DNA from: an uncultured Clostridia bacterium
GTDB taxonomy: Bacteria > Bacillota > Clostridia > TANB77 > CAG-508
Length of the DNA: 64,000 nt
Assembly (NCBI GenBank): GCA_904387305.1
Contig: CAJFLB010000001.1
Coordinates: 39,564 to 103,563 of the forward strand
Direction of reading: 5' to 3'
In this document: one piece after another, positions 1 to 64,000 of the stretch
Layout of the letters: each line of letters begins with the position of its first letter
Position numbering within the stretch: the first letter of the stretch is position 1
The notes under the pieces: generated by a model
The model's database searches: none
Seen by the model: the letters and a program-made list of their open reading frames with translations, nothing else
Told to the model about the DNA's origin: nothing
Made by a program: the position numbers and the translations under genes

Positions 1-1
1 T

Positions 2-2401
2 GTAAACCTAATCTTTGCTAAAGAAGAGGGAGATTTAACAGACAGAAATAATGAAGATATCTGGGGAGATGTCAATGGTATGGCATTCTTTGGAATGTAT
101 AGACTAAACAGAACCACAGGTAATAAAGAATATGATATTTATGCACCAGATTATGCTGGAGGAGCTACAACGAATATGTTTGCAACAGGTACTTACGTAG
201 AGGGAAGACATAAATCAAATCATGATATTACAGTTGATGGATTCTATACAAATGTTGTAAGCGAAGGTTCAACTACAGCTGTACCACAAGTAATAGAAGT
301 AACAGACTATGGAACCTATTATGATTGGATTATAGGAGCCCAAATTGTAAACTATAATACACAAGTTATTGCATCTATATTTGGAACAGAATCAACAGCA
401 GAATTAACATTAGACTTCAATTCATTTGTTGATAACACAACATATAGTGGTACAACATTTAGTATTGATAGAGTTAGTACAAATGCATTAAACACAGATG
501 TTAACTTAATTAATAAATTACAAATACCAATTTATAGTGAAAATGCAAATAACACATTTGGATTCACAATGCAAACATCAGATTCTGGATGGCAGCAATC
601 AGGTGAAACAAATATCTATACAGATGGAGATGGTTCATTTGATGGAGATACCGTATTTAAGACAGACAATTCAGATACACCAGGAAACTTACTATTTAAG
701 ATATTTAGTTCAATAAATATCTCTGAAACAAAAGACTTAGGAAATGTCAATATTGTCTTAACTGGAAAAGTAAAATCAAGTGAAGATGCAAATATGGGTA
801 ATACATTTAAAGTGGTTATTGCAGTAAATCTTCAAACAGAAAAAACTCCAAATATAGAAAATTATATACCAACATTTACAAATAGTAGTAAGACAAAATT
901 GAATTACACAACAGATAGCCAAGTAGATATTACTTATGTGCTATACAAAGAAGTAAATGGTGTACAAACAGACTTCTATGCAGATGGAGATTATAGAGTA
1001 TTATCAACTACAATGCCTTTACCACAAGGTACAGGAATTACCATAAGAGATTATGGACAAGGAGATACAGTTAATAAAGTATATTATTACAGAGTAGCAA
1101 GTGACACAGATTATGATGCAACAGATGATAGTTCTGGAACAACAAGATACTTATATAAGCTTTCTGACTTTGTAGAAATGGGTGGAACAGATACAACTGA
1201 CAAATATGCAGATGATAATAGCCTATATTATCATGAGATTAGTCAAGGTTTAGGATATGCATTGGAAAAATATGATGTTTCAATAGATTTCAAAGATTCT
1301 AACATTAGTGCAGATCAGCTAGCACAAGAAACATATTTAGAATTAAGAGATTCAGAAGGAGCTGTTAAATATGATAATGGAGACACACAAATCGTTTATG
1401 ACTTATATAACAAAAATGCAATTATGACAGAAAACGTTACAACAAATGATGGTAAGACATCATACTCTGTATATGAGAACTTGAGAATACCATTCACATT
1501 TGATGCAAGCATTGTAGAACAAATAGCAGAAGATGGACAAACAATCCAAGATACAAAATATTATGATAAATATACAGGTATGGCAATTGAAATTGTAGAT
1601 GAACATGGAGAAAGAATAAAAGCACCAGATGTACAAAACTTAAGCATAGTAGATGAAACAACATCAACAGTTTATAGAGTAGGAATAGATGGAGTTATCA
1701 GAATTCCACTTTCAGATGGATTATCTACAATACATAATCAATATCAATTGGTATTAAGTCAAAATAGTGTACCAGCAGGTCAATATATTGCAAAAATTTA
1801 CTTCTTTGCATCAGATGACGGATCATATTATGGAGAAGAAGTAAAACAAGAACAAGAAATTTATATAACATTTATTAATAAATTATTAGGACTAGCAGGG
1901 GTAGAATCAAATGATGGAACTAGAATTGTTAATAAAAACACAGGAAAGAATCTTGATGGCAGTGATGGAATAGACTTGACAGTAAAAGTTGGTTCACCTA
2001 CAAACGAGACAAACATTAGAGTAGAATTATATAAACGAAACGAAACATATACAACAGTAGAAGATGAGGAAACAGGTACAAATACTTACACTTATAATGG
2101 AATTAGTTATACGCAAGTTGACTTAAAAGACTATTTGGAAAATCTAGATGGTACAGAATGGAAGACACCAGAAGACTTTGATGGTCAAGGTATGGTAACA
2201 GCAGAAGGATCTAAAGAATATGTAATAATGGAAAAGAAAGAACATGAAATACCAGAAGAAGGAGAAAACATTGAATTAATAGACTTTGAAACAGCAATAA
2301 AAGAAGGCATCAGTACAGGTGAGTATAAGCTAGTATTTAAAGCATATTATCATAATACACTAATACAAACTATCAGAAAATCATTTATCGTAACACCTTA
2401 G
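2..2401 (+). CDS. C-terminal part of a large acidic, Thr/Asp/Asn-rich extracellular-type protein (putative adhesin/fibre tip); 5' end lies outside the window
   Basis: Frame is open from position 2 through the ORF-track start at 80; composition suggests beta-rich secreted domains; heads the SipW cluster. Function is inferred. Confidence 0.6.
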   Translation, partial: VNLIFAKEEGDLTDRNNEDIWGDVNGMAFFGMYRLNRTTGNKEYDIYAPDYAGGATTNMFATGTYVEGRHKSNHDITVDGFYTNVVSEGSTTAVPQVIEVTDYGTYYDWIIGAQIVNYNTQVIASIFGTESTAELTLDFNSFVDNTTYSGTTFSIDRVSTNALNTDVNLINKLQIPIYSENANNTFGFTMQTSDSGWQQSGETNIYTDGDGSFDGDTVFKTDNSDTPGNLLFKIFSSINISETKDLGNVNIVLTGKVKSSEDANMGNTFKVVIAVNLQTEKTPNIENYIPTFTNSSKTKLNYTTDSQVDITYVLYKEVNGVQTDFYADGDYRVLSTTMPLPQGTGITIRDYGQGDTVNKVYYYRVASDTDYDATDDSSGTTRYLYKLSDFVEMGGTDTTDKYADDNSLYYHEISQGLGYALEKYDVSIDFKDSNISADQLAQETYLELRDSEGAVKYDNGDTQIVYDLYNKNAIMTENVTTNDGKTSYSVYENLRIPFTFDASIVEQIAEDGQTIQDTKYYDKYTGMAIEIVDEHGERIKAPDVQNLSIVDETTSTVYRVGIDGVIRIPLSDGLSTIHNQYQLVLSQNSVPAGQYIAKIYFFASDDGSYYGEEVKQEQEIYITFINKLLGLAGVESNDGTRIVNKNTGKNLDGSDGIDLTVKVGSPTNETNIRVELYKRNETYTTVEDEETGTNTYTYNGISYTQVDLKDYLENLDGTEWKTPEDFDGQGMVTAEGSKEYVIMEKKEHEIPEEGENIELIDFETAIKEGISTGEYKLVFKAYYHNTLIQTIRKSFIVTP

Positions 2402-2513
2402 GGGACATTGGGACCATTGGGACCAGATCCGTTTGGTCCCAAATGTGTCCGATTGGGGACGTTTCTGTTTGGGACATTTTGTCCCAATTGGGAACGTTTC
2501 CATTTGGACATTT
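2401..2513. repeat. REP cluster (family A TTGGGACCAGRTCCGTTTGGTCCC plus family B TTGGGGACGTTTCTGTTTGGGACATTT)
   Basis: GC-rich palindromic units starting at the TAG of the upstream gene; both units recur throughout the window. Confidence 0.85.
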
Positions 2514-2526
2514 TGAACATAGATAC

Positions 2527-2756
2527 TGTTTAAATCAATATTTAGAAAATTGGGCTGAGGGTTAGTATTTTTTTCATTATTTCCTCGGCTAGCTATATAG
2601 ACTACAAATTCTATTATTTGAATACATGAGCCTCTCGCTGTTCGCGCTTCCTCATGTATTCAAATCCAAGAATTTGTACGTCAATTCCGCGTCGCATTCG
2701 TCAATGAATTCAAAAATACTAAGCCTCAGCCCAATTAAAAATATTGAAAATAAACA
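2527..2756 (+). repeat. Long structured hairpin element, family D copy 1
   Basis: Nested inverted repeats (AATTGGGCTGAGG..CCTCAGCCCAATT; ATTTGAATACATGAG..CTCATGTATTCAAAT); motifs TTCCTC, GAGCCTCTCGCT, CGCTTCCTCA and CATTCGTCA shared with 17717 and 45290. Confidence 0.8.
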
Positions 2757-2793
2757 ATATTTCGACAAAAGCTAAAACAAGAAAGGATAAGAT

Positions 2794-3670
2794 ATGGAAA
2801 GAAAACATGCAAGAATAAGAAAAGAAAAAAGAATAAAAAGAATAATGCTACTGTTTATTATAATCGTAATAGTTATCACATGTTCTGTATTTGGTAGATA
2901 TATATATTATCAAGCAAGAGAAGCTTATTTTACTTCAAAAGCATTTTATTTTACAAGTGACTTATTGACTCTTGATAATGCAACTTACCAATATGAAAAT
3001 TGGGGTGGTGTAGATAACTATGAAATCAACTTTGATTTGTACAGTTATCAAAATACATTATTGAGATTAGATTATGATTTAGAGTATACACTTTCGTGTG
3101 AAACGCCAGATTCAGATAAAGTAACTTTACGGTATTAATGAAGAAGGCGGACCAACAGAAACTACAGGCATCATATATGCAAAAGAGGGAGATACTCCAA
3201 ATAATGTTAGTAGAATAAAAATTGTGGTAACACCAAAAACACAAATAGAACAAGATGATATTATTACAATTAAAATAAAAGCAAGTACACAAGAACCATA
3301 TCAAAAAGAAATTTCTTGTGAGATTTCATTAAGAATACAAAGAGTTTTAGCAAATAGCTATGAAATAGAGGATGTTGCAAATAGAAATTATTTCATATTA
3401 AAAATGATAAATACACATGATACAGCAGGAAATGTTTCATTACAGTTTGATCCAAATGTGGTAAGAATAGATTTAAATGATGAGGCTTATATAAATAGAG
3501 TAGAAAACACAGAAGAAGTAAATAGTGATGGATATGTGGAAAAGTTTACTTTTACAATGGATAAAGAATCTGCTCAAAATATTAAATTTTATAAAGTAGA
3601 TATGTCTCAAGATTACACTTATCCTTCAAGTGATGAAGAATGTATTATCTCAGTAAATGCTGAAGAATGA
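2794..3670 (+). CDS. SipW-class signal peptide protein (fibre subunit-like), about 291 aa if read through a +1 frameshift at CGG 3130-3132
   Basis: Basic then hydrophobic N-terminus ending SVFGRY; frame 1 stops 2 codons after CGG; the +1 frame from GGT at 3131 is open and continuous with ORF 3224..3670. Confidence 0.7.
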
Positions 3671-3684
3671 GTTGTGTGATTTTT

Positions 3685-3760
3685 GGAGCCATTGGGACCA
3701 TTGGGACCAGGTCCGTTTGGCCCCGTTTGGGGACCAGGTCCGTTTGGACCCATTGGGTTC
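3685..3760. repeat. REP family A array downstream of RAYT
   Basis: Two GGGACCAGGTCCGTTTGG units plus CCATTGGGA sub-repeats. Confidence 0.85.
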
Positions 3761-3854
3761 AGATAAGTTATATAGAGGAATGAAGCAGGCTTTAAAACGT
3801 TATAAATATAAACAGAGAAAATGTTCAAAAGAGTATATAGAAAAAAGCCTGCTA

Positions 3855-4631
3855 TTATTCATTTTTTAGTATTTTTTGTATTATTTTCTTATTAATTCCT
3901 AATACTCTTGATATTTGAGATTTTGAAGTTCCTTTTATAATTCCTAATTTCTTCAATTGTTCATTTCTCAACTTTTTATCATATGTACGAATTTCTCTCA
4001 CATTTGTTATATTTAAAATTTTTTCAATTTTTTCTTTTACTTGAGCATCTGTAAGTTTAGAAACAAGTTCATATTCAAATTCATCATTTATTTGAGATTC
4101 ATTATGATGATGATATATGATAAAATTTTCTAGAGATTCTTTTTTTGTTTGACCAAACATTGACAAAATAGGCTTTGGATTTATAATCTTAGCCTTAGAA
4201 ATAAATTCATGATAGCTACTCCATTTATATTCTTCAGTTTTTGCTATCTTTGCTTTTAATGGATTTTGATGGATATACCTACATAGTCGATATAAATAAT
4301 TTTGAGTTTCTACAGTTTTACTTAAAAATCTATTTTGAAATAAATGACCATTCTTTTCGTATTTCTTACTAAAATATAATGAATATGATATTGATAAACT
4401 TTGCATTATTTTTGATAAAACATTTTTATCATCATAAATTATTAGATGTACATGATTTGTCATTAAGCAATATTCATATATTTCATATGAATATTTTTTT
4501 TGGACTGTCTGAATTATTTTTAAAAATTTTATATAATCTTGATCTTCATAAAATATATCTTGCTTATCATTTCCTCTTAAAATAACATGATATATTTTTG
4601 TTATACTGATTTGTCTTGCTTTACGGGACAT
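3855..4631 (-). mobile_element. rayT: REP-associated tyrosine transposase (RAYT, Y1_Tnp/IS200-like HUH) with C-terminal helix-turn-helix
   Basis: Motifs YHVILRG, YCLMTNHVHLI (HUH), GHLFQNRF, RYIHQNP (catalytic Tyr), YKWSSY; HTH-like tail SKSQISRVLGI; likely ATG at 4631 with RBS AAGGAG; flanked by inverted REP arrays. Confidence 0.88.
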
Positions 4632-4734
4632 TATCATCACTCCTTGTATATTTTGTATATTTGCCCCTAAAACATAGATAGTATATCATACTTTTATATA
4701 TTTTACTATATTTTTTAATAAATTGATTCAGAAA

Positions 4735-4861
4735 GGACCAAACGGGACCAAACGGACCTGGTCCCAACGGACCCGACCAAAGCAAACGGGACCAAACGGA
4801 CCTGGTCCCAACGGACCCGACCAAAGCAAACGGGACCAAACGGACCTGGTCCCAATGGACC
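4735..4861. repeat. REP family A array upstream of RAYT: about three tandem 44-bp units, inverted relative to 3685-3760
   Basis: AAACGGGACCAAACGGACCTGGTCCCAA starts at 4740, 4784 and 4828. Confidence 0.9.
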
Positions 4862-4970
4862 TAAAAATATATATAATTTTTATGCATAAAAGTATAGACT
4901 TTAAAAAAAAGTTATGGTATAAAATATAGTAGAAAAGTATAAAAAAATGTAGAAAAGAGGGAGGAAAAAA

Positions 4971-5411
4971 ATGAGAAAAACACGAAAAGGTAAAAAAATA
5001 ATAGGAATGATATTAATAGCCATTATAGTGCTTATAATTGTGGTGGTTGCAATTGTTATGATTGTTAGAAATGCAAATAAAGATTCTGACACAACAGAAC
5101 AACCACAACAAACTGCTATTCCATTACCAGATACTACGTATAACAGTATGGAAGTAACAGATGTATCTATGGAATATTTAGATGACCAAGATCAAACAAT
5201 GGTATCTATGTCTATATTAAATACGACACAAAATGCGGTAGAAAACGAAAGTTTAAATGCCATTTTAGTTGGTGCTGATGGAGAGGTATTAGGACAAATG
5301 CAAACATGGATTCAAAGTTTAGGTGTTGGTGAACAATATGATATTAGTGTCATATTAAATGGTAATTTAACAGGTACACAATCAATACAATTACAACCAG
5401 TAAACGATTAA
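4971..5411 (+). CDS. Membrane-anchored protein with small Ig-like (FxLYD-like) domain
   Basis: RBS GGAGG; N-terminal TM helix; pattern AILVGADGEVLG...SLGVGEQY resembles FxLYD domains. Confidence 0.55.
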   Translation: MRKTRKGKKIIGMILIAIIVLIIVVVAIVMIVRNANKDSDTTEQPQQTAIPLPDTTYNSMEVTDVSMEYLDDQDQTMVSMSILNTTQNAVENESLNAILVGADGEVLGQMQTWIQSLGVGEQYDISVILNGNLTGTQSIQLQPVND

Positions 5412-5473
5412 AAAGTGGTTTATAGGTGAAACCAAATGAAAAACCTAAATATATAATGCAAGGAAGATAAAAA

Positions 5474-6322
5474 ATGAAAAAAGTACTAGGAACTATATTA
5501 TTTGTAGTATATGCTATTATTGCAATTACAGTAACCGTTTTATTATTATCATATAATGATTATAATAATAGTCAAATAGGTGGATATACAATTTATATAG
5601 TCGCAGATGATTCATTAGAGCCAACATATAAACAAGGTTCTATACTATTAATTAAAGAAACAAATGACAGAAATGTACAAGTTGGAGACGAAATATTCAT
5701 GTATAAAGTATTAAATAGTTCAGAATATGAAGTTATCAGTACAACTTTACAAGGAAAAACACAACAAGGATCACATACAGTATATATTGTAGATAATGAA
5801 GAACGTTATGCAAGTGAATACTTTATTGGAAAAGTAGAAGATACAATTGTTATAGAAGGCTGGGGATACATATTAGGTCTATTAGAATCTAGATGGGGAT
5901 ATTTATTCTGTATCGTAGTAGTATCATTATTACTATTCCTACAAGAAGCATTTGAATTAGTTATGGAAATTAAATATCTTAACAAACTAAAGAAAAAACA
6001 GGCAATAGAAGTTGAGACTGAAGATGATGAAGAATATGAATATGAAGATGACGATGAGGATGAAGAGGAAGAAGAAGAGGAAAGAGTTGTAAAAGCAAAA
6101 CCTGCTAGAACGACAAAAAAAACGAGCACAAAAACTGCTACAAAGCCAAGTGCAAGTTCAAAAACTAGTTCAACCAAAAAAGCAGGTACAACAAGAAAAA
6201 CAGGTTCAACAACAAAAAGTGCGGCAACAAGAACAAGTACAACAAAAGCAGGTACAACAAGGAAGACAGCAACAGCGACAAGTAAAATAAGAGCCACAAA
6301 ATCATCAAAAGAGGAAAAATAA
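5474..6322 (+). CDS. Degenerate SipW-like (S26) signal peptidase with acidic tract and Lys/Thr/Ser-rich tail
   Basis: TM, then YIVADDSLEP and VQVGDEI boxes, then TM; the catalytic His box (THRI) is not recognisable. Confidence 0.7.
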   Translation: MKKVLGTILFVVYAIIAITVTVLLLSYNDYNNSQIGGYTIYIVADDSLEPTYKQGSILLIKETNDRNVQVGDEIFMYKVLNSSEYEVISTTLQGKTQQGSHTVYIVDNEERYASEYFIGKVEDTIVIEGWGYILGLLESRWGYLFCIVVVSLLLFLQEAFELVMEIKYLNKLKKKQAIEVETEDDEEYEYEDDDEDEEEEEEERVVKAKPARTTKKTSTKTATKPSASSKTSSTKKAGTTRKTGSTTKSAATRTSTTKAGTTRKTATATSKIRATKSSKEEK

Positions 6323-6964
6323 ATGAAAAAATTATTAAGAATTTTAGTATTAATAATGTTAATTATAACCTTATTCCAAATAGCTAACATGTATGCTTTA
6401 TATAAAGATCAACTAGAGGGAGATTATGAAAGTTTATTAGGTGTATGGTCCATTAAAGTAAATGAAACAGACATATCTTCAGGGGATGAAAATTTGACTT
6501 TTAACATGACAGAAGACAATCTTACATATGTGGATTCTGAACATGTTAAAAGCCAAAAAATGGCTCCAGGGACACAAGCATATTTTGAGATTATTATAGA
6601 TCCGACAAATACAGATGTATCAATTTTATATACATTAAATATAAAATTAGATGAAGTAACAGAAGCAAAATTAAAATTAGTGAATGTAGAAAATTATTTT
6701 CAAAAGCCTGGAGAAACAGAGCAAGTTACAAATGAAGATGTATATACAACAAATGAAACCAATGAGCATGAGGCTATTATTCCTATTGCAACAATAAATG
6801 ACAAATATTTAAATCATATTCGATTATATTTTGAATGGGAAAATGTAGAAGAAAATAATGAAGCTGATTCAGAATTGGGACAAACAGAAAATGCAAAGAT
6901 AAACATTCCATTAGAAATTAATTTAAAACAATATACGGGAGAAGTGATAGGCAATGAACCATAA
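6323..6964 (+). CDS. TasA/CalY-like SipW-class secreted subunit
   Basis: Signal ending NMYALY; WSIKVN, MAPGTQAYFEIIID and FEW...DSELG motifs shared with paralogs. Confidence 0.7.
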   Translation: MKKLLRILVLIMLIITLFQIANMYALYKDQLEGDYESLLGVWSIKVNETDISSGDENLTFNMTEDNLTYVDSEHVKSQKMAPGTQAYFEIIIDPTNTDVSILYTLNIKLDEVTEAKLKLVNVENYFQKPGETEQVTNEDVYTTNETNEHEAIIPIATINDKYLNHIRLYFEWENVEENNEADSELGQTENAKINIPLEINLKQYTGEVIGNEP

Positions 6965-7478
6965 AGAAATATTAAAAATTATTAAAAAAGTGATTGTAGA
7001 CCTAATAATTTTTGTATTGAGTATCATTGCTATTCTTGTCATATGGGGATTTATACAATTAAACATACAAAATAAAGAATATGTAAATATATTTGGATAT
7101 TCTATACTTAGTACAGAAACTGGAAGTATGTCACCAACAATAGAAGTAGGTGATATTATAATCATTAAAATAGGTGATGAAATAAAGGAAAATGATATTA
7201 TAACATACCAACAGGATAATGTACTAATTACACATAGAATAGAAAAAATAGAGGGAGATACTATCATTACAAAAGGAGACTATAACAACATTCAAGATGA
7301 GCCAATAAAAAAAGATCAAGTGATAGGTAAAGCAGTGTGTATTATCAATAATGTGCAAGTTTGGAAACAAGTATTTACAGATATGCATGTTATTATACCA
7401 ATGATTATAACGATAATATTATTTATAGTGATGATTTCATATAAAGAAAAAATAGGTGAGAAAAAAGATGTTGGATAA
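6954..7478 (+). CDS. sipW: Signal peptidase I, SipW/ER-type (S26B)
   Basis: TGSMSP (Ser), GDIII, ITHRI (His), TKGDYN; flanking TM helices. Confidence 0.9.
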   Translation: MNHKEILKIIKKVIVDLIIFVLSIIAILVIWGFIQLNIQNKEYVNIFGYSILSTETGSMSPTIEVGDIIIIKIGDEIKENDIITYQQDNVLITHRIEKIEGDTIITKGDYNNIQDEPIKKDQVIGKAVCIINNVQVWKQVFTDMHVIIPMIITIILFIVMISYKEKIGEKKDVG

Positions 7479-8040
7479 GAAGAAATTGAAAAAAAGTATC
7501 ATCATACTTTTTTTAATAGCAATTATCATAATCGCTATTATTTTTATAAGAAATACATTATCAAGATATGAAACAGTAGCAACATCAGAAAAAGATGTGG
7601 ATGTTGCTTTCTGGATGTTTCATGATGATTTTCAATCAGCAAGTATGATTATAAAAGATATATATCCATCAAATAATTCATTTGATTATTCTTTTTCAGT
7701 ATCAAATTTTGAAGCAGATGAAGATGGAACAATAACCAAAAGAGCAGAAACAGATTTAGAGTATAATTTAAAAATAACAACAACAACCAATTTACCATTA
7801 GAATATGCAATAGAAAAGAACGGAGAAATTTTAACGACACAGCAAAATATATTTACTGATGAGGATGGTACATATTATAGAGAAATCATAATAGAGCCAT
7901 CACAAATGGTAGAAGGAGAAGATTTGACAGATAATTATGTTATTAAAGTAACATTTCCAAAAGAGAATGATACAAATGCAGAATATTCTGATTTGATAGA
8001 ATATATAAAATTAGATATAAATGCAGAACAAATCATATAG
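7468..8040 (+). CDS. TasA/CalY-like SipW-class secreted subunit
   Basis: Signal ending NTLSRY; VAFW and IYP motifs; ATG at 7468 preferred over the ORF-track start at 7456. Confidence 0.7.
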   Translation: MLDKKKLKKSIIILFLIAIIIIAIIFIRNTLSRYETVATSEKDVDVAFWMFHDDFQSASMIIKDIYPSNNSFDYSFSVSNFEADEDGTITKRAETDLEYNLKITTTTNLPLEYAIEKNGEILTTQQNIFTDEDGTYYREIIIEPSQMVEGEDLTDNYVIKVTFPKENDTNAEYSDLIEYIKLDINAEQII

Positions 8041-8050
8041 TAGGACAAAA

Positions 8051-8083
8051 TGGGACCAAACGGACCTGGTCCCAATGGACCCA
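8051..8083. repeat. REP family A copy
   Basis: TGGGACCAAACGGACCTGGTCCCAATGGACCC. Confidence 0.9.
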
Positions 8084-8096
8084 ACAGGAGGTAGAA

Positions 8097-9143
8097 ATGA
8101 ATAACTTAATGGATACATATATAACATATACAGAAAAGAAAATAAAAAAATATATAAAAACAATATTAGACAAACAATATGACGAAAATCTAGTAAGTGA
8201 ATATTTAAAAACATATATTAATGCCAGATATTATAATATTCAAAATACAGACACACCTGCTAGAGCTTTTTACTTAAGAATATTAGAAGAATTAGAATAT
8301 AAAGAAGATATTTTAATGAAAAGATGCGAAGAAGAATCTCAAAACTTAAATGAAAAGCAAGAACAATTAAATAAAATTCACAATTTGAAGGAATTGTTTG
8401 CATATATTTTATTTTTTGATAATGTTAGAAATGTAGAAAATTTTAAGTCGATTGATAATATAAAAGAAATTATCAGTAAAATGATACAAACGGCAAATTC
8501 ATTATTTAAAATAGAAGTTTCACAAAGTGTAGAAAAAAAATTATATGAAGAAATCAAAAAAGATATGATTGAAAAAGAAGTATTTTTAGACAAATTTGAT
8601 ACAGATGAATTTGCTTTACAATTTGAAAATAGTAAAGTCAAGGATGATGTATATTTTGTTACTTTAGAACAAAAAGTGAAAATGCCTATGCAGTATAGTG
8701 AGGCGGCGATAGAGAAAGTATATAATGAAGGAATTGTTGCAGAAGATAAATTGCAAGTAGAATATATATTATTAAGTGTTGTTGTCATTTCAGATATTAT
8801 CAATGGGAATTTTGATGATAAATATATTGCAGAATTTGCAAGTACACTATTTAAAAAGAAACAAAAATTAGATAGTATATTGTCAATTCTAGGAAATCAA
8901 GAATTGCAAGATAAAATACATTTGAATATTATGTATTCTGATTATATAAAAAATCAAAAAAGTATTTTAGCATATACAAAAAAAGGTTACAATTTTACGA
9001 TTACATTAGATAACACAGTAAAAAGTATAGAAGATGTAGAAAAATTAAAAATGTTTAAAATGGTTATTGTACCACAAAAATTATCATTATATAAAGAAAT
9101 AAAAAGCAATAAAGAAATTCTTAATAATGTAATACTAAAATAA
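8097..9143 (+). CDS. Cytoplasmic hypothetical protein; C-terminal half resembles a degenerate EAL-like barrel
   Basis: RBS GGAGG; no signal peptide; KIHLNI...KKGYNFTITLD resembles the EAL LEI...GF.IAIDD region but lacks catalytic residues. Confidence 0.5.
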   Translation: MNNLMDTYITYTEKKIKKYIKTILDKQYDENLVSEYLKTYINARYYNIQNTDTPARAFYLRILEELEYKEDILMKRCEEESQNLNEKQEQLNKIHNLKELFAYILFFDNVRNVENFKSIDNIKEIISKMIQTANSLFKIEVSQSVEKKLYEEIKKDMIEKEVFLDKFDTDEFALQFENSKVKDDVYFVTLEQKVKMPMQYSEAAIEKVYNEGIVAEDKLQVEYILLSVVVISDIINGNFDDKYIAEFASTLFKKKQKLDSILSILGNQELQDKIHLNIMYSDYIKNQKSILAYTKKGYNFTITLDNTVKSIEDVEKLKMFKMVIVPQKLSLYKEIKSNKEILNNVILK

Positions 9144-9163
9144 AGAAACAGGAGAAGGAAAAC

Positions 9164-10717
9164 ATGGAAACATATGGAAGATTTTTATTCGAATTTTTAA
9201 GCCAATTTTTCTCTGGATTTCAAGAGATTTTTGGTGGACTTTGGAATGGGATTGTAAATATATTTAATATACCAGGATATTGGAGTATTATCCAAAATTA
9301 TGCTAATGATTTTAAAGTTTCAGAATGGCTTTTAACAGGTTTAGCGATTATTTGTATGTTGATTGTAATAGGAGGTATTATTGGAATCATAATCTTTTTC
9401 TTGAAAAGACATATGAAATGGAGAAAAAAGATTATTAATCAAGAAGAATTATTAAAACAAATCGATACCTTAAATGGACAAGTAGAAGAATTAGTAGATG
9501 AAAAACTAAAATTGCTAAATATGAAGTCACCAGAATTAGGTGTAAATCCAAATGGTATCAGTACAGGTATGGATAAAGCTGCACTTGCTGCTGCACAATC
9601 AGAAGCAAATAATGAAGAACAAATAGATCCAAATAGTCAAAGTAGATTCTCTAAATTAACAATGCTAGACGAAGAATTTGCAAAATATAAACAAAAAGAT
9701 TATCACAATAATTTTACATTACCAGAATTTTGTTATATGTTTAGAAATTTTGCCGCAAGTAAGTTAAAACTATATTATAGTGAAAAGATGATAAGATTAT
9801 TCGTATCAGCAATTGCATCAACAAAACTTGTTATTTTACAAGGTATTTCTGGTACAGGTAAAACATCTATATCTCTTGCATGGGGTAACTTTGTAAAACA
9901 CCCATCATGTGTTGCATCTGTACAACCTTCTTGGAGAGATAGAACAGATATTTTTGGGTACTTAAATGAGTTCACCAAAAAATTTAATGAAACAGACTTT
10001 TTAGCATATTTATATGAAGCAGGATATACAGATGAAATTTACACAGTTATCCTAGATGAGATGAACTTAGCGCGTGTGGAATACTATTTTGCAGAAATGT
10101 TATCAATTCTAGAAATGCATAGTACAAAAGATTGGAAAATTGAGATTGTACAAAGTTCATGGCCAACTGATCCAAAGAAATTGATAAAAGGAAAATTGCA
10201 AATTCCACCAAATGCATGGTATATAGGAACAATCAACAATGACGACTCAACATTCATGGTAACAGATAAGGTATATGATAGAGCAATGCCAATAGATATT
10301 AATGAAAAAGGTATTGCATTTGAACCAGATGATGTAGATGCTCTTGACGTTAACTATTCATACTTAAATGGTTTATTTGATAAAGCAATTGTAGATTATG
10401 CTATATCACCATCAACTTTAAAAAAGATAGAAGACATGGATAATTATACAATCAAACACTTTAGAGTTGCATTTGGTAACCGTATCGTAAAACATATGAA
10501 AAAATTTGTACCAGTATACGTAGCTTGTGGAGGAGATGAAACAGAAGCGGTAGACTATTTCATGGCTAAAAAAGTATTAAGAAAATTTGAAGGATTAAAC
10601 CTAACTTTAATTAGAGATGAAATTGATGGTTATATTGAGTTTTTGGACAAAAACTTTGGAAAAGGCAAAATGAGCGAATGTATAGAATTCTTATTAAGAC
10701 TTAAAAAGATGTCTTAG
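9164..10717 (+). CDS. McrB-like AAA+ NTPase with N-terminal membrane segment and coiled coil
   Basis: Walker A GISGTGKT, VQPSW, Walker B ILDEMNLARVEYYFA, McrB-type GTINNDDST, KVYDRA; hydrophobic helix near aa 55-80 followed by heptads. Confidence 0.85.
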   Translation: METYGRFLFEFLSQFFSGFQEIFGGLWNGIVNIFNIPGYWSIIQNYANDFKVSEWLLTGLAIICMLIVIGGIIGIIIFFLKRHMKWRKKIINQEELLKQIDTLNGQVEELVDEKLKLLNMKSPELGVNPNGISTGMDKAALAAAQSEANNEEQIDPNSQSRFSKLTMLDEEFAKYKQKDYHNNFTLPEFCYMFRNFAASKLKLYYSEKMIRLFVSAIASTKLVILQGISGTGKTSISLAWGNFVKHPSCVASVQPSWRDRTDIFGYLNEFTKKFNETDFLAYLYEAGYTDEIYTVILDEMNLARVEYYFAEMLSILEMHSTKDWKIEIVQSSWPTDPKKLIKGKLQIPPNAWYIGTINNDDSTFMVTDKVYDRAMPIDINEKGIAFEPDDVDALDVNYSYLNGLFDKAIVDYAISPSTLKKIEDMDNYTIKHFRVAFGNRIVKHMKKFVPVYVACGGDETEAVDYFMAKKVLRKFEGLNLTLIRDEIDGYIEFLDKNFGKGKMSECIEFLLRLKKMS

Positions 10718-10722
10718 TGGAT

Positions 10723-10947
10723 ATGTCCAATTGGGGACGTTTCTGTTTGGGACATTTTTATGTAAAATTAAGAATTATAAATTATACAAATGATATTTTA
10801 AACAATTATAGAAGATGGAATTATATTTTAAGAAATACATTTTAACGAATTAGGGGATAAATTGTGATAAATCTGTATGAATAGGGAATTAACGGTAATG
10901 AATTTTACATAAAAATGTCCCAAACAGAAACGTCCCCAATTGGACAT
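10723..10947. mobile_element. REPIN/MITE-like element: perfect 47-bp inverted family B arms around an AT-rich spacer
   Basis: 10723-10769 is the exact reverse complement of 10901-10947. Confidence 0.85.
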
Positions 10948-10958
10948 TGGAGGGAAAA

Positions 10959-12080
10959 ATGGACTTAAATATTGTGAAATTGGCCAATATGGAAAAAGAA
11001 AATTCAACAAAATTTCTTAGCAAAATGGATTCTAAATTAATGATGGATGTAGATAGAAGCAGTATTGTGGAAAATGATGAATGGATGGATATGGTTGAAT
11101 TTACTGTTCCATATTTAGAAAAAGCATTAACAAAGGAAATTAAAAATATTGTAACAGAAGAAGAAATTATTAAAATAGAATTAATTAAAAAGGTAACTGT
11201 TGAAAGTGTAAAACATTTATCAAAACATGTAAATTTGGTAGATAGATTTAATCAAAAAAGTGGAGAAGTGACACCTAAGAAGATTTTAAATGCTTATAAA
11301 GAAGAAACGTTTCTAACTTATGAAAATAGATTTTTATATACATTAATAAAACTGATTGAAGATTATATGTATTTAAGAAAAAAACAAGATGATGAAGAAT
11401 ATAAAGGGAAAAATCATCAAAAAGCAGATTATCAAGCAGAAATTAAATTAGGAAAAGAAAAAATTAATGTAAAGATGGAATATGATTCTGAAAGAATAAC
11501 AGGAATTACAAAAACAGAAAAAACGGCAGAAAGAATAGAAAGTATTGAAAGATCTTTAAAAATGTTAAAACAAACTGAGGTTTATCAAACTTTGGTTGCT
11601 AAAAAGGCAACTTATGTAAAAGCACCATTAAAAATGACAAATGTTTTGTTGAAAAATGTCAATTTTCAATATGCTGTAAAACTATGGAATTATTTAAGTG
11701 ACCAAATGGAATTAAATGATAAGACAATCAATGAAAGTAGTCAGTATGAAGAAAAAGGAATTGTAAAAGAATTAGTAGATGAAGATATATTTTTACTATA
11801 TTCTATTTTCAAGAAAACAGATAATAGTAATACATTAAAAGGAAAAGCAAAATCAGCTGTTGAAGATAATAAGTTGGCAAAACAATTAACAGATGCCATG
11901 ATAGAAAGAATTATAGAATTAAATCCTGATATGACAGAAAAAGAGTTAAATAAATTAATTTCAGAAAAAATTTTGATGATGAAAACAAAAAAATTAATTT
12001 CTTTAAAACCAGTAGAGGATAGATTTAAAGAAAGAATTGAAAAATATATGATACAAGCAAAAGAAGTGAGGTTAAAATAA
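10959..12080 (+). CDS. McrC/DUF2357-like partner of the McrB-like ATPase
   Basis: Follows the McrB-like gene; PKKIL...TYENRFLYTLI and TNVLLKNVNFQ...KLW motifs typical of McrC/DUF2357 N-terminal domains; no clear PD-(D/E)xK nuclease; ATG at 10959 with RBS GGAGG. Confidence 0.7.
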   Translation: MDLNIVKLANMEKENSTKFLSKMDSKLMMDVDRSSIVENDEWMDMVEFTVPYLEKALTKEIKNIVTEEEIIKIELIKKVTVESVKHLSKHVNLVDRFNQKSGEVTPKKILNAYKEETFLTYENRFLYTLIKLIEDYMYLRKKQDDEEYKGKNHQKADYQAEIKLGKEKINVKMEYDSERITGITKTEKTAERIESIERSLKMLKQTEVYQTLVAKKATYVKAPLKMTNVLLKNVNFQYAVKLWNYLSDQMELNDKTINESSQYEEKGIVKELVDEDIFLLYSIFKKTDNSNTLKGKAKSAVEDNKLAKQLTDAMIERIIELNPDMTEKELNKLISEKILMMKTKKLISLKPVEDRFKERIEKYMIQAKEVRLK

Positions 12081-12893
12081 ATGGAAAAACAGGAAGACAA
12101 AAGAGAAGAAAAGAAAATTAAAAATGGTGCGAGCAAAGCTAAAAAAAGTACTGCAAAAAAAGAAAGCGAAACAAAAAAAGATGAGACAAAAGCTAAAGGA
12201 AGCAAAATAGAAAACAATAAAACAAAAAGTGAAAAAAAAGAAAGTAAAGCAAAAAATAATGAATCTAAAAATGAGAAAAAAGAAAGCAAAATAAAAAATG
12301 AAGAAGCAAATAGTGAAAAGACGTATGAAGTAAAAATGAAAAGAAAAGCTGGTAGTAGATGTCTTTCGTTTATTTGGAATATAGTTGTTAAAATAATAAC
12401 GATTGCCATTATATTCATCTCTATTATTATAGTAGTACAAAAAGTGACAAATAACCAAGAATCATTTTTAGGATTTAGAATATTCAGAGTACAAACTGGA
12501 AGTATGATTCCGAAATACCAAATTGGTGATGTTATATTGGTAAAAGAAGTAGACACAGATAAAATTCAAATTGGTGATGATGTAACATATGAAGGAAAAA
12601 CAGGTGCAATGAATGGAATGCTTGTTACTCACAGGGTGGTAGATATTGAAGAAGTGGATGGTAAAAGAGTTTTCCATACACAAGGTATAGCGAATAACTT
12701 AGAGGACCCTGTTGTAAGTGAAGAACAAATAAATGGTGTTGTTCAAACAAAAATGTATATTTTATCACTTATTTGTATGTTATTAAATAATAAATATATT
12801 TTCTATTTCTGTGGAATATTGCCATTAACAATATATGTAGCTTTTAAAATTTTTAGAAGTAAAAAAGTAAAGAAAATAGAAAAAGAAAATTAA
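12081..12893 (+). CDS. sipW: Signal peptidase I, SipW-type, with Lys/Glu-rich repetitive N-terminal extension
   Basis: VQTGSMIP, GDVIL, VTHRV, TQGIANN. Confidence 0.85.
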   Translation: MEKQEDKREEKKIKNGASKAKKSTAKKESETKKDETKAKGSKIENNKTKSEKKESKAKNNESKNEKKESKIKNEEANSEKTYEVKMKRKAGSRCLSFIWNIVVKIITIAIIFISIIIVVQKVTNNQESFLGFRIFRVQTGSMIPKYQIGDVILVKEVDTDKIQIGDDVTYEGKTGAMNGMLVTHRVVDIEEVDGKRVFHTQGIANNLEDPVVSEEQINGVVQTKMYILSLICMLLNNKYIFYFCGILPLTIYVAFKIFRSKKVKKIEKEN

Positions 12894-12956
12894 AAAATAA
12901 CTAAGAACTTAAAAAGAATAAGACATGAAAATTGAAAAAAATGGAAAGGAAAAGAA

Positions 12957-13685
12957 ATGAAAGAAAAAAATAAGGTTAGAATTATTGAAGTATTATGTGT
13001 AATTTCTTTAATCATTACCATTTTTTCTATACAAAGAACCTATGCAAGATATTTTGAACAAGTAGATACAACATATAATACAAATATCAAAAGATGGTTA
13101 GTTAAGGTAAATGATAAAATTATCTATGAGGCAGAAACACTAAATGAGGTTATGGAACCTATTATTGTAGAAAATGAAAATGTAAATCCTAACATTTTAG
13201 TCCCTGGACAAACTGGATATTTTGAAATGCTAATAGATTATACAGAGGTAGATGTTGCATTTGAGTACGAATTTTCTATGGAACAACTAAACGGAACACC
13301 ATTAGAGGATTTTGAAATTTATGGATATGAGGTAATTGATGGAGAGGAGCATACCATAACAGAGACAGAAGAAATAAAAGGTGTTATCGACCCAACAACT
13401 GAAGTAAATAGTGCAGGTGAAAAGAAAAGAGAAATCAGAATCTTATTTAGATGGAATGATGGAGAAGGAAGTACTATGGACAATAAAGCAGATACACAAT
13501 TTAGAGGAGAGAAACAAAATACAACAAATGATGATAACACGACAAATAATAATACAACAGATGATGATACGACAAATCAAGTTGAAAATAATACTTCTCA
13601 AGATGATTTACATACTGTACTAAAATATCGTGCAACAATGACATTTACACAATATATACCACCAGAAGAAGAAATAACAACTTAA
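12957..13685 (+). CDS. TasA/CalY-like SipW-class secreted subunit
   Basis: Signal ending RTYARY; WLVKVN, LVPGQTGYFEMLID, FRW...DTQF. Confidence 0.72.
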   Translation: MKEKNKVRIIEVLCVISLIITIFSIQRTYARYFEQVDTTYNTNIKRWLVKVNDKIIYEAETLNEVMEPIIVENENVNPNILVPGQTGYFEMLIDYTEVDVAFEYEFSMEQLNGTPLEDFEIYGYEVIDGEEHTITETEEIKGVIDPTTEVNSAGEKKREIRILFRWNDGEGSTMDNKADTQFRGEKQNTTNDDNTTNNNTTDDDTTNQVENNTSQDDLHTVLKYRATMTFTQYIPPEEEITT

Positions 13686-13719
13686 TAAAAGAAAGATAAA
13701 TATAAAAGAGGTGAACTTT

Positions 13720-13857
13720 ATGGAATTGAAAAATATAAAAATAACTAATTTAGAAAATGATGAATTGTTAGATGCCCAAAAACAAGTAGAGAGTTTTTTG
13801 AAGTTTTTAAATGGGGAATATGAAACTGTTAAAAAATTAGAGGAGGAAAATTCGTGA
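13720..13857 (+). CDS. 45-aa hypothetical protein (below the ORF-track cutoff)
   Basis: RBS GAGGTG; ATG at 13720; MELKNIKITNLENDELLDAQKQVESFLKFLNGEYETVKKLEEENS; GTGA overlap with the next gene. Confidence 0.6.
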   Translation: MELKNIKITNLENDELLDAQKQVESFLKFLNGEYETVKKLEEENS

Positions 13858-15461
13858 AAGAGTTAGTAGAAAATATTGAAAAACAAATTACAACAGATAA
13901 AGAAGTCATTTCAGTACTACCAAGAAATGGGATAAAAGCAATCAAAACATTATTAAAAACGATAGCTGAGATGACAGAAAAATATGAAACTTTAAATGAA
14001 AAATTGCAAAAAGAAATAGAAACTAGATATACTGAATTGACAACCGTTGAAGAAAATAAAGAGATTCCTCAATTAGAGCAAGAAATATTAAAATATGACA
14101 TGGCTGAAAAAAATACAGATACACGTTCTTCATTCGAAAAAATGGGGCTAGATCGTGTCATATATAATGTAAATGGGTACTATAAAAGCAATTTAGAAAG
14201 ATTAAACAAAGAACTTATTTTTAGTGTAAAACAATTTGAAAAAGTAGGAATCAAGCTAACAGCTGAAGATTTTTGTATTAGTGAATATGCAAAAAAATAT
14301 ATGGAAGTACTATTAAAAGAAGCATATGAAGGAGATATTAATTCAGAAGCTGTAAAAAATGTTTTTGAAAAAGTATATTGGCAATGTTCAGAAATCGTAT
14401 CACACTTATATGTAAATATAAGATACATTTATGATAAATATGAAAATCACATAGATAGATTTTATAATGAAAAAGCACAAGAAATTTTACAAAGTCTTTC
14501 TTTAACATCAGAAGAATTAGAAGAGAAAAAAGCAGAGTTAATTAAGCAAAAAAATCAAATTGAAGAAACAGACAATAAAAATATCCTTGATAAATTTTTT
14601 ATGGGAAGTTTGAATATCAATGATTATAAAGCAGACAATTATAAGAGAATATATACAGAACTAACAGACAAAGATGTTACTAAATTATCAGAAACTGAAA
14701 AGAAAGAAATAGATGAGAATATTGATAAATTAAATACAAATTTAACAGAATATGCAAAATATTTAGAATATAAATTCTTAGTAGAAGAAGTTTTGCAAAC
14801 AAGACAAGAATTGTTAAAAAATGCTGAAGCCAATAAAGATAAAAAAGTAAAGAAAACACAATATGAGTTAATCAAAGAAGAAATTAAAAAATTACAATCA
14901 GAAATCTTTAAATTAAATTCTAAAATTGAAAAACCAAATAAAGGATTTTTCGAAAGAAAAAAAGTAGAAGAAAAGAAAGATAGTATTGCTATTTTACAAA
15001 GAAATAATTTGGTTTTAGATTTGAAAAAGACATATATGCAATTAGATGAAGAAGTAATCAAACAAAAAATACTTCAAGATTTAGATGAAACATCATCATT
15101 ATATGATGTTATCAAATTTGCAAGTAGTTACTATGGATATATGGCTAAGGTAATGATAAAAAATAATGAAGATATTACAGATAAAGAAATTGGAGAGAAA
15201 GCTGAGAAAATAAGAAAATTTGTTAATTTTTCTAATTTTACAGTGATAAATCATGTAAATATAAGTGATACAAAAGAATTATCAATTATTATAAAAGATA
15301 AATATAAATTATTAGGAATGCAAATTTCAAAAGAAAATTTTGAAGAAGATAGCATAGACGATTTAATCAGAAAAGTAAAAATTATAAACAATTATAATAA
15401 TATTCAAAAAAGTAAATTTGCTATTAAAGATTTAGAATTTATTATGAATGTAAAGAAATAG
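13854..15461 (+). CDS. Large helical/coiled-coil cytoplasmic hypothetical protein
   Basis: 535-aa ORF, RBS GGAGG, Lys/Glu-rich; no recognisable catalytic motif. Confidence 0.65.
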   Translation: MKELVENIEKQITTDKEVISVLPRNGIKAIKTLLKTIAEMTEKYETLNEKLQKEIETRYTELTTVEENKEIPQLEQEILKYDMAEKNTDTRSSFEKMGLDRVIYNVNGYYKSNLERLNKELIFSVKQFEKVGIKLTAEDFCISEYAKKYMEVLLKEAYEGDINSEAVKNVFEKVYWQCSEIVSHLYVNIRYIYDKYENHIDRFYNEKAQEILQSLSLTSEELEEKKAELIKQKNQIEETDNKNILDKFFMGSLNINDYKADNYKRIYTELTDKDVTKLSETEKKEIDENIDKLNTNLTEYAKYLEYKFLVEEVLQTRQELLKNAEANKDKKVKKTQYELIKEEIKKLQSEIFKLNSKIEKPNKGFFERKKVEEKKDSIAILQRNNLVLDLKKTYMQLDEEVIKQKILQDLDETSSLYDVIKFASSYYGYMAKVMIKNNEDITDKEIGEKAEKIRKFVNFSNFTVINHVNISDTKELSIIIKDKYKLLGMQISKENFEEDSIDDLIRKVKIINNYNNIQKSKFAIKDLEFIMNVKK

Positions 15462-15491
15462 GGTCCAAACGGACCTGGTCCCAATGGACCC
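15461..15491. repeat. REP family A copy starting at the stop codon
   Basis: TA-GGGTCCAAACGGACCTGGTCCCAATGGACCC. Confidence 0.9.
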
Positions 15492-15502
15492 AAAAGGAAA
15501 TA

Positions 15503-16123
15503 ATGGAGCTGAGAACAAAATTGGAATATGATGTTGAAAAAATTTCTAACAAAATAAAACATAAAAAAAGAAAAAAAAAGATAGTAAAATTTGTGATACT
15601 CATTATTTTAATTATACTTTTTATAGTGAATATCATTTTAGCAATAGAAGAAAGAACACATATTTTTGGGATATATATGTTTAACATTATTTCTGAAAGT
15701 ATGGAACCAACATTTTATAAAGATGATTTAGCACTTGTAAAAAGTTGCAATATGGAAGAACTAAAAAAAGGAGATATTATTACATTTAAACAAGAAGATA
15801 GAATTATTTCACATAGGATATCAGAAATTATAGAAGAAAAAGGAAAGAAACAATTTATTACTAAAGGGGATAATAACGAAGTAGAAGATATAGAACCAGT
15901 AGATGTGCAGAATATATATGGGAAAGTTGTATTAGTTATTCCAAAAATAGGAAAAATAGTAAATTACATACAAAATGCAAGAGGATTTATCAATATATGT
16001 ATTTTGATAATAATTATATGTATTTTAGTTAATTTTAGGGACAATATGATAAATAATCGAAAAATTAAAAGAAAAAAATACGAAATAAAAAAATTGAGAG
16101 ATAATTATAAGATAGAGGGTTAA
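15503..16123 (+). CDS. sipW: Signal peptidase I, SipW-type
   Basis: ISESMEP, GDIITF, ISHRI, TKGDNN. Confidence 0.9.
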   Translation: MELRTKLEYDVEKISNKIKHKKRKKKIVKFVILIILIILFIVNIILAIEERTHIFGIYMFNIISESMEPTFYKDDLALVKSCNMEELKKGDIITFKQEDRIISHRISEIIEEKGKKQFITKGDNNEVEDIEPVDVQNIYGKVVLVIPKIGKIVNYIQNARGFINICILIIIICILVNFRDNMINNRKIKRKKYEIKKLRDNYKIEG

Positions 16124-16126
16124 AAT

Positions 16127-16987
16127 ATGAGAGAGGATAATAGACAAAAAAGTAATGCAAAAAAAATAATAAAAATCATATTGATCATATTATATCAAAT
16201 TCTTGTCATAATGGCTTTAATTTTAACAGTGGTAATTGTTTTGCAAAGAGTAACCAATAGTAATAGATCAATAGGAGGATATAAAATATTTAGAGTTATT
16301 ACTGGAAGTATGGAGCCTGAATATGAAGTTGGAGAAGTGGTTATCAGTAAAGAAGTAGATCCAAAAGACATTAAAGTAGGGGATGATATTGTATATTTGG
16401 GTAAAACTGGCGAATATGCAGGAAAAATTATCATGCATAATGTTGTTGGAATAGAGACAGGCGAAAATGGAAATTTGATTTTTCATGCAAAAGGTTTACA
16501 AAGTAATAGTATTGAAGATCCTCAAATTAGTGAAGACCAAATATATGGTGTTGTAAAATATAGAGCAGGTATTTTGACAACATTGTATAATTTAGCAACA
16601 AATATATATTCCATATTTTTTATTATTATCATTTTAGTATTAAATGTATTTATATCATTTAATACACCTAAAAAACCAAAAAAACCTAAAAAACGTAAAA
16701 TAAAACAAATTGAAAATATCAGTGATGCATCAGATGAAGATTTTGAAGAAGAGGAAATAGAAGAAGATACAGAAGAATATGAATTTGAAGAAGAAAATGA
16801 TGATGTGGAAGAAGAGCATGAGTCTACTAAGAATGAAGAATATATAGAAGATGACAACAATAATGATGAAGATAGTGAAAAGATAACACATGAAGAAATC
16901 ATAAACGAAAAAATGAGGCAATATTATGAAAAGACAATAAAGAATACAAATAATAATTCACAAAAGAAAAAGGGGAAAAACAAATGA
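16127..16987 (+). CDS. sipW: Signal peptidase I, SipW-type, with acidic C-terminal tail
   Basis: ITGSMEP, VGDDIVY, IMHNV, AKG; Glu/Asp-rich tail. Confidence 0.8.
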   Translation: MREDNRQKSNAKKIIKIILIILYQILVIMALILTVVIVLQRVTNSNRSIGGYKIFRVITGSMEPEYEVGEVVISKEVDPKDIKVGDDIVYLGKTGEYAGKIIMHNVVGIETGENGNLIFHAKGLQSNSIEDPQISEDQIYGVVKYRAGILTTLYNLATNIYSIFFIIIILVLNVFISFNTPKKPKKPKKRKIKQIENISDASDEDFEEEEIEEDTEEYEFEEENDDVEEEHESTKNEEYIEDDNNNDEDSEKITHEEIINEKMRQYYEKTIKNTNNNSQKKKGKNK

Positions 16988-17002
16988 TAGAATGGAGGTA
17001 TT

Positions 17003-17707
17003 ATGAATATATTACGTGAATTTAGACGAGTTAAAAAGCGAAGTCTACCAGCTAGAATTTTACTGATTTCGATATTTTCTGTAATATTAATAATAAATAC
17101 CTATGCATGGTTTAATTCAAATCAGCCAGTTAATATGAGTGGACTGGAAGCCAATATAACACCTTGGGATGTTCGATATTATGTAGATGATAAAGAGGTA
17201 TTAGATGAAACTGTTACATTTACAATAGATGAATTATATCCAGGTATGCCTAATAGAGAAGATATAGTACGAATATATAATATGAGTACGACAAGTACAA
17301 GCATTAATTATGAAGTAACATCTGTAAAAGTGTTTGGACAAGAAGTATTAGATCAGCTAAAAGAAAATAATATCATGCAAACCGATGGGAATACAGTACA
17401 TATATTTGCAGATGATACAGAATATCCTTTTGATATCGGTTATACATATGATAGAGCAAGATTGGATGGCGAATATGTAGATGATGAAACAACACCAAAT
17501 GCTGGAGCAACTTTTAAATTTCAAGCAAGTTGGGAGTATCAAGGAGAGGGAACAGAAGATGAAAATCTTGCTAGAGATATTTTAGATACGAAGTTTGGAC
17601 AAGGTGCTTATGAATATTATCAAAATGAAGAAAATGATCCATCTAAGGCAATTGAAATAACAGTTAAAATAACAAGTTCTATGATTCATCCAAGTGAAGA
17701 TACATAA
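17003..17707 (+). CDS. TasA/CalY-like SipW-class secreted subunit
   Basis: Signal ending NTYAWF; PWDV, LYPGM, W...DTKFG. Confidence 0.75.
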   Translation: MNILREFRRVKKRSLPARILLISIFSVILIINTYAWFNSNQPVNMSGLEANITPWDVRYYVDDKEVLDETVTFTIDELYPGMPNREDIVRIYNMSTTSTSINYEVTSVKVFGQEVLDQLKENNIMQTDGNTVHIFADDTEYPFDIGYTYDRARLDGEYVDDETTPNAGATFKFQASWEYQGEGTEDENLARDILDTKFGQGAYEYYQNEENDPSKAIEITVKITSSMIHPSEDT

Positions 17708-17716
17708 AAAGTATTG

Positions 17717-17913
17717 TTTATAGCCAACGTATTGTATATTTATTTTAAATAAATTCCTCAGTTCAATACATACTTTAGCCTTTCTAGAGATAAATTAAAC
17801 GAGCTTTTCGCTGGTCGCGCTTCCTCATTTAATTTATCATAAGAAAGGCTACAAGTATTTCAATCACATTCGTCATTTATTCAAAATAAATATACAATAC
17901 GTTGGCTGATAAA
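17717..17913 (+). repeat. Long structured hairpin element, family D copy 2
   Basis: Outer stem AGCCAACGTATTGTATATTTATTTT..AAAATAAATATACAATACGTTGGCT; same internal motifs and spacing as 2527 and 45290. Confidence 0.8.
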
Positions 17914-17941
17914 TAAATAATAAAATGGTAAAAAAAACAGG

Positions 17942-18013
17942 AAAAATGTAACAAAAATGTAACAAAAATGTAATAACAATTTCGTTGACAAAAAATGAAA
18001 GACTAAGTATAAT
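17942..18013 (+). promoter_or_regulatory. sigmaA-type promoter preceded by three 11-bp direct repeats
   Basis: TTGACA (17985)-17 bp-TATAAT (18008); AAAAATGTAAC at 17942 and 17953, and AAAAATGTAA at 17964. Confidence 0.7.
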
Positions 18014-18061
18014 TTTAATGTAAAATGTTGAAAAAGTATTTTAAAGGAACTGGGTGAGATT

Positions 18062-18862
18062 ATGGCAAATGAAGAAACAACAAATGCGCAAATACAAGAA
18101 ACACCGACACTTGAAGAACAAATTGATGAGGCAACACTTGGTGAAAAACTAGAAAAGAAGGCAAAAAAGGAAAAAAGAAAAAACAAAAGACGTATCGCCT
18201 TTGAAATATTTTTAGTACTAGTTATATTACTTTTAGTTAATGTATATATCGTATTATCCATATTTTATAAAGGAGAAAATTTTACAGTAACACTAGATAG
18301 TGAATATGGAAGAGAAAGCGGATTAGTTATCTATGAGGACCCAAATAACAAATACACAAGAACATTTTTAAGATCAAAAGACATAGAATTTTTTACAGAT
18401 ATTTCAATAAATTGGTTGCCAGAAGATATAGATAATGAAGGAAATGGCTCACATAATGGTAGAAATTACATAGCATATACATTTTATGCAGAAAATATGG
18501 GACAAGACACTATAAATTATTGGACAACCATAAAAATAGATGATGTTGTAAGAAATGTAGATGAAGCAATTAGAGTTATGGTATTTAAAAATGGCGAAAG
18601 AGTAGTTTATGCAAAAAATAATAGAGAAACAGGAGAACCAGAACCTGAGACAACACCTTTTAAAGATGAAGATACTGTTATGTTAGATTTAACAGAAAAT
18701 TTCGAAGTAGGCGATATTGATAAATGGACTGTTGTTGTCTGGGTAGAGGGAGATGATCCTGAATGTTTAGACGACTTAATAGGTGGAGAAATCAAAATGC
18801 ATATGACACTTACAGAGGAACATATTTTACAAGAAGATGAAACTCCGCAAGATGAACGATAG
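18062..18862 (+). CDS. Membrane-anchored fibre-subunit paralog
   Basis: N-terminal TM; IRVMV and VVVWVEGDDPEC match LRVAF and MYVWLEGQDVDC of 18960. Confidence 0.65.
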   Translation: MANEETTNAQIQETPTLEEQIDEATLGEKLEKKAKKEKRKNKRRIAFEIFLVLVILLLVNVYIVLSIFYKGENFTVTLDSEYGRESGLVIYEDPNNKYTRTFLRSKDIEFFTDISINWLPEDIDNEGNGSHNGRNYIAYTFYAENMGQDTINYWTTIKIDDVVRNVDEAIRVMVFKNGERVVYAKNNRETGEPEPETTPFKDEDTVMLDLTENFEVGDIDKWTVVVWVEGDDPECLDDLIGGEIKMHMTLTEEHILQEDETPQDER

Positions 18863-18959
18863 TTATGTTGTAAACTTTTGTGAACAAATCACACAAAAGA
18901 CTAAAATGTTTATAAGTTTTTTTATATAAATAAATTTAAAGAAAGAAAGGGAGTAAAAA

Positions 18960-20240
18960 ATGAGAGAAGAAAACATTCAAAGAAACTCAAGAAAAAGATT
19001 AAATGCATTAATTTTATTAGTAGCATTTACAGCAATCTTATTGATTGTAGCAACCTATGCGTGGTTCTCTACACAGAGAAACGTAACATTAGGTGGACTA
19101 GAAGGACAAGTAAACGTAGCTGAAGGTCTACAAATTTCATTAGATGCTTTAAACTGGGCAAACGAAATTGATTTGACAGATAATGCATCAGCATATTTTG
19201 CACAAACCAATACAAACAATGGATGGACAGATGATGATATGGTATCATTAGTAAATCCTTGGAAACAAGGTGCAGGTGGTACTTATACTTATCAAGCACG
19301 TACAAATTTAGTACCAAGTGAATTATTACCAGCTTCTACAACAGCACAAAGCACAGAAGGTATTGGATTAAATGATTTAAATATGTATAGAGGAGATGTT
19401 GAGTCAGGAAAAAAATTAACTAATGTTGCAAAATTAGCAGCTGAAGCTGATTCAGGATATTATGCAATTGACTTCTTCCTACAAAACTCTTCTTCAACAG
19501 AAGCAATTGAAGGAAGTACAAAAGACTTACTTAGAATTGAAAGTAATTCATCAATTAATTTAAATGAAACATCAAGAGAGTCAACAGGTTTACAAAATAC
19601 ATTAAGAGTAGCATTTGCTATATTTGATGAGGATTCAGATTTAGAGGATACGACATTAGTTAATAATACACCAAGTCAAGCAGATATATTACAAGCGACT
19701 ACTGGTGCTGATCGTTTAATCACAGATGTAGCTATTTGGGAACCAAATGCAAGTGGTGCACAAGTTGGAACAAGTCCAACAATTACAACATATGCAGCAC
19801 ATGTTGATTACATCGTACAAAACAACAATAAATTAACATTATCATCAACAGATAGAACAAGTTTAACATCAGGTACAAGTAGATTTGATGCAGATGATCC
19901 AGTACCTACATATGCTTTAACAGCAACATCTGTTTCAAAAGAAATAGCTGATATATATAATTGGGACACAGCAGCAGCAGCTAATGGATTAGTAAAACAA
20001 AATACAGTAAAAACACCTAATACAGGTATCATAGCAGACAATCCAATTCAATTAAAGAGTGTTAAAGATGGTACAACTGATTTTGCAATTGCACCAGGTA
20101 AATATATCCATATGAGAATGTATGTATGGCTAGAAGGACAAGACGTTGACTGTATCAACTATGCTTCACTAGGTGGAGGATTAACAATTGATGTTGGATT
20201 AAGCAAACCAGGTTCAGCAACAGATGGTGTAGGTGGCTAA
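18960..20240 (+). CDS. SipW-class secreted protein, candidate major fibre subunit
   Basis: Signal ending ATYAWF; GLQIS, YVWLEGQDVDC; followed by a terminator. Confidence 0.75.
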   Translation: MREENIQRNSRKRLNALILLVAFTAILLIVATYAWFSTQRNVTLGGLEGQVNVAEGLQISLDALNWANEIDLTDNASAYFAQTNTNNGWTDDDMVSLVNPWKQGAGGTYTYQARTNLVPSELLPASTTAQSTEGIGLNDLNMYRGDVESGKKLTNVAKLAAEADSGYYAIDFFLQNSSSTEAIEGSTKDLLRIESNSSINLNETSRESTGLQNTLRVAFAIFDEDSDLEDTTLVNNTPSQADILQATTGADRLITDVAIWEPNASGAQVGTSPTITTYAAHVDYIVQNNNKLTLSSTDRTSLTSGTSRFDADDPVPTYALTATSVSKEIADIYNWDTAAAANGLVKQNTVKTPNTGIIADNPIQLKSVKDGTTDFAIAPGKYIHMRMYVWLEGQDVDCINYASLGGGLTIDVGLSKPGSATDGVGG

Positions 20241-20287
20241 TATCCCAAAAATATGAAAATATAGAATGAGATGATAAATATAATAAG

Positions 20288-20336
20288 AAGAACCATAATA
20301 ATCAAACAAATAGTTTGGTAATTATGGTTCTTTTTT
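20288..20336 (+). terminator. Rho-independent terminator
   Basis: AAGAACCATAAT...ATTATGGTTCTT followed by a T run. Confidence 0.7.
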
Positions 20337-20402
20337 GGGACCATTGGGACCATTGGGACCAGGTCCGTTTGGTCCCATTTGGGACGTTTCTTTTTGGGAC
20401 AT
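20335..20402. repeat. REP cluster (families A and B)
   Basis: TTGGGACCATTGGGACCATTGGGACCAGGTCCGTTTGGTCCC then GGGACGTTTCTTTTTGGGACAT. Confidence 0.85.
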
Positions 20403-20881
20403 ATCAAGAAGAAAACGATTTTGTCGAATTTTGCGATGAAAAGTGTGCATATGTTGTTGAAAAAATTAGAAGAATGTGTTTATATATACATAGATAAAAA
20501 TTGTTTAGTTATTAATTAATTTTGTATTCTATTATTAGTTTTTTATTATATTTAGAATGATTTTAAATTTCATTAGCGAGATTTTATTATCATAATTTTA
20601 TTATCATAATTTTATGATTAAGAATTTTCATTAAGGTTTTGTTGGTAAGATTTTATTATTCAAATTTTATCGTCAAGATTTTATATTAAGATTAGAAATG
20701 TTTATATCAATATATCAAATTTTACGCAATTAAAAATCCACTATTGTTTAGAACTGGAACGATTTGACACGTTCACTGTTCTTCTATTGAGATGCAACAT
20801 AAAGTCTTATAAAATTTCAAAAAATAATAAGAAAGAGTTGAAGAAAAAAGAAAAATTTAGTAAAATAAAGGAGGAAATTTA

Positions 20882-21727
20882 TTGAATAGAGAGACACAAT
20901 TAAAAGTAACAAATGATTACATATTTAAGAAAATATTTGCTAAAAAGGGAAATGAAAGTATATTAAAAGATTTATTGAATTCAATTTTACAAATTAAAAT
21001 AAAAAGTATTGAAGTAATAGCAGATGCGAATTTAGAAAGACAGTTAGAAAGTAATAAATTAGGAATTTTAGATTTAAAAGCGAAAGTGGATGAAGATACA
21101 ATTGTTAATATTGAAATTCAAATTATAAATCGATATAATATGATAGAAAGAACTTTATTTTATTGGTCAGGATTATATTATAATGTTTTACAAAAAGGTG
21201 CAGACTATAAAGAAATAAAAAAAGTAATCGCAATCAATATATTGGACTATAACGAATTTGAAGAAGGTCCATATCATGAGATAGCAAAACTAAGAAGAGA
21301 GTATTTATATAAAATATTAACAGATAAAATAGAAATTCATTTTATACAAATTCCTAAATTTAAGAAGCAAAGAAAAGATATGAAAACCAAATTGGATATG
21401 TGGATGGATTTTATCAGTCAAATAGATGAGAAGGAGGTAAAAAATGCTATGAGTAAAAATAAGGAAATTAAAAAGGCACAGGAAGAATATGAATACTTAA
21501 CTGGCGATGAAGAAGAAAGAAGAATAGCATTTTTGAGAGAGAAGGCAATTAGAGATGAAAACTCAATATTTGATGCAGGAAAAGATATTGGAAGAAAAGA
21601 AGGAAAAGAAGAAGGAAAAAAAGAAATAGCAAAATCAATGTTAAAAGAAAAAATGCCAATTGAAACAATCATAAAAATAACAAAATTATCAAGAAAAGAA
21701 ATAGAAAAAATAGAAAAAGAAATGTAG
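20882..21727 (+). CDS. Rpn family recombination-promoting nuclease / PD-(D/E)XK putative transposase
   Basis: NDYIFKKIF, ILDLKA, NIEIQ, RTLFYW, and C-terminal GRKEGKEEGKKEIAKSML...IIKITKLS. Confidence 0.9.
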   Translation: MNRETQLKVTNDYIFKKIFAKKGNESILKDLLNSILQIKIKSIEVIADANLERQLESNKLGILDLKAKVDEDTIVNIEIQIINRYNMIERTLFYWSGLYYNVLQKGADYKEIKKVIAINILDYNEFEEGPYHEIAKLRREYLYKILTDKIEIHFIQIPKFKKQRKDMKTKLDMWMDFISQIDEKEVKNAMSKNKEIKKAQEEYEYLTGDEEERRIAFLREKAIRDENSIFDAGKDIGRKEGKEEGKKEIAKSMLKEKMPIETIIKITKLSRKEIEKIEKEM

Positions 21728-21737
21728 ATTTTATAAA

Positions 21738-21803
21738 ATGTCCCCAAAAGAAAAGTCTCTAAAGGGACAAAATGTCCCAAACAGAAACGTCCCCAAAAGG
21801 ACA
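21738..21803. repeat. Two REP family B copies, inverted relative to 20381-20402
   Basis: ATGTCCCCAAAAGAAAAGTCTC and ATGTCCCAAACAGAAACGTCCCCAA. Confidence 0.8.
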
Positions 21804-21846
21804 AAAAGGAATTATACAAATGAGAAAAGGAGGGTAAAATATACAA

Positions 21847-23526
21847 ATGAGCAATATATTGCGTAGACATAGAAAGTCGAATGAAAAGAATAAATTCAGA
21901 AAATCTTTAGCACTTATTTTTACCCTTATAATGACAACATTTGCATGGTTTGCCTATACAAAAATATTAAATCCAAGCTTAAACATACATGTGGCAGCAT
22001 GGGATATGGAATATTATATAAATGGTGAAAAAAAGGAAAATCCAATTGGAATTGAATTTCCTACATTATATCCACAGATGGAAGATCAAGTGGTAAAAGT
22101 AGATATTTTAAATAATGGAGAAGCATTAGTAGATTTAAGCTATCGAATACAAGCGATATCAATAGTTGGAGTTACATACGAATTAGTAGCAGAAGGTGAG
22201 CAACCGACAACAGAGAATTATATAATGATTGAAGATCCAATATTAGAATCAGATCCAGAAACAGGTGAGCTCTTATCAAAAGGATTTATCATTAATGATC
22301 CGGAAAAATTTCCATTCACACTGGAAATCGAACATTCTCTGCAAGTAGCAGCACAGGATGATGCATACTTAGAAGTGACTGCTAAATGGCCAGGGGATAA
22401 TGATGAATTAGATACAGAGTGGGGATATACCGTTGGAAAATATTTTATGGATAATCCAGATGCTACTTCGGCAATGGATATTACATTAAGTATTGATTCA
22501 TATCAAGCAAATGATGAAATTATAGGAGGAATAGGAAACTTACCAAATGGACCTGGTACGAGACCATATTTACCAAGTTCTGATTTTACACAAGTAGAAG
22601 GAACATCATTAGAAACAGGATTAGTTATTCAAGATTCAGCTGGAAATGAATATGTTTGGATAGAAGTACCAAAACTTGCAAGTATATATCCAACAGCTGG
22701 TATTAGTATACAAGATTTTACAGATGAAGAATATCAAAAAATTGAAAATGATTTACACACATATGCTTCAACATATAGAAATGGAACTTCTGCAAGTGAT
22801 ACATATTATTCAGAAGAGACAACAGGATTATCAAGTAGTGAATATACTGAATTAAAACAAAAAATGTTAAAGAGTGTTTATCAACATGGAGGCTTCTATG
22901 TATCAAGATATGAAGCAGGAACAAATACAAAGAGAAGTAGTAATACATCTATTGAAGACTTAGTTCCGTTGTCACAACCAAATCAATATCCAATTAATTG
23001 GATAACATGTAGTCAAGCACAAACATTGGCAAGTAAAGTAAGTACAAATGGATATTCAGGAAGTTTAATGTTTGGTATTCAATGGGATTTAGTCCAAAAA
23101 TATATCGAAACAAAGGCAGTAGCGCAAGGAACCGAAATTGGAGCAATTCAATCACAATTAATCAATAATAGTACCTCTTGGGGAAATTATCAGCCAAGTA
23201 TATATAATATTGTAAATGAAAATGCACAATATTCATTAAATAATGGTTCACAATGGTTACAAGCACCTTATGATAAAACTTCAGCAAGATCTGTATTATT
23301 ATCAACAGGAGCCAATACTGCTTTCGGAAAACAAAATATATTAGACTTAGCAGGAAATGTATGGGAATGGACTTTGGAAAATTCGAATGTAAGTTCTCAA
23401 CCATGTGTTATAAGAGGTGGATCATATGAGAGCAGTGCTTCTTCTGAGTTAACTGTAAATGCTAGAAGTAATAATACTAGCACACAAACATATTGGAGTA
23501 TTGGATTTAGAATGACAATATTCTAG
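21847..23526 (+). CDS. SipW-class subunit fused to a C-terminal FGE-sulfatase/C-type-lectin-fold domain (putative adhesin)
   Basis: Signal ending TTFAWF; AAWDM, LYP, W...DTEWG; C-terminal GGFYVSRYEAG, DLAGNVWEWT, RGGSY, IGFR. Confidence 0.75.
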   Translation: MSNILRRHRKSNEKNKFRKSLALIFTLIMTTFAWFAYTKILNPSLNIHVAAWDMEYYINGEKKENPIGIEFPTLYPQMEDQVVKVDILNNGEALVDLSYRIQAISIVGVTYELVAEGEQPTTENYIMIEDPILESDPETGELLSKGFIINDPEKFPFTLEIEHSLQVAAQDDAYLEVTAKWPGDNDELDTEWGYTVGKYFMDNPDATSAMDITLSIDSYQANDEIIGGIGNLPNGPGTRPYLPSSDFTQVEGTSLETGLVIQDSAGNEYVWIEVPKLASIYPTAGISIQDFTDEEYQKIENDLHTYASTYRNGTSASDTYYSEETTGLSSSEYTELKQKMLKSVYQHGGFYVSRYEAGTNTKRSSNTSIEDLVPLSQPNQYPINWITCSQAQTLASKVSTNGYSGSLMFGIQWDLVQKYIETKAVAQGTEIGAIQSQLINNSTSWGNYQPSIYNIVNENAQYSLNNGSQWLQAPYDKTSARSVLLSTGANTAFGKQNILDLAGNVWEWTLENSNVSSQPCVIRGGSYESSASSELTVNARSNNTSTQTYWSIGFRMTIF

Positions 23527-23580
23527 AAATTAGTAAAAATAGATATTAGCAGTTTATTCAATTAGTATATAACTGAATAA

Positions 23581-23720
23581 AACAATAGCGGGCTTTTTTA
23601 ATAGTTTCTTTGTTTATAACATTTTAAAGCCCGCGTCATTGTTTGGTGCCAAATTTTACTTTAGTAAAATTTGTGTGCATTCTTAGAGCGAAGCAATGTT
23701 CTTGTATAGGAAAAACTCGT
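23581..23720 (+). repeat. Structured intergenic element, family E copy 1
   Basis: GCGGGCTTT..AAAGCCCGC and AAATTTTAC..GTAAAATTT stems; homologous to the reverse complement of 52156-52345. Confidence 0.75.
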
Positions 23721-23775
23721 AAATGAATAGCTTTTCATTTACGAATTTTTGCTTAAATAATATGTTTAGAAAGAC

Positions 23776-23881
23776 AAAGGGAGCTATAGTTATTAGACTT
23801 TAAAACAATAAAAAGGGAACTATAGTTATTAGATTTTAAAACAATAAAAAGGGGAATATTGCTTTAAATTTAAAAACAATA
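23776..23881. repeat. Three degenerate 36-bp tandem repeats
   Basis: TATAGTTATTAGA at 23785 and 23821; decayed copy at 23857. Confidence 0.7.
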
Positions 23882-23992
23882 TTAAATATGCGGATTTTTA
23901 AAGTGCTATATTTTTAAGGTGACTTTGAATAAAAAGAGAGAACTACACATAAGAATATGATTATCTGTGAGTTCTCTTAAAAAAACTTTTAT

Positions 23993-24535
23993 TTATTTTC
24001 CTTCAAATAATGTATTTAAAATTTTTGGATATATCGTATTGGCATGTTTTTTCCAATTTTCCACAATTTTTTTAGCTCTTTCTCTTGAGCCAGCATATGT
24101 TTTTACTTCAAAAATGGTTTCATTATTTTCCATAATTTTTAATGTTACAGTGTAATTGTTTTCATCTTTTGGTGTAAATTCAGCAATGACAGAAGAAGCT
24201 TCCTCAATGTTAGAAAACTCTTTTTTGAAAACACTATCTGCTTTTAATTTTAATATTCCAGGCATAACATCTTTGGTTAGAATGTATGCATTTTTCCCTT
24301 CAGTAGTGATTCTTAATACTTGTTCATCTTCTTTTGTATAAACACCTACTAGCTTTGAATCAATTAAATCTGTTAAGATTTGTTTAAAATAAAAATAATT
24401 CAAATTATTAATAGAAGAAATAATTTTAAACAATCCATCTTGAACAATATCTCCATCAATTAGATTTAAAATATATAGGATTAATACCTTATTTTCAGCC
24501 AAAGTAGTAGTATTATTATTTGAATGTGAACTCAT
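23993..24535 (-). CDS. DUF4364 family winged-helix protein
   Basis: LAENKVLILYIL, NYFYF, ITTEG, AKKIVENWK...IY; likely ATG at 24535 with RBS AAGGAG. Confidence 0.8.
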   Translation of the reverse strand: MSSHSNNNTTTLAENKVLILYILNLIDGDIVQDGLFKIISSINNLNYFYFKQILTDLIDSKLVGVYTKEDEQVLRITTEGKNAYILTKDVMPGILKLKADSVFKKEFSNIEEASSVIAEFTPKDENNYTVTLKIMENNETIFEVKTYAGSRERAKKIVENWKKHANTIYPKILNTLFEGK

Positions 24536-24682
24536 AAATAGCACTCCTTACTTTGATTATTTGCTAAATTATATCATAAGTATAGGAAAAAGTAAAATAA
24601 ATTGTGTAAAAAATCTTTAATTTTCAAGAAAAAAGTAGTATACTATTGTAGGAGTTTTATTAATGAGAAAGGAATGGTTAGT

Positions 24683-25639
24683 ATGAAAAAAGGAAAAGTT
24701 GTTTTAGTAGGAACAGGATTTGTGGGGATGAGTATGGCATACTCAATGTTAAACAGAGGAGGAATTCAAGAGCTTATCTTAATAGATATTAATAAAGATA
24801 AAACTATTGGTGAAGAAATGGATTTAGCACATGGATTACCATATGCACCACAAAAAATGATAATTAGAGCAGGAGATTATGACGAATGTAAAGACGCACA
24901 AGTTGTTGTAATTACTGCAGGTATTGCACAAAAACCAGGACAAACAAGACTAGAATTAGCAGAAGTAAACGCAAAAATAATGAAAGATATTACGAAAAGT
25001 ATTATGGCAAGTGGATTTAATGGCATTATAGTTGTGGCAAGTAACCCAGTAGATTTAATGACATATGTTGTAGCAAAAGTATCTGGATTACCAAAAAATC
25101 AAGTTATTGGTTCAGGAACAGTTTTGGATACAGCAAGACTAAGATATATTGTAGGACAATATTTAAAAATATCAAGTAAAAATATACATGCTTATATCAT
25201 GGGAGAGCATGGAGATTCTTCATTTGTACCATGGGAACATTGCTATGTAGGATGTAAAAGAATCACAGATGTTATGAAAGATAACCATCATCCAATGGAT
25301 AAATTAAATAAAATGCATGAAGAAGTTGTTAATGCAGCTTATGAAATTATTGAAAAGAAAAAAGCTACATACTACGGAATTGGTATGGCATTAAATAGAT
25401 TAGTAAGAGCTATTTTAGATGATGAAAATTCTATTCTAACTGTATCTACCTATTTAAATAATGAATATGGACAAGATGATATATATATTGGTGTACCAGC
25501 AATTATCAATAAAAATGGAGTAAGAGAATTATTAAATCTAGAATTAAATGAAAAAGATCAAGAAAAATTAAACAATAGTTGTAAAGTTATAAAAGAAATG
25601 AGAGAACAATCAATTGACAAAATTATAAATGAAAATTAA
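24683..25639 (+). CDS. ldh: L-lactate dehydrogenase
   Basis: GTGFVG, QKPGQTRL, ASNPVD, GSGTVLDTAR, GEHGDS; likely ATG at 24683. Confidence 0.95.
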   Translation: MKKGKVVLVGTGFVGMSMAYSMLNRGGIQELILIDINKDKTIGEEMDLAHGLPYAPQKMIIRAGDYDECKDAQVVVITAGIAQKPGQTRLELAEVNAKIMKDITKSIMASGFNGIIVVASNPVDLMTYVVAKVSGLPKNQVIGSGTVLDTARLRYIVGQYLKISSKNIHAYIMGEHGDSSFVPWEHCYVGCKRITDVMKDNHHPMDKLNKMHEEVVNAAYEIIEKKKATYYGIGMALNRLVRAILDDENSILTVSTYLNNEYGQDDIYIGVPAIINKNGVRELLNLELNEKDQEKLNNSCKVIKEMREQSIDKIINEN

Positions 25640-25782
25640 TAAGGAAATGTAAAAGTAAAGTATAGCAAAATTAATGAAAATTAATTGCTATTTATATGAA
25701 AAATATTTGCATTTTATAAAAAAATATGTTAAAATAGCAAAGTATAAATTGAGAGATAAAAACCGTTAGGAGGAATTAATAC

Positions 25783-26031
25783 ATGGAAATAGCAAAATGG
25801 ATATTGATTGTTATATATTTTGTAGTAGCATTAGCATTAATCATATTAGCATTATTACAATCAAAAGAAGATTCAGGATTATCTTCAACAATTACAGGTT
25901 CATCAACTAACAACTTCTTTGAAAAAAATAAAAGCAGAACAAAAGAAGGAAAACAAAAAAGATGGACAGTTATATTATCAATTGTATTTGCAATATTAAC
26001 AATTGTATTAGGAATATTATATATGGCATAA
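25783..26031 (+). CDS. secG: Preprotein translocase subunit SecG
   Basis: Two TMs, LLQSK..GLSSTITG; upstream of rnr. Confidence 0.9.
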   Translation: MEIAKWILIVIYFVVALALIILALLQSKEDSGLSSTITGSSTNNFFEKNKSRTKEGKQKRWTVILSIVFAILTIVLGILYMA

Positions 26032-26037
26032 AACAAA

Positions 26038-26075
26038 AAAGGGATTTTGGGGACGGACTCATTTTTCCCTTTTTT
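26038..26075. repeat. REP family C copy (AAAGGGATTTTGGGGACGGACTCATTTTTCCCTTT)
   Basis: Same unit at about 28587, 28858 (rc), 48027 (rc), 51016 and 62406. Confidence 0.85.
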
Positions 26076-26088
26076 TGAATTTTATATA

Positions 26089-26312
26089 TGTCCAATTGGG
26101 GACGTTTCTGTTTGGGACATTTTTATGTAAATTTTATTGAAATATATTTTATAATAGGCAAAATCAAATTTTGAGAAATATATAAACTTACATAAAAATA
26201 GGTGGCTTAAACAGAAATGTCTTCAAGTATACATAAACATAGATGGCTTAAACAAAAAAAAAAATTAAGTAGACATAAAAATGTCCCAAACAGAAACGTC
26301 CCCAATTGGACA
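26089..26312. mobile_element. REPIN/MITE-like element with 40-bp perfect inverted family B arms
   Basis: 26089-26128 is the reverse complement of 26273-26312; overall length matches 10723-10947. Confidence 0.85.
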
Positions 26313-26331
26313 AAAAAAGAAAGGAATGTTA

Positions 26332-28548
26332 ATGGAAGAACAAGAACTGAAAGTTTTAAATTTAATAAAGGATAAAGATTATGCGCCAATGAAGGCAAAA
26401 GAAATTGCCATGATTATGCATGTACCAAAAAATGAATATAATGAGCTTTTAAATATATTAGGAAAGCTTGAGATGGAGATGAAAATCCAAAAAAATAGAA
26501 AAAATCAATATAGACCAGTTGACGAGGTTTATTATGATGGTATTTATAGAAAGAATCAAAAAGGATTTGGTTTTGTTAAAATAGAAGATCAAGAAGATGA
26601 GATTTATATTGCAAAAGAAAACTCGAAAAATGCTTTAAATGGAGACAGAGTATTAATTGAGATTATTGAAGAAAAAAATAAAGTAAAAAAGGCAGAGGGC
26701 AAAGTTGTAAAGATTTTAAAACATGAAAAAGATACCATTGTTGGAAGATTTGAAAATAATAAAAATTTTGGATTTGTGGTACCAGATGATAAAAATTTTG
26801 GAACAGATATCTTTATTTCTAAAAAGAATTTTGGAAAAGCCAGAAATAATCACAAAGTATTAGTAAAAATTATAAAATACCCCGAAAAAGGAAAAAAAGC
26901 GGAAGGAAAAATCATAGAGGTATTAGGAAATGTGAATGAAGCAGGTGTTGATATGTTATCTTTAATAAAAGAGCATAATTTACCATCAACATTTCCAGAA
27001 GCAGTGGTAGAAGAGGCAAAAAAATGTGGCAATCAAATTGATGAAAGAGATATTTCAAAAAGAAGAGATTTAAGAAAAGATATTATTTTTACGATTGATG
27101 GAGAAGATGCTAAAGACTTAGATGATGCTGTGAGAGTAACTAAATTAGAAAATGGGAATTATAAATTAGATGTGCATATTGCCGATGTAAGTTACTATGT
27201 AAAACCTAATAGTTTATTAGATCAAGAAGCATTATTAAGAGGAACAAGTATATATATGTTGGGAAGAGTTATTCCTATGTTACCAAGAGAATTGTCAAAT
27301 GGAATATGTAGTTTAAATGCAGGAGAAGACAGATTCACATTATCTTGTAGTATGGAAATTAACAAAAAGGGACAGGTTGTTTCCTCAGATGTCTATAAAG
27401 CGGTGATTAATGTAACAGAAAGAATGACATATACAAATGTGCAAAAAATATTAGACTATGTCAATACAAATGCACAAGAATTATCAAACAATGCAGACAG
27501 AATTGGAACGAATAAACAAGATAATGATGATAAAATGGAATTAAAGATACAAAATAATCCAGATGAGGAAGTTATCAATCGATATAAACCATATATTTCT
27601 GAATTTATATTAATGGAAGAATTGGCTCAAATATTAAAAAATAAACGATTAGAGCAAGGATATTTAAATTTAGACATTCCAGAAAGTAAAATTGAATTAG
27701 ATATTGATGGAAGAGTTACGAGCATAAAAAAATATGAAACAACTTTTGCAAATGAGATTATAGAACAGTTTATGCTAACCGCTAATGAAACCATTGCAGA
27801 AAAATTCTTTTGGCTAGATGCACCATTTATCTATAGAGTACATGAAAAACCAGACTATGAAAAAGTGCAAGAATTAAATAAATTTCTGTTTAATTTTGGA
27901 TTGAAAATTAAAGCAAACAAAGATAACATATATCCAAAAGAATTTGCAAAAATTTTAGAAGAAGTACAGGGAAAAGAAGAGGAAAAAGTGGTTTCTAATT
28001 TGGTATTAAGAACATTAAAAGTAGCAAGATATGAGGCAATTAATGAGGGACATTTTGGAATTGCTAGCAAATATTATTGCCATTTTACATCACCAATTAG
28101 AAGATATCCAGATTTATTTATTCATAGAGTTATTTCAAAATATTTAGAAGACAATTATGATGTAGAAGATAATTTTGTGGAGGAATATAAAAAGCAGGCA
28201 GAAGAAAGAGCAAAACAATCTTCGGAAAGAGAAAATATTGCAACAAAAGTAGAAAGAGAGAGTGAAGACATCAAAAAAGCAGAATATATGGAAGGAAAAA
28301 TTGGAGAAGAATATGAAGGTATTATTTCTTCAGTAACTTCTTTTGGGATTTTTGTGGAATTAGAAAATACAGTAGAAGGTTTAATCCGATTTGATGACTT
28401 AGGAGATGAATATTTTATCTATGATGAAGAAAGAAAAATCTTAATTGGTGAACATACAAAAATAACTTATAAAATAGGAGATAAAATTAATATCAGAGTA
28501 AAGGATGCAAGTAAATTGATGAGAACAGTTGATTTTGAAAAAATATAA
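26332..28548 (+). CDS. rnr: Ribonuclease R
   Basis: KGFGFV cold-shock domains, TIDGEDAKDLDDA, HFTSPIRRYPDL, C-terminal S1 domain; start moved past the REP-derived extension. Confidence 0.95.
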   Translation: MEEQELKVLNLIKDKDYAPMKAKEIAMIMHVPKNEYNELLNILGKLEMEMKIQKNRKNQYRPVDEVYYDGIYRKNQKGFGFVKIEDQEDEIYIAKENSKNALNGDRVLIEIIEEKNKVKKAEGKVVKILKHEKDTIVGRFENNKNFGFVVPDDKNFGTDIFISKKNFGKARNNHKVLVKIIKYPEKGKKAEGKIIEVLGNVNEAGVDMLSLIKEHNLPSTFPEAVVEEAKKCGNQIDERDISKRRDLRKDIIFTIDGEDAKDLDDAVRVTKLENGNYKLDVHIADVSYYVKPNSLLDQEALLRGTSIYMLGRVIPMLPRELSNGICSLNAGEDRFTLSCSMEINKKGQVVSSDVYKAVINVTERMTYTNVQKILDYVNTNAQELSNNADRIGTNKQDNDDKMELKIQNNPDEEVINRYKPYISEFILMEELAQILKNKRLEQGYLNLDIPESKIELDIDGRVTSIKKYETTFANEIIEQFMLTANETIAEKFFWLDAPFIYRVHEKPDYEKVQELNKFLFNFGLKIKANKDNIYPKEFAKILEEVQGKEEEKVVSNLVLRTLKVARYEAINEGHFGIASKYYCHFTSPIRRYPDLFIHRVISKYLEDNYDVEDNFVEEYKKQAEERAKQSSERENIATKVERESEDIKKAEYMEGKIGEEYEGIISSVTSFGIFVELENTVEGLIRFDDLGDEYFIYDEERKILIGEHTKITYKIGDKINIRVKDASKLMRTVDFEKI

Positions 28549-28554
28549 ATTTGA

Positions 28555-28924
28555 GACAATTGGGGACGTTTCCGCTTGGACATTTGAGGGATTTTGGGGA
28601 CGGACTCATTTTTCCCTTTTTCGAATTTGATTAGAATAAAAAATATAGAATATAAAAAAATGAAACGATTTTGCGTATCTAAATTTGAAATTAGAAATTC
28701 TAAAGAAAAACATGAGGAATGCTCATTTTGCTTAAGATTTACAGCAACAATGAGAGAGGCTCATGTTTTTCTTGTAGAATTTCTATAAAAATTTAGCTTA
28801 TACAAAATTGTGTAATGGCTTTATATTCTATATTTTTTATTTTTTATAATATTGATAAAAAAGGAAAAATGAGTCCGTCCCCAAAATCCCTCAAATCTCC
28901 AAGCGGAAACGTTCCCAATTGTCC
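28555..28924. mobile_element. Composite 370-bp palindrome: inverted B+C REP arms enclosing a family D-related hairpin
   Basis: About 67-bp imperfect terminal inverted repeats; internal stems AATAAAAAATATAGAATATAAA/TTTATATTCTATATTTTTTATT and AGAAAAACATGAG/CTCATGTTTTTCT. Confidence 0.8.
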
Positions 28925-29101
28925 CTAAGAAATACATAAAGCGACAATACTTAATATAATAGAAAATACAGAAAAAGCAATGACAAACACACCACCAAAT
29001 TTATTTTCATTTTTATATTCATAAATTCCATAACTAAGAGCCTCTTTAAAAACATATAGACAAAACAAAATAAAAATGATAAATTCTAAAAAACTAATCA
29101 T
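28925..29101 (-). CDS. 58-aa two-TM protein, candidate germinant receptor D-type subunit
   Basis: RBS AAGGAGG; MISFLEFIIFILFCLYVFKEALSYGIYEYKNENKFGGVFVIAFSVFSIILSIVALCIS; directly after gerKC. Confidence 0.6.
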   Translation of the reverse strand: MISFLEFIIFILFCLYVFKEALSYGIYEYKNENKFGGVFVIAFSVFSIILSIVALCIS

Positions 29102-29112
29102 ACATGCCTCCT

Positions 29113-30339
29113 TTAGCTTTCTGTTAATAAGGAAGAAGAACGGATTGAAGAATCAACAGTTACCTTAAAAAAGCTATCTTTGTATTTTTCGCTCCAATTG
29201 TAATCATAAAAATCCTTAAGAGTTAAAAAGTTACTCCTAGCAGTTTTTCCAAAACCATTAATATCAGAACTTAAAGATTTAGATGTTTTATATAAATATT
29301 CTGTTAGAATAGATTCTAAATAGCTATTACAAGAATTTGAAATTTGACTTAGCATATTACTATCTAAATAGTCAGAACCATCTTCCATAGAATAAATTCT
29401 TCCTGTAAAACGACATTCTACAGTAATATATGGAGTTCCGTTTAAAATATCAACCTTTACTTTTGGAACAACTAATGGGGTAACATGTAAATCAATATAA
29501 GAATTAGTCTTATTAGGATTTGGAACAGATATCAAGAAACCATCTACTTGATTTCGAATAATGGAAAAACATAAGGTTTCTATGGAATTTAATTCACCAA
29601 CCAAAACATCATCTTTAAAAACAGCGAGTCCTGTATTTTCGGCAGTGGATTGACCAGACAAAGAAGAAGCATTTGACTTTGTTGTAGAATCATTTTCTGA
29701 ATTGGTAGCTCCTGTATATTCTGTTGAATTATTCGTAACACCACCTAATATGCCATATGGCTCACAAGAATGGCATATTAAACTATCAAAAAAATCTCCA
29801 ATGGTTGCATTAGCTGTAAATCCTGTATAAGTACTTGAAGCAGAAAAAACTTCATAATATTTAGTAATTAAGTTTTCAAATAATGGTTTGGAATGTTCTA
29901 AATAATATCTAGCAGAAGTTTTAGAAATCACAATATTGGTAGAAGGTCTGATTTGTGTATCATTAATTAATGTATAAATTTCATCAGAAATTCCTTGAAT
30001 AGCTACTTCTTCTGAAAAAGTAATGACTTTACAATGAGAAAGGTTGACGGATTTTCCTATATAAGTATTAATCAAATTAATGCCTGAACTAATGGAAGAA
30101 GCATCTACAGAATAAATAATGGAAGGAGCTTGCTCTGATGTTCCTGATTCGGAAACAGAAGAAGGATTGGTAAATTGAAAACTTATTTGTAAACGATTTT
30201 TATCAGAAACATCAATTCCCATAGCAACAACTACACTTAAATTATCAATATTTAAAGTGGAATATGATTTAGAAAAAGCCAGAAGAAGCATGATGATTAA
30301 TATGACAATAAAGATTTTCTTAAATAGTTTTTTGGACAT
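29113..30339 (-). CDS. gerKC: Ger(x)C family spore germination protein
   Basis: VVAMGID, LSHCKVITFSEE, GLAVFK, SDINGFG; operon context. Confidence 0.88.
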   Translation of the reverse strand: MSKKLFKKIFIVILIIMLLLAFSKSYSTLNIDNLSVVVAMGIDVSDKNRLQISFQFTNPSSVSESGTSEQAPSIIYSVDASSISSGINLINTYIGKSVNLSHCKVITFSEEVAIQGISDEIYTLINDTQIRPSTNIVISKTSARYYLEHSKPLFENLITKYYEVFSASSTYTGFTANATIGDFFDSLICHSCEPYGILGGVTNNSTEYTGATNSENDSTTKSNASSLSGQSTAENTGLAVFKDDVLVGELNSIETLCFSIIRNQVDGFLISVPNPNKTNSYIDLHVTPLVVPKVKVDILNGTPYITVECRFTGRIYSMEDGSDYLDSNMLSQISNSCNSYLESILTEYLYKTSKSLSSDINGFGKTARSNFLTLKDFYDYNWSEKYKDSFFKVTVDSSIRSSSLLTES

Positions 30340-31436
30340 CTGCTTTCAACTCCTTTTTCTTTCTTTTTTTGAAATATGCGAGGATTAGAATAGATATTCC
30401 TAAAACAATGGAAACAATGATTACCATATAATGATAAATATAATCCTCAATAAATTTTGAAACACCATAATTTTTGGGAAGTAAACTTATCGCAAAGATT
30501 AATAATCCAAATACAAAAATAAGTGGTTTCTCATCACGAATATTCGTGATTTTTTTAAATATGGAAAGAGAAATCTTAGCAACAATTGTTAAGTAACAAA
30601 CCATTTGTAAAATCCATATAAGAAGGAAGATGGACTCTAACCTTTGAAAAAAATTTCCGGAATTCAATATATCTTGCAGCCGAATATAAAGGCATAATTT
30701 GGTTTGTATACATTAAGGAGATAAACATGAATAATATAATAGAAACACATAACAAGAAATAGAGGGTTCCTAAAATAATAGAGGTTAGATAAATTTTTTT
30801 CATTTTTTGAGGTTCTTTTAAATAAGGTGGAAGAAAATATAATAAGGTAATACCACCAAAAGCACCTAAATTACCTAATCCAGTAACAAAAGTGTTAAAT
30901 AGGCCATCTCCAAAAATTGGAAAGATATTATCCAAAGAGAAATTTTTCATGTTTGCAATAAATAAGAAAATAATACTAATAATAACTAAAGGAATGATAA
31001 AGAGATTCACTTTAGCAATTGATGAAAAACGATGGTGCAATGTAATACAAATAACAACAATGAATGTTAATAGAATAAAGATTAAACTTGTCATAGGATA
31101 ATATACAATTTTCAAACATTCACAAAAATTTCGAAGAAGAATACTGCTACTAAATAAAAAGTAAAAGATAAACACAATACCAATAAATGTTTTTAATGTT
31201 TTTCCACCAAGGTATTCTGCAATATCGACAATATCACTTCCAGGAAACTTAATAAGTAATTTATAAATTAAAAAGGTTATCAGTAATGCTATTATACCAA
31301 CATAGATAAGATTAATTAAAGTAGCTGTTTTTGTTGTTTCAAGCATACTTCTTGGAAGAGCAACTAAAGTATAAGCAACAAAAATTCCAAGTACAATGCT
31401 AATTGCTTCAGCAGCAGTTATTTTAGAGGTTTCCAT
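30320..31436 (-). CDS. gerKB: GerAB/GerKB family germination permease, about 371 aa via +1 frameshift at CGG 30657-30659
   Basis: Multi-TM protein; joining the two frames restores ARYIEF-G-NFFQRLESIF. Confidence 0.8.
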
Positions 31437-31449
31437 ATAAACTCCTTTC

Positions 31450-31546
31450 GGGGGCTATTGGGGCTATTGGGACCAGGTCCGTTTGGACCCATTTAGAGCC
31501 CCTAACTGGGTCCAAACGGACCTGGTCCCAATAGCCCCAATAGCCT
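31450..31546. repeat. REPIN-like inverted family A doublet inside the ger operon
   Basis: GGCTATTGGGACCAGGTCCGTTTGGACCCA...TGGGTCCAAACGGACCTGGTCCCAATAGCC. Confidence 0.88.
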
Positions 31547-33241
31547 CTATTTCCATTTCATAGAAATATGACCTTGTTTTGTTTCTTTTTTAGAATTTAA
31601 GAAGCCAGAACGATATTCTCTTTTTTCAATAGGAGGTAAGAAGTAAGAACTACCTTTCACTTTTTCAAGAGGGGAAGCACCTACTGTATAAGGAACACCA
31701 AAAGACTTAGAGTCACACATAGCAATCATATAGACAAAAAGACCAAGTGCAATTCCTAAAAATCCACATAAATATCCTAAAAAGATAAAGACAAATCGAT
31801 AAACTCTTAAGTGAAATCCAAATGCATAATCTGGAATGGCAAAAGAGGCTGTTGCAGTAATGGCAACAACAATGATTAAAATAGGACTCACTATTCCGGC
31901 ACTAACAGCAGCTTGTCCCATTACCAAAGCACCAACAATTCCAATGGTAGGTCCAATAGGAGAAGGTACTCTTAAACCAGCTTCACGGATTAGTTCAAAT
32001 GATAGCTCTAACACCAATAATTCAAAAATAATTGGAAAAGGAACATTGGCACGAGATGCTAAAATAGAAAATAGTAATTCTGTTGGTAAAATTTCTTGAT
32101 GAAAGCTGGTAACGGCAATATAGAGACCAGGTAGTAAAAGAGTAATAAAAGCAGCAATCAATCTAATCAATTTTGTGAAATTAGAAAAAAGTGCTTTTTG
32201 ATTTTTGTCATCAGGTGAACTTAAAAAATCAGATAAAATACCAGGTGTGATAAGGGCATAAGGAGAGCCATTTACGAGAATAATCACTCTACCATCTAAT
32301 AAGTAGCTGGCAGCTTTATCAGGTCTTTCAGTAGAAATAAGTTGAGGCGTATTTAGATGACTAGAATCGGATATCAATTGTTCTAATTGGCCAGCAGAAA
32401 GTAATGAATCAACATCTAAATTATTCATTCGAAATTTTACTTCTGCAATTAAATCTTCATTGGCAAGTCCTGAAACATAACAAATGCCACATTTTGTTTT
32501 AGTAATATTTCCAACATTCATATTTTCAATAACTAAATTTTCATTATTCACAAATCTTCTGATAAGAGAGGTGTTGGTCCTAATATTTTCAACAAAGGAT
32601 TCATGAGGTCCTCTAATAACAATTTCATTGCTAGGTTTTTCGATACCTCTTTGATTAAACCCTTTTACTTCTATATCAAAAGCAATATCTAGAGTATCTA
32701 CAAATAAGGCACAATTTCCAGAATTAATACCTGAGATGGCTTCTTCAAAAGTAGAAACCTGTTTGATTGCATTTTGAGGAACAAGACAGCTAGAAATATA
32801 ATTTGGTAAATTAAATTTTTTGATTTTTCGAACGGTAATATTATTGGAAACTGATTCAGAAATTACTCTATTTTGGGAACTATCATACAAATTATTTCGG
32901 TTTCTCATCATAAGTGGTTCTAAAATAAATTCATTCATAATTTTTGTATTAATCATTCCATCAATAAAAATAAGAAGAGCATTGTATTGCTTTCCTCTAG
33001 AGTTTAAGATAAAATTACGAAAAATAATATCAGAATTAATTAATAAATTATATTTGGTTTTCAAATAATTTGTATTGGCAGCAATATTAGGAAAAATTTT
33101 TGTTTTTTCGTTTCCTTCTTTTCCTAATGTACTATCTGGATATACTTTGGTATTTAAATCTTCTACTAAATTAAAATTATAAGTTTCTTTATTATTAGGT
33201 GTATAAGTAAAAAGTGAAGAAAATAAATCTTTTAAATTCAT
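31547..33241 (-). CDS. gerKA: GerA family spore germination protein
   Basis: RGPHESFVE, TERPD, VPFP, REAGLRVP, IGIVGALVMGQAAV. Confidence 0.93.
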   Translation of the reverse strand: MNLKDLFSSLFTYTPNNKETYNFNLVEDLNTKVYPDSTLGKEGNEKTKIFPNIAANTNYLKTKYNLLINSDIIFRNFILNSRGKQYNALLIFIDGMINTKIMNEFILEPLMMRNRNNLYDSSQNRVISESVSNNITVRKIKKFNLPNYISSCLVPQNAIKQVSTFEEAISGINSGNCALFVDTLDIAFDIEVKGFNQRGIEKPSNEIVIRGPHESFVENIRTNTSLIRRFVNNENLVIENMNVGNITKTKCGICYVSGLANEDLIAEVKFRMNNLDVDSLLSAGQLEQLISDSSHLNTPQLISTERPDKAASYLLDGRVIILVNGSPYALITPGILSDFLSSPDDKNQKALFSNFTKLIRLIAAFITLLLPGLYIAVTSFHQEILPTELLFSILASRANVPFPIIFELLVLELSFELIREAGLRVPSPIGPTIGIVGALVMGQAAVSAGIVSPILIIVVAITATASFAIPDYAFGFHLRVYRFVFIFLGYLCGFLGIALGLFVYMIAMCDSKSFGVPYTVGASPLEKVKGSSYFLPPIEKREYRSGFLNSKKETKQGHISMKWK

Positions 33242-33405
33242 AATGAAATCTCCTAATTCATAACAATATATTTTTTATTAGTTCAACTTATTAGAAATAA
33301 TTGTCATTTTATTTTAGTATTGCTAAATTTTTTAAATTTATACTAGTTTTTATATAATAAAAATGATATAATAAAAGCATAGTGTTATGAAAGGAAAACA
33401 ATAAT

Positions 33406-34554
33406 ATGAAAGAAGAAATAATCGATAAAATCACTTCAGTGATATTATTTTTACTGATTATAGGTATTTTTGCAGTTATCATTGTTTTTTCTATTATTGC
33501 AATTCAAGAATTTTCAGGAGAAGAAAAAGCATTAGCATTTATAGAAAATCCAGGAAATGTTTCAACTGTAGCAAGTGATGAAAAAACAGTAGAGGATGAT
33601 ATAGAAGTACCAGAAATTGTTGAAAATCCGATTAGTTCAATAGAAAAAAATAATAACAGTACAAATACAGATTATTCAAATGTACAAGTAGATAAATATT
33701 TTTATAATCAATTAGATGAAAAATCAAGAATTATATATAGAGCATTTGAAAGTAATAAAGAACAACTGAAAACAGGAACCTACCAGATTGAGTTAGGAAC
33801 GAGTTTTTCGGATATATTATCTCAAAGCAATGGGCAAGAAAAATTAGGAGAATATTATCAATCTGCAATAGAAGCCTATACATATGACAATCCAGAAATT
33901 TTTTATTTAAGTCCAAAAAAAATGTATCTAAATATAGAAACCACCACTAGAGGAGGCGTTTCAACATATAATGTATATATCAATTCTGGAAATGAAGCCA
34001 ATTATTTAACAGAGGAATTTAATTCTAAACAAGCAGTAGATCAAGCAATCATGCAAATTGAGCAAGTAAAAAATCAAATTTTGCAAAATAAAACAGGAAA
34101 TACCTATGAAGATGTTAAATTGGTACATGACTATTTAGTAGATAATATTAGTTATGATAGTAGTTTATCAAAACAAAATATTTATAATATTTATGGAGCA
34201 TTGGTAAATAGAGAATGTGTATGTGAAGGATATGCAAGAGCTTTTAAATATTTATTAGATGAATTAGATATACCTTGTGTAATGGTAATTGGAACAGCAA
34301 CAAACTCACAAGGAGAAACAGAAAATCATGCTTGGAACTATGTCCAATTAAATGGAAATTGGTATGCAGTAGATAGTACTTGGGATGACCCAGTTGTCAT
34401 AGGAGGAGGAACTGCAAGTGAAGAATCCAGATATAAGTATTTCTTAGTAGGAAGAGAAGTCATTGACCAAGATCATAGCCCAAGTGGTCAATTTACAGAA
34501 GGTGGAAAAATATTTAGTTATCCAAATCTAAATTATGAAAGTTATTCAAATTAA
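33406..34554 (+). CDS. Membrane-anchored transglutaminase-like domain protein
   Basis: Cys-His-Asp motifs CVCEGYA, HAWN, DSTWDD; N-terminal TM. Confidence 0.85.
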   Translation: MKEEIIDKITSVILFLLIIGIFAVIIVFSIIAIQEFSGEEKALAFIENPGNVSTVASDEKTVEDDIEVPEIVENPISSIEKNNNSTNTDYSNVQVDKYFYNQLDEKSRIIYRAFESNKEQLKTGTYQIELGTSFSDILSQSNGQEKLGEYYQSAIEAYTYDNPEIFYLSPKKMYLNIETTTRGGVSTYNVYINSGNEANYLTEEFNSKQAVDQAIMQIEQVKNQILQNKTGNTYEDVKLVHDYLVDNISYDSSLSKQNIYNIYGALVNRECVCEGYARAFKYLLDELDIPCVMVIGTATNSQGETENHAWNYVQLNGNWYAVDSTWDDPVVIGGGTASEESRYKYFLVGREVIDQDHSPSGQFTEGGKIFSYPNLNYESYSN

Positions 34555-34598
34555 AGAAAGGAGTAAGTTGTGTAGCATAAAGCGAACAACAAATCAAT

Positions 34599-35456
34599 AT
34601 GATATTAGAAGAACTATTTGGGAATAAAATAAAAGTATATGCATTTGTTGGACCATCAGGAACGGGGAAAAGTTACCGTGCGCAAATGGTAGCAAGCGAA
34701 AGAAACATAAACTATATTATAGATGATGGATTATTAATTAAAGATAATGAAGTATTGGCAGGAGAATCAGCAAAAAAAGCACCTACCAAAGTGGGAACAG
34801 TTAAACATGCATTATTCTATGAAAAAGAAGAAAGAGACAAAGTGGTAAAGGCACTAAAAAAAGAAAGACCACAAAGTATCTTAATATTAGGGACCTCTGA
34901 TGGTATGGTACAAAAAATTGCGGCCAATTTAGGATTACCTGAAATTAGTGAATATATCTATATAACAGATGTAGCTACAAAGCAAGAAATGGAAACAGCA
35001 AGAAGAATTCGTGTAACAGAAGGAAAACATGTTATTCCAGTACCAACTTTTCAAATAAAAAAAGACTTTTCTGGGTATTTATTAGACCCATTACAAATTT
35101 TTAAATCAAAAGGAAAGGGGCAAAAACCATATATATCAGAAAAGTCTATTATAAGACCTACTTTTAGTTATCTTGGGAAATTTACCATATCAGATTTAGT
35201 GTTTAGACAAATATTAGAATACATTGCTGTTAAAACACCAGCAATATATAAAATTTCAAGAACAAGAGTAGAAAATTATGGTGAGGGTGCTAAAATCTAT
35301 GTAGAAGTTACTGTTATGTATGGATATAATGTAATCAATGGAATTAAAGATTTTAAAGATAGAGCAAGAAAAGAAATTGAGAAATTAACAGCTATGAATG
35401 TTGTAGAACTAGAGGTAGTAGCTAAAAATATATATGTGCCAGAAAAACAAGAATAG
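34599..35456 (+). CDS. P-loop protein with C-terminal Asp23/Gls24 domain
   Basis: GPSGTGKS, IIDDGLLI, GKHVIPVP, IEKLTAMNV. Confidence 0.8.
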   Translation: MILEELFGNKIKVYAFVGPSGTGKSYRAQMVASERNINYIIDDGLLIKDNEVLAGESAKKAPTKVGTVKHALFYEKEERDKVVKALKKERPQSILILGTSDGMVQKIAANLGLPEISEYIYITDVATKQEMETARRIRVTEGKHVIPVPTFQIKKDFSGYLLDPLQIFKSKGKGQKPYISEKSIIRPTFSYLGKFTISDLVFRQILEYIAVKTPAIYKISRTRVENYGEGAKIYVEVTVMYGYNVINGIKDFKDRARKEIEKLTAMNVVELEVVAKNIYVPEKQE

Positions 35457-35480
35457 AATTCGTTTTATAAAGAAAGAAAC

Positions 35481-35520
35481 AATCCAGTATCTTTAGGCAC
35501 TTATGCCTTGATACTGGATT
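35481..35520. terminator. Hairpin between convergent genes
   Basis: AATCCAGTATC...GATACTGGATT. Confidence 0.65.
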
Positions 35521-35525
35521 AGGTA

Positions 35526-35684
35526 TTAATCTAGGTCGACAAAATCTTTTAGCATTCGACCCAACCAAGCTCCGAATCCTCCGAACATGATCCAGAGTAT
35601 GAACTTGGTTACAATTGGTAATTCACCAAATCCAGGAATACTGGAAATGGCAAGGATACAAAAGACAGCACCTATAATTTTCAT
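35526..35684 (-). CDS. 52-aa hydrophobic peptide with its own promoter (type I toxin-like?)
   Basis: TTGATA-17-TATAAT promoter (35764-35736), RBS AGAAAGGAG, MKIIGAVFCILAISSIPGFGELPIVTKFILWIMFGGFGAWLGRMLKDFVDLD, then a hairpin. Confidence 0.6.
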   Translation of the reverse strand: MKIIGAVFCILAISSIPGFGELPIVTKFILWIMFGGFGAWLGRMLKDFVDLD

Positions 35685-35912
35685 GGGTGCTACATCTCCT
35701 TTCTATGTGTGTATATGACAATAAATTCCATATATATTATATCACATTTTGCTAATAATATCAAATAAAGTAGCTACTAGAGAACTGATAAGTTACATAA
35801 AATGTTATAGTTCATTTCCAAATATTTTTCACTTATGCATTTGGAAATGAACAGTAACCATAAATGTTTCATTAATTTAAGAGTATAAAAATATAAGAAA
35901 AGAGGAAAACAT

Positions 35913-36572
35913 ATGTCTTTTATAGTGGCAATTGATGGACCTGCAGGAGCAGGAAAAGGAACTATAACCAAATTGGTGGGGGAGAAATTAGGATTAGTCA
36001 ATATTGATACAGGCGCAACCTTTCGATGTGTTGCTTTAAATATGCTTCAAGAGCATATTGATATACAAGAAGAAGAAAAAATAGAAAAAATGTTGAATAA
36101 TATCAATATTGAAATGCATACTGATGGAAAAATATTTTTAAATGGAGAAGATGTAACACACAGAATTAGAGAAAATGATGTAAATGGATTGGTTTCACCA
36201 GTATCTACATTACCAGTAGTAAGAAATAAATTATTAGAAGTACAAAGAAATATTGCAAAAGGAAAAAATGTTATCATGGAAGGAAGAGATATTGGAACGG
36301 TGGTATTTCCAAATGCAGATGTAAAAATCTATTTAGATGCAGCAGCAGAGGAAAGAGCAAGAAGAAGAGTATTGCAAAATCAAGAAAAGGGAATAGAAAG
36401 TTCTTATGAAGAAGTGCTAAAAGGAATCAAAGATAGAGATAAAAGAGATTCCACTAGAGAAATTGCACCACTCAAAAAAGCAGAAGATGCCATGTATGTA
36501 GATTCTACTAATTTAAGTATTGAGCAAGTGGTTAATCAAATTGTAAAAATAATAGAAAATAATAAAAAATAA
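35913..36572 (+). CDS. cmk: Cytidylate kinase
   Basis: AIDGPAGAGKGT, IDTGA, MEGRDIGTVVFP. Confidence 0.95.
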   Translation: MSFIVAIDGPAGAGKGTITKLVGEKLGLVNIDTGATFRCVALNMLQEHIDIQEEEKIEKMLNNINIEMHTDGKIFLNGEDVTHRIRENDVNGLVSPVSTLPVVRNKLLEVQRNIAKGKNVIMEGRDIGTVVFPNADVKIYLDAAAEERARRRVLQNQEKGIESSYEEVLKGIKDRDKRDSTREIAPLKKAEDAMYVDSTNLSIEQVVNQIVKIIENNKK

Positions 36573-36677
36573 TATTAGAGATGTTTTATTTGGACAAAAA
36601 GTTGAACCAAAGGGGCAGATGATTTTAATATTGCAAATATGATAAATTAATGAAAAATAAAAGAAAAGGAGAAAAAA

Positions 36678-37274
36678 ATGAAAAAAGTATTAAAGGAAAT
36701 TATAAAATGGATTGTAAGAGGAGCTTTATATATATGGTTTAAGATTTTTTATCAAGCAGAAATAAAAGGATTAGAAAATGTCCCTAAAGATGGTGCATTA
36801 ATATTTTGTGGGAACCATAGAAGTTATCTAGATCCACCACTAATGGTGGTAACTGCCAAAAGAGATATGAAATTTTTAGCCAAAGAGGAGTTATATAAAA
36901 ATAAATTCTTAGCATTTTTAGGATGGGCTTTTGAAGCCATACCAGTAAAAAGAGACGAAAAAGATGTATCTGCTATAAAAAAATCATTGAAAGATTTAAA
37001 AGAAGGAAAATGTATTGCTTTATTCCCAGAAGGAACTAGAAATGGATTAGAAAAAGGAGAAAAAGTAAAAGATGGTGTTGCCTTTTTTGCCATAAGAAGT
37101 GGAGCAAAAGTTGTACCTTGTGGTATAAAAGGTGGAACAAAAGACCATCATAAAATTACAATTACTTATGGAGAGCCATTAGATTATAGTGAGTATAAAG
37201 GAAGCAAGGATAAAGAAGTTTTAGATAAAGTAACAGAAGAAATCATGAGCAAGATTATAGAACTTGCTAGTTAG
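36678..37274 (+). CDS. plsC: 1-acyl-sn-glycerol-3-phosphate acyltransferase
   Basis: NHRSYLDP, FPEGTR; follows cmk. Confidence 0.9.
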   Translation: MKKVLKEIIKWIVRGALYIWFKIFYQAEIKGLENVPKDGALIFCGNHRSYLDPPLMVVTAKRDMKFLAKEELYKNKFLAFLGWAFEAIPVKRDEKDVSAIKKSLKDLKEGKCIALFPEGTRNGLEKGEKVKDGVAFFAIRSGAKVVPCGIKGGTKDHHKITITYGEPLDYSEYKGSKDKEVLDKVTEEIMSKIIELAS

Positions 37275-37282
37275 GAGAATAC

Positions 37283-38109
37283 ATGTATGTACTAAAATAT
37301 ATTGTCATATTACTGTTATTTATGATAGCAATAGTATTTAGCAAAAGTAAAAATAAAACAATTAAAACAATAGGATTAGTGGTAACGATTTTAGCACTCA
37401 TTATATATGTATATATGCAATTTGGTTCTGTTATTATATTTAATCCAATTTTCATCATTTTGTACATAGCAATTTTGTTTGGTATATTTTTATTTATCTA
37501 TAAAAAATATAGAAATATAAAATACCAAAAAGAAACTTATGAAGATATTAATTATTTAAATAGAGATGTTTCTACAGAATATCCACCATCTATTGTAGGA
37601 TATTTATTTAATCAAAAATTAAGATATAAAGATTTGATTGCAGACATTATGGAATTATATGCTCAAAAAATAATTAATATATCAAAAAGTAATGAACAGG
37701 GAGAAACGAAAATTCATTTTTATTTACAAGGAGAGGATTATAGAAATAAAATTAGCAGCCAAAGTCAATTATACATCATCCGAACACTAATAAATGACAA
37801 TCAAAACGCAAATTTTGATTTATGAAAAGCTCTGAAAACACAAATGCATTTTTAAGTTCATATGGAGAAAATGAATTAAAAAAATGGATGAAATTTAAAA
37901 ACTTCATTAAAGAATATACATTATTAAAAGAAAGAACTATAGAAGAAATTGCGATATATGAAAGCTATATTCCATATGCAATAGCACTTGATGTAAATGT
38001 TCAATATAAGAATACAAGATTTGATATATTTGATGAAAAGGAAATGGAATCAATTATTAATGAAAGTCATAGTGCAAACTTTTTACAAAGTATGGGAATA
38101 ACGGTATAG
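37283..38109 (+). pseudogene. DUF2207-like membrane protein split into two ORFs (37283-37825 and 37822-38109)
   Basis: YPPSIVGYL...IADIMEL in part 1 and KW..FKNFI...YIPYAIAL in part 2 are N- and C-terminal DUF2207-type motifs; the middle appears to be missing. Confidence 0.5.
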
Positions 38110-38240
38110 AAAATTTGACAAAATCACCTAATTGGTGTATAATCTTATAAGCTTATTTTTAGAGATTTAGGCGTTTTTCAAGAAAAACATTGAAAAACGT
38201 CTTAAGTTATGATAATAGGTGTCCAATTGGTGAGGCAGGG

Positions 38241-38318
38241 CCATTGGGGGCCATTGGGACCAGGTCTGTTTGGTCCCAAGTGGGTCCAAACAGACCTGGT
38301 CCCAATGGCCCCCAATGG
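38241..38318. repeat. REPIN-like inverted family A doublet in the typA leader
   Basis: CCATTGGGGGCCATTGGGACCAGGTCTGTTTGG..CCAAACAGACCTGGTCCCAATGGCCCCCAATGG. Confidence 0.88.
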
Positions 38319-38349
38319 ACAACCACGAGAAAAGAGAGGGAGTAGAAAA

Positions 38350-40164
38350 ATGAACAACAAAAACATTAGAAATATTGCGATTATTGCACACGTAGACCAC
38401 GGAAAAACAACATTAGTAGATGCTTTATTAAAACAAAGCCATGTTTTTAGAGAAAATGAACAAGTAGCAGAAAGAATCATGGATTCTAACGATTTGGAGA
38501 AAGAAAGAGGAATTACAATTCTTTCTAAAAATACATCTGTTATGTATCATGATATCAAAATTAATATTGTGGATACACCAGGACACGCAGATTTTGGTGG
38601 AGAAGTAGAAAGAGTACTAAAAACAGTTGATGGAGTACTTTTATTAGTTGACGCTTTTGAAGGAGCAATGCCACAAACAAGAGAAGTATTGAAAAAATCA
38701 TTAGCTTTAGGTTTAAAACCAATTGTGGTTATTAATAAAATAGATAGACCAGGAGCAACTCCAGAAAAAGTTGTTGATCAAGTTATCGAACTATTTATTG
38801 AGTTAGATGCAAATGACGAACAACTAGATTTCCCAGTTGTGTATGCTTCAGCGAAAAATGGAATTGCCAAAATGGATTTAAATGAAGAAACAAATGATTT
38901 ACATTGCTTATTTGAAACAATTGTAAATACCATTCAAGCACCAAACTGTGATGAAGAAGGACCAGCACAAATGTTAGTATCTAACATTGATTATGATGAT
39001 TATGTTGGAAGAATTGCAGTAGGAAGAGTAGAAAGAGGAAGTATAAAAGTTGGAATGCCAGTAGCTATCTGTGGAAAAGAAGATAAAATTACACAAGGTA
39101 GAATTGCAAAGGTATATACACATGTTGGATTAAATAAAGTAGAAGTAGAAGAAGGAAAAGCAGGAGATATTATTGAACTTGCAGGATTACCAGATATCAA
39201 CATTGGAGATACCATTTGTGATTTTAATCATCCAGAAAAAATACCATTTGTGGATATTGATGAACCAACTGTATCTATGACATTTAGTGTTAATAATGGA
39301 CCATTTGCAGGAAAAGAAGGACAATTTATTACATCTCGTCATATTCGTGATAGATTGTTTAAAGAATTAGAAAGAAATGTATCATTAAGAGTAAAAGAAA
39401 CAGATTCACCAGATTCTTTTGAAGTATCAGGAAGAGGAGAATTACATTTATCTGTATTAATTGAAACAATGAGAAGAGAAGGATTTGAATTATTAGTATC
39501 TCGTCCAAAAGTTATCTTCAAAGAAATTGATGGTGTAAAATGTGAACCAATTGAAGATTTAGTAGTGAATGTTCCAGATGACTGTGTAGGAAATGTTATT
39601 GAAAAATTGGGAAGAAGAAAAGCAGAAATGGTAAATATGGAACCTGCTGAAGATGGACATACAAAAATTGAATTTAAGATTCCAGCAAGAGGATTAATTG
39701 GATATAGAACAGAATTCTTAACAGACACAAAAGGTGAAGGAACCATGAATCATATATTTGATTCTTACCAACCATATAAAGGAGATATCCAAGCACGTGT
39801 TAGAGGAACCATTGTTGCTTTTGAAAATGGAAAATCTGTAACATACGGATTATACAATGCACAAGATAAAGGTGATTTATTCATTGGACCTGGTGTAGAA
39901 GTATATGAAGGAATGATTGTTGGATTAAACTCAAGAGGAGAAGATTTAGCAATCAATGTATGTAAAGAAAAACATTTAACAAATACAAGAGCTTCTGGTT
40001 CAGACGATGCATTACGTTTAGTACCACCAATTCAAATGTCACTAGAAAAAGCCATTGAATTTATTCAAGATGATGAATTAGTAGAAGTAACACCAAAATC
40101 AATCAGATTAAGAAAGAAAATCTTAGATACAAAGGAAAGAGAAAGAGCTAATAGAAACAAATAG
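38350..40164 (+). CDS. typA: Translational GTPase TypA/BipA
   Basis: [41 protein letters not shown]; ATG at 38350. Confidence 0.96.
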
Positions 40165-40203
40165 GGCCGTTTGGGTCCATTGGGACCAGGTCCCAATGGA
40201 CCC
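40164..40203. repeat. REP family A palindrome
   Basis: GGGTCCATTGGGACCAGGTCCCAATGGACCC right after the typA TAG. Confidence 0.88.
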
Positions 40204-40737
40204 ATTAATGAACAAGAACAAGTAGATAAAGAAATGATGATAGAATATATAAATACATTTAAAGATGTGTTAACTAGAGAAAATAAAATGTGTCATTTTA
40301 CAGCTTCTAGTTGGATTGTGAACAAACAAAGAACAAAGGTATTAATGATTTATCATAATATTTATCAATCTTGGGCATGGACAGGTGGACATAGTGATGG
40401 AGATGAAAATTTGTTACATGTTGCTTTAAAAGAGGCAAAAGAAGAAACAGGACTAAAAAATTTAAAAGTATTAAAACAAGACATATATAGCTTAGAAATA
40501 GTAACAGTAGATTGCCATATAAAAAGAGGAAAATTTATACCATCCCATTTACATTTAGATTGTTGTTATTTATTTGAAGCTGATGAAAATGAACCACTTA
40601 GAATAAAAGAAGATGAAAATAGTGGTGTAAAATGGATTGATATTGAGAAAGCAACAGAAGTAACTAATGAACCTAAAATGATACCAATTTATCAGAAATT
40701 AAATGATAAATTGGGTATATGGAGGAAACAAAATTGA
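40171..40737 (+). CDS. NUDIX hydrolase; 5' end overlaps or is replaced by a REP
   Basis: HFTASSW and Nudix box GGHSDGDENLLHVALKEAKEETG. Confidence 0.85.
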   Translation: MGPLGPGPNGPINEQEQVDKEMMIEYINTFKDVLTRENKMCHFTASSWIVNKQRTKVLMIYHNIYQSWAWTGGHSDGDENLLHVALKEAKEETGLKNLKVLKQDIYSLEIVTVDCHIKRGKFIPSHLHLDCCYLFEADENEPLRIKEDENSGVKWIDIEKATEVTNEPKMIPIYQKLNDKLGIWRKQN

Positions 40738-41321
40738 ATACAATAGCATTAGAAAATATAAAACAAAAAGCATTAGAAGAACACATACCTATTATTATGG
40801 ATGAAACATTAGAAGTTATTGAAAAGTATTTGAATAAAAATAAGCCAAATAGAATATTAGAAATCGGAACAGCAGTGGGATATTCTGCTATATGTTTTAC
40901 GCAATTTTTAGCAGAAAATGGTGAAATTGATACAATTGAAAGAGAAGCAGATAGAGTAGAAGAGGCGAAGAAAAATATTAGATTAGCAGAGGTAGAAGAA
41001 AAGATTCATATTTATGAAGGGGATGCGGTAGAAATTTTACCAACGTTAAATAACAAATATGATGTCGTATTTATTGATGCTGCTAAAGGAAAATATCCAT
41101 TTTTCTTAAAAGAGGCTTTAAGAATGATTAACAAAGATGGAATTATATTTGCAGATAATATTTTATATAAAGGCTATGTTATGAGCGATTATAACAAACA
41201 TAAACAAAGAACAGCGGTTAGAAATTTAAGAGAATACATAAAAGAGGTAAGTGAAAATCCAAATCTGGAAACAGAAATCTTAGAAGTAGGAGATGGATTA
41301 GCTGTTAGTAGGATTAAATAA
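40719..41321 (+). CDS. SAM-dependent O-methyltransferase, YrrM/TrmR family
   Basis: ILEIGTAVGYS, FIDAAKGKY, ADN, GDGL; near a U32 gene as in yrrM-yrrO operons. Confidence 0.88.
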   Translation: MEETKLNTIALENIKQKALEEHIPIIMDETLEVIEKYLNKNKPNRILEIGTAVGYSAICFTQFLAENGEIDTIEREADRVEEAKKNIRLAEVEEKIHIYEGDAVEILPTLNNKYDVVFIDAAKGKYPFFLKEALRMINKDGIIFADNILYKGYVMSDYNKHKQRTAVRNLREYIKEVSENPNLETEILEVGDGLAVSRIK

Positions 41322-41422
41322 AAAAGAGCAAAATTTGCATAAGTTTAAAATATAGGTTGTTTTTTCCTATACAATAAGAAAATGCTGATATTCATTTTTA
41401 TGATATCAGCATTTTATACATA

Positions 41423-43549
41423 TTATAGTTCTATGTCATCATTATGTTTATTATCATCTAAAAAATCCTTTTCTGGTGCATAAAAATCGTTTTGAACATA
41501 TTTTTTTAGTTCTTCAAATGAGATTTGATTTTTATCATTGATAGATAATATTTCTTTTAGTTTATCAATTAGTAGCTCAGAAAGATAAGTGATTTCATCT
41601 CCTGTTCGCAATATTTCTGTGAAACTTTCCACTAAATCTTTTTTATTAACAAGAGCTTCAGGAGCAGTAGCATGTGCAGAACTAATAACTTTCATAGTAG
41701 TAGGTGATAAATATTCAGAAAACATAAGAAGATATTTTTCGATAGGAATTTTGCTAATACGTTTATTAGTCTTCGTATTATATACTTTTATAGGTTTGTT
41801 GTTTATGTATTTTATTTCATAATTATCATCTTGTTTTGTATCTTCTATGTTAATCATATCATATTCTTCCACAAGTTCGTCTTTGATTTTAATATTTTTC
41901 TTAGCAGTTTCAATAGCGTCAAGTTTTATTTGAAGTCTTCTAACAGAATTTGAAAGTTTTCTTTTTTCTTCAGGTGTTATATTAGGAGAAGACAATTGAT
42001 TTTTGATGGTCTCTAATTTTTGAGACAAGGCTTCTTCTTGTTCTTTTGAAGTTCTACTTAATAAAGAAATATAATGGTCAAATAACTCGGGATTATGCTC
42101 ATCGTTAGTCAATTCGAAAAACTGGTTAATATCAATTTTTTTAGAGGGCATATCATTGTGTGTAGAAAGTCCATTTTTAGTTTCTTTATACCTCATAATA
42201 GACTGAAGTTGGACTTCGGTTTTGCGACCAAACTCATCTGCTAACTCGAAATAGATTGCACAAAAGCCATTTTCTTTTTTGGTAAATTTAACAAAATTTG
42301 CTTTTACTTTAAAGACATCTGTAAATAATGGATCTGCCAATACATGAGGAAAAGTTACTCGTAAAATTTCATTTTCGAATTTATCGTATAGTCTTCTTTT
42401 TAAGCAATTTGTAAGAGAGTATAATTCATTTATTTCTTCATCTGTGGCATTTGTAGCAAAAGAATTTGTTTCTAATTTTCTCTTATAAGTTGAAATAGCA
42501 TGTTCTAATCTAGAAGTATAAGAGCCTTCTTTTATTTCATGAGTACATTCTGGGTAAGTACTATTTTGTAGACGATACAATAATTCAATATAAACTTGAA
42601 AATATTCTTCTTGTGTCATAAAAATATCATTTTCATTTAAATATTTTTTTACACTATGCATAAATCTTAGATTTTCATCCTTTTGTTTCTTTAACTTTAA
42701 TATGTCTATATTTTCTGGATCATTTTCGTCAAAATAAATAGTACCATCAACATGGTTTAAAACAATCGTAATACCAGAAAAATCGTCATTGGTTTTATCA
42801 GTGAAATTGTTTGGGTTTTCTGGATTAGAAAGAATCTGTTTTTCCATATCGGAAAGAGTGATACCAGTTTTTACATCATTAGGAATAATATTTTTAACAT
42901 TTTTATTTAATTCTTTATGCATATTATCATTAAAACTTTTAAAACCTTTTTCTCTTTTATAAACAGAAGTAGAAAGTTCTGGATATAATTTTCTAAAAAC
43001 TAAATAAATGGCACTGCCTAAATAATCAGAATTTTTTTGTGCATGAGGTGTAGTTTGTTGATAATATTGGTTAACAAGATTTGTAGTAGCATCTTTTATC
43101 AAAGTTGTTTGTTTTAAGAAATCTTCCGCAGAAATAGGCGTTTCAATAAAGTCTAAAAATAGTTCAGGATAATGTTGATTTATGATTTTTTTTAGTTCAT
43201 TTTGTTCTTTTAATGATATGTTCTTTGGATTATCAGATTTTACAAATTCATAATATTCTTGTTTCATAATTTCTAATAATGCACTAATTTCATAATTTGT
43301 AATTGGATTATGAAATAAAAGAGAAACTTTTTCATCGTAGTTAGAAGATATTATATTGGTAAGAAATTTAAATTGAGCAGTACTAAGGGAAATATCTTTT
43401 AAACTTAAAAAAAGTTTATATAAATCAGATAATCCATTAGGAGTAAAATTTTCAATTGAATTCTCTTCAGGAGATTGATTTACTTTAATATTTTTTAAAG
43501 AATCTAAAAATTCTTCTCGTTTTTTCATAGTAAAAGCCATATAATTCAC
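41423..43549 (-). CDS. Large protein containing a divergent RelA/SpoT-like synthetase domain
   Basis: Ordered motifs KREKGFKS, DDFSGITIV, KKENGFCAIY, EVQLQS, STHNDM. Confidence 0.6.
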   Translation of the reverse strand: MNYMAFTMKKREEFLDSLKNIKVNQSPEENSIENFTPNGLSDLYKLFLSLKDISLSTAQFKFLTNIISSNYDEKVSLLFHNPITNYEISALLEIMKQEYYEFVKSDNPKNISLKEQNELKKIINQHYPELFLDFIETPISAEDFLKQTTLIKDATTNLVNQYYQQTTPHAQKNSDYLGSAIYLVFRKLYPELSTSVYKREKGFKSFNDNMHKELNKNVKNIIPNDVKTGITLSDMEKQILSNPENPNNFTDKTNDDFSGITIVLNHVDGTIYFDENDPENIDILKLKKQKDENLRFMHSVKKYLNENDIFMTQEEYFQVYIELLYRLQNSTYPECTHEIKEGSYTSRLEHAISTYKRKLETNSFATNATDEEINELYSLTNCLKRRLYDKFENEILRVTFPHVLADPLFTDVFKVKANFVKFTKKENGFCAIYFELADEFGRKTEVQLQSIMRYKETKNGLSTHNDMPSKKIDINQFFELTNDEHNPELFDHYISLLSRTSKEQEEALSQKLETIKNQLSSPNITPEEKRKLSNSVRRLQIKLDAIETAKKNIKIKDELVEEYDMINIEDTKQDDNYEIKYINNKPIKVYNTKTNKRISKIPIEKYLLMFSEYLSPTTMKVISSAHATAPEALVNKKDLVESFTEILRTGDEITYLSELLIDKLKEILSINDKNQISFEELKKYVQNDFYAPEKDFLDDNKHNDDIEL

Positions 43550-43690
43550 CTCAGAAATATTATATCATATAGTGTCATAAAATAAAAGGATATATGAAAT
43601 TATTGTAAAAAATAGAGTTTTATGATAAAATTTATTAAGTTATATACATGAAAGAATAAAGTAGAAAAATAAAAGTAAGGAAGGATAACT

Positions 43691-44920
43691 ATGAAAAAAG
43701 TAGAATTATTAGCACCAGCAGGTTCTTATGAAAAAGCCAAAATTGCTTTTTTATATGGAGCAGATGCGGTATATTGTGGAACCTCATCATTATCTTTAAG
43801 AACAAGAGCAGACATGAAAGATGATGATTTAGAAAAAACAATTAAATATGCACATAGCATTGGAAAAAAAGTGTATGTTACCTTAAATATTTTTGCATGG
43901 GATGAAAAATATGAAGAAATTATAGAAATGGCAAAAAAATTAGAAGTGCTAAATCCAGATGGAATCATTGCAGCAGATGGAGGCGTTATAGAAGTATTGA
44001 AACAATATGCACCAAGTGTAGCTATTAATGTGAGTACACAAGCCAACATTGTCAGTCTTCACGCAGCAAAATTTTGGTATCATAATGGAGCCAAAAGAAT
44101 GATTATGGCAAGAGAAATGAATAAAAAACAATTAAAATATATTATGGAAAATAAACCAGAAGGAATGGAAATTGAAATCTTTATTCATGGTGCTATTTGT
44201 TTTGCATTCTCAGGAAGATGTTTCTTAAGTGATTTCATGTCATGTAGAAGTGCAAATTTAGGAGATTGTGCACAAAGCTGTAGATGGTCATATAATTTAT
44301 ATGCTGAAGAAAAAAATAATCCAGGGGAGCTAATGCCAATTGAAACCAGTGAATATGGAACAAGTATTTTTTCTTCAAAAGATTTGTGTTTAATAAAAGA
44401 AATACCAGAAATCATAGAGATGGGTGTTGATAGTTTAAAAATAGAAGGAAGATTAAAAACAGAATACTATTTAGCAAGTGTGATAGGAGCATATAGAAAT
44501 GCAATTGATGACTATGAAAAAGATCCAGAACATTATGATTACACAAAATATTTAAAAGAATTGGAAAAAGTAAAAACAAGAGGATTAACCACTTTTTATT
44601 TTAATGATAGAAACAACAAAGATATACAAGAATATGGTGGAAGACAATATAACGAAAAATATGAATTTGGTGGAAAAGTAGTAGAATATGATGAGGAAAA
44701 ATCTGTTATTGAGATAAAAAACAAACTTCAAGTGGGAGATAAAATGGAATTGTTGGTTCCATACAAGTTAGAGCCAGTGCAATTTACAATTGATAACTTA
44801 TGGGATTATGATATCAAAGAAGAAATACAAGCTGTTAGTCCAGGTGTAAAAGGGAAAAAGGTGTTGATGAAATTACCAATCAAATGTGAAAAAGATTGGA
44901 TTATCAGAAGAGAAAAATAA
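43691..44920 (+). CDS. U32 family protein (YrrO/TrhP-like tRNA hydroxylation)
   Basis: ELLAPAG, GADAVY, STQAN, HGAICFAFSGRC, CAQSCR, SLKIEGR. Confidence 0.9.
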   Translation: MKKVELLAPAGSYEKAKIAFLYGADAVYCGTSSLSLRTRADMKDDDLEKTIKYAHSIGKKVYVTLNIFAWDEKYEEIIEMAKKLEVLNPDGIIAADGGVIEVLKQYAPSVAINVSTQANIVSLHAAKFWYHNGAKRMIMAREMNKKQLKYIMENKPEGMEIEIFIHGAICFAFSGRCFLSDFMSCRSANLGDCAQSCRWSYNLYAEEKNNPGELMPIETSEYGTSIFSSKDLCLIKEIPEIIEMGVDSLKIEGRLKTEYYLASVIGAYRNAIDDYEKDPEHYDYTKYLKELEKVKTRGLTTFYFNDRNNKDIQEYGGRQYNEKYEFGGKVVEYDEEKSVIEIKNKLQVGDKMELLVPYKLEPVQFTIDNLWDYDIKEEIQAVSPGVKGKKVLMKLPIKCEKDWIIRREK

Positions 44921-45000
44921 ATAAGAGTAAATGCTTTAGAAAAATAAATAAGAGAGCAGATAAAAAAACATAATGATATACAAGAAATAAAATTATAGAT

Positions 45001-45191
45001 AAAAGAGAAAGAACCATACTTTGCGTATGGTTCTTTCCCTCTCTCTTCCGCTGTCTACACGATGTCAGAGTTATCCCGCTCTGACATCGTTACCCCTCCT
45101 CCGAAAGGGGTATCACCAAGCCATTAGATTAAAAAAATTTTGGTCTAAAGGGTGGTGAAGCTCACAAACAGATATTACTGTTTGATTGCTA
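45001..45191 (-). ncRNA. Candidate ~190-nt structured small RNA
   Basis: Consensus TTGACA-17-TATAAT (45226-45198), several GC-rich hairpins, terminator GAAAGAACCATAC..GTATGGTTCTTTC. Confidence 0.55.
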
Positions 45192-45289
45192 TATGCAATT
45201 ATAATATATAAAAATGAAGATGTCAACTATATTGTTAAAAATCAATAGCATTTTAGTAAATATTTCGTAGTAAAGATATTTGATACTAA

Positions 45290-45471
45290 ATGCGTTTATG
45301 GATATTTATTTTTCATAAATTCCTCGGCTCAATACGTGCTCTAGTCTTTCTAACTATAAAAGAAACGAGCCTCTCGCTATTCCCGCTTCCTCATTTCTTT
45401 TATATTAAGAAAGATTACAAGCACTCCAATCACATTCGTCATTTATGAAAAATAAATATCCATAAACTCAT
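45290..45471 (+). repeat. Long structured hairpin element, family D copy 3
   Basis: Outer stem GTTTATGGATATTTATTTTTCATAAAT..ATTTATGAAAAATAAATATCCATAAAC; same motifs and spacing as the other copies. Confidence 0.8.
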
Positions 45472-45627
45472 TATAAAAAAACTATGGTATTAAATAGTTA
45501 CGCATTTTATGACATAAACGTTACAGTTCAGTGTCCATAATTTTTTTCTTGAATATAATACATAAAAGCAAGTAATACTATCATCAGATATCAAGTTCAT
45601 AAAATGTATATATAATAGAAAGGAGAA

Positions 45628-46614
45628 ATGTTTGTGGAAAATTATACAGTTATAGGTAATACACCCATGATAAAAATTAAATACAGGTATAAAGGAAAAG
45701 AAAACTACATATATGCAAAATTGGAAATGTTCAATATAACAGGTAGTATTAAAGATAGAGTAGCATATTATATTATAAAAAATGCAAAAGAAAAAGGAAG
45801 CTTAAAAGACAATATGCCGATTATAGAAGCAACAAGTGGAAATACAGGTATTTCCTTATCAGCCTTAGGAGCATATTATAAACATCCTGTATATATTTTT
45901 ATGCCAGATTGGGCAAGTAAAGAAAGAATTGAATTAATGAAATTATATGGTGCCAGTATAACATTAATATCAAAAGAAGAGGGGGGATTTATAAAATGTG
46001 TAGAAGAGGCTAAGAATTTAGCTCAAAAGTTAAATGGATTTTTAGCAAATCAATTTGAAAATGAAGATAATATATTAGCACATTATGAAACAACGGGAAA
46101 AGAAATTTTAGAGCAATTAGAAGGAAAGAAAATTGGTGGATTTGTTTCTGGAGTAGGAACAGGTGGAACATTAATGGGAATAGGAAAACGATTAAAAGAA
46201 ATAGATAATGAAATAAAGATATATGCACTAGAACCGGAAAAAATGCCGATATTGTCAAATGGTAAAATATTAGGACAACATAAAATTGAAGGAATTGGAG
46301 ACGATTTTGTACCAGATATATTTAAAAGAAATACGAGGATAATTGAAAAAGATATATTATTAATCAATGATGATGATGCTATCAATATGGCAAGAAAATT
46401 AGCAAAGGAATTAGGATTAGGTGTTGGAATTTCATCAGGAGCGAATTTTATTGGAGCTGTGCTGGCACAAAAGAATTTAGAAGGAGAGATGGTTACTGTT
46501 TTTGCAGATGATAATAAAAAGTATTTGTCTACAGATTTAGGAAAAAATATTGACAATAACGATCAGTTTTTGAGTAATAATGTGAAATTGTTAGAATATC
46601 AAAAAGTAATATAA
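45628..46614 (+). CDS. cysK: PLP-dependent cysteine synthase family protein
   Basis: IGNTP, GSIKDR, EATSGNTG, GVGTGGT, GISSG. Confidence 0.85.
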   Translation: MFVENYTVIGNTPMIKIKYRYKGKENYIYAKLEMFNITGSIKDRVAYYIIKNAKEKGSLKDNMPIIEATSGNTGISLSALGAYYKHPVYIFMPDWASKERIELMKLYGASITLISKEEGGFIKCVEEAKNLAQKLNGFLANQFENEDNILAHYETTGKEILEQLEGKKIGGFVSGVGTGGTLMGIGKRLKEIDNEIKIYALEPEKMPILSNGKILGQHKIEGIGDDFVPDIFKRNTRIIEKDILLINDDDAINMARKLAKELGLGVGISSGANFIGAVLAQKNLEGEMVTVFADDNKKYLSTDLGKNIDNNDQFLSNNVKLLEYQKVI

Positions 46615-46633
46615 AACTATGAAAAAGATATAG

Positions 46634-46677
46634 TAAAATCACGGTATTATAATAGATAAAGTAATACCGTGATTTTT
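46634..46677. terminator. Bidirectional terminator between cysK and sigK
   Basis: AAAATCACGGTATTA...TAATACCGTGATTTT. Confidence 0.75.
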
Positions 46678-46774
46678 ATTGTCAAATATAAAAAGAAGGG
46701 GAATCTAACTATAATCTTTAATTGTTATGTCAAGTTAGGAGATGATTATATTTCTTAAAAAGGGAAGAGATCAT

Positions 46775-47485
46775 TTAATTTTTAAATTCTTTGGACAATT
46801 TTCCAATTGCTTTTGTTTCAATTCTAGAAACATAGGAACGGGAAATACCCATCATTTTTGCAATTTCATGTTGCGTTTTTGGCTTATGACCACCAAGACC
46901 AAAGCGAAGCTCTAAAATTGTTTTTTCTCTATCTTTTAAAATAGACTTCATTTTTTCATATAATAATTTGATTTTCATTTTAATATCTACTGTATCTTCA
47001 ATATTTCTTTCATCATTTTCTAATATTTCTTGTAAAGTAATGACATTATCATCTTTATCTTTTCCAATTGGTTCATTTAGATAAACTTCAGAGCCTAATT
47101 TTTTTGTTGCTCTTAAATGCATCAAAATTTCATTATCAATACATCTAGAAACATATGTAGAAAGCTTTGATCCTTTATCAACATTAAAACTATTAATTCC
47201 TTTTATTAAGCCAATCGTACCAATAGAAATTAAATCATCTTGTTCAACATTTGTCGTTGAATATTTTTTTGTTATATGGGCAACTAATCTTAGATTTCTT
47301 TCGATTAAAATGTTTCGTGCTTCCTCATCACCATTTTTCATTTGTGCTAAATACATTTTTTCTTCTTCAGATGTTAAAGGTTCTGGAAATATATTATTAC
47401 TAGATATATATCCTACTAAAAATACAGATGATTTTAGAAATTCAATAAATCCTAAAATACCAGACATACAAAGTGCAGAAAACAT
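46775..47485 (-). CDS. sigK: Sporulation sigma factor pro-SigK (uninterrupted)
   Basis: FPEPL, LIERNLRLVAHI, DLISIGTIGLIK, TQHEIAK..GISRSYVSRIE; ATG at 47485 with RBS GGAGG. Confidence 0.9.
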   Translation of the reverse strand: MFSALCMSGILGFIEFLKSSVFLVGYISSNNIFPEPLTSEEEKMYLAQMKNGDEEARNILIERNLRLVAHITKKYSTTNVEQDDLISIGTIGLIKGINSFNVDKGSKLSTYVSRCIDNEILMHLRATKKLGSEVYLNEPIGKDKDDNVITLQEILENDERNIEDTVDIKMKIKLLYEKMKSILKDREKTILELRFGLGGHKPKTQHEIAKMMGISRSYVSRIETKAIGKLSKEFKN

Positions 47486-47610
47486 ATAGGCACCTCCAAA
47501 TACATATAAAATAATGTATAAATGATAAATTAGATGTAAATCTACATTGAGAAACTTGCATAACAAATTATATGTACGAGAAAAATAAAAGTGCATGACC
47601 ATCATAAAAT

Positions 47611-47651
47611 AATTAGGGTCCATTGGGACCAGGTCCCAATGGACCCTAATT
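47611..47651. repeat. Perfect REP family A palindrome (20-bp arms)
   Basis: AATTAGGGTCCATTGGGACC-A-GGTCCCAATGGACCCTAATT. Confidence 0.9.
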
Positions 47652-48026
47652 TTAAGTGATGAAGCATATGAAGAGTTAATAAAAGGATTAGAAGAAACAG
47701 AAGAAGAAAGAATTGATAGTTTGGTATCAGAGCATTTTGATAAACAATATACTACTTTTGAGAAATTTCAAAAATATAAATGATTACTTAAGCAAATATT
47801 TATGACTGTAAATTGTAATATTATTGCTAAAAATCAAGTTACTTAAAAATACTTGTATAACCAATGAGAGATTTGAAAATAATAGAAATGACGAATATTA
47901 GAAAATGGGAATAAGCATTATTTTAAATGAATGGACTAAAAAAGAAATTCATAAAATAAGGTAAGGGTGTTTTTGTGGTAGATTTAAGCATATATCTAAT
48001 TAAGGAAGAAGTTTCTTCGAAATAAC

Positions 48027-48065
48027 AAAAAGGGAAAAATGAGTCCGTCCCCAAAATCCCTTTTT
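48027..48065. repeat. REP family C copy (reverse orientation)
   Basis: AAAAGGGAAAAATGAGTCCGTCCCCAAAATCCCTTTTT. Confidence 0.85.
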
Positions 48066-48088
48066 AGTTTTCAGAAGGGAGTGTATTT

Positions 48089-48967
48089 ATGAATGGATTT
48101 TTAAATATAGTAAAAGGTATTTTTATTGGAGCAGGAGCAATCGTACCAGGTGTTAGTAGTGGTGTGTTATGTGTGATTTTTGGTATTTATGAAAAATTGT
48201 TAGATGCTATTTTAAACTTTTTTAAAAATATCAAACAGAATATAAAGTTTTTATTGCCTATTGCTTTAGGTGTTGGAATAGGTGTTTTATTATTTAGCAA
48301 CATGTTAAATTATTTGTTATATGAATTTCCTATACAAACCAAATCTATATTTATAGGGTTAATCATCGGAACAATACCTTCTTTAATAAAAGAGGTAAAT
48401 GAAAAGGAAACATTTAAACCACAAAATGTCATATATTTGTTAATTGCATTGGCAATAGGAATCATAACAGTCGTGTTGGAAAATAGGATGCATATAGTTA
48501 ATGATGCAGAGAATATGAGTATTATGTATTTGGTTATGTGTGGAGCTATTATGTCTATAGGAATTGTTGTGCCAGGTGTTAGTAGTACCATTATTTTAAT
48601 GCTGTTAGGTGTATATTCTGTATATTTACAATCAGTTGCTAATTTATATTTACCAATATTAATTCCTCTTGGGATTGGACTATTATTAGGAAGTATCATT
48701 GTAATGAAATTAACTAAAAAATTATTAGAAAAATATTATGCGAAAACTTTTTACAGTATTATCGGTTTTACCATTGGTTCTATATTTGTGCTTTTACCAC
48801 AAGGAATGACAGGGGTTGAAATAATTTTATGTGTGTTATGCATCATTTTAGGTGCATATCTATCTCGTATACCAGATGCTATTAAAAACTTTAGAAATAC
48901 TAAAATGTTTAAGGCAATTAAAGTATTAAATAAAATGCGTTCACAATCAAAGGCTCAAAAAGATTAG
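48089..48967 (+). CDS. DUF368 family membrane protein (putative undecaprenyl-phosphate translocase)
   Basis: Duplicated VPGVSS motif, GIY, multiple TMs. Confidence 0.88.
   Translation: MNGFLNIVKGIFIGAGAIVPGVSSGVLCVIFGIYEKLLDAILNFFKNIKQNIKFLLPIALGVGIGVLLFSNMLNYLLYEFPIQTKSIFIGLIIGTIPSLIKEVNEKETFKPQNVIYLLIALAIGIITVVLENRMHIVNDAENMSIMYLVMCGAIMSIGIVVPGVSSTIILMLLGVYSVYLQSVANLYLPILIPLGIGLLLGSIIVMKLTKKLLEKYYAKTFYSIIGFTIGSIFVLLPQGMTGVEIILCVLCIILGAYLSRIPDAIKNFRNTKMFKAIKVLNKMRSQSKAQKD

Positions 48968-64000: not shown

Follow-up and report, generated by a model that had tools for sequence, protein, structure and literature searches.

What is built by a gene cluster in which an uncultured gut bacterium combines signal peptidases, exported proteins, giant proteins resembling adhesins and, anchored in the membrane, a relative of a DNA-restriction motor? 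The original prediction described a sortase-independent, multi-component locus with several SipW-type peptidases and cytoplasmic partners, and this description agrees with the conservation of the cluster in relatives. The exported proteins are probably cut by the signal peptidases of the cluster. The locus is, we think with moderate confidence, an expanded CoCoPALM-type locus, the likeliest product being a surface fibre or adhesin-display structure made without a sortase or a known chaperone; that the cluster products form a fibre is what we infer. The genes found in the window (the whole stretch of 64,000 nucleotides that was analysed) are given below, with ↓ for the predicted cut site. All the gene positions predicted earlier were borne out.

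2..2401, + strand: giant secreted protein, C-terminal 799 residues (full gene G000:C1:21289-41964, 6,891 residues)
2794..3670, + strand: exported protein F2794; signal anchor ends V-F-G↓R-Y; frameshift-split ORFs 2794-3138 and 3224-3670
4971..5411, + strand: small single-pass membrane protein; FxLYD-like ectodomain, near-threshold (NF038353, 22 bits against a cut-off of 23)
5474..6322, + strand: class A SipW-like pseudo-peptidase; S26B fold signal, no catalytic His, two TM segments
6323..6964, + strand: exported protein F6323, predicted beta-sandwich; signal ends M-Y-A↓L-Y
6954..7478, + strand: class B SipW-type signal peptidase; Ser and His present
7456..8040 (ATG at 7468), + strand: exported protein F7456; signal ends T-L-S↓R-Y
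8097..9143, + strand: cytoplasmic protein F8097, unknown fold; directly upstream of the GTPase gene
9164..10717, + strand: membrane-anchored McrB-type AAA+ NTPase; TM segment at residues 50-84, then a K/E/L-rich helical stretch
10947..12080 (ATG at 10959), + strand: McrC-like partner, DUF2357; nuclease domain undetectable
12081..12893, + strand: class C SipW-type signal peptidase; 95-residue K/E-rich N-terminal cytoplasmic extension
12957..13685, + strand: exported protein F12957, paralogue of F6323 (hhalign 99.1%); signal ends T-Y-A↓R-Y
13720..13857, + strand: 45-residue cytoplasmic ORF; stop overlaps the GTG start of the following gene
13854..15461, + strand: 535-residue K/E-rich cytoplasmic protein F13854
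15503..16123, + strand: class D SipW-type signal peptidase; top TIGR02228 score, 114.6 bits
16127..16987, + strand: second class C peptidase; 44% identical to 12081, acidic C-terminal tail
17003..17707, + strand: exported protein F17003; signal ends T-Y-A↓W-F
18062..18862, + strand: N-in single-pass membrane protein; ectodomain of ~195 residues
18960..20240, + strand: large exported protein F18960, predicted beta-sandwich; signal ends T-Y-A↓W-F
21847..23526, + strand: exported two-domain protein; F17003-like N-terminal domain (signal T-F-A↓W-F) and FGE-sulfatase-like C-terminal domain

Mobile-element genes and REP-like repeats are also present in the locus.

Five SipW-type peptidases had been predicted. 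All five score on the TIGR02228/SipW models, but only the proteins at 6954 (69.6 bits), 12081 (78.4 bits), 15503 (114.6 bits, the best of the five) and 16127 (64.6 bits) pass the curated TIGR02228 cut-off of 51.85 bits, whereas the protein at 5474 stays below it with 37 bits and has no catalytic His. Profile scores and residue checks divide the five into four catalytic SipW-type enzymes and a dead paralogue; to judge from their sequences, only these four can be active. His is kept in 0 of 70 and Ser in 10 of 70 class A sequences, while both residues are kept in 51 of 51 sequences of class B and 85 of 86 of class C. The tail of the class A protein is long, acidic and then basic, and rich in S/T/K. 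The 1.89-Mb genome has no other TIGR02228 matches, and the five lie within ~11.2 kb (C1:45043-56220), inside the window, so their clustering is not due to chance. A bacterial-type LepB is encoded separately on another contig; the five cluster peptidases are therefore extra to housekeeping secretion.

Gene order was compared in the best 80 of at least 588 loci. Peptidase A adjoins F6323 in 50 of these 80, and the order A-F6323-B-F7456 was seen in 45. Peptidase and substrate genes are fused in one open frame in six loci, and F7456 shares an open frame with a peptidase in five; a McrC-peptidase fusion was found in 0/80. The class D peptidase was seen in 15 of the 80 loci, many of which are truncated by the ±10 kb limit or by the end of a contig.

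The signals of seven exported proteins (2794, 6323, 7468, 12957, 17003, 18960 and 21847) all end as the original prediction had it, in (T/M/V)-x-(A/S/G)-x-(Y/F). The motif common to the exported proteins at the end of the signal anchor is (T/S)-(Y/F)-(A/S/G)↓(W/K/R/L)-(F/Y). The TasA signal likewise ends in T-(aromatic)-A ahead of an aromatic residue, and true PF12389 proteins have similar ends, G-G-(A/G)-T-(F/M)-A-x-F. Six exported families have this one processing-type motif, which is conserved within each family in 47-77 sequences from the best 80 loci of other species. The +1 residue is family-specific: W in two families (74/74 and 72/72), K/R in three (63/64, 40/47 and 75/77) and L/V/I in one (41/51).

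The ORFs at 2794 and 3224 belong to a single gene, interrupted by a frameshift near 3125-3135, as the tblastn comparison with the intact 283-residue G003 orthologue runs in two frames. F2794 is present in 72, F12957 in 63 and F17003 in 73 of the 80 best loci. Shared motifs had been proposed for 6323, 12957, 17003 and 21847. The W-x-V, PG and W...D(T/S) columns are indeed invariant within each family, but BLAST groups 6323 with 12957 (E 1.6e-13) and, separately, 17003 with 21847 (E 1e-9), and the link between these pairs is weak (hhalign probability 19%). The joint F6323 and F12957 profile found 2,743 representative clusters at E ≤ 1e-3. F18960 has 934 relatives at E ≤ 1e-5 and a paralogue at C1:4066-5205. 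Full-length orthologues of 21847 were found in 5 of 60 other genomes of the genus; three of these are known carriers of the cluster, with the gene on other contigs.

Membership of the exported proteins in the TasA/camelysin family did not hold at the sequence level: searching the whole genome with PF12389 gave nothing at E ≤ 10. F6323, queried itself, has no Pfam family, and 0 of its 111 members match PF12389. None of the exported proteins reaches the cut-off (19 bits) of TIGR04088, the curated model of SipW-cognate signals; 18960 comes closest with 18.1 bits. Meanwhile, F7456 aligns with PF12389 over 170 columns (hhalign probability 71%, E 3.7e-5), and PF12389 is the nearest Pfam-bearing Atlas cluster of F17003 (0.93, 191 shared features).

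The subunit folds are predicted to be pilin-like beta-sandwiches, with all structural matches at Z scores below or near 8, the range common for beta-sandwiches. The top matches of the 6323 model (pLDDT 90) are Gram-positive pilin/adhesin Ig-like domains (Z 7.4-8.1). TTHA1873 has Z 8.1. Cannulae and Hyper2 tubes reach Z 6.6-7.1 (CanA, 9h8b, Z 6.6), and TasA is absent from the 50 best re-aligned chains. The three best beta-domain matches of the 18960 model (pLDDT 80) are fibre subunits, namely a Saci_0406 thread (7pnb, Z 5.2) and TasA (Z 4.6 and 4.5). The similarity of this model to TasA is weak (Z 4.3-4.6), and the bundling pili AbpA (7ueg) give Z 3.0. Both models leave the segment just past the predicted cut site unstructured.

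A possible dedicated ATPase was also part of the original prediction. The NTPase is present, but it should be corrected to a McrB-type AAA+ NTPase paired with a McrC-like DUF2357 protein. It carries Walker A GISGTGKTS, Walker B ILDEMN and the signature INNDD, and it matches a solved McrB structure at E 2.8e-5 and the candidate defence model PADLOC PDC-M26A at 5e-36. It is the most conserved gene of the cluster, with 60-88% identity across five genus relatives versus 24-79% for the exported proteins. DUF2357 was found in 25 of 25 McrC-like homologues, with no other domain in any. The McrB gene adjoins the McrC-like gene in 80/80 best loci and peptidase C follows in the same adjacency in 78/80; in the window the start at 12081 abuts the stop of the McrC-like gene. 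A physical link between the GTPase and the peptidases would have gene order as its sole tie.

The proposed cytoplasmic partners (8097, 9164, 10959, 13720 and 13854) proved to be conserved as cluster members in relatives. At 13720 there is a genuine gene for 45 residues; 8 close relatives have it too, with 67-93% identity. F8097 is present in 77 of the 80 best loci, in 75 of them in the order F8097-McrB-McrC-peptidase C; it gave no Pfam or PDB sequence match and a weak EAL lead only. F13854, which from its composition alone may contain a coiled coil, lies within ±10 kb in 31 of the 80, many loci again being cut at this distance or by contig ends.

The protein at 18062, taken earlier for a TM-anchored paralog, is a single-pass membrane protein, but it has only a C-terminal motif of ~40 residues in common with 18960 (W-x-E-G-x-D-x-x-C; hhalign 46%, E 2e-4). 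Its family is present in 57 of the 80 best loci, while the protein at 4971 is confined to a close species group (6/80). The predicted large upstream protein turned out to be the last 799 residues of a 6,891-residue ORF that begins outside the window, and the cluster extends upstream into the gene of this DUF285-repeat protein. The giant has an N-terminal signal anchor and three DUF285-repeat blocks, and a module of ~140 residues occurs in it at least 18 times. In G003, G020, G015, G008 and G004 the cluster contains homologous giants of 1,657-5,044+ residues, and in the last three the class D peptidase comes after the giant gene. In 55 of the 80 best loci there are giant ORFs of 800 residues or more.

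When co-occurrence in relatives was checked, the genes were found to form a conserved cluster there, and the objection that they do not co-occur therefore falls away. The peptidases, the exported families, the McrB/McrC pair, the cytoplasmic proteins of unknown fold and the giant DUF285-repeat proteins are kept together across many species, and flanking genes vary between genomes with the cluster intact. Of 600 candidate stretches among the matches listed, 588 encode the GTPase, a lower bound for the number of species genomes that have it; the cluster or GTPase was found in 5/24 genomes from the genus and 18/400 from the class. As expected from the original prediction, no sortase or LPXTG signal was found in the locus or the cluster proteins. 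The 8 sortase matches of the genome all lie on contigs other than that of the cluster, and no cluster protein has an LPXTG signal.

These components could act together as follows. Sec would insert the exported proteins into the membrane, where their signal anchors would keep them tethered. Paralogue-specific peptidases would cleave after the small residue of (T/S)-(Y/F)-(A/S/G), and the freed N-terminal segment, unstructured in the monomer models, would pair with the beta-sandwich of the neighbouring subunit, as in TasA and BsaA, to give a polymer. The dead peptidase may retain a subunit without cutting it, which would then serve as membrane base or starter. At the cytoplasmic face, the McrBC-type motor might use GTP to order or gate the peptidases, whose long charged tails are candidate contacts for it, and the giant proteins could be adhesive cargo.

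The same genes might instead form a dedicated maturation and display system with no polymer, in which the peptidases release or trim beta-sandwich proteins and giant adhesins (a monomeric coat, matrix or adhesins) and the GTPase pair is a regulator or a quality control. Polymerisation, cleavage and expression are predictions here, the adhesin/pilin Ig-like domains nearest in fold to 6323 are also found in monomeric MSCRAMM adhesins, and both the giant ORFs (55/80 best loci) and the enzyme- or lectin-like FGE-sulfatase domain of 21847 would suit such a system. We nevertheless consider it rather unlikely, as six small families that share a TasA-like signal end and stand in fixed order beside specific peptidases are typical of major and minor subunit sets; the unstructured N-terminal segments of both models and the fibre subunits that top the beta-domain matches of 18960 also point to a polymer.

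McrBC systems are defence genes, and the locus could be a conventional SipW/TasA-like fibre locus with a chance insertion of an unrelated McrBC-type defence island. The PDC-M26A match (5e-36) and the mobile-element genes and REP-like repeats within the locus fit this, but the McrB-McrC-peptidase C adjacency in 78/80 best loci from different species, changing flanks around an unbroken cluster, the nuclease domain in 0/25 McrC-like proteins and a TM anchor where the DNA-binding domain of the NTPase would be make it extremely improbable. Very unlikely, too, is membrane-associated defence or envelope remodelling, with a McrBC-type sensor of invading nucleic acid or envelope stress leading to peptidase-dependent shedding of surface proteins such as phage receptors. 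The NTPase does come from a restriction family and matches a PADLOC candidate model, and the patchy distribution (5/24 in the genus, 18/400 in the class) is accessory-gene-like; however, a nucleic-acid-binding or nuclease domain was detected in no component, and structural-looking exported proteins predominate in the cluster.

The preferred surface fibre or adhesin-display structure can be set beside several known systems. Sortase-dependent Gram-positive pili (EbpB, SpaD, BcpA, RrgB) are among the best matches of the 6323 model (Z 7.1-8.0, just behind TTHA1873), but here the contig has no sortase, LPXTG is absent and the signals are SipW-cognate in kind. Archaeal donor-strand fibres have beta-sandwich subunits that are among the better matches, and the peptidases here are of archaeal type, but the subunits have no sequence relation and the Z scores are within the common range. 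We know of no NTPase in these archaeal systems (Saci_0406, AbpA, CanA). The tapA-sipW-tasA locus of Bacillus subtilis (TasA fibres; PDB 5of1, 8aur) also has an ER/archaeal-type signal peptidase beside exported beta-sandwich proteins and no sortase. It has one peptidase and no NTPase, whereas four catalytic peptidases and a dead one occur here with an NTPase; the subunits here have no PF12389 match, and their structural similarity to TasA is weak.

According to the passages of PMC11580942 on BsaA, sipW-bsaA-bsaB-bsaC of Clostridium perfringens gives a TasA-related matrix polymer with no LPXTG; BsaA requires SipW and polymerises by donor-strand exchange through an N-terminal segment disordered in the monomer, a likeness to the present locus. 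The same passages describe four genes, one peptidase and export aided by type IV pilus proteins, not by a McrBC-type GTPase. The E. coli McrBC type IV restriction enzyme (PDB 6hz4, 6ut6, 7vsr) has the same AAA+ core, Walker A/B, N..D signature and DUF2357 partner (in McrC, the hexamer activator). In contrast to it, the NTPase here has a TM anchor and no DNA-binding N-domain, the partner has no detectable PD-(D/E)xK nuclease, and the neighbourhood is one of secretion genes in fixed order.

The original prediction did not recognise the architecture as described, but the combination is already in print as the CoCoPALM class of Bell et al. (eLife 2024), named there in a few sentences without experiments, with the analysis deferred to a later publication. 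These sentences give the same gene association and regard the peptidases as probable factors in pilus assembly. The shared features are a McrB-type GTPase with an N-terminal TM and helical segment, an adjacent nuclease-less McrC homologue, signal-peptidase-family genes and occurrence in Bacillota. The FtsB homology reported in them was undetected by Pfam here, and the NxD signature is N-N-D-D in our NTPase, compatible with both NxD+D and NxxD. The substrate families, the cleavage-type motif, the fusions, F8097/F13854, the dead paralogue and the giant DUF285 proteins do not figure in that short account. What the present locus adds to Bell et al. 2024 is the conserved catalytically dead peptidase paralogue, the peptidase-substrate gene fusions and the upstream continuation into the 6,891-residue DUF285-repeat protein.

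The gene cluster at window 2-23526 of this uncultured Clostridia genome (G000; 1.89 Mb, 67 contigs, G+C ~28%) is a real and conserved locus, and it is an expanded, rearranged member of a class that has been named but is uncharacterised. Its long ORFs lie nearly all on the + strand. Genes are designated here by their window start (w) and the families of their proteins by the same number (F). Near-identical DNA (word share 0.87-0.96) was found in 14 runs from seven studies (P2-P8), a count that leaves out three runs of study P1, which may be the source; 13 of the 14 carried the label chicken gut metagenome and the remaining run that of organism A. The metatranscriptome runs in the index had small shares that are uninformative on expression (X18, 0.16; X19, 0.08). 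Searching the window and 20 kb upstream with Rfam at gathering thresholds for riboswitches and other RNA leaders returned one tRNA only. In such AT-rich DNA the scan for promoter-like sites told nothing useful (154 vs. 137 expected), and the "terminators" predicted in the same scan were mostly REP-like repeats.

The cluster extends upstream of the window. The ORF ending at window 2401 starts at C1:21289 on the same contig and encodes a giant protein of 6,891 residues, in which a signal anchor is combined with three blocks of DUF285 repeats and a ~140-residue module present in 18 or more copies. The second DUF285 giant, at G000:C1:8510-20849 (loci L019 and L001), is encoded in two frames with a 26-nt overlap (2,984 and 1,136 residues), with a tRNA gene (L001:1602-1673) between it and the gene of 6,891 residues. 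Upstream beyond both giants lie a DUF4143 ATPase, a w18960 paralogue and the protein u5324, which is found at the border of the cluster in relatives. In all five genus relatives that carry it, the cluster contains giants of 1,657 to >5,000 residues. Of the 80 best loci, 55 have ORFs of 800 residues or more, and 36 of those 55 loci hold ones resembling the 6,891-residue giant. Further features are given below (window coordinates unless a contig is named).

Additional features in and around the genome's cluster and its outlying relatives
3125-3135: frameshift that divides the F2794-family gene into two ORFs
3855-4640 (-): IS200-like Y1 transposase gene (PF01797), with inverted REP-like palindromes on either side (3702-4854) and a REPtron-like look
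13720-13857: 45-residue ORF with a good ribosome-binding site, its stop overlapping the GTG start of w13854
20882-21727, between w18960 and w21847: PD-(D/E)XK family transposase-like gene (PF12784, E 3.5e-52), flanked on either side by REP-like repeats
22540-23526: FGE-sulfatase-like C-terminal domain of w21847
23993-24544 (-): DUF4364 protein gene at the downstream cluster border, followed by lactate dehydrogenase-like and RNase R-like genes (named from translations only)
G000:C20:17143-18780 (-): F18960-like member outside the cluster (E 3.5e-106)
G000:C49:5928-6527 (+): F12957-like member outside the cluster (E 1.1e-15)

The palindromic repeats of the window form two families of 13 and 9 copies, nearly all intergenic, with 0 expected by chance. 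The 45-residue ORF is 67-93% identical across 8 close relatives. The F2794 orthologue is intact in relative G003 (283 residues) and split in G020; the split could come from a slippery site or an assembly error, or the gene could be a pseudogene. The FGE-sulfatase-like domain is multi-copy in the genus, with matches in 54 of 60 other genomes and up to 27 matches per genus genome, mostly on other N-termini.

Five SipW-type peptidases had been proposed for the locus. In a six-frame search of the whole genome, the model TIGR02228 (archaeal/ER-type signal peptidase, S26B) matched exactly these five genes, all within C1:45043-56220. The curated cut-off of this model is 51.85 bits, so w5474 alone falls short of it.

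Matches of the five peptidases to TIGR02228 and the SipW model (NCBIfam)
w5474 (class A): 37 bits, under the cut-off; also matched by the SipW model
w6954 (class B): 69.6 bits; also matched by the SipW model
w12081 (class C): 78.4 bits; also matched by the SipW model
w15503 (class D): 114.6 bits; also matched by the SipW model
w16127 (class C): 64.6 bits; also matched by the SipW model

The proposal stood for the five genes as matches to the family; four of them (w6954, w12081, w15503, and w16127) pass the cut-off and keep the catalytic Ser and His. In w5474 the Ser is present and the His is absent. The peptidase alignment from the 80 best loci showed both residues in 51/51 class B, 85/86 class C and 15/19 class D sequences. 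Since the His was found in 0/70 class A sequences (the Ser in 10/70), class A was not filed as an active S26B member and is predicted to be a dead paralogue. The two class C peptidases, duplicated in the window's species group, are 44% identical. The bacterial-type LepB is present in a single copy on a different contig.

Charged low-complexity tails were seen in w5474 (5474-6322; acidic, then basic and S/T/K-rich), w12081 (12081-12893; K/E-rich) and w16127 (16127-16987; acidic). In the five relatives with the cluster (G003, G020, G015, G008, and G004), the orthologues lack these three tails or have them in shorter form. At 6 of the 80 loci, a peptidase and the next exported protein share one open frame (F7456 in five, F17003 in one); fusions of McrC with a peptidase gene were found at 0/80.

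The seven signal ends listed in the original prediction were confirmed as described. In the six exported families the signal anchor ends in a common motif, with T/S at -3, Y/F at -2, A/S/G at -1 and F/Y at +2. The +1 residue is family-specific: W in F17003 (74/74) and F18960 (72/72), K/R in F12957 (63/64), F7456 (40/47) and F2794 (75/77), and L/V/I in F6323 (41/51). The locus was also correctly described as free of sortase and LPXTG signals: the 24 cluster proteins contain 0 LPXTG-like motifs, and each of the 8 sortase matches in the genome lies off the cluster contig.

The expected relation to TasA and camelysin was not borne out by direct model searches. The TasA/camelysin model PF12389 had 0 matches at E <= 10 genome-wide, the B. 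subtilis control being positive, and matched 0/111 members of the F6323 family. As for the SipW-cognate signal model TIGR04088, w18960 came just short of it (18.1 bits at a cut-off of 19, E 0.0022) and the other nine N-termini were unmatched. Profile-profile comparisons (hhalign), suggestive only because of their shallow alignments, linked PF12389 with F7456 (71%, E 3.7e-5, 170 columns) and with F18960 (81%, restricted to 49 N-terminal columns). They also linked F6323 with F12957 (99.1%), F6323 with F17003 (19%) and F18960 with the 18062 protein (46%), a C-terminal motif being common to F18960 and the 18062 protein. The nearest named Atlas cluster of w17003 is PF12389 (0.93, 191 shared features). 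Profile searches of F6323 and of F8097 against PDB sequences returned nothing meaningful. These exported families lack names and are very large, the profile of F6323/F12957 covering 2,743 representative clusters and the relatives of w18960 numbering 934.

The folds of two exported proteins were modelled. The w18960 model (pLDDT 80.4) is a beta-sandwich with large insertions. In its first wide structure search, matches to the signal-anchor helix dominated. The top match of the beta-domain was 7pnb_A, a subunit of Sulfolobus threads (Z 5.2, rmsd 4.3, 135 residues aligned), followed by TasA 5of1_A (Z 4.6, rmsd 4.2, 137 residues aligned), TasA 8aur_A (Z 4.5) and AbpA 7ueg_A (Z 3.0). The model of mature w6323 (pLDDT 90.0) best matched TTHA1873 (Z 8.1), with similar values for the Gram-positive pilin and adhesin domains of EbpB (8.0), S. 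sanguinis PilA (7.9), BcpA (7.4) and RrgB (7.1), for Hyper2 tubes (7.0-7.1) and for cannulae (6.6); all Z values for both proteins lie within the range that the structure-comparison tool classes as common for beta-sandwiches. TasA appeared only at Foldseek rank 29 for w6323 (8aur_A, E 9e-3), and Foldseek searches of the PDB with both models returned nothing at E <= 0.001. On these models, both proteins are predicted to be pilin-like beta-sandwiches; a specific relation of the modelled folds to TasA is unproven, and the first refuting condition of the original prediction, subunits without a TasA/camelysin-like fold, is neither borne out nor overturned.

Just past the predicted cut, residues 32-45 of the w18960 model are unstructured (pLDDT < 50), and residues 1-20 of the mature w6323 model have no secondary structure (pLDDT 64-73). 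The same segment of TasA is unstructured before donor-strand exchange. The part of PMC11580942 on BsaA describes its segment after the cut as likewise unstructured before donor-strand exchange. The complex prediction for three copies of mature w6323 (score 0.00, mark 0.42) speaks neither for nor against polymerisation.

The "possible dedicated ATPase" of the locus turned out to be a membrane-anchored McrB-type NTPase (w9164) with a McrC-like partner (w10947). The AAA+ core of w9164 (residues 203-375) matched E. coli McrB chains in the PDB (phmmer E 2.8e-5), and the protein matched the PADLOC candidate PDC-M26A (5e-36). The Walker A motif GISGTGKTS, Walker B motif ILDEMN and signature I-N-N-D-D are invariant in 5/5 aligned sequences. 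Extended by one residue, the signature I-N-N-D-D-S (5/5) fits NxD+D, and it fits NxxD too (as in the HMMER alignment with E. coli McrB, which has no gaps). The TM segment of w9164 (residues 50-84) is followed by a K/E/L-rich stretch; residues 1-150 matched no FtsB/DivIC Pfam family at E <= 10 and no DNA-binding family. DUF2357 is the N-terminal domain of McrC; w10947 matched it (E 1.4e-8), as did 25/25 homologues, which matched no other family. Neither PD-(D/E)xK nor any other nuclease family was detected in the sequences of w10947 and these 25 homologues, and searches of PDB sequences with the McrC-like proteins, profile search included, gave no meaningful match. Reading the pair as a canonical McrBC restriction system is not supported, as the sequences revealed no nuclease family in w10947 and no DNA-binding domain on w9164; a very divergent nuclease fold could escape such sequence searches. 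An EAL identity for w8097 was also considered (Atlas 0.88, 145 shared features), but 1 of 25 homologues matched (E 0.035), which is too weak.

Within the genus, 5 of 24 other genomes carry the GTPase gene; so do 18 of 400 genomes drawn from the class, spanning 12 of 216 genera, and at least 588 species genomes (588 of 600 candidate stretches among the matches listed). Among the matches listed, the records bearing it are mostly gut or rumen MAGs labelled Clostridia, Bacilli, Tenericutes/Mollicutes or Erysipelotrichaceae. The anticipated co-occurrence of the genes as a conserved cluster was upheld by five genus relatives, in which it is complete and the flanking genes are different. The family HMMs were run over the best 80 loci with 10 kb on each side, many of which are cut off by contig ends.

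Occurrence of the cluster families at the best 80 loci
McrC-like protein: 80/80
Peptidase C: 79/80
F8097: 77/80
F17003: 73/80
F2794: 72/80
Peptidase A: 66/80
F18960: 64/80
F12957: 63/80
F18062: 57/80
F6323: 51/80
Peptidase B: 51/80
F7456: 47/80
F13854: 31/80
Peptidase D: 15/80

Gene order is also conserved at these loci. The McrB and McrC-like genes are adjacent at 80/80, and the order McrB-McrC-peptidase C is kept at 78/80, preceded by F8097 at 75/80 and followed by F17003 at 65/80; the order peptidase A-F6323-peptidase B-F7456 occurs at 45/80. The cluster of the window's species group is rearranged, with the class C peptidase duplicated and the F12957 gene moved and co-oriented. In most species, the F12957-type gene lies on the opposite strand; at seven loci of other species groups (L039, L047, L053, L065, L088, L097, L100) and in G004, G008, and G015 it does so mid-cluster, the other genes being co-oriented.

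We propose that the exported proteins would be Sec substrates tethered via their signal anchors, with paralogue-specific peptidases cutting behind position -1. The N-terminus so created would then pair with a neighbouring subunit, giving a polymer. The dead class A paralogue may keep a protein of the F6323 type from being cut, which would give a base or starter, and the TM-anchored 18062 protein, which has its C-terminal motif in common with F18960, may be the anchor of the structure. Adhesive or terminal parts would be supplied by the giants and by w21847, the FGE-domain fusion. At the cytoplasmic face, the McrBC-type pair would act with F8097, the 45-residue protein and F13854, using GTP to order or gate the processing; candidates for the contact are the tails on w5474, w12081 and w16127, which are K/E-rich or acidic. 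We regard this mechanism as a whole, from tethering and cutting to the polymer, the dead-paralogue base and GTP-driven ordering, as reasonably probable.

The origin and the product of the locus may also be read differently. The landing of an unrelated defence island in a fibre locus is very unlikely in view of the gene order kept at 78/80 loci, the TM anchor on the NTPase and the missing nuclease. A role in defence or envelope remodelling is possible, but has no domain support. Processing and display of the exported proteins without polymerisation is a serious rival, though we judge it unlikely. The assembly of a fibre is the reading we prefer; its most specific form is tentative, namely that a nuclease-less, membrane-anchored McrBC motor would spend GTP on driving or ordering the stepwise processing of several pilin classes by dedicated SipW-type peptidases, with the dead peptidase as a base holding the signal anchor and with multi-thousand-residue DUF285 adhesins carried on the fibre.

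If this were true, it would be the first NTP-driven, sortase- and chaperone-independent fibre pathway of Gram-positive bacteria, and one that is widespread among the uncultured Bacillota of gut and rumen. Should the cluster build adhesive fibres, it would constitute a major means of attaching to surfaces in animal gut microbiomes that has gone unrecognised, and a case of a DNA-restriction motor re-used in protein assembly. The locus offers an entry point, being whole on one contig, with peptidase-substrate pairings that are testable singly, per gene; the dead peptidase paralogue is a concrete handle on the mechanism.

The architecture, which the original prediction did not recognise as described, proved to be a gene combination that already has a name, CoCoPALM. 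The passages of Bell et al. (eLife 2024; PMC11090510) on this class describe a clade of McrB GTPases of the NxD type that carry an FtsB-like TM/coiled-coil domain as a fusion, with an adjacent McrC homologue, commonly without a nuclease, and associated signal-peptidase-family genes. According to the same passages, the McrB and McrC homologues both usually have coiled coils, and the analysis was left to a forthcoming publication; our search for later literature on CoCoPALM found only this paper and its preprint. The locus has the GTPase, the McrC homologue (DUF2357) and the signal-peptidase association, and it is very probably a member of this class. Added here are the dead peptidase, the family-specific classes of cut site together with the way their genes pair, the fusions of peptidase with substrate and the connection to giant DUF285 proteins. 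As for TasA and camelysin, PF12389 proteins proper of other Bacillota have signals that end in G-G-(A/G)-T-(F/M)-A-x-F, and the signal-end motif of the exported families clearly resembles these ends.
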